From Malassezia furfur (lineage: Eukaryota), in assembly GCA_052055015.1 (NCBI GenBank), contig JBQJIT010000009.1: 64,000 nt of DNA; one strand, given 5' to 3'. The position numbers and the translations under genes are program-made. Below, piece after piece: positions 1 to 64,000 of this stretch. Numbering within the stretch: the first letter of the stretch is position 1; every line of letters begins with the position of its first letter. The notes beneath the pieces were generated by a model. That model ran no database searches, had not been told where the DNA came from, and worked only from the letters and a program-made list of their open reading frames with translations.

Positions 1-93
1 CCGCACGGCGGGGTGGCGTGGGGGGGCCATGCGCGTCGGGCGGCGCGGCTCGCGATGCTATGCGTACCCATTGTGCTGTCCAAATATCGGTCA

Positions 94-3000
94 CTATGTC
101 TCGGAAAGAATCGACTGGTCGCCTGCGTAAGTCACCCCTGCACGTACGTTTCTCCTTGCCCAGGATGATGTCGCCGAGATGGCGCACGTGGTCCTTGAGC
201 CCGTCCTTGGCCCACTTGGCGGTGCGCACGGGCGTGTAACCCATGGCGCCGCGGTGGCGCATATGCAGCTGCTCGGTCTGTGCACGGTTGATGGCGCGGC
301 GCTCCTGGCGCGTGATGACGCCGTCGTCGTTCGCGTGCGAGTTCTCCTCGGCGCGCATCGGCAGGCCGACGAGACGCTCGTACACCTCGAACTCGTGGCG
401 GTCGCGCGCGCCCGTGGCGATCGGGCGGAACGCCTCCGAGAGGCCTGGGCGCACACACAGGCGCATGCTGATCGTGCCGACCTCGTCAAAGTCGTGCGTT
501 TCCTTGGCCTGGGCGTCGATGTAGTTGCGCTCGAGCTGCTTGGTGTTGGCGGCGTGCAGCACGGGGAGCACCACATCGGTCATCTGGTCGTCTTCGAGCT
601 CGCGGAGCGGCAGAATGGCGATGGCGTTTGGCTTGTTCAGGCCCGGGAGCGGCGAGCGCCCAAACTCGAACACGAGCAGCGTCGAGTAGCGGTCGTACAC
701 CGGCACCGAGATGAGCGGCTCGTGCTCGTTCGACTCGGGGTGCTTGCGCAGGGCGCGCATCTTGAACTCGTGCAGACCCGCAACGATGGTGAGCTTGAGG
801 TTGTTCAGCTTCGTGTTCCACTCCTGGGAGCTGCTCTCCACCTCGATGTTGCTCAGGATGTCGACGTGGACCGTGTTGAAGCCGCGCAACTCGCGGGGGA
901 TCGAGAGGCGCACCGCCTTGAAGAGCAGGCTGAGCGCCACCTTGCCGTACCCCACACCGTCCTGCAAGCTGAACATTTGCTCGACCTGCGACGCCTTCCG
1001 GAAAAGGTCGCGCAGCGGCAGCGCCACAATGCCCATGATCGGGTCGTGCTCGCGCAGACGCGCGTCGCGCACCACGATGCGCAGCTCCGCCTTGGTCCAG
1101 TCGCGCACGAACAGCTCAGTACCCGCGTTGAAGAAGGGCATGTTGCTGTACTGCTTGACGCGCGTCTTGAACTGCAGGTGGTCGTTGAGGATCACCTCGG
1201 CGTAGCTCGAAGGCAGCTGGTCGGTGCCTGCGTCGATGTCCTGGCCCGAGGCGCCCTCGCGGTCCGAGCCCTTGACGCCCTTCTCCACCTCGCGGTTCTC
1301 GAGGCCGTCAATGTGGCGCACAATCACGCTCAGCACACCGCACGGCCACTGCGGGTCCGGCGGGATGTACAGCGTGCCGGCCTCCTCCTGGGAGTCAATC
1401 GGTGACGGCTGGCGCTCGCTCTCCTTCTCGGCCTGCGACTCGTTCTTGGTGTCCTTCTTCTGCTCAAGCTTGCGGTTGAGTTTGGCCTTCTCAAAGAAGC
1501 CGACCGACCAGCGCAGCTGGCCCTGCATCTGGTCCGCGTCCTCAAAGCCCATCAGGTCCGACGTCTTCTCCATGATCTCGTTCGGCTTGCGGATCAGGTC
1601 GGTGAGCGGCATGTTGACGCGGCCCACAATGTCGTCTGCCGTGTGCCGGTCCGAGTCCCAGAGTTGCAGCGAGAGGCTCTCTCCGGAGCGCAGGTCGTCG
1701 CGCGTCACGAGCAGGAACGCCGTCTCCTCCCAGACCGGGTTCAGGTCCTCAAAGATGATGCGCGTGGCGTACAGCGGACGGCCAAACTTGGCAAAGCTCA
1801 GCACCGTGTATGGGTCCGACTTGCCGTTCACGTCCTGCGACGAGAGGTTGTAGCCGTACTTGATGTTGACCATCAGCACGCCGAGCGCGTCCGTGTCCTT
1901 CTTGATACCGTCGCCCGCAAGGATCTCGGTCATGTTCATCGTCATGCTCTTCGGCGCGACGTACATGTTGCACGCCGCCGCAATCGACGACTGCACGAAG
2001 TTGCTGATCAGCGGCAGGTCGAGCACGTTGGGCAGGAAGCGCGCCATGGGGATCGCACTGATCGCCACACTCGGCACGCCCATCAGCGAAAAGGTGACGT
2101 TGCGCAGGAAGGGCGCCTCCGAGGTGATCTGCGCACGCAGACGCACCGTACCGATGATGTGGTCCACCTGCACCCACACGGGCACCGGAATCTCGATCCA
2201 GTCAAACGCGCCCAGGAAAAACTCCACGAGAAGGTGTACGTTCTTGGAGCGGTCCTTGGTCGTCTCGCCCGACATGGCCGAGTAGCAGAAGCTCACCTCC
2301 ATGTTCAAAAAGTCGCCCGCATCGTCCTGCTCCTTGGCCTCCTTGAGCTCGCCCGCCGCGTCGCCCTCGTCGCCCTGGGCCGCCTCGGCGCCGTCCTTCT
2401 CGGTGCCATCGTGCTGGCCCGGGCTGTGCTCGATCCACGTCCGCCGCGGGTACTCCGGGTCGGTCATCACTTCCGCCAGCGCACGCATCGCAATCATCCG
2501 CAGCGGGTTCTCACCGAGGCCAAAGTCGGAGATCTTCACCGCCTCAACAAAGCCGGGCAGCGAGCTCTGCATGATGTCCTCGACCATGTCGAGCATCGAC
2601 ACGAACATTTCGGGGTTCAGCTGCTTCCACAGGCACGCAATCGCCGCATTGAGCCATTCGACACTCTCCGGCATCGGCGGGCAAAACTTCTCACCACGCT
2701 GCTTGTGCATCGCGGCGCGCATCGCCTCCATTGACTTGTTCACGTTGCTGTACGCCAGACCCAGCGCGCCATACACAAACAGCGCCGCAACCACCAACAC
2801 ACCGGTGCGCGCGAAGAACGCCATCCACCCGTGTCCGAACGCAGACATGGCCCACACCACCACGATCAGGGCGGCCACCCAGAGCGCCGCATTGTTGAAC
2901 GACATCTTGAGCTGCTCCAGAATCTCCAGGTTGGGCGGCTCAGGGAACGGCTGCAGCAGCACCGACGAAGGCTCCACCGGCTCGGGACTCGTGTAGCGCG

Positions 3001-3784
3001 GGTCCTGCACCGCGTCCTCCCGGAGCCGCTGCGTCGAGTAGCCATTGCCAAAGCGCGAGTCGAGACGCTTGGTGTCGATTGACGTGTTCTTCTTGCCGTC
3101 GCGGATCACGACATCGCCGCCCGTAATCGGGTCGTCCACCTCGCGCTCGCCTTTGGCCACAAATTGGTTCGTCGTCTTTTGCTTGCTCTTCTTGGCCGCC
3201 TCCTTGATGCGGTTCTTCTCCTCCTCACCACCGCCCTTGTCCGTGACCACTTCGCGTTTCTGCCTCTCCTTGGGCGGCTCCTGCGACGCTCCCCCTTGGC
3301 CCTCGGAGCTGCGCTGGGACGCTCCACCCTGGCTGGCCGAGCTGTGCTGCGGCGCGCTCGCCGACGCATCGCGACCGTATGCATCGCTGCCGTACGTGCC
3401 AGCCATGCCCGTGCTCTCGTACGGCGACGATGCCGACGAGTTCCGCCAGTCGGGGTTGCGCCCGGCCTCGAGGTCGCGGCCGGCGAGCGGCGCACCACCT
3501 GACACCGGCGCATGGCCCATCGACGAGTGTGCATCCGCATATTCCTCTTGCTCGTGCGTCGTCGGCTGCGCGTACTTCGGGACGACCGCCGCGCCCGAGT
3601 TGCCTACCTCGCTGGGAACGCCAGGGTCTCGCTCGTTGTTCGACGACGTCCACCGCTCCCACATGTTCGACCATGACGATGGCTCCTCCGTCTCACCACG
3701 TCGCTCCCGCATCTCCCGCTCATACTGCTGTACTGTCGGAATCGGATTTCGCTCAGACCATCCCTCACCTGCGTAGTGAGCCAT
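94..3784 (-). CDS. C2-domain/SMP-domain membrane-contact protein (Mug190/tricalbin-like)
   Basis: Long frame from ATG 3784 (MAHYAGEGWSERNPIPTVQQY). Contains a hydrophobic segment, PESVEWLNA (SMP-like), DVNGKSDPY and WDSDRHTADD (C2 motifs). A 25-nt intron at 123-147 joins to ..KRDQSILSET-stop (94-96). It is missing from the ORF track, probably because the unspliced frame runs off the window edge. Confidence 0.8.
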
Positions 3785-4134
3785 GGTGGGCAGACACCGG
3801 GCCTAGGCGCCGAGTCGGGCGCCCTAATGCGCGGGGCCCGGCGCCAAGGGCCAACTCCCAGGGCACATCGTGCAGGTATGACGTCATTGCGTTGGTCCGT
3901 GCCTAGGCCCACGCGGCTCGGCTTGCGATCCGCACGTGGCATCGTCCGTGTCCCAGTGGAGAAGGCGCGTGGCCCTCCAATGCCCCGATGTAGCAGGCAG
4001 TGCTGCTCAGCGCCCGATTCGCGCCATGGGATTGGTGCGGAAGCGCCCCAAATGGTGCCTGAACTCCGCAACGCGCCGGGCAGTGCGCTAGAGGAGGCGA
4101 GGGCGCGCCCCTTCTTTGCGCTTATGGGAACGTT

Positions 4135-5616
4135 ATGGGGCCAATGCACGAACGATCCAGCAGCGTACCAGCCTCGCTTCTCGTTGCCCTCGATCCAGTG
4201 CTGGGCGACATGGATCACAGCACAGCTACAAGCACCGGTACCACCGCCGCGGTGCCTGCGACGCTGTTAGATGCCCAAGCCTCCAGCAGCAATGCATTTC
4301 CACGCCCCTCAATCCCTCCTCGTCCATACACCCCTGTCCATTCCTCCTCTGCACGCTCAGTGACGGATCAACCATATGCGTACGTGGTGCACTCTCCACC
4401 TGCATCACCATCTGCATCGTCCTCGCACCCTGAAGGAGCGCCCAGGTCTGGACCCTATCTGTCCCTGCCCTCGGCACAGAAAGACACATCCCTACTATCT
4501 CCTTCTGCGCATTGGGTCTCGGAGAGCGATCTCACCACACTCTTCGCGCCGTCCTCGCCTAGTGCCTCATCAGTTTCGGACATGGACGAAAAGGCAAGCT
4601 TTTTTGTCGGCGTATCCAAGGACGACGACGACGGCATCTACATCGACCGCCCACCAGAACTCGACAAACTCAACGAGGAACAACAGGCTATCGCAGCCGA
4701 GTACGCGCCCGATCTGGATAGCGAGCAAAAATCGCTTGTGCGCACCCTCCTTTCAACGGCGCTGGATTGGCGTAAATACGTTCGATGGCAGTATTGGCGT
4801 ACGTCACCTACTAACCCAGATTTGTACCTGATAACGGTGACGATCGTGGCCCTGATCATTGTGATCACCGTCTTCCACCATACCCTTGTGCAGGACTTGA
4901 AACCTGCCTCGGAAAAGGTGCGACACCTGGCATGGGGGTGGATCATCCCCGTGCTCCTCCTCTTTGTCCTCTCCTTCCCACCCCTCTTTGGCGGTGAGAT
5001 TATCGCGGTGCTGTGCGGTCTCGTATACGGAGTCTGGATTGGATTCGGCATTGTGGCTTTGGGCACGTTGCTAGGGGAAATCGCCAACTTCCTCTTGTTC
5101 CGCCACATGCTCCAAGCGGCCGCTTCCAAGATGGAGCGGAAGAACTTGACGTATGCGTGCCTTGCCGAGATCATTCGTACGGGCGGGTTTGTGGTCGCAC
5201 TCCTGGCCCGTTTCTCGGCCATACCAGGACATTTGACCACCGCCGTCTTTTCGACGGTGGGTATGCGATTTTGGGTCTTCTTTTTGTCCGCGCTGCTGTC
5301 ACTCCCCAAGCATCTCAGCGTGGTATATTTGGGCGTTGCGCTTGACACCGACAACGAAGAGAAGCACAGCGGCGGCTCCAAAGGTGTGCAAATCGGTGTA
5401 ATTATTGGCGTAGCGGCCATCACCATCGCAATTGCTCTGTACCTTTGGCGCAAGATGGACCAGGTCAACCCCCACGTGCAGCGCAGCATGCAGCTTGAGC
5501 GCTTCCAACGCCTTCATGCAGCCGCGTCCGCCTCGGAGAAACTCAACACCCCCTCTACTACGTCTGTAAATATGATCGATGAGAAGGAAACAGGACCGGT
5601 GCCTGTTTCCCTGTAA
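4135..5616 (+). CDS. Tvp38/DedA (SNARE-associated Golgi) membrane protein
   Basis: SFPPLFGGEI, GTLLGEIANF and ARFSAIPGH motifs with several TM segments. Predicted in-frame 21-nt intron at 4799-4819 (GTACGT..TACTAACCCAG). Start could be 4135 or 4210. Confidence 0.8.
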   Translation: MGPMHERSSSVPASLLVALDPVLGDMDHSTATSTGTTAAVPATLLDAQASSSNAFPRPSIPPRPYTPVHSSSARSVTDQPYAYVVHSPPASPSASSSHPEGAPRSGPYLSLPSAQKDTSLLSPSAHWVSESDLTTLFAPSSPSASSVSDMDEKASFFVGVSKDDDDGIYIDRPPELDKLNEEQQAIAAEYAPDLDSEQKSLVRTLLSTALDWRKYVRWQYWRTSPTNPDLYLITVTIVALIIVITVFHHTLVQDLKPASEKVRHLAWGWIIPVLLLFVLSFPPLFGGEIIAVLCGLVYGVWIGFGIVALGTLLGEIANFLLFRHMLQAAASKMERKNLTYACLAEIIRTGGFVVALLARFSAIPGHLTTAVFSTVGMRFWVFFLSALLSLPKHLSVVYLGVALDTDNEEKHSGGSKGVQIGVIIGVAAITIAIALYLWRKMDQVNPHVQRSMQLERFQRLHAAASASEKLNTPSTTSVNMIDEKETGPVPVSL

Positions 5617-5638
5617 ATAGCTGTATTCTGTACGGGGA

Positions 5639-7467
5639 CTACGAAGAGTTGCGAGCACCGCGCGCATCCAGCTCGACTTCGTCTGCTTCCGTCGGGAGAG
5701 CGGCAAAGTCGTGCGAGGCGCCGGGCAGATAGCGCCTCAGCGCTAGAGGAACCTCTTTTTGCGACACATAATACAGGGGGATGCCGGCGGCAATGAATGA
5801 AAAGGCTGCAAGCGCTTCCCAAGGGGCTGCGACAACCGGCATCGCGAGGAGGAATAGGGCCATGGCGATAAACACCACAGGGGTGATGAGCCACGTCTTG
5901 TAAGGCCGGTCCAGTTTTGGCTCCTTGATGCGCAGGTATAGCAAGCTTGAAACCGTTGTGCCGTACCAGAACCAGGCACAGACGCCACAGAAATTGACCA
6001 GGCTCGCAAAGCTCGAGCCAAACACCACAAACACGAGGATAAGCGCCGTCGATAGCACTGTCGCGTGAAGGGGACCGCCGAACCGGGGGCTAATTTGACC
6101 CACTGAGCGTGGTAGGAAGGAGTCTTGTCCTGCCGCCATGGTAAGCCGCGAATACGTGTAGAGGTGCCCATTGAGCGCCCCCAGGCACGAAAATGCAACC
6201 ATACCCGCAAACAATAAGCCTCCTGCGGGGCCCAGCGCAACCGTGCCAAAATCAAGTGCGACCGAGTTGGTGCTGGCAACGGTCATGGGCGGAAGAACGA
6301 CAAAGTAGGACACAACGACCGACACAAACGCCGCTGTGACAATGAGGGTACTAGCGTGAATTGCCCGTGGCACATCGCGTCGCGGGTTTTTCATTTCGCC
6401 GGCAACGAATGAGGCCTGGTCCCAGCCATCAAACGCCCACAGCCCACTGTACAGTGCCAATGCATACTGGCTCAGCAAAATTGAGGAGCCCCGGAAGAAG
6501 GATGCCATTGACGAAAAAGCAACTCGCGAAGGAGCAGGCATGTGACCCTGTGCAGCAAACACGATGGCCACCACCGGAATTGTTCCTAAAAGAAGGAGCT
6601 TGATGGCAGTCACTGTATTCTGCAGGCGGATTCCCAGGCGGGGGCTGTAAGCTTGCACCAAGAATACGGTAAGCACCACCAGCGCCGCAATCAACTTGAC
6701 GGCAAAGCGAGGCAGCTCTCCCACGTTGAACTTGCGGAAATCCTCCGAGGAGCCATCATCAAAGAGATGCAAAAGCACGCGCGTGATGTATTCGCCCAAG
6801 ATGGTTGCAATAATCGCGCCGCTGCTCGGCTTCATTGCGATAATTGCCGTCCATGAAAATAGGAATGAGACAAGATGTCCATACGAGTACTGTATTAGAT
6901 TGTATCATACCTGCAAGTAGGCTTGTGCGCCGCCATTCAAGGGAATAGTGGTCGCAAGTTCCGCAAACGAGCTAAATCAGTGGTTGGCTTACCTTGCCCC
7001 GGTCAGGGTCAGCGCTCCACTAATGATCCAGACGACTAGGCTTGCTCCAACTGACCCAGTGTCTGCTGTAACAACTCCAGGCGAGGAGAAAATCCCGCTG
7101 CCCTGCGTGAGTCGACGCGACGTACGACCTGTAAGCCAATGGTCAAAGACATCACTGTGTGAGCAAAAAAGGACACACCATCAATAAGACCAATCCGTGG
7201 TCTCCTGCCTGTTGCATTTTGCGAATGAGAGTGATCAAAGCTCTCGTCAATGTCCCGCGAGGGATGTAGCTGGAAAAGGGCTTCGTCCACAGAAGGGTCA
7301 CCGCTGGGGTCCTCAATGGTCACACTGTTTTTTGCGTGGGCAAGGTGTGGAAGGTGGTGATCGGTTTCTACATCGCGGAATGGTTTTGTAGCGACCTCTC
7401 CAGATCGTCTCCCAGCGGCGGCGACGCCTTCCATGGCCATCGCTTCGTCCAGTGCTCCGTGTTGCAT
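5639..7467 (-). CDS. APC-family L-type amino acid permease (Mup1/LAT-like)
   Basis: After removing introns 7155-7178, 7103-7125, 6972-6992 and 6890-6910 it reads IGLQVGSGIFSSPG..SFAELAT.IPLNGGAQAYL, then LYSGLWAFDGWDQ and GEMKNPRRDVP, typical of the LAT family. Confidence 0.88.
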
Positions 7468-7514
7468 GATACGAACGTCGCACCGACCGCGCCCCACCTC
7501 CACATTTCACTTAA

Positions 7515-8396
7515 ATGTGCGCGGTCCGCGAGTCGTGTTGGTCTGCTGTACGTGCCGCGCACTGACCCAGGGTGCTTCCGAGCTGCTTGAGACGGCTCCG
7601 CTCGCATTCTTCCCACAGGAAACGTGTGTTGCGGTAGGCGCGAGTGCTTATGCAGAAATGCATTGTTTTTGACGAGGCTATTCGGATACTCCTGATCGAT
7701 ATGGATCAATGTCTATGCTTCTATGTCGCGCATTCAAAGGTTTCCATTCGACGATGCATGGATGAAGAAGAAGATGCAGAGATTGAGTCCAAATCTATTT
7801 TTGAACAGCTTCGCTCCGCGATCTACAGGAAGGAAGAATCGGCCTCGGTCAATGTAGCGAAGACCGAGCTACATATTGTAGGTGCTGGATTGACCAAGGC
7901 GACTCTCGACGTGGTTTTTCGCTCCGCTAAGGCAAGAGCGTTACACATGACCATTACTCTGGATGGTATTTTAGGGAATGCCTACCTGTTTGCGAAAGCA
8001 TTTCAGCATTGGACCCATGCGCTGATCCGCATGTCGCTCGGACAGGTACGTCTCACGCCAACCAAGCTCCATTTGCCATTCGAAACAAACCTACCTACGC
8101 TCCTTGCTAGCCCCTTACTGCAGGCGGAGGTGAATGGAGCGATGCCTAGTTCGGACACTTTTCCTCCGGAGGATGCAGATTCGGACGAATCAGGTCCATT
8201 GCTTTTGTCGAGCCAACGGTCGTCGATTGTGTCTACCCCTGCCCACGCGGTGGCCGAAACCACCCCAAATCATCTTTCTCCTTCTAAACGCGGTCAAGAG
8301 GAGCAGGAGCGTCTTGAAGCCATTGAGCTGATCAAGACGGGCCAACAGACTACCCCTCAACGCACGACTCGCAGGAGCAAGGCCGCTCGATTTTAA
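7515..8396 (+). CDS. Hypothetical protein, candidate divergent XLF/Nej1-like NHEJ factor
   Basis: Introns 7548-7570 (23 nt) and 7634-7655 (22 nt) join ATG 7515 in frame to the 7644-8396 ORF. The XLF resemblance was judged by eye only. Confidence 0.55.
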
Positions 8397-8487
8397 CACG
8401 TGGGTTGGGTACCTACTAGGCTAGGCGTGTTCTCGGACCCTTTTTCCAAAAAACCATTCTCGCTCCCGCATAAGCTTCGCGCCCGCA

Positions 8488-10303
8488 ATGGCGGACAGTG
8501 CGGTGTTCGCCGCCCAAAATGCACATGAGACTGGGTGTTGCGGCATGAGTTCTCGCTCAGGCACGTCGTCGTTCCAGACCGTGGAATACGGCGAGCGGCG
8601 GATATCCATTGCTGAGGCGCTGGGATTGGGGATCAAATTGCGTGCCGCCTGTGAACAGTGTCGATTGCGCAAACTGCGGTGCTCTGGAGTTTCGAATGAC
8701 GGTCGTGCCTGCTCCCGATGCTCTCAGGACGGTGCAGATTGCTACTTTGGTACGTGATTTTCTGACCTCAGCGACGCAGTCGCAAATTGGCCGACCGCGG
8801 AAATGTGGGGACGATCGCACCCGAATGCGCTCCGCATCGATGAGCAGTGAAGTGGACAGCCCGCGCAAGATGCGCTGTGGGCCCAGTACGCAACGCTGTG
8901 CCGAGATAATAACGCCGCCTGCATTTCCTTCCCTGCCGGCAGAGGACCTCAAGCCCGCCTCACCAGCCTCCGGCTTCACGCCGTCAGTGCCGCCACTGCG
9001 TCCGCAGGACCTCAGTGCAGGTCCGTCGTCGCTGTCAGATCTGTCACTGGCGGTGTTTCTGGAGTCTCTGTATACTCTGGAGATTGCACCATCCGATGGA
9101 TTGACGCCTAGTATGCTCAACATCGGCCAGACTGAATGGAGCGCTGCTTCGGAGATGACCCCGTCGTCCAGCTCCGCCCAGGGTTCCTGCCAGTCCAGTG
9201 AGTATGCGGACAGCGCATTCTTGAACGACAATCTGGTCTACTCCGTGCCGTCGGACTTGCGTTGGTGGAACCTGGCTTGGGCGCTGCCATCGCAGCAGGG
9301 GGGGCACAGTGCATCATCATTGACAACGACGCAAGACACCCATTCCCGTTTTGTCCCAACTCCTGAACGCGTCGCCCCACCTGTGGCGAGCACAAACTCC
9401 GCGTCGCCTGCCGTTCCGCTGGAAGCGGCGCCTTCGTCATCGTCTTGTTGTACGTCCAAGATCAAGGAGGAGCGCACCCCACCACCAGCTGTGGACGACG
9501 ACCTGCACGAAAAAGTGCATTGTGTCCCCAACCCCACGGGTCCGGGATGCTCGTGTCTCTGTGAGTCGGATGTGGCCCTTCTTTCGTTGCAGCGGTCCCT
9601 GCGCAGTGGTCCCCTAGCGATGGACGAAAAGCAGACCAGTACGGATTCGAAGGTCGACGTGGCCTCGTCGCTTGTCTTCACCCTGTCCATGAGCCAGGCC
9701 ATTACGAAAAAGTGTGCGTGCAGTGCCGACTGTCCAACGTGCAAAAAGGACCCGTCGTACGAAATTAGCGCAGGTCTCCTGATTTCCACGGCGCTGCAAA
9801 TTTATGCGCGAGCGCTCAAAGTGTTCCAAGAGGTGTTGGTTTCAGAAGGCAGTACCTCGTGTGGATGCACGTCGTCCGGCTCCTGCAAGCAGTGCCCGTG
9901 CTCGTCCAATCCGCGAAATGGATCGCGTAGTCTCGCCAAAGAGGACGCCGGCGTTGAGGTGCGGATCGGCGACTTTGTGCCAACTTCGCAGAATGCACGC
10001 AAAATTGCGCTGTACGCGATGAAGCTCGAACTGCTCGACCTGGAACGTGCCCTGGCGCACGTTCAACAGGTCGCACAGCAGTCGCTTCCGGCACCACCCG
10101 ACGCTGTGGGCGAGGCACCGCCGCAGGCTCCCAGCGGTTCTTGCTGCGCGAAGAAGTCGGCTGATCTGAAAATCCCCAAGCGCAACACACCCCTCCGACT
10201 CAACCCCATCGACCAGCTGATCATCCGTAAACTCCATGTACAGCTCAGCGAGGTGCTCCAGACGGTCGAGAACCTGGAAGCCAACGAAACTAGATATGTA
10301 TAA
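8488..10303 (+). CDS. Zn(II)2Cys6 transcription factor with Cys-rich C-terminal clusters
   Basis: ACEQCRLRKLRCSG..ACSRCSQDGADCYF binuclear cluster. A 22-nt intron at 8750-8771 joins it to ATQSQIGRPRK and the long 8609-10303 ORF. Confidence 0.88.
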
Positions 10304-10306
10304 TAG

Positions 10307-11814
10307 CTACCCAAACCTTGCCAGGCGGAGCCGCCGCATCTCTTCCGCGGATACGGCGGGTGGTTCCGACTCGGTTTCCTCCTCCTCGTCTTCATCTGAG
10401 GGGTCACTAGAGCGCGGGGGCGTGCTGGTTTCTTTCGCCGGAGGGGCCGGCTCGGGGGGCTTTTGCGCTGCCTCGCGCAGGCGCCGAATACGCTCGACGT
10501 CGGCCGGTAAGGGAGCCGGTGCCGAGGGTGCACGATGCAGCTCGCGCTCAGTATGCGAGCGTAGCCGATCCGACACCTCGTAGGGCTGCCCCAGACTTGC
10601 AGCAATCACTGCCTGGAGCTGCTCATCGTCGTCGTCGAGGTGAACCGGCGCTGGTGCCTCAGACTCCGAGTCACTGCTGTCGATTTCTTGTACGTCGTCG
10701 TCAAACAGGCTCGTGCTCGCCGCTGCGGCAAGAAACGGCGACCGACGCACACTTGGTAGCTCGTCACTGTCGAGGATGTCGGACGAAGACTGCCTCCGTG
10801 AGTTGCGGCGGCTTCGGTTCGGCCGGATGCCAGGGGTATCGGTGGGGTCGTGGTCCGCCGCGCGCTGCTGCCAGCGCCGCTGACTACGATGGCCACTGGT
10901 TGGCAGTGGCTCAAGCACAGGCGACGCAGGCTCATTGCGCGAGCGATGCCGACGTGGCGCGATAGCATCGACATGCAAATCATTCTCTTCGCTGCCAGAG
11001 CTCAGCTCCCGGGCCCGCCGGCGGCGCGGGGTCTGGGTCAGTGGTAGGCAACGTACAAGGCTGTGAGTCTCGCTGTCATGGCGCTGCGCAAACTCTTCGC
11101 GACTCAATCGGAGAGCCTCTTGCAGCTCGGGGTCCTCGTCGTCGGACACGGCAATGGGGGCATCGGCGGTGCCAGGCGCACCATCAAGGCCTGTCTCAGC
11201 CATGTCATCGGCGATACTGTCAAGTGGATCTGCACCTGGTTCCTGCTCCACGACAAACACCGAATATCCCTCCTGCTCAGCCTGCGTCAGCATTGGCACG
11301 TACGGTGTGTAGAAATGTGCCCAGATACGCTTCGCCAAGCCACTGTGGCTTCGCAAAGAAGCTGTTCAAATTAAACCATTGACGCTGCGCACGCCCAAAC
11401 CCACGGATCGCCACCCAGTGGCTACCAAGGTTGAGCACAAAGGCGAATTCGCGCTCCGGGTGGTCATAGCGCTCCGGCATGCCCTGTTTGCGCCAGCGAA
11501 CCAAATTCAGGCTCCACGTCTTAAACGCACGGTCCAGCACCTCGACACTAAAAAACCCTGTGTCGTCCATATGGTGAGCGGTTCCGTTCGTGTCGGCATC
11601 CGCTGGTACAATGCCCAGTTCGCCGCGCTCGTACGAGGCGATTTCTTCAGCAACCTGGCCGAGCTGGCTTGCGTCAAAGAACTGCCCCTGTAGAATTCCG
11701 TTCAGGGCATGCTGCGCACACATCATACTGCCCGGCTCTTGGCGTTCTGATATGAGCAGCGCACGTACCATGATACACGTACGGCAATAGCCGCTCGCCT
11801 CGCTTCGCGGCCAT
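10307..11814 (-). CDS. Ataxin-3-like Josephin deubiquitinase with UIMs
   Basis: YHERQEPGSMMCAQHALN (catalytic Cys), HWVAIR and WFNLNS. UIM-like DPELQEALRLSREE and DEQLQAVIAASL. C-terminal EEMRRLRLARFG. Introns 11747-11768, 11282-11303, 11033-11056. Confidence 0.92.
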
Positions 11815-11900
11815 CGTCTTTGCCGCGTACGTGCGCTTGCCCCCCACACCACGCGTCACGGTTGGCCTACGCTGACGTAACGATCGGGCATTGCATCTAT

Positions 11901-13347
<1,447 letters not shown>

Positions 13348-13380
13348 TCATCACGTGGCCCACACCTTCGCGCCTCCACC

Positions 13381-14112
13381 ATGGCCGAGTTGGATGCTGT
13401 GCCGCTTGTTGCGCCCAACGCGCCGGTCGTCGTGGCCGGCGGCACAGTGCTGGGCACACTCGCAGGTGGTATCGTGGGTATCACCACCGGCATCCTCACC
13501 AATCGGCCCGTGCCGCCGCCCGTGCTCGGCGTGCGGTTCGCCAAGGGATGGCTGGCCTTCTCGTTTGGCTTCTTTGGTACGTGCCTGACTCACCCAGCCA
13601 TCCGCGAGTACGCGGTGCGCCCCCTGCTGAACCGCAACATGCCCCAGCGCGAGGGGCCGCATATGCACAACCTACGTGCCACGTTCCTCGCCGGGGGTAC
13701 GATGGGCGCAGTCGCGGCGGCCTTTCTGCGCCGGCCGGTGGTGTCGGGCATTCTGACCATTGCGGGCCTGTGCACGGGCGTACAGCTGATCAGCAATGAG
13801 GTTATGTTCGCTGCCAACGTGGTATCCACCTACGGGCGAACCGAGCCACCGCAGGCTATCCCGGCGCCAGTGCCCACGAATGAGGTCCCCGCGGCGGCCG
13901 AGGCGCCCAGCGCTTCGCCCGAGCCAGTCTCGCGCAACGCGGTGTTGCGCTTCCTGGAGCGGCATGATATTGTCGTACCACTGTCGGACGACCAATACAA
14001 GGAACGGCTGTTGCAGCGCCGCAGCGAAATTGACCGCGAGCTCATCCTCCTCGACCAGGAGCTCGCACAGGAGCGGCGGCAACTCGAACTTTTGCAGAGC
14101 ACCGGTCGCTGA
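13381..14112 (+). CDS. Hypothetical multi-pass membrane protein (Gly-rich TMs, Tim17-like layout) with C-terminal coiled coil
   Basis: ATG 13381 in ccaccATGG context. Gly-rich hydrophobic helices. Predicted in-frame 21-nt intron at 13577-13597. Confidence 0.6.
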   Translation: MAELDAVPLVAPNAPVVVAGGTVLGTLAGGIVGITTGILTNRPVPPPVLGVRFAKGWLAFSFGFFGTCLTHPAIREYAVRPLLNRNMPQREGPHMHNLRATFLAGGTMGAVAAAFLRRPVVSGILTIAGLCTGVQLISNEVMFAANVVSTYGRTEPPQAIPAPVPTNEVPAAAEAPSASPEPVSRNAVLRFLERHDIVVPLSDDQYKERLLQRRSEIDRELILLDQELAQERRQLELLQSTGR

Positions 14113-14137
14113 ACGCCCTGATGCTTTGACTACGTTT

Positions 14138-15694
14138 CTATACCAGCAGCGGCGTGTCAATCACACTGTAGCCCACGGCAACGCCACCTTCGTTACTTTC
14201 GCGCGACTTGGTGCGCAGGAGGAAGCCGCCCGAGCGACTCTCGATCATGTTTTCGGGCGAGAAGAGCACCGTGCCGTAGATACCCAGCTCACTGACCGTG
14301 TCGCGCACAAGTTCGGCGTGCGCACTCGTCTGGCCTGCGCGCAGGAACAAATTGCCGCGGTCCGGCGGCGTGTTAATTAGGCTCATCAGGATGTAGGCCT
14401 CACACTCCTTGACGCCGTCCTCGCCGCGCGCCTCGCGTTCTTTGTCGCGCTTCTCCATCGCGTCAAGTGCAGGCGGAATATCTTCCTTGTAGATGTTATG
14501 CCCGCCGCCCTCGCGCTGCGGCTTGAGCACGTAGTTCTCTGGATGGGTACGTGCCAAGCGGTGCGCCTCCTTGCCGAGCTCCGTCTTGGGGTCCATAGGC
14601 CACATTTCGGCAAAAGAGAGGCGCATGATGTCTGCGTCGGAGCCAATGTATTTTTCGAGCACGCCCGGCTCGGCAAGCACCTGCTGTGCCTTTTTCGAGC
14701 CGACGAGCTGCAGCGCAATCGTAGGGCACTTGATCGCATGGCTGCGCTCGAGCATCAGGCGCGTGTCCCATGCAGTGTCGGTGTAGTCCTCGGGCGAATA
14801 GCCTGCACGGAAGTACACCGTGGACACCTCGACAGGCGCATGGCTCACAGGCGACTGAATCATGAGGATACGTTCGTTGCCGTGCAGCGAGGCCGTGCTC
14901 GCGAGCTGTTCAAACGTCGCGCGAATCACCGGCACGCCATGCTTCTCCATAAGCACCATCTCGATGGCACGCTGGTCAAATGTGTTGCGCTCGTTGCCCT
15001 GTACAATGAACAACACCACGGGCTTGAGGGTGCGCGTTTGGTTGCGCAGCTCCTCGATGTAGTGGTTGTGCGCATCGGCAAGGCCCGCTGCAAGCGTCTC
15101 GAGCGCCTGGTTGGCAGGCATGTTCTCCTTGACAAGCTCGGGGTGCAGTGCTTCGTAGCCGCCCTTGTTCAGTAGGAAGTGGTGCATGGCCGAAGCGCGC
15201 GTGCACAGCGGCCCGAACGACGCAGAGATGGTGTTGAACTCAACTTGCTTAAGCTCCATATCACCGCGGGGCGACATGTGCATCAGGTAGTCGGAGCGGA
15301 ATAAGCCGGACTGCGTCGTCTGCGACAGGCCCTCGTCGAGCACCGTGCGCCAGATGTGGTAGAGGCGTGCCTGGAAGTCGTCGACGTGCACCACCGAGTC
15401 CTCCATGATGGAGCGGATAAACTCACGGTCGAGTGCAAGCCGCGCATACAGCTTGTTGTACAGCGGCTGCAGCTCGACTGCCTTCTCGTATAGGCACCGC
15501 GAGAAGGGTGTCGGCAGCAGCGTCAGCGGCGCATGGATCGTCGTGTCCTGCGGAGGGACCTCGCCCTTCTTGGCTGGAAGCGCACGGTATACAATACCGT
15601 GTGACAGCGCATAGTCACGGGCGTCGCTCGTTACCGACGCGTTGCGCGCATCCTCAACGAGTTCTTGTGGGGGCCAAGGCGGGAGTGGGGACAT
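14138..15694 (-). CDS. GSH2: Glutathione synthetase (eukaryotic type)
   Basis: LFRSDY, KQVEFNTIS, VLKPQREGGGHN, SELGIYG and EGGVAVG motifs. Intronless. Confidence 0.96.
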   Translation of the reverse strand: MSPLPPWPPQELVEDARNASVTSDARDYALSHGIVYRALPAKKGEVPPQDTTIHAPLTLLPTPFSRCLYEKAVELQPLYNKLYARLALDREFIRSIMEDSVVHVDDFQARLYHIWRTVLDEGLSQTTQSGLFRSDYLMHMSPRGDMELKQVEFNTISASFGPLCTRASAMHHFLLNKGGYEALHPELVKENMPANQALETLAAGLADAHNHYIEELRNQTRTLKPVVLFIVQGNERNTFDQRAIEMVLMEKHGVPVIRATFEQLASTASLHGNERILMIQSPVSHAPVEVSTVYFRAGYSPEDYTDTAWDTRLMLERSHAIKCPTIALQLVGSKKAQQVLAEPGVLEKYIGSDADIMRLSFAEMWPMDPKTELGKEAHRLARTHPENYVLKPQREGGGHNIYKEDIPPALDAMEKRDKEREARGEDGVKECEAYILMSLINTPPDRGNLFLRAGQTSAHAELVRDTVSELGIYGTVLFSPENMIESRSGGFLLRTKSRESNEGGVAVGYSVIDTPLLV

Positions 15695-15737
15695 GGTGGA
15701 GAGGTGCCCGATGGCCCGATGGCCGACTACTTTCACA

Positions 15738-16943
15738 CTAGGTACGCAACACGGGCTGTTCGCGGAGCTCCCACCCGGCGCTGTTTGGGTCGTCCTCGAT
15801 GGGCTTTTCCTTCGATGGATCCGGACCCGTGTGCTTACGCTTGACGCGCATATTCATTCCAGAGTGGTTGCTGAAGATGAACTCGAGGATCACCATGGTC
15901 CACGACGTGTGGTAGGGCAGCACCGTATAAAACTCGGACGCGAGGCGGTGCAGCTCAGGCAGGCGCGTCCACGGCACCGACGGGAAGTCGTGGTGCTCGT
16001 TGTGGTATCCGACATTGTACAAGAGGATGTTAAGCGGGCCGTAGTAGCTCCAGGTCTCTTGCTCGATGTTGCTAAACATGTAGTGCTCGGCAATAAAGTG
16101 GCCCGCCACCGGGTGCAGCGACCCCGCAAAGAAGGAGCTCTCCAGGAGGTAGAGGAGCGGCGTCCACGACCGTCCCGCAGCCTCGTACAGCACCGCGTCA
16201 AAGACGAGCTGTGCACTGAGGTTCAGCAGGTGCCAGTTGGTAAGCCGCTGCACGCGCACGAAGCCGGGGCGCAGCGCGTAGAAAAGGAGCTGGAAGGTGG
16301 CAAAGAAAGCCTTGCCAAGCACGTTGTTAAGGCAGTACATCTCTAGACGCGTTGGCATGTCAGTGTCAATGCCATCCTCGCCGAGATGTTTGTGATGCTC
16401 AATGTGGTACGGCTTGAAGAGCATCGCATACGGAATGCCAATCGGCAGGTTGGCGATGATCGCCAGGATCCGGTTCGCCCGGATGCTCTTAAACGCAAGG
16501 TTGTGTGTGATTTCATGGATCGCAAGGAAGATGTGCTGGTTCGCGGTGCCTCCGATGATGTAGGCCGTGAGCAGGAAGCGCCAGTCGAGGGGGTGGATCT
16601 GGTAGGCATACATCGCCCACGCCAGGCCCAGCTGGAGCAGGACCACCGACATCACGACATACTTGGTCAGCGGCTCATGCCCCATGAGCTTCTTGACCTC
16701 TGGGTGTGCCTTGAGGATCGCCAAGCGCCGCGTGCGATGCGGCTCCTCGTTGAGCGCCCAAAGGAAATCGTCGTCAGGCAACGGCGCTTTGGCGATCGAG
16801 GGCATCCAGGGTTTCCCTGCGATCGGCGCAGATGGTGTGTACTTCGCGTTCGGCGCGGTCTCCTCCATGCCGCCGTACAGCGACCAGTCGACATGCACAC
16901 TGGGCGCGGCGCGCCGTTCCGACCCCTGTAGGAACCACTGCAT
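15738..16943 (-). CDS. DES1: Sphingolipid delta-4 desaturase
   Basis: EEPHRTRRLAILKAHP and histidine boxes HEITH, HIEHH, HNEHH. Start is 16943 or 16868. Confidence 0.94.
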   Translation of the reverse strand: MQWFLQGSERRAAPSVHVDWSLYGGMEETAPNAKYTPSAPIAGKPWMPSIAKAPLPDDDFLWALNEEPHRTRRLAILKAHPEVKKLMGHEPLTKYVVMSVVLLQLGLAWAMYAYQIHPLDWRFLLTAYIIGGTANQHIFLAIHEITHNLAFKSIRANRILAIIANLPIGIPYAMLFKPYHIEHHKHLGEDGIDTDMPTRLEMYCLNNVLGKAFFATFQLLFYALRPGFVRVQRLTNWHLLNLSAQLVFDAVLYEAAGRSWTPLLYLLESSFFAGSLHPVAGHFIAEHYMFSNIEQETWSYYGPLNILLYNVGYHNEHHDFPSVPWTRLPELHRLASEFYTVLPYHTSWTMVILEFIFSNHSGMNMRVKRKHTGPDPSKEKPIEDDPNSAGWELREQPVLRT

Positions 16944-16994
16944 GGTCGAACAGGTGCTGACTCAGCACCGTTGTGCGCCGTGCTGTGTGCCGCC

Positions 16995-17285
16995 ATGGGT
17001 GTGACGGAGGCGCTGGAGAGCGTGTGGGAAAGCGTGTTCCATGAGGGCGTCAACACGCCGACGCATCGGCTCATGAACATGGCCTTCTACGGACTGTTTA
17101 TCACGCTCACTGGCCTGCTGCTGGCGTCGGGTGGGAATGGGCATGTGCTCGCCTTCCTGGTGCTGTCCGTGTGCCTGTTTATGTCGGTCAACTGGTACGT
17201 GCTCCGCTCACTCAGGTTCATTGCCGAGCTTGAACAAGCCAAGAAGGCGCAAGACGCGCCGGAAAAGGCGGACAAGGCCGAGTAG
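16995..17285 (+). CDS. PKR1: V-ATPase assembly factor Pkr1-like ER membrane protein
   Basis: VWESVFHEGVN, two TMs, then SVNW|FIAELEQAK after removing the 21-nt intron at 17195-17215. Confidence 0.75.
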   Translation: MGVTEALESVWESVFHEGVNTPTHRLMNMAFYGLFITLTGLLLASGGNGHVLAFLVLSVCLFMSVNWYVLRSLRFIAELEQAKKAQDAPEKADKAE

Positions 17286-17406
17286 CACTGGCTGCCCCGA
17301 AGCAAGCGCCTCGCATTCGCCCCTGGGCGCGAGCCGCTGGCCATGCAGCGTGCAGCGTCGTCTCGTAGATACCCATACAGAAGCGGCAAAGAGAGCCTAT
17401 GCTCGA

Positions 17407-18936
17407 CTATGAGCCCGGCACACCGGGGGTCAGGTTATCCTTGGTGTGCTGGTCAGGGTAGGACCAGTTCTGCGGCATGGCCAGGTTCGGCACGCGCTGG
17501 TCAGCCATGCGACCGCCAAAGAGCACGCGGCCGTGCTCGGCCTGGTATTGCCGGATGCGCTCCTCGACCTCGGGGCGGAAGTGGCGCAGGAGACCCTGGA
17601 TGGGCCACGCGGCTGCGTCGGCAAGACCGCAGATGGTGTGACCCTCCATCTGCTTGGTGAGCTCCCAGATCATGTCGACCTCGCGGAGCACACCGCGGCC
17701 CTCCTGGAAGCGGGTCATCATGTTGCTGAGCCACGTCGTACCCTCACGGCAGGGCGTGCACTGCCCACAGCTTTCGTGCTGGTAGAACTTGGTGAGGCGC
17801 GAGATGGCCTTGATCAGGTCGGTGCTCTTGTCCATGACGGTCACCGCACCGGTACCGAGCGCGGTCTGGCAGTCCTTGAGCGAGTCAAAGTCCATCAGGG
17901 CCTCTTCGCAGACGTGCTTGGGAATCATCGGCGTCGAAGAACCGCCGGGAATGATGGCCTTTAGGTTGTCCCAGCCGCCACGGACACCACCGCAGTGGCG
18001 GTCAATGAGCTCGCGCAGCGGAATGCTCATCTCCTCCTCGACGACACACGGCTTGTTAACGTGACCGCTGATCGCAAACAGCTTCGTGCCGTGGTTCTTG
18101 GGCCGGCCAAAGTTGGCGAACCAAGAGGGGCCGCGACGGATGATGGTGGGCGCCACGGCGACGGTCTCGACGTTGGCGACGGTGGTCGGGCAACCGAACA
18201 CACCAATGTCAGCCGGGAACGGCGGCTTCAACCGGGGCTTTCCCTGCTTGCCCTCGAGCGACTCGATCAGCGCCGTCTCCTCGCCACAAATGTAGGCACC
18301 CGCGCCGCGGTGGACGTGGACATCGAGGTCATAACCCGAGCCGCACGCGTTCTTGCCGATGAGACCCGCCTGGTACGCCTCGTGGATGGCGATCTCGAGG
18401 TTCTTGGCCTCCTGCACAAACTCGCCGCGGATATAGATGTACGCCGTCTGCACACCCATCGCACGGCCAGCGACGAGACAGCCCTCGATAAGCTTGTGCG
18501 GGTCGTGGCGCATGATCTCGCGGTCCTTGCAGGTACCCGGCTCACCCTCGTCGGCATTGATCACCAAAAAGCGGGGGCGCGGGTCCTTTTCCCAGCCGGG
18601 CTTCAGCATGAAGCTCCACTTCAGGCCGGAGGGGAAGCCGGCGCCGCCGCGGCCGCGGATGCCCGACTCCTTCATCTGGTTAATAATAAAGTCATGGCCA
18701 CGCTCGATGATGTCGCGCGTCCTGTGCCAGTCGCCGCGCGCGAGCGCGCCCTTCAGACGAAAGTCGTGCTGGCCATACAGGTTCTGGAAAATACGGTCCT
18801 CGTCCTTCAGGCCGCCATGCACGCGGTTCGGCGTGTCGGCCACGGTAGCAAGGCCACGACGGGCACTCACACGCGCGCCGAAGCGGCACGAGGCAGCAGC
18901 AATGCCAGCGGCACGACTGGCAACGACCCTTTGCAT
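17407..18936 (-). CDS. NDUFV1: NADH:ubiquinone oxidoreductase 51 kDa (flavoprotein) subunit
   Basis: [42 protein letters not shown] and [12 protein letters not shown]. Presequence-like start [11 protein letters not shown]. Confidence 0.97.
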
Positions 18937-19115
18937 CGTGAGAAGTAGTGGCTCGGGAAAGAGCGCGCCGTTGCGAATTAGCAAACAAACCGCTCGCCGG
19001 CCATGTGCTGCCCGACCGTGTGCCCAATGAGCGACGCGAAAATGCAAATGCAGAGAATTGCACCTTTCCCACCCGCCCGCGCCCGATGGCCGCAACGCAC
19101 CTCCACATTGCCACG

Positions 19116-20279
19116 ATGTCGGCGTGGAGCTTCGCTGGAAGAGTGGGTGCGGGCGCCGTACGTGCGCCGGTACTCGGTGTGCTGCGTCCGGGACTCGCGA
19201 GCATGCGTAGGCCGCAGAGCATCCAGGTGCATCTGGGTGCCGCAGGGCCGCTCGCAGCTGGATGGACCTCGTCGCCCGCACCGGGGCTCGGTGCGTGCGC
19301 CGTGCGCACCCTGGCGAACAAGCCCCAGCTACCTGTCACGGTGACCGAGTCGGAGGCGGATGACGAGCCGCTTGTGTACAATCGGCCACAGCAGCGCCGG
19401 CGCAAGCCATGGTATACGTCGCCCGTCGTGTACGTGCTGATGATTGTGCCTCTCTTCACCTTCTGGCTCGGGCGATGGCAGCTGCGCCGACTCCAATGGA
19501 AGCTCGACCTGATCGACGAGCTTGAGGCGAAGCTGAGCAGTGAGCCGCTGCGTCTGCCACGCAATATCAACCTTGAAGTGCTCGAAGAGTTTGCGTACCG
19601 ACTGGTGCGCATCCATGGCCGCTTTGATACCTCGCGTGTGCTGTTCCTCGGCCCTCGTGCGCGCGAGGGGGACCGTGGCTACGACATCGTGATGCCGTTT
19701 CAGCGTGACGGAGGCGGTCCTGACATCCTGGTCAACTGTGGCTTTGTCTCGAACGAGTTTGTCGAAGGCACTGGCATGGACAAGCGGCTCAAGAACCGCG
19801 TGCCCTACGAGGGCGATGTGACGCTCACGACGCTGCTGCCGCGCGTATACCCCCCCAGCCGCTTCGCGCTGCCCAACGAGCCGCACAACAACTTGTGGAT
19901 GCAGGTGAACCCTGCGCAGATGGCCGCGTGGCTCAACGAACAGGCGGGCATCGATCAGGCCACGAGCTCGGCGACGACGGCGAACGCCGCCTTTTCGCCG
20001 CGGCGCTGGTGGCCATTTGCGAAGCAGGAGGCTCCGCTTGCGCCCGCCGAAGCTTTCCGCCACGGCCACAGCGCGGTAGTGCCGGTGTACCTCGAGCAAG
20101 TCTTCGACGGGACGTTTAGCGAAGCCGGTGCACGCATGCGGCAAGGCATCCCCGTGGGCCGCCCGCCCAAGATCCAGCTGCGGAACCAGCACATGGAATA
20201 TGCTGTGACGTGGTTCACGATGTCGGGCATCAGTACGCTGATGTTTATCTACATGGTGAGCAAAGGCCGCGCGACGTGA
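19116..20279 (+). CDS. SHY1: SURF1/Shy1 cytochrome c oxidase assembly factor
   Basis: [27 protein letters not shown] and [13 protein letters not shown] motifs. Confidence 0.93.
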
Positions 20280-20281
20280 GT

Positions 20282-22931
20282 CTACTTGCGCGACTTGCTG
20301 CTGCGCCCTTCGTCCGTCTTGGGCCGGCGGAAGCACAGAAACTCGAGCGCGGTCGCCTTGCGGCTCGCGATCAGCGTTTGCTTCACCGCCTCGAGCTCGG
20401 CGGGAAGCAGTGCGTCCTGCTCGCCGCCGCCGCCGCTCGTACTTGTGTAGCGCTGGCTGATGGTCTCGTAGACGCGCTTGAGCGACTGCTCGGCGCTGGG
20501 CGATACGTGGAACGACATTGTCTGGTGCACAAACTCGATTTCGAGTGTCGCCTGGAGCATGCCGCCCTTGTTGTACACCGGCACGCGGCCGTACGCGCTG
20601 AGCGCCGCGTCCGCCATGATCTCGACCAAGGCCGAGATGACGCGCGACACGAGCGGCGGCACCGTCGCTCGGATCTGCGCGTGGACCTCGACGAGGAGCA
20701 GCAGCGCCTGGTACACGAATGCGTGCACACACGTGGGCTTGTCGTGGTGCGCCCAGTCAATGCCGCCCTCAAGGATGCCGCGGTGCAGCACGGCAGAGAC
20801 AGCGTCGCCCTTGCGTTGCACAAAGTCGTGCAGCAGCTCCTTGTCGAGCTTGGCACAGACGTTGACAAGTTGCTGCGTGAGTGCGCCACGTACCTGCTGT
20901 TCGTCGACGAGCGACACGTGGTAGGCCTCCTCGAACTGCTTCACCCATGCGCCGATGATGTGCGTGCGCAGGTGCGACAGATTCGACACACTCAGCAGAA
21001 TGCGCGTGTCCTGTGTCAGAGGGGGTACGTACGCGGTCGGGGGCGGTGGGCGGAGCGGCAGCGTCGACGGCGCGCGCTTCCCACGCGGCACCCGCATCGG
21101 GGGACAGTGCCGCGGCGACGATCCCCTCGAGGAACGCGTAGAGCGCCTGCACAAACGTCGTCTTGAGGCGTGCACTGAACGCCGCAAGCACCTGGGTGTC
21201 GTGTGCTGACGGCGTCCCCTGCATGCGTGCGCGGCCATCGGCAATGTAAAAGCCCTCGCGCGCGTTCCACCGGTTAAACACGCTGAGCGAGAAAAGGTAG
21301 GACGTGATCGCCGGCTGCTGCGAGTTGGGCGACCAGGTCTCAAGGTGGTGGCACAGGCGCGTGTCGCGCAGCCACAGGCAGCACAGCACCTCGGTGAACT
21401 GGAAGCGCACGTCGAGCACGAGCGCCTCGAGGCGCTGTGTCACGCCGGGAATCGCGAGCGTCTTGAACTCGGCGAGTGTGTCGGTGAGCGAGCCGAGGAT
21501 GCTGCTTAGGTAGTGCGTGGTGCTCAGCGAGCACGACGGATCGGGCACCCACGGGGGCAGGGTTGCAAACAGCGGCTCCTGTGCGCGTGCCGCAAACGGC
21601 GCGAGGCCAAAAAAGGCGTACAGCCGCGTGGTGAACTGGGCCATGCTGTCGGCAGCCCACTGTTGCGCCTGCTGGTGCACGGCCGTGTCGGCGCGGGGCG
21701 CGACCTTGGCGAGGCGCCCCTCGGCGTAGTCGCGTGCGATGCGCCAAAACGTCGGCACGGACTGCACGACGGTGCTGCAGAGCGTCGCGACCATGTGGTC
21801 GATCGCCTCCCAGACGGGTGCATGCAGCGCGCGCGAAAACGACGGCTTGGTGCCGTAGGCGGTGCGCACGAGCGTCAGACACTGGCTCAAGTCGCGCGCC
21901 TGCTCGGCGGTGGTGCGGCCCGTGTGGTCGGCGGTGAGGCGTGCGGCATCGATCGCGCCCTGCTCGCGCTCAAACGCCGCGCGCAGACGCGACTGGATGT
22001 GCTCGTGCTGCGACGCCAAGAACACCGCCACTGGATCCGTCGCAGGGTCCAGCTCGAGGAGCACCTCGATGCACTTTTCCTGCTCCTCGACGCTGTGCTG
22101 TGGCTCGCGCAGGTGGGCGAGGAGGCGCTTCTGCATGTAGTACATGGCGTCCTCCACAGCATCCCACACCTTGGCAAAGATACGGCGCTGCTGCACGAGC
22201 TGCGCCTCGCTCGGTGCTCCGGCCGCGCCCGTGTCCTGCACGGGGAGGAGCTGCCCAGGTCGGCTCTCGAGCAGGTACTTGCCCTTTTTGTAGTCGCGCA
22301 GCGCCGCCTCGTAGTGCCCTGCGCGGATGTTTTCGTTGAGCGAGCCGGGGAGATTGAAGAAGAAGTGCGAGCGCTGGAACACGCCGAGCGTGTTGCGCAG
22401 CTTCATCACCTTGACGTAGTTTTCTAGCACCGGGCGAAACACATGGTCTGCGCGCGCGTTGGCCTGCTGCAACGGCTCGCGCAGCGGCGCCACGCCCAGG
22501 TCCGCACCGGGCGCAAGGGGGCCGCCGGGAAGCGCCATCTCGCGGAAGACGCCGTCGGTGGTCGCCTTGACGCTCACGAAGCGGTCAAAGTTCTCGTCAA
22601 CCAGCACCTTGAGCGCCTCGGAACGCTGCGAGATACTCGTCTTGAGCTGCTGTGCACCACGCGACAGGTCCGCGAACGAGGCATTGGGGTGCACCGTGTT
22701 CAGGAACGCCTTCGCGTCAAACGCCTTGCTCCCGATAGAGATCTGCGGCCGTTGCGACGGCTCGACGCGGCCGACAGGCAGCGTGGCGCGAAGGCCGAGC
22801 GGGTCGTGCCACTCTTCGCCGCTGCCGTCACCGCCGTGCGGCACATCGCCCGTCGTCTGCCACTGCTGGGGGTTGAGCGTCGGCAGCTGGTACGCCTGCA
22901 GCAACTCCGCCTCCTCCACGCGGGCGGCCAT
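20282..22931 (-). CDS. SEC5: Exocyst complex component Sec5
   Basis: FDAKAFLNTVHP..LKVLVDENFDRFVSVK and GGMLQATLEIEF. Introns 21011-21032 (22 nt) and 20873-20893 (21 nt). Confidence 0.9.
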
Positions 22932-22981
22932 GGTCGCACGGGCGGACAGATGAGGCCACGTGGCACACTACGGGGACGCTC

Positions 22982-24587
22982 CTACTCATGGGCACGCACG
23001 ACGAGACCCGCGCGCTGGATGGCCCACTCCTTCTCGACGAGGTGCGACACCTTTTCGACGGTGCGCAGCAGCTTGCCCATGTCGCTGCTCCATTGGTTGA
23101 GCACCTCGGCGTCAGACAGACGCGCCTCAAAGTCGATGAGTTTGGCGGGGCGGTCGATGCGCGCATGGATCGCGCGCTTCACCACGAGCTCCGCAAGCGC
23201 CTCCTCCGCCTCGGCAGGCGTCAGATCCAGCAGCTGCGCGAGCCGCTCCAGGCGGATCTTGGTGTAGTATTTCGCAATGACCTGGATGTTGTGCTCGACG
23301 ACGCGCGCATGCAGCGCCTTCCAGCGCGCATCCGCTTCGGCGCTTCCTGCAAAGATGGGCGTCGACTTCAGCAGGTCGCCGTACAGCGCCTCGATGCCTG
23401 GCCAGCGCATCAGCTCTGGCGTGGTGAAGCACTTGAGCAGGCTGCGGTGCTCGGGCACCGTGTCGAGGCGCTCCATCGTCTCGACGCGGCTCATCAGGTC
23501 GCTCTGCTCGTTGTCGTACGGCGCAAGGATCAAGAAGAGGATCACGTTGCGCAGCGTGTCGGCCGTCTTTTCCGCGTCGGCGCGCACCGATGGCGTGTTG
23601 AGCACCTCGCGGTAATACTTGCTTACTTCGAGGTGTTTGCCATCGTGCATCCCTGCGCGGATCATTAGCTCGTAGTAGCGCAGCTTGAGGTCCTGCTGCG
23701 CCTCGTCCTCAAAGAACTTGGTATTGATCTTGCGGCTGAACATGTTGACGCGGTGGAAGTCGCCGCGCTCCATGTTGAGGCGCATCTGCTCAAGAATGAA
23801 CTCGACCTTTTCGCGACGCTCCAGCGAGCCAAACGTCTCCACCGCGAGGTCCTGCAAGATGTCTGCAGCACGGTTCACGTCGCCCTTGGCGTACAGCAGA
23901 TCGGACATCATGCGGCTCACCCGCGCACGTTCCACCTCGACAAACACCTTGCCCTCGGTGACCTCGCGCAGCGTCTCAATCAGCTTGAGCCGCATGTCCT
24001 CCGACAGGCCCGTGTCGCCAATCGCGCGCGCCTGTTGCATCAGCGCCGTAATGCGCCCGTCCTCTCGGCCGGCCTTGTCGTCGTCCTCGGCGCCCGCCTT
24101 CGGGCGCGTGGCGTCGGCGGGCTTTTCGTCCGTATCCATCGCCTCGCCCTCGGCGGGCTTCTTTTCCTCGTCATCAAACGCATCCTTGTCGACAAGCGCA
24201 AAGATGGACGCCGGGACACGCGCGTCCGCGGGCTGCGCCGGCTGCAGGAACAGCATCGCGAGCTGGACCATGCGTGTGATGGCCTGCTTGAGCTGCCCGT
24301 GCTTCTTGGCATATGCGTGGATGGTCTCATCCAAAAGCTGGACGTCGGTGTGCTGCACATCCGGCGTCGTGCGGATCATGAGCAGGCTCACGAGGAGCAG
24401 ACGCGTGGTGCTCAGCAGGTCGGCACCCTGGGTCAGTCGTTGCGGGACGTACCGAGCGCGCGCGCTTCTCGAGCGGCGCGACGAGCTCAAGCGCACTCTG
24501 CATCGAGCCGGTGCGCACCGCCTGCTCCAACTGCGGGAGCAGCGTGTCGACCTCAGCCGTGTAGTCCGCCTCCTGCTTCTCGCTCAT
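22982..24587 (-). CDS. RPN5: 26S proteasome lid subunit Rpn5
   Basis: KKHGQLKQAI, VTEGKVFVEVERAR and VVEHNIQVIAKYY (PCI domain). 25-nt intron at 24428-24452. Confidence 0.95.
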
Positions 24588-24619
24588 GGCGGTCGGGGGC
24601 GGCGCTGCGCAAGCGTTGT

Positions 24620-24628
24620 GTCACGTGA
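24620..24628. promoter_or_regulatory. GTCACGTGA E-box (Cbf1-type bHLH site) in the 75-bp RPN5/ADO1 bidirectional promoter
   Basis: Matches the RTCACGTG consensus. One of 13 intergenic CACGTG copies in the window. Confidence 0.55.
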
Positions 24629-24662
24629 TGCCAGCGCACGTTCCTTCCCCCACTCTGCCACG

Positions 24663-25723
24663 ATGGTCGACCCGAAGACGCTCAAGCTCGTTGCGATGGG
24701 CAACCCGCTGCTCGACATGCAGATCCGCGACGGCGAGGAAGTGCTCAAGAAGTACGGCCTGAAGTCGAATGACGCGGTGCTTGCGAACGAGCAGCAACTT
24801 TCGATCTACCAGTACATCGTGGAGAACTACCAGGTGACCTACGTCGCCGGTGGTGCCGCGCAGAACACGGCGCGCGCCGTGCAGTACGTGCTCCCGGAGC
24901 ACTCCACGGCCTACCTTGGGTGTGTCGGCAAGGACGACCTCGCGCAGCAGCTGCGTGCCGCCAACGACCGCGAGGGCCTCGAGTCGCTCTACCAGGTGAA
25001 CGACGCTGTGCCCACCGGCTCGTGCGCCGTGGTGATCACCGGCCATGACCGCTCGCTCTGCACCAACCTGGGTGCTGCGGAAAAGTTTGACAAGACGCAC
25101 CTCGAGACGCCCGACGTCAAGGCTGCGATCGAGGCCGCGCCCTACTTCTACCTCGGCGGCTTCTTCTTGACGCACGGCGTGGAGAGCGCGCTGGTGCTTG
25201 CCAAGCACGCCAAGGAGGCCGGCAAGATGTTCTCGTTCAACCTCTCGGCCCCCTTCATCCCACAGTTCTTCAAGGCGCAGGTCGACGCGGTGATGCCCTA
25301 CGCCGAGCTCGTGATCGGCAACGAGTCCGAGGCCGAGGCGTGGGCGCAGGCGTCCAACCTCGAGACGCGCGACCTCGGTGAGATCGCGCAGGCGATTGCC
25401 AACCAGCCTTCGGTGATCGACAAGCCGCGCACCGTGCTCATTACGCACGGCAGCGAGGCGACGATCCGCGCGGTGCAGAACGTCTCGCAGACCTTTACGC
25501 ACCCCACGCCCAAGGTCGACGACATTGTCGACAGCAACGGTGCCGGCGACGCATTCGCCGGCGGCGTGCTCGCGGGTCTGATCCTCGGCAAGCCGATCGA
25601 GCAGGCGGTCGACATCGGCCACCGCCTCGGCGGCATGTGCATCGGCCAGGTCGGCCCCGTGCTCAAGTTCCGTACGTACCCTGCCCCGCCTACTGACCCG
25701 CAGCCAAGGAGTCGGTCGTGTAA
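24663..25723 (+). CDS. ADO1: Adenosine kinase
   Basis: MGNPLLD, AGGAAQNTAR and DSNGAGDAFAGG (PfkB family). A 32-nt intron at 25672-25703 gives FPKESVV-stop. Confidence 0.95.
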
Positions 25724-25827
25724 GCGCGCGCGTCGCGCGCGGCGCGCCGCCGGGGCGTGTTCAACCACGTGGCCTCGGACCCTGTCGCGAAATCTCCCAT
25801 TGTTGGTCTATATAGTGGCTAACTTGC

Positions 25828-28800
25828 CTACATGCGCGCCTGCACCACCTCCTCGCGCTTGATCCCGCTCCGGTCGCACATCCCGCGGAAGATGCTGTCC
25901 GGCCGGTCAAACAGCGCGAGCGGCGTGTCGTATTCGGCGACACGGCCGTCGTCCATCACCACGATCCGGTCGTACCCAATGATCGTGCTGAGACGGTGCG
26001 CAATGCATAGCAGGGTGCGATCCGTAAACTCGGTGCGGATTGTCTTTTGGATCTTGGCATCCGTCTCGAGATCGACCGAGGCGGTCGCCTCGTCGAGCAG
26101 GATGATCTTGGAGTTGCGCACGAGCGCACGGGCCAACGACACCAGGCTGCGCTGGCCCACCGACAAGTTGGCACCTTCCTCGTCGATGATCGAGTCGAGC
26201 GTGAGGCGTGTAAGCGCCTTGCTCTCGCCCGCGTCCGCCTGTGCTGCGGCCTGCTCCTGGAGCGCGGTGCGCTCCGTCGTCGGCACGTCCGGGTCGTCCA
26301 GCGCAGCCTCGGACGAGAGCGCCGTGCCGGGCCCGGTGAGGTAGGCGCGGTGCATCGCGTCCCACAGCCGCGCGTCGTCGTACATGTTGAACGGGTCGAG
26401 GTTGGAGCGCAGCGTGCCGCTGAACAGCAGCGGCTCCTGCGGTAGGATGGCAATCGCGCGGCGCAGGTCCTCAAGGCCGATCTTGGACACGTCCACGCCG
26501 TCAATGCGCACGATACCGCGCGTGGCCTCGCTGAGGCGCAGCAGCACGGTGAGGATCGAGCTCTTGCCGGCGCCCGTGCGCCCGACGATGCCGACCTTTT
26601 CACCGCCGCGCACGTCGAGCGTGACGCCCTTGAGCACATTCGGCAGGCCCGGGCGGTACTTGAGCCAGACGTTGTCGAACTGGACCGTTCCCTGGCTGGG
26701 CCACGACGCATCCGGCTTCGTCTCTGGGATGCGCTGCGGCGCCTCTTGCTTGAGCGTCTCGGCGTAGTACACGAGACGCTCGGCCGAGTTCATCTCGTTC
26801 TCGAGCTCGGTAAACTGGCGCGTGACGAAGCCGAGCATCTGTGCGATGGTGATGATCATCGAGAGCGCCGTACCGGCGTGACCTGGGCCGTCGTTGCCGA
26901 TGCCGTTGGCCACGAGCAGGCCGACAACCAGCACACAGATGGAGCCGAGGAAGTCGAGACGCAGCCCAAGCCAGCGCTGGTTGACCACCGTGCAAAAGTA
27001 GGCGCGGTTTTCCAAATCGACGCGGTCGTAGTTTTCGTGCAGGAAGCGGTCCGACTCGCGGTACGCGCGGATCGTCGTCAGGCCGCTGAGCGACTCGGCA
27101 AAGTGCGAGTAGAGCGTGCTGCGCAGCATCGCGTCCATCCGCTTGAACTCGCGCGCAGACGAGCGGTAAAACGTAGCAACAATCCACGCAATGAGGAGCA
27201 CGATCGCGATCGCGATCGCAAAGTAGTAGGTCAGCGCGATCGTCATGGCGATCGCACCCAGCATCGACATGACCGTCGTGACGCACTGGCGCAGCAGGTT
27301 GCTCAGCTGGTTGTCCAGCACGTCAATGTCTTTGCCGAAACGGTTGATGATGCGCCCAATCGGCGTGGTGTCGAACCAGAACATGGGCGCATACATGACG
27401 CGCTTCAGCGCCGTGTCGTGCAGGTGGCGCGACGCCATGTAGGTAAACAGGCCGAGCGTCACGTCCGTGATAAAGTTGAAAATGAGCTGCAGCAGGCCAA
27501 GCATCACGTAAAGGCCGATACAGAAGCCCACCGAGTAGGTGCCGTTCCTGTACCAATCGGACCACCAGTTGATGTAGTAGGTCGAGAGCGTCGTGGCACC
27601 CTGCATGCACACCGCCGCGGCCGCGGCCAGGGGCACCGTCCACCAGCCTTGGCCCGCATTCATGTACGCGCGGTACACAAAGCTGTCCACCGAGCCCGTG
27701 TTGCGCTCCTCGAGCTCCATGATGCCGTCGCCGTCCGGCTTGCTGAGCTCGGCCTTGTCGAGCTTGCGCTTGGGCTTCTGCGCGTCCTCGGTCTCGGCGG
27801 CGAGCTCGTCGGCGTCCTCCTCCTCGCCAGTGTCCTTGAGCATACCAAAGTTGTGCATCGCATTGTAAAAGTTGCCGCGCGCGCGCATCAGCTCGTCGTA
27901 GGTGCCCATCTCCTCAATGTGCCCGTCGTCCATCGAGATAATCTTGTCACACTCGGGCAGGTACTGGATCGCGTGGGTCACCAGCAGCACCGTCTTACCG
28001 CTGGCACGCAGCGGGAGGATGGCGTTGTTGAAGAGCGCCTTGCCGACGTGCGCATCGACCGCCGACAACGGGTCGTCGAGGCAGATGATCTCCGCGTTGT
28101 AGTACAGCGCACGCGCAATGTTCACGCGCTGCTTTTGGCCACCGGACAGCGTCACACCGCGCTCGCCGATCTCGGTCATGTCGCCGTTCTGCAGCAGCGC
28201 CAGGTCGGACGGCAGCTCGGCACGCTCGATGCACTCCCAGTAGCGCGCCTCGTCCCACGGCTGGCCAAACAGGATGTTGTCGCGCAGCGTCGCGTTCTGG
28301 ATCCAGGCGGACTGTGCACAGTAGGCAATGCGCTGGGCGCCCCACGTCACGTCGCCCGACACCTTGCGCATCTCACCAATTGCACCGAGCAGCAGCGACG
28401 ACTTGCCCGAGCCGACCGAGCCGACAATCGCACACAGCTCGCCGCGTTTGATGGCAAACGTGAGCGGCGACATGGCAAAGTTGCTCGGCGGCTCTTCGGC
28501 TGGGGGCGCCTTGGGCTTCGGCGCAGACATCGCCAGCTCCGCCGGGTCCGCCTTCTTGGCCTTGGAGCGGAAAAGGCGCCAACGCCGCTTCTTTTCGGCG
28601 TTCTGCGGATCCTCCTTGCGATTCTTGCGCAGGAACGCCCAGAGCTTTTGGTTCTTGCGTCGCTGCTTCTTGAGCTGCTTCTTCTCCTGCTCCTTGGTCG
28701 GCTTCAGCGTGGGGTCTTCGCTCACATCCTCCCACTCAAACAGAGCGTCGGTCATCTGCAGACCGTACTCGGAGTGTTCGTCGGCCTTAACCTCGACATC

Positions 28801-30477
28801 GTGCTGCTCGGCGTAGAACACGTCGCGCAGGCGCAAAAACGAGTTCCAGCCGTCGGCAATCACACTGATACCAAACGGAAGGAACATGAGCGGCAAACGC
28901 AAAATCTGGAACAGCGTGATCGCCGGGAACACCACACCGGGGTCGAGGCGGTGCGGCGTGTGGTAGAAGTAGTAGGTGATGATCGACAACACACCCGCCA
29001 TCAGCGGCAGACTGACAGCGACCGCCATCACGCCGGCACGCACCACGGCGAGCTTGAAGACGTACACCAGCTCGTTGCGACGCAGCTTCCGGATCAGCGA
29101 GAGGAAGTTGCTCTCGTACGAGAACAACTTGACGATGCGCATGCCCGACAGCACCTCCTGGGTACGCCGCGCACGGCGATCGGTCCACTCCATCGACTTG
29201 GCACGGATCTTGAACAGGAACTTGAGACAGTACATCTGGCACGGCACCACCACCACCACAAGGGCGAAACCAGCCAAGCTCGACGCGCCCATGCCTTGCG
29301 TAAGCAGAATGACCAGGCAAATAACAATCTCCACCGGCGCCGTGAAGGCAAGCAGCCACCACTGCGCACCAAAGTCGATGCGCGACACGTCCGTGGATAC
29401 GTGGTTCACCAGCTTGCCCGTCGACCGATCGCGGCCCTGCATGCGGAGAGCACGCCGGAAAATGCCTGAAACGAGCGCCGCACGCGTAAATACACCAATG
29501 TACATGGACTCATAGAAGAAGCGGTTCGCCAGCAGATTGCTGATGGCCATAATCACAAAAATGACCACCGCGTAGCCAGAGGCAAGCCCGTGGTCGTTCT
29601 CGACAATCGCGTTGATGACGTGGCGCATCACCAGCGCAGAGCACAGGTAGGCAGTGTCCGCCAGAATCTTGGAGACAAAGGCCACAGCAATGCGTTGCCA
29701 GAAGAGATCAAACATGGCCCAAAACAGGTTCGCGCGCTGGTGCTGGGTCTTGACCGTGCCAGCAATCGCATAGCGGCGACGCATCTCATCGGTAACTTGC
29801 TCCGGCTTGATGTCCTCAAGCTTGGGTGCACGCCAGCAGTACTGCTTTGCTTCGATACGCTCCTCGACAGAAGCGTCGCCACCGAGGCCCTCGGCGGCCT
29901 CTTTTTGCGCCGCCTTGCGCCACTTGTATTGTTGGTATCGGCTAGGCTGAATTTCGCCTGAATCCAGCCGGGCATTGTACTCCTCCGCCTTTTTGACACG
30001 CACATCCCAGCGCTCAATCAGCCGGTTGCTCAGCGACTCGGCGGTTCGTGGACCTTCCATGGCCCAAAGGTCGCTAGGCTCCAGCGGCCGACGATAGCCA
30101 AGCAGCAGCAGAGGCTGGATCCACGAATAGGTCCAGTCGCTGAAAATGCTTGCCCTGCCCAATGGGCTCGGCTCCGCATCGTGGAGCGACTCGGGCGGTG
30201 GCGGCGGCGGATTCTTGAAGCGCCAAAACTGATACCAGTGCTCGCGTGTGCGTGACTCAAACTTGCGGTTGCCTCCACGCTCCCGCTTGCCTTGACCTTC
30301 GGTTTCGTTGTAGTTTTGTTTCTTCTCAAAGTCGTCATCAGAAACCGCGGAACCTTCCACGTCCACGCCCAAATCTTCCGTAACTTGGGCCAGGTTCGGC
30401 ATCGAGTCCGGCACGGAGGAGTGCGCCCCCAGGTCGGGGTGCTTCTCCCCCTGCACACCAGCAGAACCTACACTCAT
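25828..30477 (-). CDS. ABCC (MRP/Yor1-like) full-length ABC transporter
   Basis: TMD-NBD-TMD-NBD layout. GSVGSGKS, LSGGQKQR, GRTGAGKS, LSVGQRSL and DEATAS motifs. No obvious TMD0 and apparently intronless. Start inferred at ATG 30477. Confidence 0.95.
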   Translation of the reverse strand: MSVGSAGVQGEKHPDLGAHSSVPDSMPNLAQVTEDLGVDVEGSAVSDDDFEKKQNYNETEGQGKRERGGNRKFESRTREHWYQFWRFKNPPPPPPESLHDAEPSPLGRASIFSDWTYSWIQPLLLLGYRRPLEPSDLWAMEGPRTAESLSNRLIERWDVRVKKAEEYNARLDSGEIQPSRYQQYKWRKAAQKEAAEGLGGDASVEERIEAKQYCWRAPKLEDIKPEQVTDEMRRRYAIAGTVKTQHQRANLFWAMFDLFWQRIAVAFVSKILADTAYLCSALVMRHVINAIVENDHGLASGYAVVIFVIMAISNLLANRFFYESMYIGVFTRAALVSGIFRRALRMQGRDRSTGKLVNHVSTDVSRIDFGAQWWLLAFTAPVEIVICLVILLTQGMGASSLAGFALVVVVVPCQMYCLKFLFKIRAKSMEWTDRRARRTQEVLSGMRIVKLFSYESNFLSLIRKLRRNELVYVFKLAVVRAGVMAVAVSLPLMAGVLSIITYYFYHTPHRLDPGVVFPAITLFQILRLPLMFLPFGISVIADGWNSFLRLRDVFYAEQHDVEVKADEHSEYGLQMTDALFEWEDVSEDPTLKPTKEQEKKQLKKQRRKNQKLWAFLRKNRKEDPQNAEKKRRWRLFRSKAKKADPAELAMSAPKPKAPPAEEPPSNFAMSPLTFAIKRGELCAIVGSVGSGKSSLLLGAIGEMRKVSGDVTWGAQRIAYCAQSAWIQNATLRDNILFGQPWDEARYWECIERAELPSDLALLQNGDMTEIGERGVTLSGGQKQRVNIARALYYNAEIICLDDPLSAVDAHVGKALFNNAILPLRASGKTVLLVTHAIQYLPECDKIISMDDGHIEEMGTYDELMRARGNFYNAMHNFGMLKDTGEEEDADELAAETEDAQKPKRKLDKAELSKPDGDGIMELEERNTGSVDSFVYRAYMNAGQGWWTVPLAAAAAVCMQGATTLSTYYINWWSDWYRNGTYSVGFCIGLYVMLGLLQLIFNFITDVTLGLFTYMASRHLHDTALKRVMYAPMFWFDTTPIGRIINRFGKDIDVLDNQLSNLLRQCVTTVMSMLGAIAMTIALTYYFAIAIAIVLLIAWIVATFYRSSAREFKRMDAMLRSTLYSHFAESLSGLTTIRAYRESDRFLHENYDRVDLENRAYFCTVVNQRWLGLRLDFLGSICVLVVGLLVANGIGNDGPGHAGTALSMIITIAQMLGFVTRQFTELENEMNSAERLVYYAETLKQEAPQRIPETKPDASWPSQGTVQFDNVWLKYRPGLPNVLKGVTLDVRGGEKVGIVGRTGAGKSSILTVLLRLSEATRGIVRIDGVDVSKIGLEDLRRAIAILPQEPLLFSGTLRSNLDPFNMYDDARLWDAMHRAYLTGPGTALSSEAALDDPDVPTTERTALQEQAAAQADAGESKALTRLTLDSIIDEEGANLSVGQRSLVSLARALVRNSKIILLDEATASVDLETDAKIQKTIRTEFTDRTLLCIAHRLSTIIGYDRIVVMDDGRVAEYDTPLALFDRPDSIFRGMCDRSGIKREEVVQARM

Positions 30478-31296
30478 AGACTGAGACGGCTCAAAACCGA
30501 CGCTGGCAAGGGGCCTGGTTGTCGACGGCAACAGACGCACCCACGCGTCAAATTATACGACGCGAATAATTATCGCTCGCTTGCAACGGCTATGCTCGAT
30601 GCACCTTATCGTTCTGACCCTGGCCACCTGATTGGCCTAATACCACGTGCGTAATTTTTTCCGGTCGGAGATGTGTTACTGCGGCCCCGCGGAGAAAGCA
30701 TCAGCGGGTCCGGAGCTAGCACATGCAGACCCGTGCGCATCAAATCTAACTCGGGGTTGAAAAGGGAAGATTTAGCATGCGCATGGTCCAAATTACGCTG
30801 CGCTACTGCTCCGGCAATGCCTTTGGTCCAGCAGCGCCTGTCCTTCACTTACAGAATACACAGTACCCATGAGCATGAGCTCAAGGCGGACAAAGCCCGG
30901 GTGTGAAGCTTTTCTGATTCGTATAATTTGGAAAAAAAATAAGCGTGGATTTTCAGCTACGTCTTAAGAGCCAAAGACCTTCCCGAAGGCCCCTGTCGAT
31001 GGAGCATCGACCTGCTACGAGGCTTGCACAGTGGGAGTCTGGGTATGGGGAATGTACAGTTTAGGCGTCAGGCCCAACGTAGGCGACGTCTCGAGTCAGT
31101 GGGGTAGGACAGATCTATCAAAACGAGCCGGGAGTCATTTTGGGAACCCTATACCAGACGTTTTTCAACGAGCGGTAAAGATCCCATCGCGAAAGAAGCG
31201 AGGTTGCGTGCCAAAACTTCATATGCGAAAGAGTGATTGGCCGGGGCCGATGCGGCCGATGTGCTCCACGTCCAAAAATTATTATGGAGGCATATT

Positions 31297-32391
31297 TTAC
31301 AAACGAACTACACGGAGTGGATCGGTTGGATCGACGCACGCACGCAGAATCGCATTCATCGCGTCCGACTTCCAACAATTGGGTGTGTTGAGCCCTTCGC
31401 ATCGCAAATGGGCAGGGAGCAAAGCGGCTTCGCCGGTCGCCTGCCGAATGCCATATAGTGTGGAGTCGTTGGGCCAGTAGTTGAAACGGTATCCATTTTC
31501 GTGAAGCCATGTCATGAGACCTTTCCATGGGAAGCGCGATTGTGACTTCTTGCGGAAGTTGGCAAGTCCGACAGGATCCAGTCCGGACTCGACAAGGCGT
31601 TGAAAAAGTGGGGTGGCCAGCTTGCGCTTCTGAATGGAAGTAAGCAGTGTGGGATCTTCAGGCAAGATGATGGGCTCTTGCGGCTGCAAAGGGACCTGCA
31701 CATCGAGGTGGGTATCACGGTCCAAAGCGTTAGGGTCGTCACTAGGGGCAATCGTCAGGCAAATGCATGCTGCGAAACGGTTCTGAAAGGTTTCGAGAGG
31801 TTTCCCTGCCCCCAACGCCGTCTGAAAGGCATGCAAGCCCGCAGGAGACGCAGCAATTTGGACGTGATTGGAGCCGATGTTGGGGTGTGCAATAATCGTG
31901 AATGACTCGGCACCGAGGTTTTGAGAGCATTGCTGTGAGAATTGCTCGAAGCGGCGCACGGCGCGCTTGTATTCGGCTCGTGTCACACTGCTCGATTTCT
32001 CTAGGCGATGCCCTTGCTCCCATGCCGATATTTCCTGTTGCGTCCGGTTGAGGAACTCTGGGTCCTCCTTCATTTTCTGGTAGAGTGGGGCGAGTTCGTC
32101 ACGGATGCGCTGGGCTTGAGTCGTGTTTCCGTTACCACCCAGCGCGTCCATGCCATTTCCAATGCCGTCACCTTGTCCACTTGCGTTTTTGCGCTTTTGT
32201 TCTGCGAGGTATCGCTGGTATTGATTCCACGAGTTGGGCTGACGTCCAAACTCACGCGAGAATCCGAGATAGCGTCGGATCGCAGCGGGATTTACGTTAT
32301 ATTCGGTTGCCCATGCATCGATTTGCGCGTTGAGTGAGTCCCGATACAATGTCAATTGCTGCTTGAGCGGCGTGGGAAGGGAAAAGGACAT
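31297..32391 (-). CDS. Uncharacterised intronless protein, possible degenerate HMG-box-like N-terminus
   Basis: 364-codon ATG-initiated ORF in lower-GC DNA with normal globular composition. Motifs RQPNSWNQYQRY and RFPWKGLMTWLHENGYRFNYWP. Confidence 0.7.
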   Translation of the reverse strand: MSFSLPTPLKQQLTLYRDSLNAQIDAWATEYNVNPAAIRRYLGFSREFGRQPNSWNQYQRYLAEQKRKNASGQGDGIGNGMDALGGNGNTTQAQRIRDELAPLYQKMKEDPEFLNRTQQEISAWEQGHRLEKSSSVTRAEYKRAVRRFEQFSQQCSQNLGAESFTIIAHPNIGSNHVQIAASPAGLHAFQTALGAGKPLETFQNRFAACICLTIAPSDDPNALDRDTHLDVQVPLQPQEPIILPEDPTLLTSIQKRKLATPLFQRLVESGLDPVGLANFRKKSQSRFPWKGLMTWLHENGYRFNYWPNDSTLYGIRQATGEAALLPAHLRCEGLNTPNCWKSDAMNAILRACVDPTDPLRVVRL

Positions 32392-32561
32392 CTCGCCTAA
32401 GTTACCACGAAGCTACGCGACGCGTCTAGATCGCGACGTGTCTGACACGATGGCGTAACAAGCGGACCTACAAGGGGCGCGTCGCCCTACCCGGTAGGCC
32501 GCCACCTTCGGCCGGATGAGATAAGCGCGCGCACGCACCATCAGGCCTGCCACCAAGGAGC

Positions 32562-33533
32562 ATGGACCCCAAGGCGCTCTTCACGACGCGGCTCCTTGGC
32601 TCGCTCCTGAATGAGATTGTAGTGGATACGGCACTCGATGTACATTCTTCTGTGAAGCGGTCCAAGCGCAGGTGCGCGCAGTGCGGAGAATTGTACGTGT
32701 CGAGGCACTCACACAGCTGTACCAAGCATGGTAGGCATCGTACTCACCCAGGCAACGCCGACTCCGCCTCCGCAGCCAACGGCACAAAAACTGACTATTA
32801 CTCAAACAACCCACTGTTTGAGTGTCTTGTGTGCTCGCGCCAGGTGTCATCAAACCGGTATGCGACGCACCTTGAAAAGTGTATGGGTATGGGCGTCAAA
32901 ATGTCGCGCAAGGGGTCGGCGCGCAACGCCAAAACGTCCTCGAACGCAGCCAACGCGCGCCTTCTAAGCAGCACGCCGGTGCCTGAGTCCCCGAGTTCAA
33001 AATCGGCGGCGCTTCCTCGCAAGCGTGCTGCCTCGCCGACGTCGCTGCGCTCGAATGGTTCCGAGAAGCAGATGAAAGTGGACCGGACATCGACACCGTC
33101 CGCGGCGGCTAAGGAACAGGGCAAAGGCACGGGTGCTGGAACGGCGGCAACGGGAGATAAGTCGTCAGCGGTCACGTCGGGTGTACACGAGGGCGAGAGC
33201 AAAGACGGTGTGTCGCAGCGCACAGCGCCAATGGCGCGCGCAGCGTCTAGCGAGGCGGGCACGGCCGGTGACCAGGCGGAGGAGCTAGATATGTCCGACG
33301 ATGCCGACTTCCCGTCGGGCTTCTCGGTGTCGTCCGACTCGGGCAACTCGGAGACGAACGAGGGGGCGTCGGATGCCGAGAACGGAGCGGGCAATGAAGA
33401 TACCATGGAGGAAGTCGAGTTCGACCTAGACAAGGTCGAGGATGACAGCGACAACGACGACGACATTGGTGAGGTCGACATTGATGCCGAGCTGGAGGAC
33501 TCGGATGAGAATGACAATCATGATGATGTATAG
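32562..33533 (+). CDS. SGF11: SAGA deubiquitinase module subunit Sgf11
   Basis: FECLVCSRQVSSNRYATHLEKCMG zinc finger and an acidic tail. In-frame introns 32693-32716 and 32731-32751. Confidence 0.88.
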   Translation: MDPKALFTTRLLGSLLNEIVVDTALDVHSSVKRSKRRCAQCGELYVSRHSHSCTKHGRHRTHPGNADSASAANGTKTDYYSNNPLFECLVCSRQVSSNRYATHLEKCMGMGVKMSRKGSARNAKTSSNAANARLLSSTPVPESPSSKSAALPRKRAASPTSLRSNGSEKQMKVDRTSTPSAAAKEQGKGTGAGTAATGDKSSAVTSGVHEGESKDGVSQRTAPMARAASSEAGTAGDQAEELDMSDDADFPSGFSVSSDSGNSETNEGASDAENGAGNEDTMEEVEFDLDKVEDDSDNDDDIGEVDIDAELEDSDENDNHDDV

Positions 33534-33543
33534 AGTTCCTATG

Positions 33544-35781
33544 CTATTCCGATAACCAACCGTAACGAATGAACGCATCCACACGCTCGGGCGAGTTGGT
33601 GAGACCCATGAGCATCGAGCGCGTCTCCACGTAGAACCAGAGCTTGATCATCGGGAAGACGGTCTTCCAGCTGGCATTTTCGCGAAGCATGGCAAGCTGT
33701 GACTCGTCGCCGGACATGCGGTGGCCCAGCTTGCGCAGGATGGGGATTGCCGATCGGAAGAGCTGGGTAAGCAAGTGCGACGTACATCCAAGTCGGGGTC
33801 CAGGCGACGGCCGATGCCCTCTAGGATCAAGATGCTGAGCACAGTGTCGACAAAGTCGGGCTCCATCTTGACGTGGTACTCGCGTACGGCCTTGAGGGCC
33901 TCGGATAGCACGTCGCCGATTTGCAGATTGGCGAGGTTGAAGGTGTTGTTTTTCACGCTGCTCACAATGTGTTCCATCGTCCGCTCAAAGCCCACCTTGT
34001 CGGTGACGAGCTCCGGCGAGCGGCACCGCTCCACCATGAGCCGCCCCGCGAGACGTCCGCCAAAGTTGGCGATCGACGCGAATAGGTCCAAAAAGTTGCG
34101 CAGGTTCTTGGGCGAGAGCTCCGAAATGAGGCCCGCATCGAGGAACACAAGCTCGGGCAGGTACCCCTCTTCCTCCATCTGCTGCAGCTCGTCGTGCCAG
34201 GCACGCTCGTCGTCTGTCTTGGACAAAAGCTCCTGGACGACCATCTTGTCGGGAATAATGCCCGTTTTGTACTGTGCACTCAGGCGGTAGTCAGGGTCAA
34301 AGTGAGCGAGGATGCGGGACAAGAGGTTCTGCAGGATGGTGCGCGTCGTCGGCCGGTAGAAGCTGACCATAATGTTGCCGGGATGCAGGTCGGCATGCGT
34401 AAAGTTGTCGATGAGAAGCATATTCTGGGTGAGGGAGGGCGGCACGTACCAAGAAGGCATCCAGACCGAGATCGGCGATGCGGGCGTCGTAGTCCAGGCC
34501 GCCGAGCCGCAAAAAGTACTTCAGCGGCACAGCATCAATCATCTCCTCGACCAGCACGTCCTTCGAGCAAAAGTCGAGCAGTGGCCGAGGGAAAGAAATG
34601 GCACTGTTGCGCCGTGCAAAGTTGCGCTCAAAGCGCGCGAGGTTGTAAGCCTCGTGGCGCAGATCGAGCTGCGAAAACATCAGCGTCGCAAACTGGTGGA
34701 CCTCCTCAGGGAGCGACACCCACTTCATACCTGGCAGCGCATTCAGCGTATTGGCAAAGAAGCGCATGATGCGAATGTCCAGTCCGATCGTCCGCCGCAC
34801 GTGGGGGTGCAGCACTTTGATCGCCACGGCAGCCGTTGGTCGGCGCTCCTCGTCATGCTCATACATCAGCGCAAGCTCCTCACCAATGCGCTGTGCGGCA
34901 TCGGGGAGTTGGCTCTCGCGATGGTGCTTGGCCTCGAGATAGCTCGGCGGGAGCAGGTTGTGTCGCACCCGTGCCTTGTATACTTGGCCGACCGCACCCA
35001 CGCCGACAGGCGTGGGGTCAAATGACTCAAAGATCTCATCGAACGGCTTCTGGAAGGCATGCTCGAGCACACGCTTGGTATGCTTGAACGCATGCGGCGA
35101 GTTGTTCGAGTGCAGCTTCGCAAAGCGCTCGCATAACTCGTCGGGGAACAAGTCGTGTCGCGAGCCCGCCCACTGCCCAAGCTTCACAAACGTCGGTCCT
35201 GCGCGGCCCATCTGCGCGACAAGGAGGTCGTACCACACCAGCGCGCCCCAACGTTCGCCACGTATCACCTGTCCGGAGGCTGTGCGCGTCGTCTTGGCGC
35301 GTCCGAGAAACAGCAGGGGAACCGCTAGGATCACAGGCCCAAAGAGCAACGCTAACACAAGGAATCGCTTGAACACCAGAATCGGCATGATCAGATGGTC
35401 GTACAGGAACACACCGACGCGGCCCACGGTGGTTTTCGGCGCAGTAGGCTCGTCGTCCTCCTCCATCAGCTTTGCGATGTCCTCTTCGGAGGGTGGATTT
35501 GGTGGGATGAGGCTGTTTGGCGCACTCTTCTCCTCCTCGCCAAACGCCTTCGCCTGCAGCGTAAAGTAGGCCACGATCCCCACGCCGATCCCCCCCGCAG
35601 TCCACGCAACATGGGACGAAGGGCGGGGCGCCGAATACGCGGAGGATGCCGAGTGAGCGCCGCGCGAAAAGCCCAGACACAGTGAGGGCGAATGCGCTGG
35701 ACGTACAGCCCACCTCAAAGCCGTTGTGCGCGCGAAACCACACGCCGTCGGGAGGCGATAGGCCATCGGACGCGCCAGCAT
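33544..35781 (-). CDS. Mitochondrial ABC1/UbiB-family atypical kinase
   Basis: GPTFVKLGQW, VAIKVLHP, HADLHPGNI and FLDAGL motifs. Introns 34425-34449 and 33763-33785. Confidence 0.9.
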
Positions 35782-35896
35782 GGTGGAGCTGCCTGCGCAC
35801 GGGACTTCGCGTGCGGCTCCGGACGCGTCGGCGCACGTGACGAAAGACGAGGAAGCAGCGCCGCCAGCTTCTTCTTGCCCACCAATTCATTCCAAC

Positions 35897-36401
35897 ATGG
35901 CGACTGAGCAGAGTACGCAATACGCCCTAACCCAGCCTACATCATGATTAAGCCCGACGGCGTCCAGCGCGGTCTCGTCGGCAAGATCATCGAGCGCTTC
36001 GAGAACCGTGGCTACCAGCTCGTGGCCATGAAGCTCGTGCACGCCGGTGAGGACCACCTCGAAAAGCACTACGCCGACCTCAAGGGCAAGCCCTTCTTCC
36101 CCGGCCTGATCAAGTACATGACCTCGGGCCCCGTCGTCGCCATGGTGTGGCAGGGCAAGGATGTCGTCAAGCAGGGCCGTGTCCTGCTTGGTGCTACCAA
36201 CCCGCTCGCCTCGGCGCCGGGCACCATCCGCGGCGACTTGTACGTGTTCCCTACTTATGCAGCGCTATCGATGTCGGCCGTAACATCTGCCACGGCTCGG
36301 ACTCGGTCGAGTCGGCCAAGAAGGAGATCGCCCTGTGGTTCGGCGAGCAGAGCGCTACGATCGACTACAAGCGCTCGGCGGACGAATGGATCTACGAGTA
36401 A
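35897..36401 (+). CDS. NDK1: Nucleoside diphosphate kinase
   Basis: [43 protein letters not shown] after removing 23-nt introns 35913-35935 and 36240-36262. Confidence 0.97.
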
Positions 36402-36465
36402 ACGTGACCGTTTCGTAGACTTAATAAATCGGTAGTTCGCGTACCACGTGCAACTTCCCCAAACC

Positions 36466-37254
36466 ATGGCAGTCCCCGCAGTGCACCGTGCGCTGCCGTT
36501 CTCGAAGCCGGCGGTGCCGCTGGTGTGGTAGGTAAGACCACTGATGCAGCGATGTTCAGGAACGAGTAGGTGATGTTGCTCACCTAGTTCGCGTACGCTT
36601 CCCACTGACCAAGTCATGCGATCCACAAGTTTGACGATGTGGTCGCAACAGCCGTGAAGCTCACCAAAGCAGCGGGCTTCCTTGGAATACCGGTTCTTGC
36701 GACCGAGCAGTATCCGCAAGGTAGGCCGCTTGCTGACGTAGGTCTGGGATCCACGGTGCCCCAGTTGGCCTCTGAGATCAAATCGATTTCGCAGTATGCC
36801 ATTGAGCCGAAACGGGAGTTCAGTATGGCACATGGAAGTCGGTTGCTCGATATGCTTAGGAATGCGACGGGCAAGAGTCATTCCTATGAGGACGTCGAGT
36901 TCATCCTCTGTGGAATCGAAGCCCACGTTTGTGTCTTACAGACCGTGCAGGACCTCTCTCAAAAAGGAGCGTGCACCCATGTTGTCCGCGATGGAATTAG
37001 CTCGTGCAATGGAAAGGAAGTGAACATTGCGGTGCAAGTACGTTAACCGCTCACGCAGGCCATGCGCGAAGCAGGTGCCAACATTGCAACGTCAGAATCC
37101 ATTCTATTCCAGCTGCTAGGTGCGTCTATCGCTAACGTTAGGAAGCGCAGATCATCCACAGTTCAAGAACATCTCGCGTCTAATTGTACGTGGCCCGCTC
37201 ATCCAGCGTGAATCGCAAGCGCGCACGCACCAAGCGCTCGCGGCGTTGTGCTGA
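36466..37254 (+). CDS. Isochorismatase-family hydrolase (ISOC-like)
   Basis: Seven 21-22 nt introns (36528-36549, 36566-36587, 36593-36613, 36721-36741, 37038-37058, 37120-37141, 37186-37206) give CDVQERFAHAIHKFDDVV..TEQYPQGLGSTV..GIEAHVCVLQT..TSESILFQLLGSADHPQFKNISRLI. Confidence 0.9.
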
Positions 37255-37839
37255 TGACTAAGCAAATCGTAGCTTCACGGCAAGCCCCCACATCGGCTTT
37301 TGGACACCCTGCACGTTGGTCTCCTGGAGACGCAGTCGCACGTCCTACACGTTCTCGGTGGCATTTTTGTCACTTGAGATGGTAGATTGATCTATGGATG
37401 CGCTGGTATATCTAGCGCTGCGCTAGCGACTCGGATCCCAGCGATGTAGTCACTTGGTAATCCTAACATGACACTCTAAGCAGAAACGGCGCTGTTGCCT
37501 AACAGGCAAGTCTGACTTGCGTTCCCACTGTGAGTTTCTGTTCGCGGGTCGAGGGACAGTTTGTGCCGAAGACACTTGCGTGAAGTCTCTCTCGAGAGCA
37601 ACTCCGGGGAAAACGGTTTGTTGTTTCCTGTGCTCTTCCTTCCTTGGCACCGCCCGGAGTTTCCCAATGAAAGTGAAGAGCAAAGGCCACAGTGGGGGCT
37701 TGCTTTGTATCTTCGGGTACATGCCGGCCATGCGTCGTGTGGTATAGCCCAATGAAGTCTTCGCTTCGCTATACAAGGGTCTTGGCCCGCTTCGCACGCT
37801 CGCAGGGGCCGTGCAGGTGCATACGCATCCAATTTTTTG

Positions 37840-38791
37840 CTACTGTGTCTTGCGTAAATGGCAAGCATCGACAATCTCCTCTTCCGGTAATGAAAGTCTC
37901 CGCAGCCTGTATAAGCTGATACAACGTACGTAGCAACAAACTCGCCCATGTCTTGCACTTCTTGGCAATCTGTGCGAAATTTGGCTCCTTGCGATGCCGT
38001 GCGCCCAGTAGCCAGTGCACATGAACGGAGCGCCAGTGTATGAAGATCATCATGTTGATCCTGGTTCTCGTAAGTCCAGGTCACTTCAACTCGCATAGAG
38101 ATGGCGTGCCATTGCATGTTCTGTGTTAAGAGAGCAGCGTACCTTTACCCGACGCACCATATCATCGATGTCGTCTGCCTCGCCTTCAAAAAGAAGAAAG
38201 CCTGGATATCCCAACTTCAAAAGGCCCCATACTTGGAGTTCTGGGCACCACGCTGCAAATTGTTTCCGCTTGGACGGCGCGACAAGATGATGCGACCAAA
38301 AAATGACTCGTTTCATCACAAGGTGCTTCGGTGTCTTCTTGCTGGCAGGTGCCTCAGAAGGATGAGAGGGCTGATCCTCTTCAAATGGAAGTACGTACTC
38401 CCGAAGAGCTGTGTATATGTCAAAAACGGGGTTGGGAAGATCTGTGTTATTGTGTGCACGCACTCTCACTGCTCAACTCTGACCGCCGTTGGTTTATGAG
38501 CCCGTTCAGTTCGTCAAGCGGCACAACATCACTTGAGCTAACCACAGTGATTCCCGGGAAAGTATTTTCACGACTCCCCGTATCCAAAGAAACGTTCATC
38601 CAGATACCCAGAACTCCGCTTACCTGCAAGGAAAAATGCATCGTATCTGGTGCTGGCGATTCTCCGCGTTCAAAAGAGGCCAGTTTTGATTTCCACGCCT
38701 CTATTTCGTGCGCAGTACCACGCCACTGGAACTCGCCGTCCGTTAGACTTGCTTGGAGAAGCACGAGCTCCTCATAACCGGGAGTCTCCAT
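37840..38791 (-). CDS. RWD-domain protein (RWDD2/DUF1115-like)
   Basis: EELVLLQASL..IFWSHHLVAPSKRK..GLLKLGYPGFLLFEG..VKNMQWHAI. Introns 38442-38463, 38121-38142, 37907-37929. Confidence 0.8.
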
Positions 38792-38859
38792 ATTTGCCCC
38801 GTGCGAGAAAAAAAGCACACACCACACGCGGTGTAGTTTCGCGTCTGCCTCCACGCAAA

Positions 38860-39168
38860 ATGCAGCAGGCCAAGTCGACCAAATGGTCGCCTGGGCGAAT
38901 GTATGCGTTGTATGTTCATTGTCTAACTAACGTAAGATGGACATTCATGACGGTCTCTATGTTTTCAAGTGTATTTTTGATTAAGTCTTACAACCGGACA
39001 CGAAAACGTGAATACATTGCTTCCAAGATCCAGGAAGAAGGAGGTACGCGAATCACTCACGCAGGAAAGCCGCGGCTGCAAAGCCTGAACTCATCGCCCT
39101 CAAACGCAGTATCACCGATCGAGTCCTTACTTCAAAATCTATCTCGACAATGGGACAAAAAGTCCTAA
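38860..39168 (+). CDS. Small single-pass membrane protein, unknown function
   Basis: aaaATG at 38860 and one TM helix. Two motif-consistent in-frame introns: 38910-38936 (27 nt) and 39044-39064 (21 nt). Confidence 0.6.
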   Translation: MQQAKSTKWSPGRMYALYVHCLTNVRWTFMTVSMFSSVFLIKSYNRTRKREYIASKIQEEGGTRITHAGKPRLQSLNSSPSNAVSPIESLLQNLSRQWDKKS

Positions 39169-39177
39169 TAAAAGTAT

Positions 39178-39683
39178 TTACTTCAGTAGCTTCTCAATAT
39201 CAGCTGCGATCGACTCGGGCTTTGTCGTCGGTGAGTAACGCGAGACGACCTTGCCCTCCCTGTCCACCAAGAATTTGGTAAAGTTCCACTTGATCGCCTC
39301 AAGGCCCAGCAGGCCCGGCTTCTCGTGCTTCAGGAACTTGAAAACCTCGTTCGCATTCGCACCGTTCACATCCGACTTAGCCATGATCGGGAAGCTCACG
39401 CCATAGTTCACCATGCAGAAGTTGGAGATTCCATCATCATTCTCGGGGTCCTGGTGAGCAAATTGGTTGCAGGGGAAACCAAGGATCGTGAAGCCCTGGT
39501 CCTTGTAATCCTTGTAGAGCTTCTCGAGACCCTCGAATTGCGGGGTGAAACCACACCTGCGATTAGTAGATTCACTTACTTGCTAGCCGTGTTCACGATC
39601 AGTACAACTTTGTTGTGCAATTGGTTGAAATCAAAGGACTGGCCCTTCGGTAGCTCCGCCTTCAAATCATAAAACTTAACCAT
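39178..39683 (-). CDS. Glutathione peroxidase-like peroxidase (Cys-type, Gpx/Hyr1 family)
   Basis: VNTASKCGFTPQFEGLE, LGFPCNQF and IKWNFTKFLVD. 23-nt intron at 39557-39579. Confidence 0.96.
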
Positions 39684-39785
39684 GGTTGATGTGCTTGTGG
39701 CAAAAGACACTCAAGCGATCTATCGACCTAAGTACTAAATTTGCAATTTTAAGTCCGCCGATGAAAGGTTTATGTCCGTGCGCGA

Positions 39786-40892
39786 CTAAAGTGGCCTGAG
39801 GCCGAAAAGCCAATCAAAGCACGCCATAATTGTCCACTTGCGGTTCTCCGCCTCAGGGAAGACCAACGAACGCGCGCCGTAGAAAACGTCGTCATCCACC
39901 TCTTGCGACTTCCGCGGAAGACAGTGCAAGAATTTCCAATCAGGTTTAGCCCCGCCTTGTTTGGCTAGAGATTCGGTGACCTGAAACCCGTTGAAGTCAA
40001 TAAGACGCTGCTCTTTCGATGCCTCGTCGCCCATCGAGATCCATGTATCCGTAACGATATAGTCAGCATCACGAACAGCTTGGTGAGGGTCGTGGATCCA
40101 CTCCACGGCGCCTTGAGGCCGTTCCGACTTTTCAGTTGCAAGACCCTTTTTCATCAGGTCAAAAACGACTGGGTCCGGCGCGTATGCATCGCCCTTCGGA
40201 GCGGCGACGCTGAGATCCATTCCTAGACGAGGATAAGTCACCAGCATATCGTTGAGGATGTTGTTCGAGTCTCCGACCCAGGACACCTTGAGTCCAGACA
40301 GGGCCGAAAGAGGCTTCAGAGGTGCGCCTGGCTCGGACATGGTCTCCAGCATGGTCAGCAGGTCTGCAAGGATCTGTGTTGGGTGGAAGCGGCTCGAGAG
40401 CGCATTGATAACAGGCACCTGCGAGTATTTTGCGAGCGTCTCGATTTCATCATGGCCGCCCACGCGTGCCATGATACCATCCACCATGGAGCTGATCACA
40501 TACGCAGAGTCGAGCAAGCTCTCGTTCACGCCCAATTGAATATCGGAAGGGGCAAGGAACATAGGGTGACCGCCAAGCAACGCAGTGCTGGACTCGCTCG
40601 CAACGCGCGTGCGCGTGCTCCTTTTGCTGAAAATGAGTGCAATGGTCTTATCTTGCAAAGTGTGTTCGAAAGCTGCACTCTTCTGGATGTGTGTCTTGTA
40701 GGTTTTTTTGAAGTCGGCGGCACGCTGAAGCAGGGCGTCGAGCTCCGGAATGGTCATGTCTGCGAGCGTGAGCAGGTTTCGGGGGCGCATAGCCGAAGTG
40801 CTCAGACGACGTCCGGCCACATTTTTGAATGAGAGAGGAGCAGCATACTGAAGTGCGGCACTCGATACCAGACGCATAGTCAAGACGGTCAT
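39786..40892 (-). CDS. ARG3: Ornithine carbamoyltransferase, mitochondrial
   Basis: SKRSTRTR, HPTQILAD, DTWISMG and HCLPR motifs. Presequence-like N-terminus; start 40892 or 40877. Confidence 0.96.
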   Translation of the reverse strand: MTVLTMRLVSSAALQYAAPLSFKNVAGRRLSTSAMRPRNLLTLADMTIPELDALLQRAADFKKTYKTHIQKSAAFEHTLQDKTIALIFSKRSTRTRVASESSTALLGGHPMFLAPSDIQLGVNESLLDSAYVISSMVDGIMARVGGHDEIETLAKYSQVPVINALSSRFHPTQILADLLTMLETMSEPGAPLKPLSALSGLKVSWVGDSNNILNDMLVTYPRLGMDLSVAAPKGDAYAPDPVVFDLMKKGLATEKSERPQGAVEWIHDPHQAVRDADYIVTDTWISMGDEASKEQRLIDFNGFQVTESLAKQGGAKPDWKFLHCLPRKSQEVDDDVFYGARSLVFPEAENRKWTIMACFDWLFGLRPL

Positions 40893-41002
40893 AACGAGTC
40901 AGATTGCCAAGTCCCCCCACATACGCTATCAATTTACGCACCAGACCTACTGGGTGCAAAAACACCATCGAACACCATCTACCACGTGCTTCGGTCTTGA
41001 GC

Positions 41003-41232
41003 ATGACGCGTGAGTCGTCGTGACTGACGCAGGCGGCAACGCTCGAGAACTCGCTCGTGCAAAGAACCAAAAAAAGCAGGCCCAGCAGAACAAGGGCAAG
41101 AACACCAGCGGCATGTCGTTGGCGCAGCGCCGCGAGCATGATGCGGCGGCGCTGCGCGCCAAGCAGGAAGTACGTCGAAACCTAACGCAGGCGGCGGCTG
41201 CAAAAAAGGCAGGGGGGCAAGGAACTTCCTAG
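41003..41232 (+). CDS. SERF/4F5-family small EDRK-rich factor
   Basis: MTRGNARELARAKNQKK after the 23-nt intron 41010-41032. Second intron 41170-41190 (21 nt). Confidence 0.88.
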
Positions 41233-42115
41233 CTACAGTACAACACGATCCATGGTGACCTGTTCTATGTGTACGACCAAATGCGCGCCGTTCCACCAGT
41301 GGGTACGACGCAGGCCCTCGAGAAGACATGCATGCACGGACCCACGCGCGTCCTGAACAAGTTGCGATGCGTCGGGTAGGCTGGCAGGCACCGTGAACGC
41401 TAGAAGGGTATGTGTTTGTAGGTGAAGGCGATCGGTGAAGGAAGTAGGAAGGCGGAGCTGGGCCGTGATGAGGTAGAGCGACACGTCGACGAGTCCTGTC
41501 GATACGACAGTCCAGTCGTCGTCGTGAGTGCCGTCCCAGTCACCATGCCATGCGTGTGTGATGGGAGGCCGTCTGTTGTCCAGGGCATACACGACAGGGT
41601 ATCCAAGTAGCCATCCAGCTGTGGGTATCATGGCATGCCGCGCCTCAAGAGGCACGTCTGAGGTGAGAAAGACGAGCCTGTGCGATGTTTGGCAAGCGCG
41701 ATCGATGTGCTGGAGTAGGTCGGAAGCGACGTGCGGCATAGCTGTGAGCTGTGTGAGGAGGCCCACGTACGGCCGGGGTGTGGTTAGGAGCCACATTGAC
41801 GTAGGTATGCATTTTTTGCTGCTTGTACTGCATATGCATGCGGCTGCGATGCACAACAAACACCTGTTTTGCCGGCACGAACAGCACCAAAAGGACAGGA
41901 TCTATGCCTGGCACATCGGCCAGCGCGCCGGCCATGGCTTCACAGGCGCTGAAGGTCGGCGCAAATTGGTCAATTAGTGTTGCTGTGCGCACACCTGTCC
42001 CGACGAGGCATACGTCCAAGGCGAGCGCCGTGAGACTCGCGGCTGGCAAGCGAAGTGGCCGCACGGCGCGCGCGAGTTGCCCCCGCACGGACTGCACCAG
42101 GGCGGCGGCGTCCAT
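41233..42115 (-). CDS. DUF4504/C1orf74-like protein
   Basis: LALDVCLVGTGVRTATLID and AGWLLGYPVVY. A 22-nt intron at 41749-41770 joins the two ORFs. Confidence 0.65.
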
Positions 42116-42153
42116 ATGTGGAGTCGTTTCGATGAATCTGCACGAATTCCTCC

Positions 42154-43171
42154 ATGTCGGGCAAATCGCTGCGGCTGACGTTCAAGGGCGACAAGGTGTG
42201 TGTGTGTGCGCTGATGCAGCCGAAACGCAAGCGTGTCAAGCGGGAAACGGATGCGCCGGTGCGTGCCTTTCATGAGGATGAGGAGTCGGATGCGGAAATG
42301 TACGGCGGGGACGAGCAGGGTAGGTGGTGCGTGCGTTCTGACGCAGCTTGGGTGCCCGTCGAGGCGTGTGACGAGCTGAACGGGCCTGCATTCATCTACA
42401 AGAAGACCGATGGGGGCAGCGGCGTGGCACTAAGTTTCAATGTGCCACTGAGCCAGGTGGAGACGTCGAATGTCGATGCGCCCGAGCTGTCCGGCAGCGT
42501 GCTGGAAGACGGCGCGATGGTGGTCGGTGCGGACCTCGCGCCGATCAATGTGAACCAGGTGTGGGTCGCGAACAAGCTGCCCGGTCTCGAGCAGTGGACG
42601 CTGAAGAGTGCACCCGGCACGTTTTTGGCGAGCGACAAGTTTGGCAGTGTCACGGCGACGAACGAGGCGCGCGGCCCGCATGAGGAGTGGGTCGTCAAGG
42701 TGGTGGATGTGGCGTTTGCGCGGCCTGCAGATGCGCCGTTGCCGAGCAACGTGGTGCTGGGTCCGCGGCGTGGGATTGCGTTCCAGTCGGCGCACGGTAA
42801 GTGGCTTGCGTACGAGCCGAGTGCATCGGGCGACAAGAAGCAGAGCGTGCGCGCAGATGCCGACGAGCTGGATGAGCGCTGTGTGTGGGACGCAAGCGTC
42901 CAGTGGAAATTCCGGCACGCGGTGCGGCATGCGCATCGGGCAGCGCGCAAGACGGCCAAGCTCGACCGGGGCAACGTACTGGACGAGGAGCGCATCAGCC
43001 GCTCGCGCCAGGGCTGGAATGCCGGGTCGCGCGTGCGGCTTGCGTCCGGCGACCGCGCGGCGCTGGAGCGCGCACAACGCGAGGGCCGGCTGAGCGAGGC
43101 GATGCTCGACCGGCGCCAGCGGCTCAAGAGCGACAAATATGCCTGGGTGCGTGGAGTGACTGACGCAGTGA
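42154..43171 (+). CDS. FRG1: FRG1-like (fascin-fold) nuclear/spliceosome-associated protein
   Basis: LTFKGDKPKRKR, FLASDKFG..EARGPHEEW and LSEAMLDRRQRLKSDKY. Introns 42196-42219, 42320-42346, 43147-43168. Confidence 0.88.
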
Positions 43172-43203
43172 GAATGCGCTTGCCTACGTAGTGTATGCGA
43201 AGG

Positions 43204-44825
43204 TTAGGGCTGCGCGACCGACGCCGGCTGCGCCGGTGCGCCGGGTGCTGCGACCGTGCCCGAGGCGTCGTCAGCCACTGCACCATCGTTGCCGCCCGTG
43301 TCGCTCTCGCACGATTCTTCGGCGAGCGCCGCAGCGGCGCGAATTGCAAACTCGATGTCGCGTTCCTGGCGCTTCTTTTCGGGGTCCCAGAATGAGTACA
43401 CGTGCGACGACACGCCGAACGCCTGCGGGAGGATCTCGACAAGGTCGCCCTCGCGCACCTGGATAAAGGGGATCTCGGCGGGCTTGTTGCCCTGCAGATA
43501 CGCAATCAGGCAGCGTAGCACGGACGACTGCCCGATGATCAGCACGTCTTCGCGCGTGCGCTCGAGCTCAAAGATGATGGGCTCGAGGCGGATGGCCAAA
43601 TCGTGGTAGCTCTCGGCGCGCGGGAAGCGGAAGCGGTACGGATCGCGCTCCTTGCTCTCGATGCTGTCCGGGAAGCGCTGCGCAATCTCTTCGCTGCTCA
43701 TCCCATCGACCACGCCGGGGTTCATTTCGCACAGGTGCGAGTGCTCGCGCACCTTGCACCCCATGCGCCGGAAAGGCGCCGCGGTGAGCACTGAGCGCTT
43801 CCGTGTCGAGCACCACACCTCCAAGCTGCGGCTCGGCGGCCCCGGGAGCGGCGACACCGGCTTGGACTGCTCCGAGAACCACGACACGCTGTGCCTCTGC
43901 GACGGCGCCGGCACCGCGGTAAAATGCGGCTGATGGCACTCGCGCAGTGAGATGACAAACTCGCACAGACGCTCGGCGTACTCTTTGCCGAGCGACGACA
44001 GTTCGGCGTCCGCCTTGTACGAGTGCTCGACGAGTGCCTCGCCTGCGCGGGCAAAGTAGATGGTGCGGTCGCGGTTGTGGATGTTCATCAGGAAGAACAC
44101 GATGCGGTTCTGCAGGTAGCCCCGTACATTGTTCATCACGATGCGCTGGCCCAGGTTGATGAGCTGCAGGTACGGGAACGACGGGTCGGTGATCGGCTCG
44201 TAGAACTGCTTGTGCCGATCGATGCGCTGCATAAAGCTGGCCATCACGTCGCCCAACTCCCAGCCGAGGTACTGTGTGAGCGCCACCAACGTACGTCCGG
44301 GTTCGACTGGTAAACGGAGCGAATGTTTTGCGCGATCAGCTCGTCGTCGTCGCACACAGACTCAATGAACATAATCTGAATCTTGCCGCTCGAGAACTGG
44401 CGCCGGATCTCGCTGCGCTGCTTCTGCGTGCTGTTGTTGGCGTCGTACACGGCGACCTGCCCGCCCTCTTCAAAGAAGCGCCCAATCTCCCTCTGGAGAC
44501 GCTCGCGCACTTTGTCCTTCATCGCGAACGTCTTGGCGTGGCGTGGCGCGGGACCGAAGTAGTCGTTCGGCAGCTCATTCAGCGGGCCTAGTACCTCCCG
44601 GCGCACATTGGCCAGGTTGAACACCTTGCACTTCACACCGAGCCAGCGAAGGTATCGCTGGATGGCGTGCGCCAGGTGCGTTTTGCCACGGCCCGGCAGT
44701 CCGACGGTCACGACGAGGATTTGTCCCCTGGGTCAGTAGGAGGGGCAACGTACGCATGCCAGAGTCGGCCCGACTGCGTCGCTGGGTGAGTCGCTTCGCT
44801 ACGCACTGTACAACGGCGCTGCCAT
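43204..44825 (-). CDS. 6-phosphofructo-2-kinase/fructose-2,6-bisphosphatase family protein
   Basis: MAAPLYTTQSGRLWHAGQILVVTVGLPGRGKT and RFPRAESYHDL. Introns 44782-44806, 44728-44753, 44272-44294. Confidence 0.92.
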
Positions 44826-44883
44826 CGTCGTGTGGGGGGACGCGCACGTCTTCGGCCGAACGCATGGCTTGTGCACGTCTTGC

Positions 44884-45962
44884 ATGTCCACCTGGAACTG
44901 GGTGACGCGGGTCGCGCTGGGCACGGTCGCTGTCGGCGTCGCGTCGGCTGCCGGCCTGCTATTTGTGTACCAGCGCGCATTAATCTATCCATCGTCGTTC
45001 CCCGAGGGGTCGCGTACCGAGGTCGATACACCGGATCGCTACGATCTGCCCTTCCAAGAGTTCCGTCTGAACACGCCGGACCGTGAGAAGCTCCATGTCT
45101 ACCTGATGCTGCAAAAGGGCAGCGGCGATGACGAGGAGGTCGCGAAACAACGACCGACCATTCTCATGTTCCACGCGAACGCAGGCAATATGGGCCATCG
45201 CCTGCCGCTCGCCGTCGTCTTCTACCGTCGTCTGGGTTGCAATGTCGTGATGCTCTCCTACCGCGGCTACGGTCTGTCAAGTGGCGAACCGTCGGAGGCC
45301 GGGCTGCGCATTGATGCACAGACGCTGCTTGACTGGGTGCGTGCGCACCCGACGCTGTCGAAGACCAAGGTTATCGTGTACGGCCAGAGCATCGGCGGTG
45401 CCGTCTCGATCGACTTGGCCGAGCGCAACCCCAAGAGCGTATACGGAGCGATTCTAGAGAACACGTACGTGGTGTGCGTGTGAACTGACGCAGCTTCTTG
45501 AGCCTGCCCGAGCTGATTCCCACTTTGATGCCGCTGCTGGGCCCCTTTCGTTTCCTGTGCCGTACGTGCACCCAAGCTGACCCAGGCGAATATTGGCCCT
45601 CTGGGGAGGCGATCCGCCGCGTGCCTAAGACTATGCCGATCCTCTTTTTGAGCGGCGACAAGGACGAGCTGGTGCCCGAGTCGCATATGCGTCAGCTGTA
45701 CGAGGCGTGTGCGAGCAAGAACAAAGAGTTCCACTCGTTCCGCGGCGGCATGCACAGTGCGTAGCATTGACTGACTCCAGATGACACGTGTCTGCAACCC
45801 AAGTACTTTGACGTGATTGCTTCGTTCCTGCTGAAGTACGTGATCGACCCCGAGGACGTCGAAGACGTTGCGGAGGCGGAGGACGAGCGTAAGACGGAGA
45901 AGCTCGCGTTCACGCGCGATCCGGATGAAGAATGGGACGACGAGCGCAAAGCTAGTTTGTAG
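44884..45962 (+). CDS. Bem46/ABHD13-like alpha/beta hydrolase
   Basis: YQRALIYPS, FHANAGNMGHR, YGQSIGGAV, SGDKDELVP and GMHNDT. Introns 45465-45493, 45562-45585, 45757-45780. Confidence 0.9.
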
Positions 45963-46285
45963 GCTACTTAGGCGCGACGCAGCGAGGCACTCAGGAAGTG
46001 CAAGAGGTAGGGCGCTGGGTGAGTGGAGCGGCCTACGCACCAAAGTGCAGCACACCGACGAGGGCGGCAAAGGACTGCAGCGTGCGGCGCGCACGCAGGC
46101 GCGTGATGGCCTGCTCAAGCGGCGAAGGCGTCGGAGCTCCTGGGGTCAGTGCGGCCGACGCACCCGCAAACATCTTCTTTTCGTGGCGTGGAGGGAAAAC
46201 CACCGGCGGCGCATCGGCCGTGCGGGGAATTATGCCCTGGCACGACGCGCGTGTGCGCCACGCGCCGGTGGAGGTCCCAACGTTC

Positions 46286-49200
46286 ATGGCGAAGCGGCGC
46301 GCGGCGTCCGCGCGCGAAGACGACGGCGACGCAGAGGACGCGGCGCGCGAGGATTTGGAGCTGTTTGTACGTGGAACACTGACGCAGTCCAAACGCGCGC
46401 GTATCGCCACACCGTCGGACGATGAGGCAGACGCGTCGGGCCCCGAGCGCGTGTTGGACGCACGCGGCGGGTCGACCGAGCGCGACGCGTCGCCTGCAGA
46501 GGAGGAGGAAGGGGGCGCTACGAACGGGATAGAGGGTGAGGAATCTCCCGCGACACCATTGTCGCCCGTGCTGCGCGGTGCACCTGCATCGGAGTCGATG
46601 GGCGTTATTGAGCGGGTGGATATGATCAACTTCATGTGCCACCGCAACCTAAGCATTGCGCTGGGCCCCCGCATCAACTTTATCATTGGACACAATGGGA
46701 GCGGCAAGAGTGCGATCCTCACTGCCATCACGATTGCGCTCGGCGGCAAGGCAAGCACGACGAGTCGCGGGAGCAGCATCAAGGACTTTGTGCGTGAAGG
46801 CGCGAGCGCTGCCGAGGTGCGGGTGCACCTGAGCAACCGTGGGCGCGACGCCTTCCGCCCTGACACCTATGGGGATACGATCACTGTTGAGCGGCGCATC
46901 CATGCGGACGGCAACGGCGCGTGGAAGATTCGCGGCGCACACGGCAAGACGGTGTCGACGAAGCGCGAGGAGCTCGATGCAATCTGCGACCACGCCAACA
47001 TCCAGGTGGACAACCCGATGAACATCCTGACGCAGGATGCCGCGCGCCAGTTTCTAGGCAGTGCCCAGCCCGAGGACAAGTACAGCTTCTTTCTGCGCGG
47101 CACGCAACTGACGCAGCTCGCGCAAGAATACGAGCTGATTCAGACCAACATCCAGCGCATGAAGCGCGCCATGGTCACCACCGAGGAGCTGCTGCCGGAC
47201 CTCGAGCGCGAGGCGCGCGAGGCCAATGCCAAATGGCAGCTTGTCGAGCAGGCGCGCGCCGAGCAAGAGAAGCTGAACAGCCTCAAGGACGAGCTGGTGT
47301 GGAGCCAGGTGATTGCCAAAGAGACCGAGCTCGCCGACGCCGTCGAGGCGCTTGTGCGCGCGCGTGCGAAGCTCGACGCGCTGCAGCGCAAGTGCGAGGC
47401 GGACCGCGAGCGCGGTGCGGCGCTCGACGCGCAGATCGCTGCGCTCGAGCAACGCAATGGCGAGTGCAACGAGCGCGAGCGCACGCTCGGCGAGCAGCGC
47501 GCGGCTGAGGTGCAGGCGATGAAAACCTTCCGTGCGGAGCTGGCCTCGATCAAGGCGCAGGAGCGCGACGTGAGCCAGCAGGCCGACCGTGTGCAGCACA
47601 CCATCCGCCACTTCCAGGCGCAGATCGACGCCGAGGCGCGCAAGTTGGCGCGCGATCACCGCGCGGTGCGCGACGAGCAGGCGGCGCGGCGCGATGCGCT
47701 CAACCAGGAGCGACTCGACAACGAGATGGCCCAGGTCGCGGCCACCGAGCAGATCGACACGCTGCGTGCGCAGCAGGACGCGGAGCGCGACGAGCGTGCA
47801 CAGCATGCCGCAGAGCGCAACACGCTCGAGGAGAAGCTTGCGCACCTGGAGCAGTTTGTGCGCCGCTGCGAGGACGCCGCGGCGAACCGCGTCACGGCGT
47901 TCGGTGGGCGAGGCATGCCGCAGGTGCTCGCCGACATTGCGCGCGAGACGCGCTGGCGGCAGCCGCCTGTTGGGCCGCTCGGCATGCACATGCGCCTGCG
48001 CGACGCGCGATGGGCGCCCGTGGTCGAGGCGGTGCTGAACGACGCGCTGAACGCGTTCTGCGTCACGAACCACGCCGACCGTGCGCTGCTGACGCGCATC
48101 CTGCAGCAGCACCAGGTGCGTTTGCAAATTTTCACCGCGGCGCCCGATCTCTTTGACTATGCGCATGGCGAGCCCAGCGCCGAGATCCTCACGGTGCTGC
48201 GTGCGCTCGAGATTGACGACCCCTACATTACGCGTGCACTGATCACCAGCGCCGACATTGAAAAGAGCGCACTGGTGCGCGAGCGTGCGCAGGGCGACCG
48301 GCTGATGCGTGCGGCACCCGCCAACGTTCTGCGTTGCTTTTCGATGGACTTGTTCCGCATCACGGGCGGGCCGACGGGCAGCTCGACGCAGACCCTCAAC
48401 GCGGCGCCCGGCGTGCCACGCTTTGCCACGGACACGCGCGCGCAGGTCGCTGAGGCGCAGGACACGATGCGCACCTACCGTGCGGACCTCGCCCGCGTGC
48501 AAGACACGCTGCGTGCGCACGCGGAGCGGCAGGAGCGCACACAGCGCGAGCTGCGGCGCGCCGAGCAGTCGCTGGCCGAGCTGAAGCAGGCGCACCGCGC
48601 GCTGCGCCAGCAGATCGCACGCGTCGAGGACGAGATGCGTGAAGACGAGCCGGCGAACGTCGCGGCGCTCGAGGAGGCGCGCAACGACGCCGAGGAAGAG
48701 ATGGCGCGCATTGTCGAGCAGTTCAAGTCGCTCGAGAACCGCAAGGAGGCGCAGCAGGAGGCGCTTGCGCCGCATGCCGAGCGTGCGGAGCAGCTGCGCG
48801 AACAGGTCGAGATTCTCGCGTCGGAGCGCAATACGATTCAGGACGAGTTACAGACCATCTTCTCTGAGCGCGTGCGCCTGCGCAAGAACGAAGAGTACTG
48901 GACGGCACAGATCACCGCGCAGACGGAGCTGATCGCCTCGACGGAGCGCAACGAGGCCACCCTTTCGCAGCAGGTCGACGAGTGGACCGCCCAGGCGACC
49001 GAGTACTGTCCACGTGTCGAGACGCGGCGTACGCCTGCGTGGCTCGAACGGCAGATCAACACGATCGAGGCACAGCTCGCTGAGGCCGACCGCCACGCGG
49101 GTCTGCAGCTCGAGACGGTGGTGCGCGAGCTGCGTGCCAAGAACAAGGCATTCCAGGAGGCGAAGCAGTACCTCGACAGCACGCGCGCGACGATTGCCGT

Positions 49201-49720
49201 GCTGGACCGCGCGATCCACGTCCGCCTCGACAAGTGGCACTACTTTCGTCGGCACGTGGCGATCCGCGCACGTACCAACTTTGCGCTGCACCTGCAGAAC
49301 CGCGGGTTTGCCGGCTCGCTGCACTTTGATCACAATGCACAGACACTCAAGCTGCGCGTGCAGACGAACGATGCCTCGCGCGGGCACGACAAGGACCCCA
49401 AGGCACTGTCCGGCGGCGAAAAGAGCTTCGCGACCATCTGTTTGCTGCTCGCACTGTGGGAGGCAATCGGGTGTCCGATTCGGTGCCTCGACGAGTTTGA
49501 CGTGTTTATGGACGCGGTCAACCGCAAGGTGTCAATGAAGATGATTGTACGTGCCCATCCTCACCCAGATCGACGCGGCCAAGGCACCGCAAGGCGTGCA
49601 GTACGTGCTGATCACGCCGCAGAACATGACGAGCGCCGTGCTCGGACCGTACGTGGTGCCCACTGACCCCGCAGCGACGTCCAGGTCCACCGCATGCGCG
49701 ACCCCGAGCGGTCTACGTAG
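46286..49720 (+). CDS. SMC6: Structural maintenance of chromosomes protein 6
   Basis: NFMCH, GHNGSGKS, hinge PVGPLG, LSGGEKSF and LDEFDVFMD. Introns 46367-46387, 49547-49568, 49649-49674. Confidence 0.95.
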
Positions 49721-51088
49721 CTATGTTGGCATCGCCAGCGCCCCCGTGAGCCGCTGCGTGCGGAGCTTGACGAGGGCCATGAGTGTGTCGTTGATCGGCG
49801 TCGGGATCCCATAGGTCCGCCCGAGCTCCGACAGATACCCGTTGATGTAGTCGATCTCGGTCGAGCCTCGCCGCGCCTGCACGTCCTGGTGCATGCTGCT
49901 CCAGTTGGGCGCCGTCGCCTGGATCACATTTTCTACCTCGCGCAGCATCGAGGCGGGGCGAAGCGATGCGTCCAGCAGCGGCAAACCCTCGGCGTCTGTC
50001 TGTGTGAGCAGGTCCTGCAGCGGCAGCGCGCTAAGCATCGCGACGTCGGCATCGCTCGCGTTGGCATGCGCGCGGGCGTCGCGTGCGCGAGCCTCGAGCA
50101 CCTGGCTCGCCTCGGTGCACAGCGCGCCAAACAGCTCGCTCGCGGTCGCCTGGCCAAACAGCGCGCCATTACGGCAGTCGACGAGCGCGGTCGTCGGGTT
50201 GATGCACGCGTTGATGATCAGCTTGCGAAGCGCCCGCAGCTGAAACTGCCGGATGGGCTCCCAATGCACATCCAGGGGCAGGGCGAGCAGTAGCGCGACC
50301 GTTTCGCGCAGTGTGCGCGTTTCAGGCTGATCGGGAATCGCGGAGACATCCAGCGACACCGGTGCGCCATCGTCCGCGTACAGTGCGCGCTCAAAGCCGT
50401 GTGTGCTGCCGCGCGCGCTCGGCAGGATGCCGAAGTGGATCGCGCCAAAGGCGGCGTGCACCGTGTGCAGGGGGCGTTTCAGAAAGCAGCCGTGCGTCGC
50501 GCTGGCAAGGATTAAATTGGGCCGCGACTTGGGCGTGCGCCAGTACTGCTCGAGAAGCGCGTCGAGCACGCCCATCCCATTCTGCACCAGAACGACGGTG
50601 GTCGCGGGTGTGATGCGGGGTAGGAAGCGACGCAGCGCCGAGAGCGTCGCGTCCGCCTTGGTCGCGACAATCAGGCAGTCGATTGGTGTCTTGGCGTCGT
50701 GGGCAGGCGCGTCCTGCAGCCCGCCGTGAGCGTCGGGCATAAGCACGCGCGTCGGCGCCTGCGCGGCCGCAGACATGAATTCGACACGGTAGCCCGAGGT
50801 CTGCATGCGCGCGCCGTCGCGCTCGACAATCACCTGGCTGCCGAGTGCCGGCTTACTGGATGGTGACGGACGGTGTCGTTCGCGCAGGTGCAGCGTGATG
50901 CCGGAGCGCTCTGGATGTGGCAGGAACCGGCGCACATCGTACGGCACGCTCAGCCGTGGGAGCGACGGCATGCGCACAAACTTTTTGAGTCGCGTCGCGT
51001 CGGCCATCTCACGCGTCGCCATGAGCGAGCGCAGGTGGCCCGCGAGCAGCGACCCGATCGCGCCGACGCCGAGCACATGCACCTGCAT
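49721..51088 (-). CDS. 2-dehydropantoate 2-reductase (PanE/ApbA family)
   Basis: MQVHVLGVGAIGSLLA, VQNGMG, KLIINACINP, SSMHQDV and TEIDYING motifs. Confidence 0.9.
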   Translation of the reverse strand: MQVHVLGVGAIGSLLAGHLRSLMATREMADATRLKKFVRMPSLPRLSVPYDVRRFLPHPERSGITLHLRERHRPSPSSKPALGSQVIVERDGARMQTSGYRVEFMSAAAQAPTRVLMPDAHGGLQDAPAHDAKTPIDCLIVATKADATLSALRRFLPRITPATTVVLVQNGMGVLDALLEQYWRTPKSRPNLILASATHGCFLKRPLHTVHAAFGAIHFGILPSARGSTHGFERALYADDGAPVSLDVSAIPDQPETRTLRETVALLLALPLDVHWEPIRQFQLRALRKLIINACINPTTALVDCRNGALFGQATASELFGALCTEASQVLEARARDARAHANASDADVAMLSALPLQDLLTQTDAEGLPLLDASLRPASMLREVENVIQATAPNWSSMHQDVQARRGSTEIDYINGYLSELGRTYGIPTPINDTLMALVKLRTQRLTGALAMPT

Positions 51089-51154
51089 CCCGCTCAGCGT
51101 TGTCCCACGCGAAGACGTGTGCTGACTCAGCTGCACGACGCTCCACGACGCACC

Positions 51155-53376
51155 ATGGCGAGGGCCGTGCGCATCGTCGGCCTGGCGCTTCTGGCGCTGT
51201 TCGCGCACGGCGTGTGCGCGGACGACGACCGCGAGGTGCTTGAGCGCGCGCGTGCACGGATCGCGCGCGAGCGCACCGAGGTGCACGGATGGCTCACGCA
51301 CAATGCCACCGAGCAGGGCAACTGGACCTGGGTACGTTGCGCCGCTTACACAGATGCACGACGACGACACGGCACTCGCGGCACCACTGCACGACATCTA
51401 TGCGCCATTTGATGGTGACTACGTGTTTCCGCGTAACGTGAGCGGGTTCTTTGACGGGAATTTTAGTACACATACCTACGCAGCGCGCGACGCCAACGAG
51501 ACGCGCGTGGCACGCGACCGGGGCGCGCTCGACTGGTCCGCCAAGAAAACGCGTCTCGAGGCGCAGCTGTATGAGCGAGATGTACAGCGCACCAATGTGT
51601 CGCAAGTGTGGGGCTCGATCGTTGTCACTCTGCCACGCAACACGAGCCAGAGCCGTGTCGGAATCGAGCTCGACGTGAACGGCGTGCTGGTGCCCCGCAC
51701 GGGACGCTTGTACGTCGTTGCGATGCCGCGCACCTCGCCACGCATCCTCGACATCCGCGAGGTCTTGGCGATGGTACCGCTCAACGACACACAGCTCGTC
51801 AACGATACTTACACGACGGTGGTGCACGACATGGACGACCGCCTCGCGCGGATCGACGCGATGCTTGCGCACCACGAGCCACTCGCGCCGTCCGACGCGC
51901 CAAGCGCCGAGGGTGCCAACAACTGTTCGATGCATCTCTACGGGCAGCTTGCGCCGCTCGGCACGCGCGCGGACGAAGCGGCGCTGCGCCTGCGTGAGGA
52001 CCAACTCGCGCACCCCAACGGCATCGTGACGCGGCGGATCCCGCCGATGCATCTTGCGGTCGTCGGCGTATCGGATACATGCGGGCTGCGCATTGGCGCG
52101 TCCGCTCTCGAAGGCATTGCGATGCGCCAATTTTGGGACGATACGCGGTGGTACCTGCTTGGGATGATGGGCATCGTCCTGGTCCAGCTCGTGCTGATGA
52201 TGCGCATGAGCGAGCGCGTGCGCACCGAGAGCGCCATTGCCAAGGTGTCGGGCGTGTCGTTCTTTATCCAGACCATGTATGACGCACACGTGTGCCTGGC
52301 GCACCTGATTGTGGGCGCGTCACTGAACAGCTCGCTGAGCCTTGGCATGGTACGTGGACAACTGACGCCAGTTTGCGGTGGCGTTCCTCGCGGGGGTGCT
52401 GTTCCTTGCGTACGAGTATCCGCTAGTGGTGACCGTGCTGCGGCAGTCGGTGCAGTCGGCACCGCCGCCGCCGCCGCCGCCAGCGCCGGCGCCGGTGCCG
52501 GAGGTGGATACGGCGCCCGGTGAGGCGCCGTCCCCGGGACTGGCCGCCGACCCCCGCACTGCATGGTCGGCGCGCCTTGCGGCCGTGCGTGGTGCCGTGG
52601 CCGACACCGCGCGCGATATGCCGCGCGTCTCTGCCTCGCTCGTCGTGACGCTCGTGGCGTTTGTGATCTCGATTGTGATGCCGAGTTTGCTGGCGCTGCT
52701 GCTGATCCCCGTGCTGTTCTCGTTTTGGGTGCCGCAGATCGTGCACAATGCGCGTGTGCGCGCGTCGGGCGTGCGTGCGTCGACGGCGATCGGCATGACA
52801 CTCACGCGCTTCTACCTACCGCTGTGTACGTGTGAGACTGACGCAGACCTGTTCTGGTACCCCCACAACCTGCTGTTCTTTGAGCGCACGCGCGTCGTGT
52901 GGCTGCCCATCGTGTGGCTGATGGTGCAGATGCTCGTGCTTGTTGGGCAGGATACGTTTGGCCCGCTCTTTTTCGTGCCGCGCGCCTGGCGCGAGCATGA
53001 GGCGCAGTGGGACTGGCACCCGACGCCCGAGGCGCTGCATCGCCTGCTGCGCGACGCGGACGACGTCGAGGTGCCGGCGGTGCGTGATGCACGCGACGTG
53101 CCGCTCGGCGACTGCCCCGTGTGCCTTGCGCCGAACACGTGGGAGACCGAGGAGACCGACGACGCCGAGGACGCACGCCTGCTTGGCGGCGCGTCGGCGC
53201 GCAGCGCATGGTGGCCCTGGGCGCGGCGGCGTGCGGCCCGCAGCAATGTGATGGTCACGCCGTGCAAGCACATCTTCCACACGGCGTGCCTGGAGCCGTG
53301 GATGAGCATTCGGCACGTGTGCCCCGGCTGCCGGCTGCCGCTGCCGCCGTACGAGGAAGGGGGGCGTCGTGAGTAG
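51155..53376 (+). CDS. TUL1: Tul1/Dsc1-like transmembrane RING E3 ubiquitin ligase
   Basis: Signal peptide, lumenal domain, TMs with SFWVPQI, and RING CPVC..VTPCKHIFHTACLEPW..CPGCR. Introns 51332-51353, 52350-52371, 52826-52846. Confidence 0.85.
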
Positions 53377-53398
53377 TATCCTACAGGGCACCGAAGCG

Positions 53399-56300
53399 CT
53401 ACGGACCGAGCGAGCCCATCGGCCCGTACGTGTCGAAGTTGGGCACCGTCGGCGGGGCATTTTGCTGGTTGGTCGCGTTGGTATAGTAGGTGCTGTTGGG
53501 CATCGGCATCACGTTGGGCGGACGCACCGCGCCGCCCGGCCCCACGCCCGAGCGGTCGCCCGTGTTGCTCGCCTGGTACTTGGGGCACGCATTGTTTGTC
53601 GCCATGTGGCCGACCATGCCGCAGCGGCCGCAGCGGCGCTTGGTGTTGGTCTTGTTGGGCATGTTCTTGTAGCCGCCAATGAGGCCCTCGGCGGCGGCCT
53701 TGGCGTTCTTGCGCTGCAGACGGCGGCCCTGGTTCTTGACGAGGGCCGCAATGTCGTCCTCGAGGCGCTTCTTGCGCAGCGCATCGAGCGCCGCATCGCC
53801 GGTCGGCACGAGCGACTCGGTCATGATGCTTTGCTCCTCGATCTCCTTGCGCTGCTTGACGTACGCATTGACCACCGCGGGGTTGCGCACAATGTGCTTG
53901 TACCACACGCCGTTGATCAGGCGCTTCACAAGCAGCGGCTTGGACGACTTTTGCTCGGCGAGCTTGTGCCGCCGCTCCTCTTCGCGCCACTCGTGCTCCT
54001 CGCGCGCGGTGATCTCCGGCGGGACGGGGTTCGACAGCGCGGCGAGCTGCGCCTTCCAGATGCGCGCAATCTCCGAGCGGTAGATGGCCTGCTGTTCCGC
54101 GACGTTGTACCGGTGGCCCGACTTGGCGCGCGCCTCGGCCTCGGCCGCCAGACGCTCGTCGACGTCTTCGCCGGCGCGCAGGAAAATCTCTTTCATGGAC
54201 ACGCGCACAAAGCTGAAGGCCTCGCCGCGCCCACTGGGGTCGCCGTCGCCGTGCAGCTTGAGCATGGCCTTGCCCTGCGTCGCGTGCAAAAAGTTTTTGC
54301 TTGTGATCCACGGCGCAAGGAGCTGCTCAATGTCCATCTTGGTCTCGTCGCTGTCGTCGTCGTGGCCCTCGGCGGTCTTGGTGAAGCCCGCGTCGAGCAG
54401 GTGGCGCTGGCCCACCTGCATGCCCTCGACGAGACAGATGTGCTCCGGCGTGAGCAGCTTTTGCAGCTCGGCCTCGTCCGGAATCGGCACGTTGGGCTTG
54501 AGCCGCCAAAAGCCCTGGTGCTTGTCGCCCGACTTGCGGTGGAACACCATGAATTCCTGGGTGAGTCAACACGACGTACGTTCAAACGCTGGCGCATCTG
54601 CAGCTCGTTGTGGTCGGGGAAATACTTCATCACGCGGTGGATCTTGATGCGGTGCGCAGCGCTCTTCTCCAGCAGCTTGTACGTGATCATCCGCAGGCGG
54701 TGCTTGACGTTGTTCGTCACCAGGCGCGCGTGCGGACCGGGGATCGGTGTCGTGGGGTACGTCTGGCCCACGGTAAACAGGTAGGGAATGTCGCGGATGT
54801 AGTAGCGCACGTCGTTCTTGGTCGTGCTCCGGATGAACAAGAAGTCGTTCGACTGGGGCTTGTGCCGGAAAAGCGGCGCGCGCGTCATGTTGTTGTACAG
54901 CACCGGCTGCGTCTGCCCCGGCTCGACGCTGCCAAACTTCATAAAGGGCGACTCGTCGGTGATGTCCAGGACGAACGCCTCGCCGAGCTCCGCGCGGGGG
55001 ATGTGGTCGTCCTTGCTGTCCTTCTTGCGGTAGTAGTTGACCAGCAGCGAACCCATGCCCAGGTTCGACAGAAGCGGAGGGTACTCTTCCGAGTACTCAC
55101 ACAGCACAAAGTTGCTCGCGTCCTTGAGCGTGAGGTCGCGCGTGCTGTGCAGCACCTCGCTCGGATCCTTGGACTTGCGCTCGCCGTCCTTTTTGCGCGC
55201 CGAATGCACCTTGGAGAAGTGGATCGGCATGTTGGACGGGAACTGGATCATGGGCCGGTGCCACGAGCGCGTCTCGTTCTTGGCGAGGCGCATCTTGTAG
55301 AACGGCAGCTGCAGCTTGATCGCTGGCCACGCGTGGCGCACCACGAGCTGCCCAAGCGTCTGCCGTACGCGGTGGCGGTGCTCCTTGCTCAGCTCGTACA
55401 TCCGGTCGTTCGACAGGTTGAACGGGTCAAGCTCACCCGTGTACTTGCTCGACTTGAACAGGTTTGGCGGCGCATCCGCACGCAGCAGCGACACCTGCTT
55501 CTCCTCTTGGACCTGCTCGTTCTCCAGGATCATCTCGGCATCATTCATGTCCATGATCAGCCGGTCAAACGGACGGAACCGCGACACGGGGTTCCAAATG
55601 ATGCTCTCGAAAAAGTACTGCCCGTTGGCCAGCTCCACGTTGCGGGGGCGGCTCACGTCCTCCAGCCGGGGGATGTGCTCGTCGACGAGCGGCGGCGCGG
55701 CATGCGCGCGTTGCGGATTGTAGGGCACAATGCGCCGCTCCCAGTCGTCCACCTCGACGTTGTTCACCACACGCCCGGGGCGCTCGTGCGCGCGGTCTGT
55801 GTGGTCGTCATCAAACTGCACCGCACACCGCTCTAGCGTCTCGCGCGCACGACCCGTCTCAAAGCACGAACGCGCGAGCCGCGCAGCAAGCGGCGGCGCA
55901 GCGGGCGCCGCAGGTGCCGCGTGACGGCTCACGAGCTGGTCGTGCCCACTCGGCGGCGCTGCAGTCAGCACGCCCGGCGCCGCGTGCACCTCGGGCAGCT
56001 TGCCGAGCAGCCGCCGCCGCTTCTGCGAGGGCGTCACAAACAGCTCAGTGTAGTCCAGCACCTTGCCCGGCGCAAAGTCGGGGAACAGGCGCCGCGCCTC
56101 TTCGCGCGGCGACAGCACGGGCGACTTGGGGCGCGGAATGGCCTCCGTGGCCTCGGGCGCAGGCGTGGGCGCCGCGGCAGCGGCCGGGGGTGCCGGCGCT
56201 ACCTCCTCCTCCTCCTCGTCCGCAAAGTCGTCGTCCTCGCCGCGGATCTTGTGCGCCATGTGCCGCAGCGGGCGCGCACTCGGCGCCGCAGGGCGTGCGG

Positions 56301-56535
56301 GCTCGTCCGTCTCCGACGCCGCCTCCTCATCTGGCGCTTCGTCCGCGCCGTCGTCCTCAAAGTCGTCGCGGTAGATCTCGTCTTTTTTCAAGACTTGTGC
56401 ACTCGCATCTTTTTTGCCACCCAGACCGATGCGGCGCAGGTCGGATTCACCCCCTACGACACCCAGATCCTCGAGGACTTGCCCTAGGGCAAGCCCCTCG
56501 AGGTGCGACACGGTGTCGTCGTGCTCCGCGTCCAT
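53399..56535 (-). CDS. TAF1: TFIID subunit 1
   Basis: DPFNLSNDR, EYSEEYPPLLSNLGMGS, LHGDGDPSGRGEAFSF and the zinc knuckle CGRCGMVGHM..C. 23-nt intron at 54557-54579. Confidence 0.95.
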
Positions 56536-56564
56536 CGCAATGGTGGCGGCGGAACGGCGTCTGT

Positions 56565-56574
56565 GCCACGTGGC
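56565..56574. promoter_or_regulatory. Palindromic GCCACGTGGC upstream of TAF1; same 10-mer upstream of SEC5 (22955-22964)
   Basis: Identical palindrome about 25-30 bp upstream of two ATGs, each in a 38-50 bp tandem gap. Confidence 0.5.
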
Positions 56575-57631
56575 TATATACGGAACAGGCGCGCCGCGTT
56601 GCGGAGCGCGTGCTCGGCGAGCTCGGCGAGGCGCACGTTGTGCACGCGCGCGACCACGGCGGCCACCTCGCCGATGCAGCACGGCTCGTTGCGGCCTTTT
56701 ACAGCACTCGTAGCATTCCAGCGCTCAGGCTTGGCGCGCGGCGGCGAGTACAGCGCGGCAAGCTGCGGCTCCTCGCGCCGGAACTGCTCCAAGAGCGGCG
56801 CCGAGGCATGCGTCGTACGCAGGTCGCACCACGGTGCGTCTGGGATGAGCACGTCACGTACCAGTCTCAAGCATGATGCGGTGTAGCGGGATCTGTCGCA
56901 CCACCTCGAGGTTTTCGGCGGTCTTGAGCGAGCAGCCATTCACGCCGACAAACAGGCCGAGCGACAGCAGTTCGCGCAGCTCGTCGGCCGTGCCGGTGTA
57001 GCTGTGCACCACGCCGACGCACCCGGGCTCATCAGCGTTTGGCTCGCTTGTAGTCCCAGCGTTGCGGCGCAACGCCGCCAGGTGGGGGCGCAGCACCTGC
57101 ACAAAGTCGGCATGCGCCGCGCGCGAATGCAGAAAGAGCGGCAGGCGCGTCGTCTCAGCGAGCGCCAACTGCGCGTCAAACGCGGCTTTTTGGGCATCTG
57201 CCGGGGCAAAATGCAGCCGATCGTAGTCTGTGTAAGGCCGCACACGTACCCAGTCCACACTCGCCGATCGCCACGATCCGTCCGTCGTTCGTCCCGAGAC
57301 GGTGTGCGTCAACGAGCGCCTGCAGCGCTGCCATGTACGCGGATGAGCCGCCCTCGTGCGATGTCACTTCGGTGCTCCGCGTAGGATGGCATCCTGCCGT
57401 AGCGTACAGGTTCGGCCGCAGCTGCGTGAGGCGCAGCACCTCGTTCGTCTCGGCAAGCGAGCCGGCCGTGATGATCTGTGCCCGCACGCCGGCACGCTCG
57501 GCACGGTCCAGCACATGAGCAAGGTCATCAGGATGCTTTTCCTTGTCGTGGTATACGCCGCGGAACATGGGGTCGCCCAAGTTCACGGCGATCTCGACAT
57601 ACGCCGGCACGGGCGCCGGCGCTTCGGCCAT
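56574..57631 (-). CDS. TatD-family DNase
   Basis: GCHPT, AIGECGLDYDRLHF, LFLHSR, VVHSYTG, LETDAPW and KGRNEPC. Introns 57228-57249 and 56840-56861. Confidence 0.93.
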
Positions 57632-57682
57632 CTTGGTCCAAGCGAACGCTGCCTCCACCTACTGCCCCGCATCTCCCCCACC

Positions 57683-58348
57683 ATGCCGAACCGCGTGCAG
57701 CTCTACTTTGACTGTGTGTCGCCCTGGTCGTACATTGCATTCCACGCACTGCGGCGCTACCGCAAGGCGTGGGACATGGAGGTTGAGTATTTTCCGCGCA
57801 GCCTTGCCTACATCATGAAGTTTGCCGAGAACCGCCCGCCCGTGGCCGTCGCCAACAAGGGCGCGCATATGATGCATGAGCTGCGCGTCGCGAGTCGTAT
57901 GTACAATGTGCCCGTACAAATGCCGAGCAGCTTCCCATTTGAGACCTTTGCGCTGATGGGCTTTTTGCACAAAGTCAAGGAACAATACCCTGAGAAGCTG
58001 GAGCACCTCGTGGAGCAGAGCTTCACGACCATCTGGCGCGACGGACGCCCGTTGCAAACCGCCGACCAGATTCGTGCTATGGCCGCACAGTCTTTTGCGG
58101 AGAACGAGTCGGCGCTCGCAGAATTGCTGGAGTACGCGACGTCGCGCGACGCACGCCGCGCGCTGAGTGCCGCGAGTCAACAGCTCGTTGAAGCAGGTGC
58201 ATTTGGCTTCCCCTGGATCGTTGCGTCGCGCGCGAGCGACGGCGAGGAGATGCCCGTGTTTGGTGTGGATCACCTCGAGGTGCTGGCTGCCTTTTTCCAC
58301 AAGGCGTACCTCGGTCCCCAGGCCGACGGCCAGACGCCGCGCCTGTGA
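57683..58348 (+). CDS. Kappa-class glutathione S-transferase / HCCA isomerase (DsbA-like fold)
   Basis: LYFDCVSPWSY, GAFGFPWI and FGVDHLE motifs. Ends in PRL. Confidence 0.9.
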   Translation: MPNRVQLYFDCVSPWSYIAFHALRRYRKAWDMEVEYFPRSLAYIMKFAENRPPVAVANKGAHMMHELRVASRMYNVPVQMPSSFPFETFALMGFLHKVKEQYPEKLEHLVEQSFTTIWRDGRPLQTADQIRAMAAQSFAENESALAELLEYATSRDARRALSAASQQLVEAGAFGFPWIVASRASDGEEMPVFGVDHLEVLAAFFHKAYLGPQADGQTPRL

Positions 58349-58472
58349 GCGCGCTGCGCCGCGTTCGTAAAGTAAAAAAGACTGTATTCAAATACTATTT
58401 AGCAAAGAAGTGGGACAAAAGGGGAAGGATGCAAGAAAAGCGCAGCTCCGAACCGGTCGTGTGGTGTGTCGC

Positions 58473-61031
58473 TTAGTAGCTTGCCGAGACGCTCTGGTGG
58501 CCCTCGCGGTCGTGCATCGAGACCGAGTACTGACCTTGCGAGTGAAGGTTGCCCACGCTCTGCATCTGGTTGTGGTAGTACGAGTTGATCTGGTCGTGGG
58601 ACAGACCCGTACCGCCCAGCAGACCCTGCGCGAGGATCTGCTGCAGGTCGCTCTCCTCGCCGTTGAGCGCGTTGTGCGATGCGCGGCTCTGGGACGCGGT
58701 CATCACACCGTCGAGCAGCGAGCTGTCGCTCACGCCGTCAGACACGCGCGCAGCCTGCTGGCCACGGTGGTGCGACACACTCGACGTGGGGCGCGCCTGG
58801 CCGTTGTGGCGGGAACGCGTGAAGTGGCCCATCGACGAGGGGCTCGCACGGCCGCTGCTGCTCGCGTTGCCGCGGTGGTGGCTGCGCGACGCCGACGGGT
58901 GGTGGCCCGACGAGCTCGACGAGTCCGCCGCGTACGCAGTCGCACTCGGCGCAGACGACGAGCCGCTCGCGCTACCCGACGAGGTCGCATCGGTCGAGGC
59001 GGAGCCCGAGCTGCTCGACGACGGGTGCTTGTTGTTGTGGTGACGCGAGTGCGACGACGACGACGAGCCGCTGGGCGCCGAGCTCGACCACGACGACGAC
59101 TCCGTCGCAGAGCTGCCGGTGGGCGCCGACGACGACGACCACGAGTCGGTCGAAGTCGCGTCCGCAGACGACGAGCCCGTCGAGCTCGGGTCGGCCGACG
59201 ACGACGACACACGCTCCGGCGTGCCCATCTTGGGCTTACGCGTGCCCGAGGACGACGACGAGGTCGCCGCAGACGACAAGCCACTGTTGGTCGCCGCAGA
59301 CGACGAGCCGCTGTCCGTCGTCGACGACGGCTCACCGCTCGACGAGCTGCTCGCGCTCTCGCCGGTAGAGTCCGACAGCGCCGCAATGCGCGCCGGGCCG
59401 CCGAGGCCACCCGCACGCTTCTCGAGCGAGCGCTTCGACGCCGTAGCCGGGTCCGCAGCAACGGTAGGCGCAGCAACGGCCGAGTCCGTCGACGACGCAG
59501 CGTCGGTAGCCGAGTCCGTAGCCGAGGCGCTGGCCGAGTCGGTGGCCGAGTCGGTCGCGCTCGTGGGCACCGCCGTGTCCGTCGACGACGGCGAAGCCGA
59601 GCCCGAGGACGAGGCGGCGCTCGTCGACGCCGACGACGCACTACCCGACTTGGACTTGTGGTGCTTGCCGTGCTTCGACGAGTGGCTCGACGAGGCGCTC
59701 GCACTGGGCACCGACGAGCTGTGGTGCTTGTGGTGCTTGCTGTGCGTCGACGTCGCGGCGCCCGAGGTGCTGGCGTGGTGATGCTTGTGCGACGCCGTCG
59801 ACGTGCCGTGGTGCTTGTGGTGGTGCGACGAAGACGACGACGGCATGTTCGCATCGTCCGACATCTGCGCGAGCGCCTGGCGGCCCGACTCGGCGCCCGA
59901 GTACGGCGCGTACTCCGAGCTGCCCGAGTCACTGTCCTGGAGGAACACGTTGCCGCTCGTGGCCTCAGCGTTGCGCGAGCCCGAGTGGTGCGAGTGGTGA
60001 CGCGACGAGCCCGTCGAGCCCGAGGTGGCGCTCGAGCCAGTGCCCGTCTGCGCCGCGTTGGCCTGCGACTCGGGGATGTAGTGCTGGCCGCCAATGTTGA
60101 GCACAAAGGCGGGCGAGTTGCCGCTCGTGCCGTCGTTCTCACCGGTGCCCGAGTTGCTGTTGCTGCTGCTCAGCAGCTGGTTGACGTAGTCGTCGCTCGA
60201 GCCCGACGCGGCGTCCTGGCCGTCCTGCGTAGCGCTCTGGCCGTCCGTGTAAGCCTGGCGGCCAGACGACTGACCGGACGAGGAACCCGTTGAAGTGGCA
60301 TCGTCCGAGCCCGTGAGGCCGCTGCCGGAGTAGGCGTTCGAGTCGGTGCTGTCCGTGCTGCCGGTGTTGTCGGTGTCGTCGGAGACGTAGTCGCTCGAGC
60401 TGGCGTTCGAGTTCGAGCTGTCGTTCGAGTTCAAGCTGTCGTTCGACGTGCTGCCGACGTTCGAGCCCGTGTTACCACTGGACGCAGCGTTGGCGAGCGC
60501 ACCACGCGCACCCGAGCCCTGGGCGCTCTTCGGCAGCGAGAAGCCCCACGGGCCGTCCTCGCTGACCATGTCCGTCGCCGACGACGTCGACGACGACGAG
60601 TGGTGCGAGCGGCGGGCGTGCTGAGCCGCAGGGGTAGCCGCGTACGTGCTGTCCTTCTTCTCGATGACAAACGCAGGCGACTCCTTCTTGTGCTTCCCGT
60701 CGGAGAACACGACCACGAACTGGTTCTTGCCGGTAGAGTAGGGTGCCTTGATCGACACTCGGTTGTCGCCGGTCTTGGTGCCGTCGACGTTCGAGGCGAC
60801 CTTCTTCACCAGGTGCTTGCCAGTGGCGTCCACCTCGACCAGCGAGATGTCCATCTTCTTCCAGTCAGACGAGCCAGAGAGATCCGGCTGCCATGTGATG
60901 TTCATCATATGGCCGGGACGCGTCGCGGCTGGGGCCTCAGGCACGATGCCGTTGCTCGTCTTGGACACAGGCGCAGCGCTGGCGAGCATGCCCGTGGCCG
61001 AGATGAAAGCGGGGATGAAGCGGTACTGCAT
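58473..61031 (-). CDS. Secreted Ser/Thr/His-rich protein with N-terminal Kre9/Knh1-like (Ser-Thr-rich GPI-family) domain
   Basis: Signal peptide MQYRFIPAFISATGMLASA, then NITWQPD..WKKMDISL..VASNVDGT, then about 700 aa of low complexity. No hydrophobic GPI tail. Confidence 0.8.
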   Translation of the reverse strand: MQYRFIPAFISATGMLASAAPVSKTSNGIVPEAPAATRPGHMMNITWQPDLSGSSDWKKMDISLVEVDATGKHLVKKVASNVDGTKTGDNRVSIKAPYSTGKNQFVVVFSDGKHKKESPAFVIEKKDSTYAATPAAQHARRSHHSSSSTSSATDMVSEDGPWGFSLPKSAQGSGARGALANAASSGNTGSNVGSTSNDSLNSNDSSNSNASSSDYVSDDTDNTGSTDSTDSNAYSGSGLTGSDDATSTGSSSGQSSGRQAYTDGQSATQDGQDAASGSSDDYVNQLLSSSNSNSGTGENDGTSGNSPAFVLNIGGQHYIPESQANAAQTGTGSSATSGSTGSSRHHSHHSGSRNAEATSGNVFLQDSDSGSSEYAPYSGAESGRQALAQMSDDANMPSSSSSHHHKHHGTSTASHKHHHASTSGAATSTHSKHHKHHSSSVPSASASSSHSSKHGKHHKSKSGSASSASTSAASSSGSASPSSTDTAVPTSATDSATDSASASATDSATDAASSTDSAVAAPTVAADPATASKRSLEKRAGGLGGPARIAALSDSTGESASSSSSGEPSSTTDSGSSSAATNSGLSSAATSSSSSGTRKPKMGTPERVSSSSADPSSTGSSSADATSTDSWSSSSAPTGSSATESSSWSSSAPSGSSSSSHSRHHNNKHPSSSSSGSASTDATSSGSASGSSSAPSATAYAADSSSSSGHHPSASRSHHRGNASSSGRASPSSMGHFTRSRHNGQARPTSSVSHHRGQQAARVSDGVSDSSLLDGVMTASQSRASHNALNGEESDLQQILAQGLLGGTGLSHDQINSYYHNQMQSVGNLHSQGQYSVSMHDREGHQSVSASY
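59500..59560 (-). repeat. Coding tandem repeat (SATD)n in the secreted protein
   Basis: TSATDSATDSASASATDSATD; DNA units such as gccgagtccgta and gccgagtcggt. Confidence 0.6.
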
Positions 61032-61385
61032 TGCGAGTAGCGAATGAATGTAGATTGAGTAGGTGAGAGCACGCGATCAACGCTGTACCGAAGACACTCG
61101 GGGTGTGCGGTTACCAGAACCGCGGGAGAGAAAGGGAGAGGTGACGGAGCGGGGTTGCACCCCATCGCCAATATAAGCACTTCGCTCGTGGGCCATCAAT
61201 GGACCCACAGATCTCGGTACGCAGCGTAGATGCTCGTCGGCGCGCCGCGCCGCGTGGGTGGTGGAATTCGCGCAGGACCTGCATCACGTGGATCGGCGAA
61301 TGCGGGGCACGACCCTGGGTGAACATCTACCAATTCTACAACGCGCACGACCGGCGTATCGGCGTACGCGCATCGAGATCCTACC

Positions 61386-62915
61386 TCATCGCCACTGGTG
61401 CTGCTTCGCGCCAATGGCAACCGCAAGGTCCTCGAGCTCACGTCCCCATGCATGAGCTACCCCGGCCTGCCGGCGGCTCACCTGCTCCGCACGCGGCGCA
61501 AGCTCGAGCGTCCCCTCCACCTGGTCAATCCGACCGCGAATGCGCCCGTCGAGGATAAGCATCAGCACGAGCGACGTCACCCGTTCCTCTGCGAGCTGCA
61601 GCATGTCGGCCAATGCCGAGAGCCGGATGGAGCCATAGGGCCGCACAGCACCGATTAGGTATTGGATCCTCAGCTCCGTGAGCACGTCTGCAATGAACTC
61701 GCGGATAAAGTCGTCGTCGGTGAGCGTTGCATGGTTGTCTGGGTGAGCATGGCACGTACCGCGCACAATGCGCTCGGCACCCTGTACATCACGCCGCTGG
61801 TAGGCGTCGACAAGCGAGGTCATCGCGACAATGTTGGGGTCGTCGCGGTATGGCTTAGTCTCCTGCGAGTCAAATGGGTTGACGTCGCTACCCATAAGCA
61901 TGTGCGCTAGCACAAGATATTTGAGAACTTGGATGCGCAGCTGGCTTCCCGCTTCATCGTAGTTGCGGAACGCCTGGAAAAAGTCGACCTGCGCGGCCTC
62001 CCAGTTTTCTGCGTGAGCGTGCGACGTACTTTCGGCCATATGCATCTTACCGCCGCTCTCGCGAATCATGCCCATGGTGCGGGGGTGCGGAATCGCATTC
62101 TTGATTCGCATCGCTGCATCGTAGGTGTCCTGCATCAGTGTGTTGACCCACCTTGACTTTCTTCAGGTTGCCCATCTCGCGGTACATTTGGATCTCGAGC
62201 GCGAGCAGCTCCAGCATGAGCGTGCCCTTGGACTGTCCGTCGCCAGCATCGGCCGCGAACTCGTTTGCGCGCAGCTCACGCAGCGTCTCGGTAAGCCGCG
62301 CCCACTCTTTGCGCGACAGCCACAGCCGCGCAAGTTTCAGCTTAATCTTCATGTTGAGCCGGTCGCTCTGCGACGCGGCCAGCACCTCGTCTGTCGCTTG
62401 GTAGAATGCCTCGAGGATCGCGAGGGACGCATTCGACGCTGAGACGTAGTCGAGGATCGAGTTGACCGATTTTTCGCTGCATCAGTTTCCCACGTACGTG
62501 TAGTTTCGCGTTACGGCTGACTTGGTATACTTGAGCAGTGCGCGATAGGTCCGCAGCGCCTCTTCGTGCTGTCCCCGATGGAAATGGATCTTGGTCTGCT
62601 GCTTGAGCGCCTTGAATCCCCTGTGTGAGCGCATCCACATACCACTCGGTCATATCTGTCTCGGCATCCAAGATGTCCTGAAGCTCGCGGATCGCCGCGT
62701 CGGGCTGCTCAGCCTTGATGGCTGCGTCAGTGCGATGCATAGGTACCCTTCGCGTTGTAGTATTTGTTCTCGATATATGCGTCCGCATCTTGCTCATCGT
62801 CGTCGTCCTCATACTCGAAGTCATAGTCCTGCATAAGTCGGTTGCGCGCACCTCTTCGAGCGCATCGTCCATCATAAACTGCGTCAGTGGCGCGGCCTAC
62901 CTCCTCGTCCGACAT
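61386..62915 (-). CDS. CSN2: COP9 signalosome subunit 2
   Basis: MSDEEFMMDD..IENKYYNAK..EWGFKALKQ..VTRNYTEKSVNSILDY..IPHPR..NPFDSQETKPY. Eight introns: 62879-62900, 62829-62851, 62722-62746, 62621-62642, 62477-62497, 62130-62151, 62009-62029, 61739-61759. Confidence 0.95.
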
Positions 62916-63028
62916 CCTGGCGGCGCACGGTCGTTGCGGAGCTCGCCGATCGATCGGGGAAATATACACGTGCTGGACTCCCGGCCGTCGCGCAGCCGAA
63001 CCCCGTTTCCGATCGTCGATCGCTCGCC

Positions 63029-63745
63029 ATGGTCCTGGTACGTAGGCAGCTGCATTGTGCCTTCTTACACGCAGGAAAAGCTGTCCATCTACCCCCAGCC
63101 CGATCAACCGGTGACCGTCGTCGAGACCTCGAACGAGCTCGAGCGCCAGGTCGGTGGCATCCGCGAAGCCGTCCAGCGAGGCACGCGCGGGGCCTTGCAG
63201 TCGGTGCGCTCGGGCGTCGACCGCGTGGTGAACACGGAGCACAAGGTCGAGAGTAGGTTCACGAGGCACTAACGCAGACCGCTTTGACCAGCTCGTCGCC
63301 AAAGACGAGTCGCTCACGCCCAACGGCCTGTACGTCGGCGTTGCGACGCTCGCCAGCGTTGTGTTCACGCGGTACCGTACGTGTTGCTACTCACCCAGGC
63401 TCGTTCCCGATTCGCTGGTTCACGCCGCCGCTTGTGCTTGCGCTGTCCTTCAAGTACTTCCTGCCGCACACCTTTGACAACACGGCGGAATACTACGATG
63501 CGGTGGAGCACAAGAACTTCCCGCAGTTCAGCGAGAAGCGCCAGAATGTTTGGTCGACGATCAAGCGCACCTACTTCACTGGTGTGTCGCACCTTGAGCG
63601 CACGGGCGAGCAGGCCAAGGATGCCCTCGCGTCGGGCGTTCACAGCATGGAAAACAGCACCGGCCTCAAGCTCGGCTCGGTGCTGCCGACGGGCACGGTG
63701 CCGGAGTCGGCGCCGAAACTGGCCGACAAGACCAAGCTCGTGTAA
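63029..63745 (+). CDS. MICOS subunit Mic26/Mic27 (ApoO-like)
   Basis: EKLSIYP..LTPNGLYVGVATLASVVFTRYRSFPIRWFTPP..YFLPHT. Introns 63038-63074, 63253-63277, 63377-63398. Confidence 0.8.
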
Positions 63746-63766
63746 TAGGGTATAGCCAACTCGATC

Positions 63767-64000
63767 CTATCGCTTTGCATGGCCAGGCGCCAAGAGTTGT
63801 CCTGCGAGACGCCGCCCAGCCGCGCTCAGTTGCGGCGCGCGCTGCGCTCGCGAAAACGCCGGCGCCGTTCGCACAGGCTTGGGTCGCTTTGCGCGCGCCT
63901 CATGAAAGTCGCGGCGCACAACTGGTGTCGACAGGCTAGGGTCCGTGGACGACTCGCCGACCAGCGGCAGGTCGTCGCTCCACCCAATGCGCTCGCGCAG
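63767..64000 (-). CDS. Probable 3' end of a gene entering from the right edge
   Basis: 78 open codons from the window edge to TAG at 63767-63769, convergent with and 21 bp from the previous stop, matching local gene spacing. No motif recognised. Confidence 0.4.
   Translation of the reverse strand: MRERIGWSDDLPLVGESSTDPSLSTPVVRRDFHEARAKRPKPVRTAPAFSRAQRAPQLSAAGRRLAGQLLAPGHAKR

Follow-up and report, generated by a model that had tools for sequence, protein, structure and literature searches.

What are the many short GT-AG segments that interrupt reading frames throughout this 64-kb stretch of Malassezia furfur DNA (the window, analyzed here over its whole length), and how short do they become? 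Judged from the sequence, they are very probably ordinary U2-type spliceosomal GT-AG introns of a furfur-group Malassezia, reduced to a minimal layout of fixed form. The original prediction made from this DNA is thereby partly supported: the layout of the introns, their 21-nt floor, and the mis-annotation expected to follow from them all stand, whereas their novelty was overstated.

The intron set and its support

Gene models were built without the earlier intron list, using a self-trained codon model and a dynamic program that allowed introns of 15 nt or more, followed by curation by eye. This independent rebuild yielded 71 GT-AG introns in 30 genes between positions 123 and 63398, about 1.1 per kb, a count that is approximate because there are further candidates and alternative boundaries. 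Lengths range from 21 to 37 nt (mean, 23.0; median, 22), with 19 introns of 21 nt, 22 of 22 nt, 11 of 23 nt, six each of 24 and 25 nt, two each of 26 and 27 nt, and single introns of 29, 32, and 37 nt; 41 are thus 21 or 22 nt long. The predicted total of 71 was reproduced with a tally differing by one intron (18 of 21 nt and three of 27 nt had been counted, against 19 and two here), and all other lengths agree.

After splicing, a single open reading frame (ORF) runs through every junction in 29 of the 30 genes. Fifty introns are required for frame, 43 because their length is not a multiple of three (3n) and seven because they are in frame and contain stops, with about eight of the frame-based calls adjoining terminal exons of at most eight codons, for which a different start or stop is conceivable. 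There is no depletion of 3n introns (27 of 71). Twenty introns are in frame and stop-free; ten of these show the motif only and might be retained or spliced alternatively, and ten are backed by homology, part of which comes from annotated sister-species proteins that are themselves predictions. Every one of the ten homologue-tested introns of this class came out as an intron, with none contradicted. The spliced models of four genes, covering 21 junctions, align with homologues without gaps (isochorismatase-family [ISOC], seven; CSN2, eight; alpha/beta hydrolase, three; FRG1, three), and Pfam profile coordinates run on across separately scanned exons for NDK, GSHPx, DUF3591, Sec5, ApoO, TatD, 6PF2K, DUF2921, ABC1, and Pkr1.

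The individual introns are given below with their strand; lengths are not 3n unless so marked. At the left end, the 25-nt intron of a Mug190-like SMP/C2 gene (123..147, minus) keeps the ORF, with a final exon of just eight codons, and a VTT-domain gene has a 21-nt intron (4799..4819, plus; 3n, stop-free, motif only). The amino-acid permease, on the minus strand, has four: 24 nt at 7155..7178 (3n, stop-free, called from the motif and a long ORF upstream), 23 nt at 7103..7125 (required for frame), 21 nt at 6972..6992 (3n, two in-frame stops), and 21 nt at 6890..6910 (3n), the last having been predicted and indeed containing an in-frame stop. On the plus strand, an unnamed gene (7510-8400) has introns of 23 nt (7548..7570) and 22 nt (7634..7655), both required for frame, and of 21 nt (8046..8066; 3n, stop-free, motif only, with a GTACGT donor and a nonconsensus branch), and a Zn2Cys6-like gene has one of 22 nt that is required for frame (8750..8771). 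The minus-strand Josephin gene contains introns of 22 nt (11747..11768 and 11282..11303) and 24 nt (11033..11056; 3n, stop-free, motif only), and the RuvB-like 2 (TIP49) gene one of 22 nt (11990..12011, minus). A possible 27-nt intron directly after the ATG of the latter gene (13288..13314, minus) was kept outside the 71; an internal ATG offers an equally good unspliced start. Further introns lie in a membrane-protein gene at 13381-14112 (21 nt, 13577..13597, plus; 3n, stop-free, motif only), in the Pkr1 gene (21 nt, 17195..17215, plus; 3n, stop-free), where only the read-through has about seven residues in excess of the Pkr1 profile, and in the minus-strand Sec5 gene, at 21011..21032 (22 nt) and 20873..20893 (21 nt; 3n, stop-free), the latter spanned by Sec5 profile segments 619-656 and 659-837. 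The PSMD12/Rpn5 gene (25 nt, 24428..24452, minus) and an adenosine-kinase-like (PfkB) gene with a final exon of five codons (32 nt, 25672..25703, plus) have one each.

In the middle of the window, the Sgf11 gene has two 3n, stop-free, motif-only introns on the plus strand, of 24 nt (32693..32716) and, after a 14-nt exon, 21 nt (32731..32751). The ABC1 kinase gene has introns of 25 nt (34425..34449, minus), across whose exons the ABC1 profile is continuous, and 23 nt (33763..33785, minus). Both NDK introns are 23 nt long (plus): 35913..35935 follows a first exon of five codons, and 36240..36262 is supported by direct reading and by NDK profile segments 5-103 and 105-133. The seven introns of the isochorismatase-family gene (plus), all backed by gap-free alignment, are three of 22 nt (36528..36549, 36566..36587, and 37120..37141), two of 21 nt that are 3n with a stop (36593..36613 and 37038..37058), and two of 21 nt that are 3n and stop-free (36721..36741 and 37186..37206). 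A 5-nt micro-exon (36588..36592, plus) is flanked by introns of 22 and 21 nt, and this is the sole reading that matches the homologues without gaps. The minus-strand Prp3_C/DUF1115-domain gene has introns of 22 nt (38442..38463, or 28 nt at 38442-38469, the donor being ambiguous; required for frame), 22 nt (38121..38142), and 23 nt (37907..37929). A small gene at 38860-39168 (plus) has two that are 3n, stop-free, and motif only, of 27 nt (38910..38936, or 36 nt from 38901) and 21 nt (39044..39064). The glutathione peroxidase intron (23 nt, 39557..39579, minus) separates GSHPx profile segments 1-31 and 33-108. A SERF-like gene (plus) has introns of 23 nt (41010..41032, after a two-codon first exon) and 21 nt (41170..41190; 3n with a stop), and splicing of the DUF4504 intron (22 nt, 41749..41770, minus) yields one M-to-stop ORF. 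Two FRG1 introns (plus) are 3n, stop-free, and aligned without gaps (24 nt, 42196..42219; 27 nt, 42320..42346); with the third removed (22 nt, 43147..43168), the C terminus stops where the homologues stop.

Toward the right end, the minus-strand 6PF2K/FBPase gene has introns of 25 nt (44782..44806), 26 nt (44728..44753), and 23 nt (44272..44294), the last parting 6PF2K profile segments 13-152 and 157-222, with four residues ahead of the latter segment. The alpha/beta hydrolase gene (plus) has introns of 29 nt (45465..45493, gap-free alignment), 24 nt (45562..45585; 3n, stop-free, its eight read-through residues missing in homologues), and 24 nt (45757..45780; 3n with stops, aligned). A 20-nt alternative nested within 45465-45493 was rejected by homologue alignment; an 18-nt and a 15-nt candidate likewise failed homology tests. 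Two possible introns, resting on motif and short ORF only, lie outside the 71 in a small ORF at 45972-46174 (24 nt, 46140..46163, minus; 26 or 22 nt, 46015..46040, minus). On the plus strand, an SMC-family gene has introns of 21 nt (46367..46387; 3n, stop-free, motif only), 22 nt (49547..49568), and 26 nt (49649..49674), and a DUF2921/RING gene has two of 22 nt (51332..51353 and 52350..52371) and one of 21 nt (52826..52846; 3n, stop-free), with DUF2921 profile segments 99-187 and, from residue 3, 191-235. A TAF1-like (DUF3591) intron (23 nt, 54557..54579, minus) parts profile segments 1-270 and 272-444, and of the two 22-nt TatD introns (minus; 57228..57249 and 56840..56861) the former marks where the TatD profile stops at 94 and restarts at 101 at residue 6. 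The eight CSN2 introns (minus) are 62879..62900 (22 nt, collinear with M. brasiliensis CSN2); 62829..62851 (23 nt), 62722..62746 (25 nt, donor GTACCT), 62621..62642 (22 nt), 62477..62497 (21 nt; 3n with a stop), and 62130..62151 (22 nt), all five aligned; and 62009..62029 and 61739..61759 (21 nt each; 3n, stop-free), both encoding seven residues that are missing in orthologues. At the same site and phase as 62009-62029, another fungus (locus L072) has a 58-nt GT-AG intron. The ApoO/MICOS gene (plus) has introns of 37 nt (63038..63074, after a three-codon exon), 25 nt (63253..63277, between ApoO profile segments 11-52 and 57-85), and 22 nt (63377..63398, between 57-85 and 88-130). Four junctions named beforehand, 36240-36262 (NDK), 39557-39579 (GPX), 57228-57249 (TatD), and 7103-7125 (permease), were all recovered.

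Splice signals and the 21-nt floor

The strict motif GTACGT-N(4..30)-CTNAY-N(1..5)-AG occurs 43 times on the two strands of the 64-kb window, against a mean of 0.6 (standard deviation, 0.7; maximum, 4) in 100 dinucleotide shuffles and 12 occurrences in 858,223 nt from 80 further eukaryotic loci (0.89 per 64 kb). Each of the 42 distinct sites belongs to a gene model and is in sense orientation. Among the 71 introns, the 5' end reads G71 T71 A61 C54 G70 T60 and the 3' end C58 T59 N A61 C55 N C64 A71 G71. There is no polypyrimidine tract, the composition of the spacer being that of the window, and the spliceosomal-type layout without such a tract holds as predicted.

Counted from the 3' end, the branch A is 5 nt away in about 58 or 59 of the 71 introns. 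It occupies position 16 in 23 introns and is never closer to the 5' end, save in one branch-ambiguous intron. With 16 nt or more from the 5' end to the branch A and 5 nt from there to the 3' end, the floor comes to 21 nt (16 + 5 = 21). In agreement with the prediction, no intron is shorter than this among the 71, with a gene-model search that allowed lengths down to 15 nt, and none of the strict-motif matches falls below 21 nt, although the pattern permits 18 to 20 nt. The distribution is cut off beside its mode (22 introns have 22 nt and 19 have 21 nt, but none has fewer).

The design has three parts: a 5' splice site of six bases (GTACGT or close to it), a spacer that is no shorter than six bases and has no composition bias, and CTNAY as the branch motif, with two more bases before the AG. 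The spliceosome would remove such segments from the RNA, and the floor would correspond to the shortest span between 5' site and branch with which the machinery can work; deletion pressure on a compact genome would make lengths accumulate there. As only four bases separate the branch A and AG, the 3' site is probably chosen by its fixed distance from the branch rather than via a pyrimidine tract. The putative steric limit of the spliceosome, as proposed beforehand, fits both the cut-off distribution and the 16 + 5 geometry. Rfam searches returned no match in the 64-kb window.

Alternative explanations and public gene predictions

Three other explanations have to be weighed. Most introns could be real while many in-frame stop-free ones, at most the ten with the motif only, are retained or only sometimes removed; seven to nine codons would then be translated per retained intron, leaving fewer true introns and a lower 21-nt peak. 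Those ten introns would permit such retention, as would the undepleted 3n class, whose retention would often be harmless. We nevertheless consider it unlikely, since all ten testable introns of this kind proved to be introns, the strict motif is expected by chance only 0.6 times across the whole window, and 9 of the 19 introns of 21 nt are independently forced or homology-backed. We are similarly doubtful that the floor results from sampling a single 64-kb window, with a thin genome-wide tail of 17 to 20 nt and no hard limit. The sample is 71 introns, rarer shorter ones might occur elsewhere in the genome, and splicing of shorter introns is reported for ciliates and a nucleomorph; the abrupt cut-off, however, appeared in searches that permitted 15 to 20 nt, and every sub-21-nt candidate failed homology tests.

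That the segments are not spliceosomal at all (frameshifted pseudogenes, assembly errors, DNA-level elimination, or tRNA-type or Ire1-type splicing) is extremely improbable. All 71 have GT-AG ends, a consensus at the 5' site, and a branch motif of the yUnAy type whose place is fixed, and 43 independent frameshifts carry these signals too. Moreover, the spliced CSN2 and FRG1 models are collinear with proteins of sister species, and one intron site is shared with the 58-nt GT-AG intron of another fungus. Minimal spliceosomal introns remain our preferred reading.

The spliced CSN2 model is identical to M. brasiliensis CSN2 at 439 of 450 residues without gaps, which places the source organism in the Malassezia furfur group. 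The same alignments show directly that several public protein predictions mishandle ultrashort introns, as had been anticipated for gene finders. The M. japonica ISOC prediction misses a 10-residue exon, those for M. yamatoensis CSN2 and M. nana FRG1 retain in-frame inserts at intron sites, and ORF-caller proteins read straight through the introns in the ISOC, CSN2, hydrolase, and FRG1 comparisons.

Relation to known intron systems

The suggestion that these introns might be undescribed was overstated. A Malassezia review mentions "very short introns" (PMC7426719), the curated gene set of M. sympodialis has a mean intron of 30 bp, with 99% of 5350 introns supported by RNA-seq (PMC5389616), the median intron of M. 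restricta is 30 (PMC9241646 and PMC6473144, annotations of M. restricta and M. arunalokei), and Malassezia annotators have worked with intron minima of 10-20 nt. In an older annotation of M. globosa the mean is 76-79 (PMC4634964). These published annotations concern the same genus and the same phenomenon, and as the M. brasiliensis annotation already contains all eight CSN2 splices, the phenomenon was known. The introns here are shorter (mean 23.0, median 22, versus about 30 in M. sympodialis and M. restricta), and the accessible text of the annotation papers states neither a mode nor a floor and describes neither branch geometry nor micro-exons. Supplementary Figure S8 for M. sympodialis, which shows intron lengths, may already contain a mode in the low 20s. 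The exact design, with its floor and geometry, has apparently not been described explicitly before; the accessible Malassezia literature yielded no statement of a 21-nt floor, a fixed geometry, or a 5-nt micro-exon.

In Yarrowia lipolytica, Trichomonas vaginalis, and Giardia lamblia, a strong branch motif is likewise fixed from the AG without a pyrimidine tract, and Y. lipolytica has the same 2-nt gap between branch motif and AG (Irimia and Roy 2008, PMC2483917), in a survey that does not include Malassezia. By the same source, these anchored-branch genomes are intron-poor, in contrast to the roughly 1.1 introns per kb here; Y. lipolytica introns are long (median, 204), whereas here the 5' part is minimal too; and in Ustilago maydis the branch consensus is weak and the median 95 nt. 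The T. vaginalis "type B" introns resemble ours in their low-20s lengths and conserved 5' and branch/3' motifs, and one of 23 nt is described as among the shortest known, but 63 active introns genome-wide compare with 41 of 21-22 nt in this window alone (PMC12316389).

Intron lengths confined to a narrow range in the low 20s are shared with Paramecium (about 25 nt), myxozoans and dicyemids (medians, 22-27 bp; PMC13644364), and microsporidia and a chlorarachniophyte nucleomorph, both counted among ultrashort-intron genomes. The splice signals here are strong and yeast-like, however, whereas myxozoan splice-site motifs are reduced (PMC13644364). Set against the expectation on 3n introns laid out in PMC1950532, this locus shows no 3n depletion. 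In contrast to the other ultrashort-intron genomes, the host here is a culturable yeast, transformable according to the review cited above (PMC7426719).

Intron set and host of the window

Our gene models confirmed the system of very short introns that the original prediction had described: 71 introns were modelled independently of its list, and their motif occurs well beyond chance. The models were made with a dynamic program that linked exons, allowing candidate introns of at least 15 nt, together with a self-trained codon model. Because the codon model is weak in lower-GC DNA, such stretches, including 36-39 kb, were curated by eye. The curated set comprises 71 introns in 30 genes (about two per gene, 71 per 64 kb), with lengths of 21 nt (19 introns), 22 nt (22), 23 nt (11), 24 nt (6), 25 nt (6), 26 nt (2), 27 nt (2), and 29, 32, and 37 nt (one each), giving a mean of 23.0 nt and a median of 22 nt. 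The window alone thus holds 41 introns of 21 to 22 nt. The earlier length tally stood except in two classes, for which it gave 18 introns of 21 nt and 3 of 27 nt versus 19 and 2 here.

The number 71 is approximate, since two or three further candidates lie outside the set: two of 24 and 26 (or 22) nt in a small open reading frame (ORF) at 45972-46174 (minus strand) and one of 27 nt directly after the start codon of the RuvB-like gene. The small ORF, of about 56 codons and unannotated-looking, lies between two plus-strand genes, and its stop is about 10 nt from that of the convergent hydrolase gene.

The motif was counted in a strict form, GTACGT-N(4..30)-CTNAY-N(1..5)-AG, which permits introns of 18 nt. 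It has 43 matches on the two strands, versus a mean of 0.6 (standard deviation, 0.7; maximum, 4) in 100 dinucleotide-preserving shuffles, and a looser form beginning with GTNNGT has 75 matches versus 16.2 in the shuffles. In 858,223 nt from 80 other-eukaryote loci, the strict motif matched 12 times, or 0.89 times per 64 kb. The intron count excludes matches antisense to genes (7008-7031, 51990-52013, 52822-52842, and 62263-62283) and a match within a coding exon (49601-49622).

The G+C content of the window ranges from 53 to 67%, and genes are tightly packed on both strands. The exon translations match ordinary eukaryotic families, including NDK, GSHPx, TatD, TIP49, Sec5, PCI, 6PF2K, SMC_N, FRG1, Pkr1, SURF1, and others. 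For three genes, the nearest named relatives are all from Malassezia (M. japonica, 65%; M. brasiliensis, 95% over one exon; M. psittaci, 74%), and the spliced CSN2 model is identical to the M. brasiliensis protein at 439 of 450 positions, gap-free; these relationships identify the host as Malassezia of the furfur group. A search of the window for Rfam families and tRNAs gave no match. A metagenome search with a Malassezia CSN2 alignment yielded 80 loci, and no Malassezia-like sequence was among them (best identity, 53%, besides a fragment, L072, at 77%). Intergenic spacers are extremely short: the stop of the glutathione peroxidase gene at 39178 (minus strand) is about 10 nt from the end of a small convergent plus-strand gene at 38860-39168, which has two candidate introns. 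The roughly 800 nt at 30478-31296, upstream of an ABC-transporter gene, lack an open frame on the minus strand, an unusual length for so compact a window.

Frame, profile, and alignment evidence for splicing

Splicing places all junctions of a gene in a single open frame for 29 of the 30 genes, the exception being FRG1, in which a stop directly follows the last intron. The length of 44 introns is not divisible by three, and among the 27 for which it is, 7 carry in-frame stops and 20 are stop-free. Setting aside the last FRG1 intron, the reading frame requires 50 of the introns; for about eight, which border a terminal exon of at most 8 codons, the frame argument is weaker.

Exons were also scanned one by one against Pfam, and the profile coordinates were compared over the junctions. 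The profiles resume where they break off in NDK (5-103, then 105-133), GSHPx (1-31, then 33-108), DUF3591 (1-270, then 272-444), Sec5 (619-656, then 659-837), and ApoO (11-52, 57-85, and 88-130), and the same continuity is seen for TatD, 6PF2K, DUF2921, and ABC1. The NDK gene had been put forward as an example, and the 23-nt GT..AG segment at 36240-36262 that breaks its conserved motif can indeed be read directly from the sequence. Unspliced translation of the Pkr1 gene yields 76 residues over 68 profile positions, whereas exon 1 alone matches about one to one, which marks the 21 nt at 17195-17215 as an addition.

Gap-free alignment of spliced models to homologues covers 21 junctions in four genes. 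The isochorismatase-family gene (introns at 36528-37206, plus strand) aligns without gaps over all 7 of its junctions and CSN2 (introns at 61739-62900, minus strand) over all 8. The alpha/beta hydrolase gene is gap-free over 3 junctions, and reading through its 24-nt intron adds eight residues; FRG1 is likewise gap-free over 3, and its spliced C terminus stops where those of its homologues stop. For the 20 stop-free introns with lengths divisible by three, homology backs 10 and contradicts none, the other 10 being putative introns recognised by their motif. The CSN2 intron at 62009-62029 matches, in codon and in phase, a 58-nt GT-AG intron at positions 66-123 of L072, a fungal metagenome contig that is 77% identical over 85 residues, and at least that site is therefore old and shrunken.

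Very short internal exons accompany these introns. In the isochorismatase-family gene, exons of 16 nt (36550-36565) and 5 nt (36588-36592), both on the plus strand and backed by alignment, lie amid introns of 22, 22, and 21 nt, and this is the sole reading of 36550-36592 that is gap-free against the homologues. A putative 14-nt exon in the Sgf11 gene (32717-32730, plus strand) lies between introns of 24 and 21 nt; since both are in frame and stop-free, it is recognised by motif.

Could these segments be something other than spliceosomal introns? Inserts of tRNA type with a bulge-helix-bulge (BHB) structure, Ire1-type introns, and DNA elimination would each come with boundary signals of their own; such signals are absent, and all boundaries show GT-AG together with the branch motif. 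Because the signals match those of the major spliceosome, the segments are very probably its normal introns, and the spliceosomal-intron interpretation is well supported by sequence.

Alternative introns within individual genes were weighed in the same way. A 15-nt candidate at 36927-36941 lies within a stretch kept by all homologues, and an 18-nt candidate at 42259-42276 is unneeded, the homologues retaining residues there. The 20-nt candidate at 7155-7174 is a start-codon artefact, with a 24-nt reading and a long upstream ORF favoured in its place, and a nested 20-nt candidate in the alpha/beta hydrolase gene (45474-45493) adds three residues missing from 10 of 11 homologues. A 24-nt candidate at 13195-13218, inside the RuvB-like N terminus, has a weak 5' splice site and is unneeded; a 62-nt candidate at 13536-13597 was superseded by a 21-nt intron with an upstream ATG. 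Dynamic-program predictions of 58 to 113 nt and of 84 nt were dropped as artefacts.

Intron anatomy and the 21-nt floor

All 71 introns have GT-AG ends. The 5' end conforms to an extended GTRNGT-type consensus (column counts G71 T71 A61 C54 G70 T60), with GTACGT in 43 introns. The CSN2 intron at 62722-62746 (minus strand), which begins with GTACCT, is the only one without G at position +5; it is still demanded by frame and alignment. At the 3' end, the columns read C58 T59 N A61 C55 N C64 A71 G71, with A at -6 in 61 introns and C at -3 in 64. A yUnAy-type branch motif, CTNAY, was found in 69 introns at first scoring; the distance from the branch A to the 3' end in these was 5 nt (58 introns), 6 nt (8), or 7 to 8 nt (3). 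In the intron at 8046-8066, the branch is at the usual position but departs from the consensus. Pyrimidines make up 51% of the spacer versus 50% of the window as a whole, so that a pyrimidine tract is absent, as the original prediction had held.

Measured from the 5' end, no branch A comes closer than position 16, which it occupies in 23 introns; positions 17 and 18 account for 17 and 13 more. With at least 16 nt from the 5' site to the branch and 5 nt from there to the 3' end, the floor is therefore 16 + 5 = 21 nt, and the minimal layout consists of a 5' site of six bases, a spacer of at least six, a branch motif of five, two further bases, and AG. In agreement with the original prediction, no intron is shorter than 21 nt. 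The strict-motif matches are likewise of 21 nt (12 matches), 22 nt (12), 23 nt (7), and longer, with none at the permitted 18 to 20 nt.

A 22-nt GTACGT..AG stretch at 49601-49622 (plus strand) lies in an exon of an SMC-family gene, where the frame demands that it stay unspliced. With its branch-like A 11 nt from either end, the stretch violates both distance rules.

The length distribution is cut off at or beside its mode, as expected of a hard lower limit combined with steady shrinking pressure, and this is what leads us to read 16 nt as a limit. In this scenario, 16 nt would be the shortest span between 5' site and branch that the splicing machinery accepts, and the fixed 5 nt would reflect selection of the 3' site by its distance from the branch. 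Both readings seem to us somewhat more probable than otherwise, and the idea that the spliceosome works near a steric limit is a plausible account of the floor.

Annotation and comparison with known systems

The original prediction also held that gene finders would misannotate such genes, and public proteins bear this out. The M. japonica isochorismatase-family protein lacks a ten-residue exon, the M. yamatoensis CSN2 protein has an eight-residue insert precisely at an intron site, close to which the M. vespertilionis protein has a gap, and M. nana FRG1 retains an insert where the 27-nt intron lies. Where proteins were predicted from raw assemblies, in-frame introns are translated or the frame is lost. 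Faulty predictions at matching intron sites in several Malassezia species include P0001, P0019, P0020, and P0186 and, from an ORF caller, P0002, P0016, P0023, and P0173. The public M. brasiliensis CSN2 protein is collinear with our eight-intron model, so present annotation pipelines do detect such introns. The 16 + 5 rule would serve as a cheap annotation check.

Short introns as such are already known for the genus and annotated in a sister species, and the novelty of our observations is moderate. Excerpts of a review describe very short introns in Malassezia genes (PMC7426719), and the available text on the curated M. sympodialis annotation reports a mean of 30 bp for 5350 introns, of which 99% are supported by transcriptome sequencing (PMC5389616). 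For M. restricta, partial texts give a mean and median of 37.2 and 30 and minimum intron lengths for annotation of 20 and 15 (PMC9241646, PMC6473144); an older M. globosa annotation gave means of 76 to 79 (PMC4634964). In the portions available, a 50-species survey does not include Malassezia (PMC2483917), and M. sympodialis figures in a survey of fungal introns merely as intron-poor (PMC8476143). The genus is likewise unmentioned in the excerpts of the minimal-intron papers of 2025 and 2026 (PMC13644364, PMC12316389), of which one names ciliates, microsporidia, and dicyemids as exceptional in having introns below 30 nt (PMC13644364) and the other terms a 23-nt Trichomonas intron among the shortest known (PMC12316389). 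Searches of the full-text literature, to which subscription papers and the intron-length supplementary figure of PMC5389616 do not belong, so that the mode may already be drawn, found no Malassezia mode of 21 to 22 nt, 21-nt floor, 16 + 5 geometry, or such micro-exons. The simple rule behind the floor thus seems not to have been stated before.

Taken as a whole, a broader proposal is possible, and we hold it tentatively, with some doubt: that these introns represent the most compact design with canonical signals known in a culturable, transformable yeast, with a hard floor of 21 nt (16 nt from 5' site to branch plus a fixed 5 nt to the 3' site) and exons down to 5 nt between two such introns, under a rule that is undescribed and overlooked by the shortest-intron literature. 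If so, the 5' site, branch, and 3' site would be read as one composite unit with no pyrimidine-tract step. The introns of 21 to 22 nt in the window carry strong, yeast-like signals. Should the 16 + 5 geometry hold genome-wide, a skin yeast described in review excerpts as open to genetic work (PMC7426719) would be a handy system. Such a system could address the minimal distance between 5' splice site and branch and the choice of a 3' site 5 nt from the branch.

Depletion of stop-free introns with lengths divisible by three is the defining feature of the ciliate case. Unlike the tiny introns of the Paramecium type, those of the window show no such depletion (27 of 71 have lengths divisible by three, 20 of them stop-free), and their phases are distributed 30/26/15. 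Compared with the published Malassezia introns, with means or medians of about 30 nt in the excerpts available, the introns of this lineage appear shorter (mean, 23.0; median, 22), a comparison of one window, not of a genome. A branch anchored to the AG without a pyrimidine tract has been described, in the accessible part of the survey, at 2 nt in Y. lipolytica and at 4 nt in T. vaginalis and G. lamblia (PMC2483917). As far as that text goes, the fixed distance and the missing tract are shared by the window, whose 2-nt gap is that of Y. lipolytica; the genomes of this type are intron-poor, whereas the window, with 71 introns in 64 kb, is not.

Follow-up and report, generated by a model that had tools for sequence, protein, structure and literature searches.

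Results

A 16-nt lower limit between donor and putative branch adenosine

Sequence comparisons across a 64,000-nt stretch of Malassezia DNA (the window, G000:C9:1-64000) and the 13.7 Mb, 1856-contig assembly to which it belongs support a strict minimum of 16 nt, counted from the first G of an intron to its putative branch adenosine, regardless of total intron length. That this 16-nt floor is real and applies genome-wide can be stated with high confidence. The window contains eukaryotic housekeeping genes, among them an open reading frame running stop to stop at 4063-5616 (+) and encoding a TVP38/VTT-domain Golgi membrane protein with 86% identity to a Malassezia brasiliensis protein, proteins of other Malassezia ranking next. 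Within this gene lies the focal intron, a 21-nt U2-type intron at 4799-4819 (+) that is in frame and without a stop codon. It begins with the 5' splice site GTACGT (4799-4804, +; intron positions 1-6), followed by a 4-nt linker (4805-4808, +; positions 7-10) that sequence logos and duplicate-copy comparison indicate to be weakly constrained. The branch motif TACTAAC (4809-4815, +; positions 11-17) is the full complement of the U2 GUAGUA box and places the putative branch A at 4814 (+), intron position 16 (hereafter A16). The remaining 5 nt to the 3' splice site, CCCAG (4815-4819, +), form the commonest tail in called introns. In an alignment of 15 homologs taken from the best 120 of 226 matches, 12 cover the site and 3 do not; the seven-residue insert encoded by 4799-4819 is absent from 9 of these 12 and present as a read-through in the other three (P0001, P0003 and P0007).

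Seventy introns were called in the window, with a median length of 22 nt and a density of approximately 1.1 introns per kb, using a motif-based caller that required the A at position 16 or beyond. They have the GT...YAG ends, GTACGT donor consensus and CAG or TAG tail ends of U2-type introns, and a branch motif consensus of RCTNAY in which N is C in 45%, G in 30%, T in 14% and A in 11%. The branch-like A lies at position 16 in 22 introns, 17 in 18 and 18 in 13, and the tail is of 5 nt in 59, 6 nt in eight and 7-8 nt in three. All 17 called 21-mers combine A16 with a 5-nt tail. Besides the focal intron, 21-nt introns with A16 are located on the + strand at 13577-13597, 17195-17215, 32731-32751, 36593-36613, 36721-36741, 37038-37058, 37186-37206, 39044-39064, 41170-41190, 46367-46387 and 52826-52846, and on the - strand at 6890-6910 (in an amino-acid permease gene), 6972-6992, 20873-20893, 61739-61759, 62009-62029 and 62477-62497. 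The intron at 36593-36613 has an AAG acceptor and an in-frame stop, and its removal opens a reading frame that we take to be isochorismatase-like. Four 21-mers quoted in the original prediction were all present, with CTNA at positions 13-16 and the A sixth from the end. Several 22-mers had been said to keep the A at 16 and add a base after it; this describes the five that were named, all A16 with a 6-nt tail (8750-8771, +; 11747-11768, -; 37120-37141, +, with donor GTGCGT; 52350-52371, +, which restores the frame in the motif-free scan described below; and 56840-56861, -), whereas 17 of the 22 window 22-mers have A17 and a 5-nt tail. As these carry the extra base before the A, intron length varies mainly in that part. 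The remaining 48 of the 70 introns, within 1-64000, are 22-37 nt long with the A at 17-30.

Some further features were noted among these introns. AAG-acceptor candidates are found at 36593-36613 (+) and 38910-38936 (+), and micro-exons of 16, 5 and 11 nt lie between tiny introns (window 36528-36613, +; L009:2979-2989, +). A 21-nt in-frame candidate at 8046-8066 (+) has a perfect donor, a non-consensus CCAAC with A16 and an AAG acceptor; being stopless, a multiple of three in length and poor in motif, it is beyond the reach of the frame tests below.

Since the caller demanded A16 or beyond, neither these tallies nor the frame test alone show a floor. Matches to a GTA[CT]G donor, CTNAY and a 4-8-nt tail were counted by position in the window, giving 0 at each of A10-A15 and 18, 9, 9, 3 and 3 at A16-A20, with 0.0-0.3 matches per position in 10 dinucleotide shuffles as control. 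Genome-wide, a GTAYGT donor gave 629 matches at A16 vs 2 at A15 (reversed-pattern controls 0 and 1, respectively), counts that take in duplicate gene copies because many loci are duplicated. Both sets of counts agree with the original prediction that no A precedes position 16. When tails were set at 6-8 nt, so that an A15 intron would total 21-23 nt (its A16 equivalent up to 24), there were 206 matches at A16 (control 5) vs 3 at A15 (control 1). As A15 stays rare even with longer tails, the limit is one of donor-to-branch distance and not of total length.

The duplicated loci lie on separate contigs with introns diverged between copies, as in the diverged pairs L002/L010, L003/L005, L004/L006, L007/L008 and L015/L020. 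A haploid Malassezia genome is given as 7-9 Mb (PMC7426719), and from this and the duplicate loci a duplicated or hybrid genome, probably of the M. furfur group, is inferred.

Tail length and 20-nt introns

Introns with a 4-nt tail and the A at 16-19 gave 32 matches genome-wide vs 4 in the control, of which 12 are 20 nt long (A16), 2 are 21 nt (A17), 8 are 22 nt (A18) and 10 are 23 nt (A19). The twelve 20-mers represent approximately eight independent sites, one of them ambiguous (L001, with tandem CAGCAG). Removal restored the frame in 10/10 tail-4 introns with confident flanking frames. The exons flanking the 20-nt intron of L003 match positions 1-33 and 35-54 of Pfam RRM_1, and the 20-nt length is kept in both copies of five duplicate pairs. 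More generally, 31 of 36 duplicate intron pairs have identical geometry; in 4 the difference lies upstream of the A and in the remaining pair it lies in the tail. The shortest intron would on these sequences be of 16 + 4 = 20 nt, common ones being of 21-23 nt.

An alternative is that the floor acts on total length, at 21 nt, through a rigid fused unit of 16 + 5. The uniform geometry of the window 21-mers and the predominance of the 5-nt tail are what such a unit would produce, and a combined branch/acceptor sequence is known in Yarrowia (PMC2911113). It would, however, allow the 21-23-nt A15 introns that are so rare genome-wide, and the conserved 20-nt introns and the 6-8-nt tails common at A16 also contradict it; we consider it very unlikely. 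Accordingly, the 16-nt loop of the original prediction stands as a distance limit, its 21-nt minimum does not, and the "one fused element" proposed for branch site and 3' splice site survives as a 5-nt mode but not as a rigid unit, tails ranging from 4 to 8 nt.

Among the tail-4 introns, those with A17, whose length is a multiple of three, are scarce relative to the other three classes, and tails of greater length occur more often when the A is at 16 or 19 than when it is at 17 or 18. Avoidance of lengths divisible by three is not supported as the source of this tail variation: 26 of 71 window introns have such lengths and 24-nt A16 introns are not scarce.

Apparent exceptions to the limit

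All five genome-wide A15 matches were fetched and examined. Two (L013 and L015) begin 4 nt inside an upstream GTACGT donor and so fit longer introns; for L015 the longer intron is of 26 nt, a length shared by its duplicate copy. At L014 the frame fits a 33-nt intron whose branch motif is distal. The L016 match falls in an NDUFB9 gene, where a CTGAC placing the A at 15, together with its CAG at 23, is bypassed in favour of a branch motif at 27. Of 19 homologs, 5 have the sequence produced by removal of a 34-nt intron, 1 has a near variant of it and none has the 23-nt product; the others are read-throughs or skip the region. At L012 the same coding frame scores best on both sides and the unspliced frame is open, albeit with weak scores, and this is probably a chance match in coding sequence.

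A broader donor pattern with the A at 12-15 gave 441 matches genome-wide vs 38 in the control. Shadow donors of this kind arise because GTACGT itself ends in GT. In the window, 3/3 such matches are nested in longer introns; among 42 candidates in the 169 kb examined, 34 likewise lie within a longer intron and a distal branch motif accompanies 1 other, which leaves 7 free candidates, compared with approximately 8.7 expected from shuffles. The free candidates include the L002/L010 pair, which apparently lies 5' of the start codon, probably in the 5' UTR. The segment 49601-49622, tried as an A11 or A14 intron, reads instead as coding sequence, presumably for the C-terminus of an SMC-family protein as judged by motif recognition.

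Reading-frame tests and motif-free scan

A codon-position model, built from 14 long ORFs of the window (21 kb), was applied to the 215 called introns with full flanks in 169 kb, and gave confident frames on both sides for 82 and not for the other 133. The frame was kept after removal in 82/82, including all 60 introns whose length is not a multiple of three. Where an out-of-frame inner GT would put the A at 10-15, the donor giving A16 or beyond fits in 63/63 cases, these inner GTs being weaker donors as well. A scan that made no use of a branch motif returned 79 GT/GC-AG clusters whose removal restores the frame, and the donor is good in 44 of them. Thirty-three of these 44 are 20-25 nt long and every one of the 33 carries CTNAY with the A at 16-20; 3 of the remainder are below 20 nt and 8 are longer.

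Shorter candidates from this part of the work were examined individually. Two 13-mers from the scan coincide with the first bases of called introns of 22 and 25 nt and share their length modulo three, which makes them a tie-break artefact; the third short hit, a 16-mer, lies antisense to an open frame. A 16-nt intron at L009 is less economical than a reading with two introns of 20 and 23 nt; a Pfam check there left the first exon without a match.

A different explanation would dispense with a mechanical floor altogether and invoke ongoing shrinkage by deletion bias, or an artefact of motif searching. It draws on the use of motifs by the caller and on stopless introns of 3n length with poor motifs, exemplified by 8046-8066, which escape every test applied. 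It has to contend with a pile-up of introns at the edge itself, at A16-A18 in the window, with the fall from 629 to 2 matches over one base, where the shifted pattern serves as an internal control, and with the recovery of the same lengths by the motif-free scan. We regard it as highly improbable.

Splicing machinery and origin of the limit

One copy of the U2 snRNA gene with a canonical GUAGUA box and two copies of the U6 gene with a canonical ACAGAGA box were found in the assembly, and Slu7 and Prp18 are both present. Co-evolved snRNA boxes were discounted, as the U2 and U6 boxes are canonical. The step-II factors Slu7 and Prp18 are linked to the branch-to-acceptor distance; their presence excludes loss of these factors as the cause of the short tail. 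A search with Rfam RF00003, run without a positive control, did not find U1 snRNA in the 1856 contigs; U1 may have diverged, or the assembly may lack it. RED_N was likewise not found in a search without a positive control. Complementarity to U2 exceeds the background at BP-4 (79%); at BP-5 (28%) it no longer does, and values of 22-56% over BP-5 to BP-13 give no indication of an extended U2 helix upstream of the branch motif. Since pairing stops beyond BP-4, the branch footprint would occupy approximately positions 12-17, leaving a linker of 4-5 nt to the donor.

These introns are best interpreted as ordinary U2-type spliceosomal introns that have shrunk against a physical limit. The CTNA adenosine would act as branch nucleophile when paired to the U2 GUAGUA box, as motif and complementarity suggest. 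Sixteen nucleotides would then be the shortest lariat loop able to hold the donor, bound by U1 and subsequently by the U6 ACAGAGA box, and the U2 branch helix at the same time. The acceptor would be a YAG 4-8 nt past the branch A, mostly 5, and would be positioned from the branch site, because there is no room for a polypyrimidine tract. Conceivably branching takes place at a nucleotide other than the CTNA adenosine, or excision follows a non-lariat or non-spliceosomal route. The distance of approximately 52 nt from donor to branch required in the human B complex (PMC6692369), too long for these introns to span, lends this alternative some appeal. Against it stand the GT-AG ends, the GTACGT donors, the complementarity of CTNAY to the canonical U2 box of this genome and the presence of U6, Slu7 and Prp18, which together make it extremely improbable.

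A steric origin of the limit at some assembly step, either through simultaneous engagement or through an earlier collision, is very likely. A minimum set by simultaneous engagement of donor and branch site is our preferred form of this and, judged from the intron sequences, is probable. The earlier collision would place the limit at initial recognition, with the footprints of U1 and of SF1/U2 colliding in the E/A complex, and not in the activated or catalytic core. Human early complexes fail to assemble once the donor and branch site, normally 50 nt apart in these experiments, are brought to within 35 nt (PMC6692369), G is favoured at intron position +7 (in 62% of 65 A16 introns), and the failure of RF00003 to detect U1 might mean divergence; set against this last point, the U1 search lacked a positive control and the assembly is divided among its many contigs. 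A limit at early recognition is unlikely, if less so than the explanations rejected above.

On the preferred reading of simultaneous engagement, the helices must be shorter and the assembly tighter or differently ordered, because 16 nt cannot span the gap in the human B complex. A tentative extension, which we consider possible but doubtful, is that the Malassezia spliceosome follows a remodelled assembly in which the U6:donor and U2:branch helices are accommodated within a 4-5-nt linker, without extended helices or a polypyrimidine tract and perhaps with U1 diverged and RED absent, and that it applies a precise 16-nt ruler to thousands of introns.

Annotation of Malassezia proteins

Reading through of tiny introns is a widespread annotation error in Malassezia database proteins. 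Besides P0001, P0003 and P0007 at the focal site, it was observed in P0122, P0124, P0126 and P0128-P0132. Because stopless introns of 21 and 24 nt are read through, annotation of Malassezia needs a minimum intron size of 20 nt.

Discussion

Introns of approximately 20 nt raise the question of how a multi-megadalton spliceosome handles them, and other extreme cases (Stentor, nucleomorphs, myxozoans and microsporidia) are hard to manipulate. For Malassezia, Agrobacterium transformation and CRISPR exist (PMC7426719). A one-base cliff on a defined distance in a transformable fungus makes the limiting assembly step experimentally addressable. Were the remodelled assembly true, this would be the first genetically tractable fungus showing a bypass of the 15-nm gap of the human B complex with canonical U2 and U6.

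Short introns in Malassezia, fused branch and acceptor signals (in Yarrowia) and a minimum donor-to-branch distance (in human) are already published. In Malassezia sympodialis 5350 introns, 99% with RNA-seq support, have a mean length of 30 bp (PMC5389616), compared with the median of 22 nt in this window; the main text of that paper never uses the word "branch" and gives no branch-point geometry. A review describes Malassezia as having "very short introns" (PMC7426719). The median intron of myxozoans reaches 22, and the introduction of that report does not place Malassezia among the exceptions (PMC13644364); the accessible text of PMC8476143 and PMC13685798 adds no branch geometry. In the literature searched, in which few subscription papers were covered, neither a floor at 16 nt nor the branch geometry of Malassezia introns was found to be described.

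The narrow and short branch-to-AG distance, with a 5-nt tail predominant and a 4-nt tail rare, recalls Yarrowia and Trichomonas. In Yarrowia lipolytica the commonest distance from branch point to AG is 2 nt (TACTAAC|NN|AG), equivalent to the 5-nt tail here (PMC2483917, PMC2911113). Yarrowia introns are long, however, with a median of 204, so that they do not probe a donor-to-branch floor; the Yarrowia branch motif is mostly ACTAAC, whereas that of Malassezia is a degenerate CTNAY and lacks the near-invariant ACTAAC of an intron-poor genome. Short-intron lineages tend towards weak signals unless very intron-poor (PMC2483917), a trend from which Malassezia departs in having strong signals at its intron density. 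The type B introns of Trichomonas, at 23-25 nt, are of similar size and have a branch site fused with the 3' motif (PMC12316389), but only 24 such introns are described there, with a 12-nt 3' motif and a longer tail, as against an estimated thousands in Malassezia.

The 15-16-nt introns of Stentor coeruleus resemble those described here in their fixed branch A and 5-nt tail and in the canonical U2 GUAGUA and U6 ACAGAGA boxes (PMC9505925). They differ in having a 10-11-nt loop, AU-rich sequence, no branch consensus and nearly a single length (PMC9505925), whereas Malassezia introns are GC-rich, have strong donor and branch motifs, show no excess at A10-A15 in the window with GTA[CT]G donors, and have a floor at 16 with a spread above it and lengths of 20 nt and up. 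Since Stentor branches at position 10 (PMC9505925), 16 nt is a lineage-specific and not a universal limit. A possible reason for the differing limits is that Malassezia keeps both strong signals and Stentor has lost them.

In human splicing, as here, it is the donor-to-branch distance and not intron length that is limiting, in a manner involving Smu1/RED (PMC6692369). The human minimum is approximately 50-52 nt, with helices of 17 and 14 nt held 15 nm apart (PMC6692369), and the 16-nt limit in Malassezia is thus approximately one third of the human limit.
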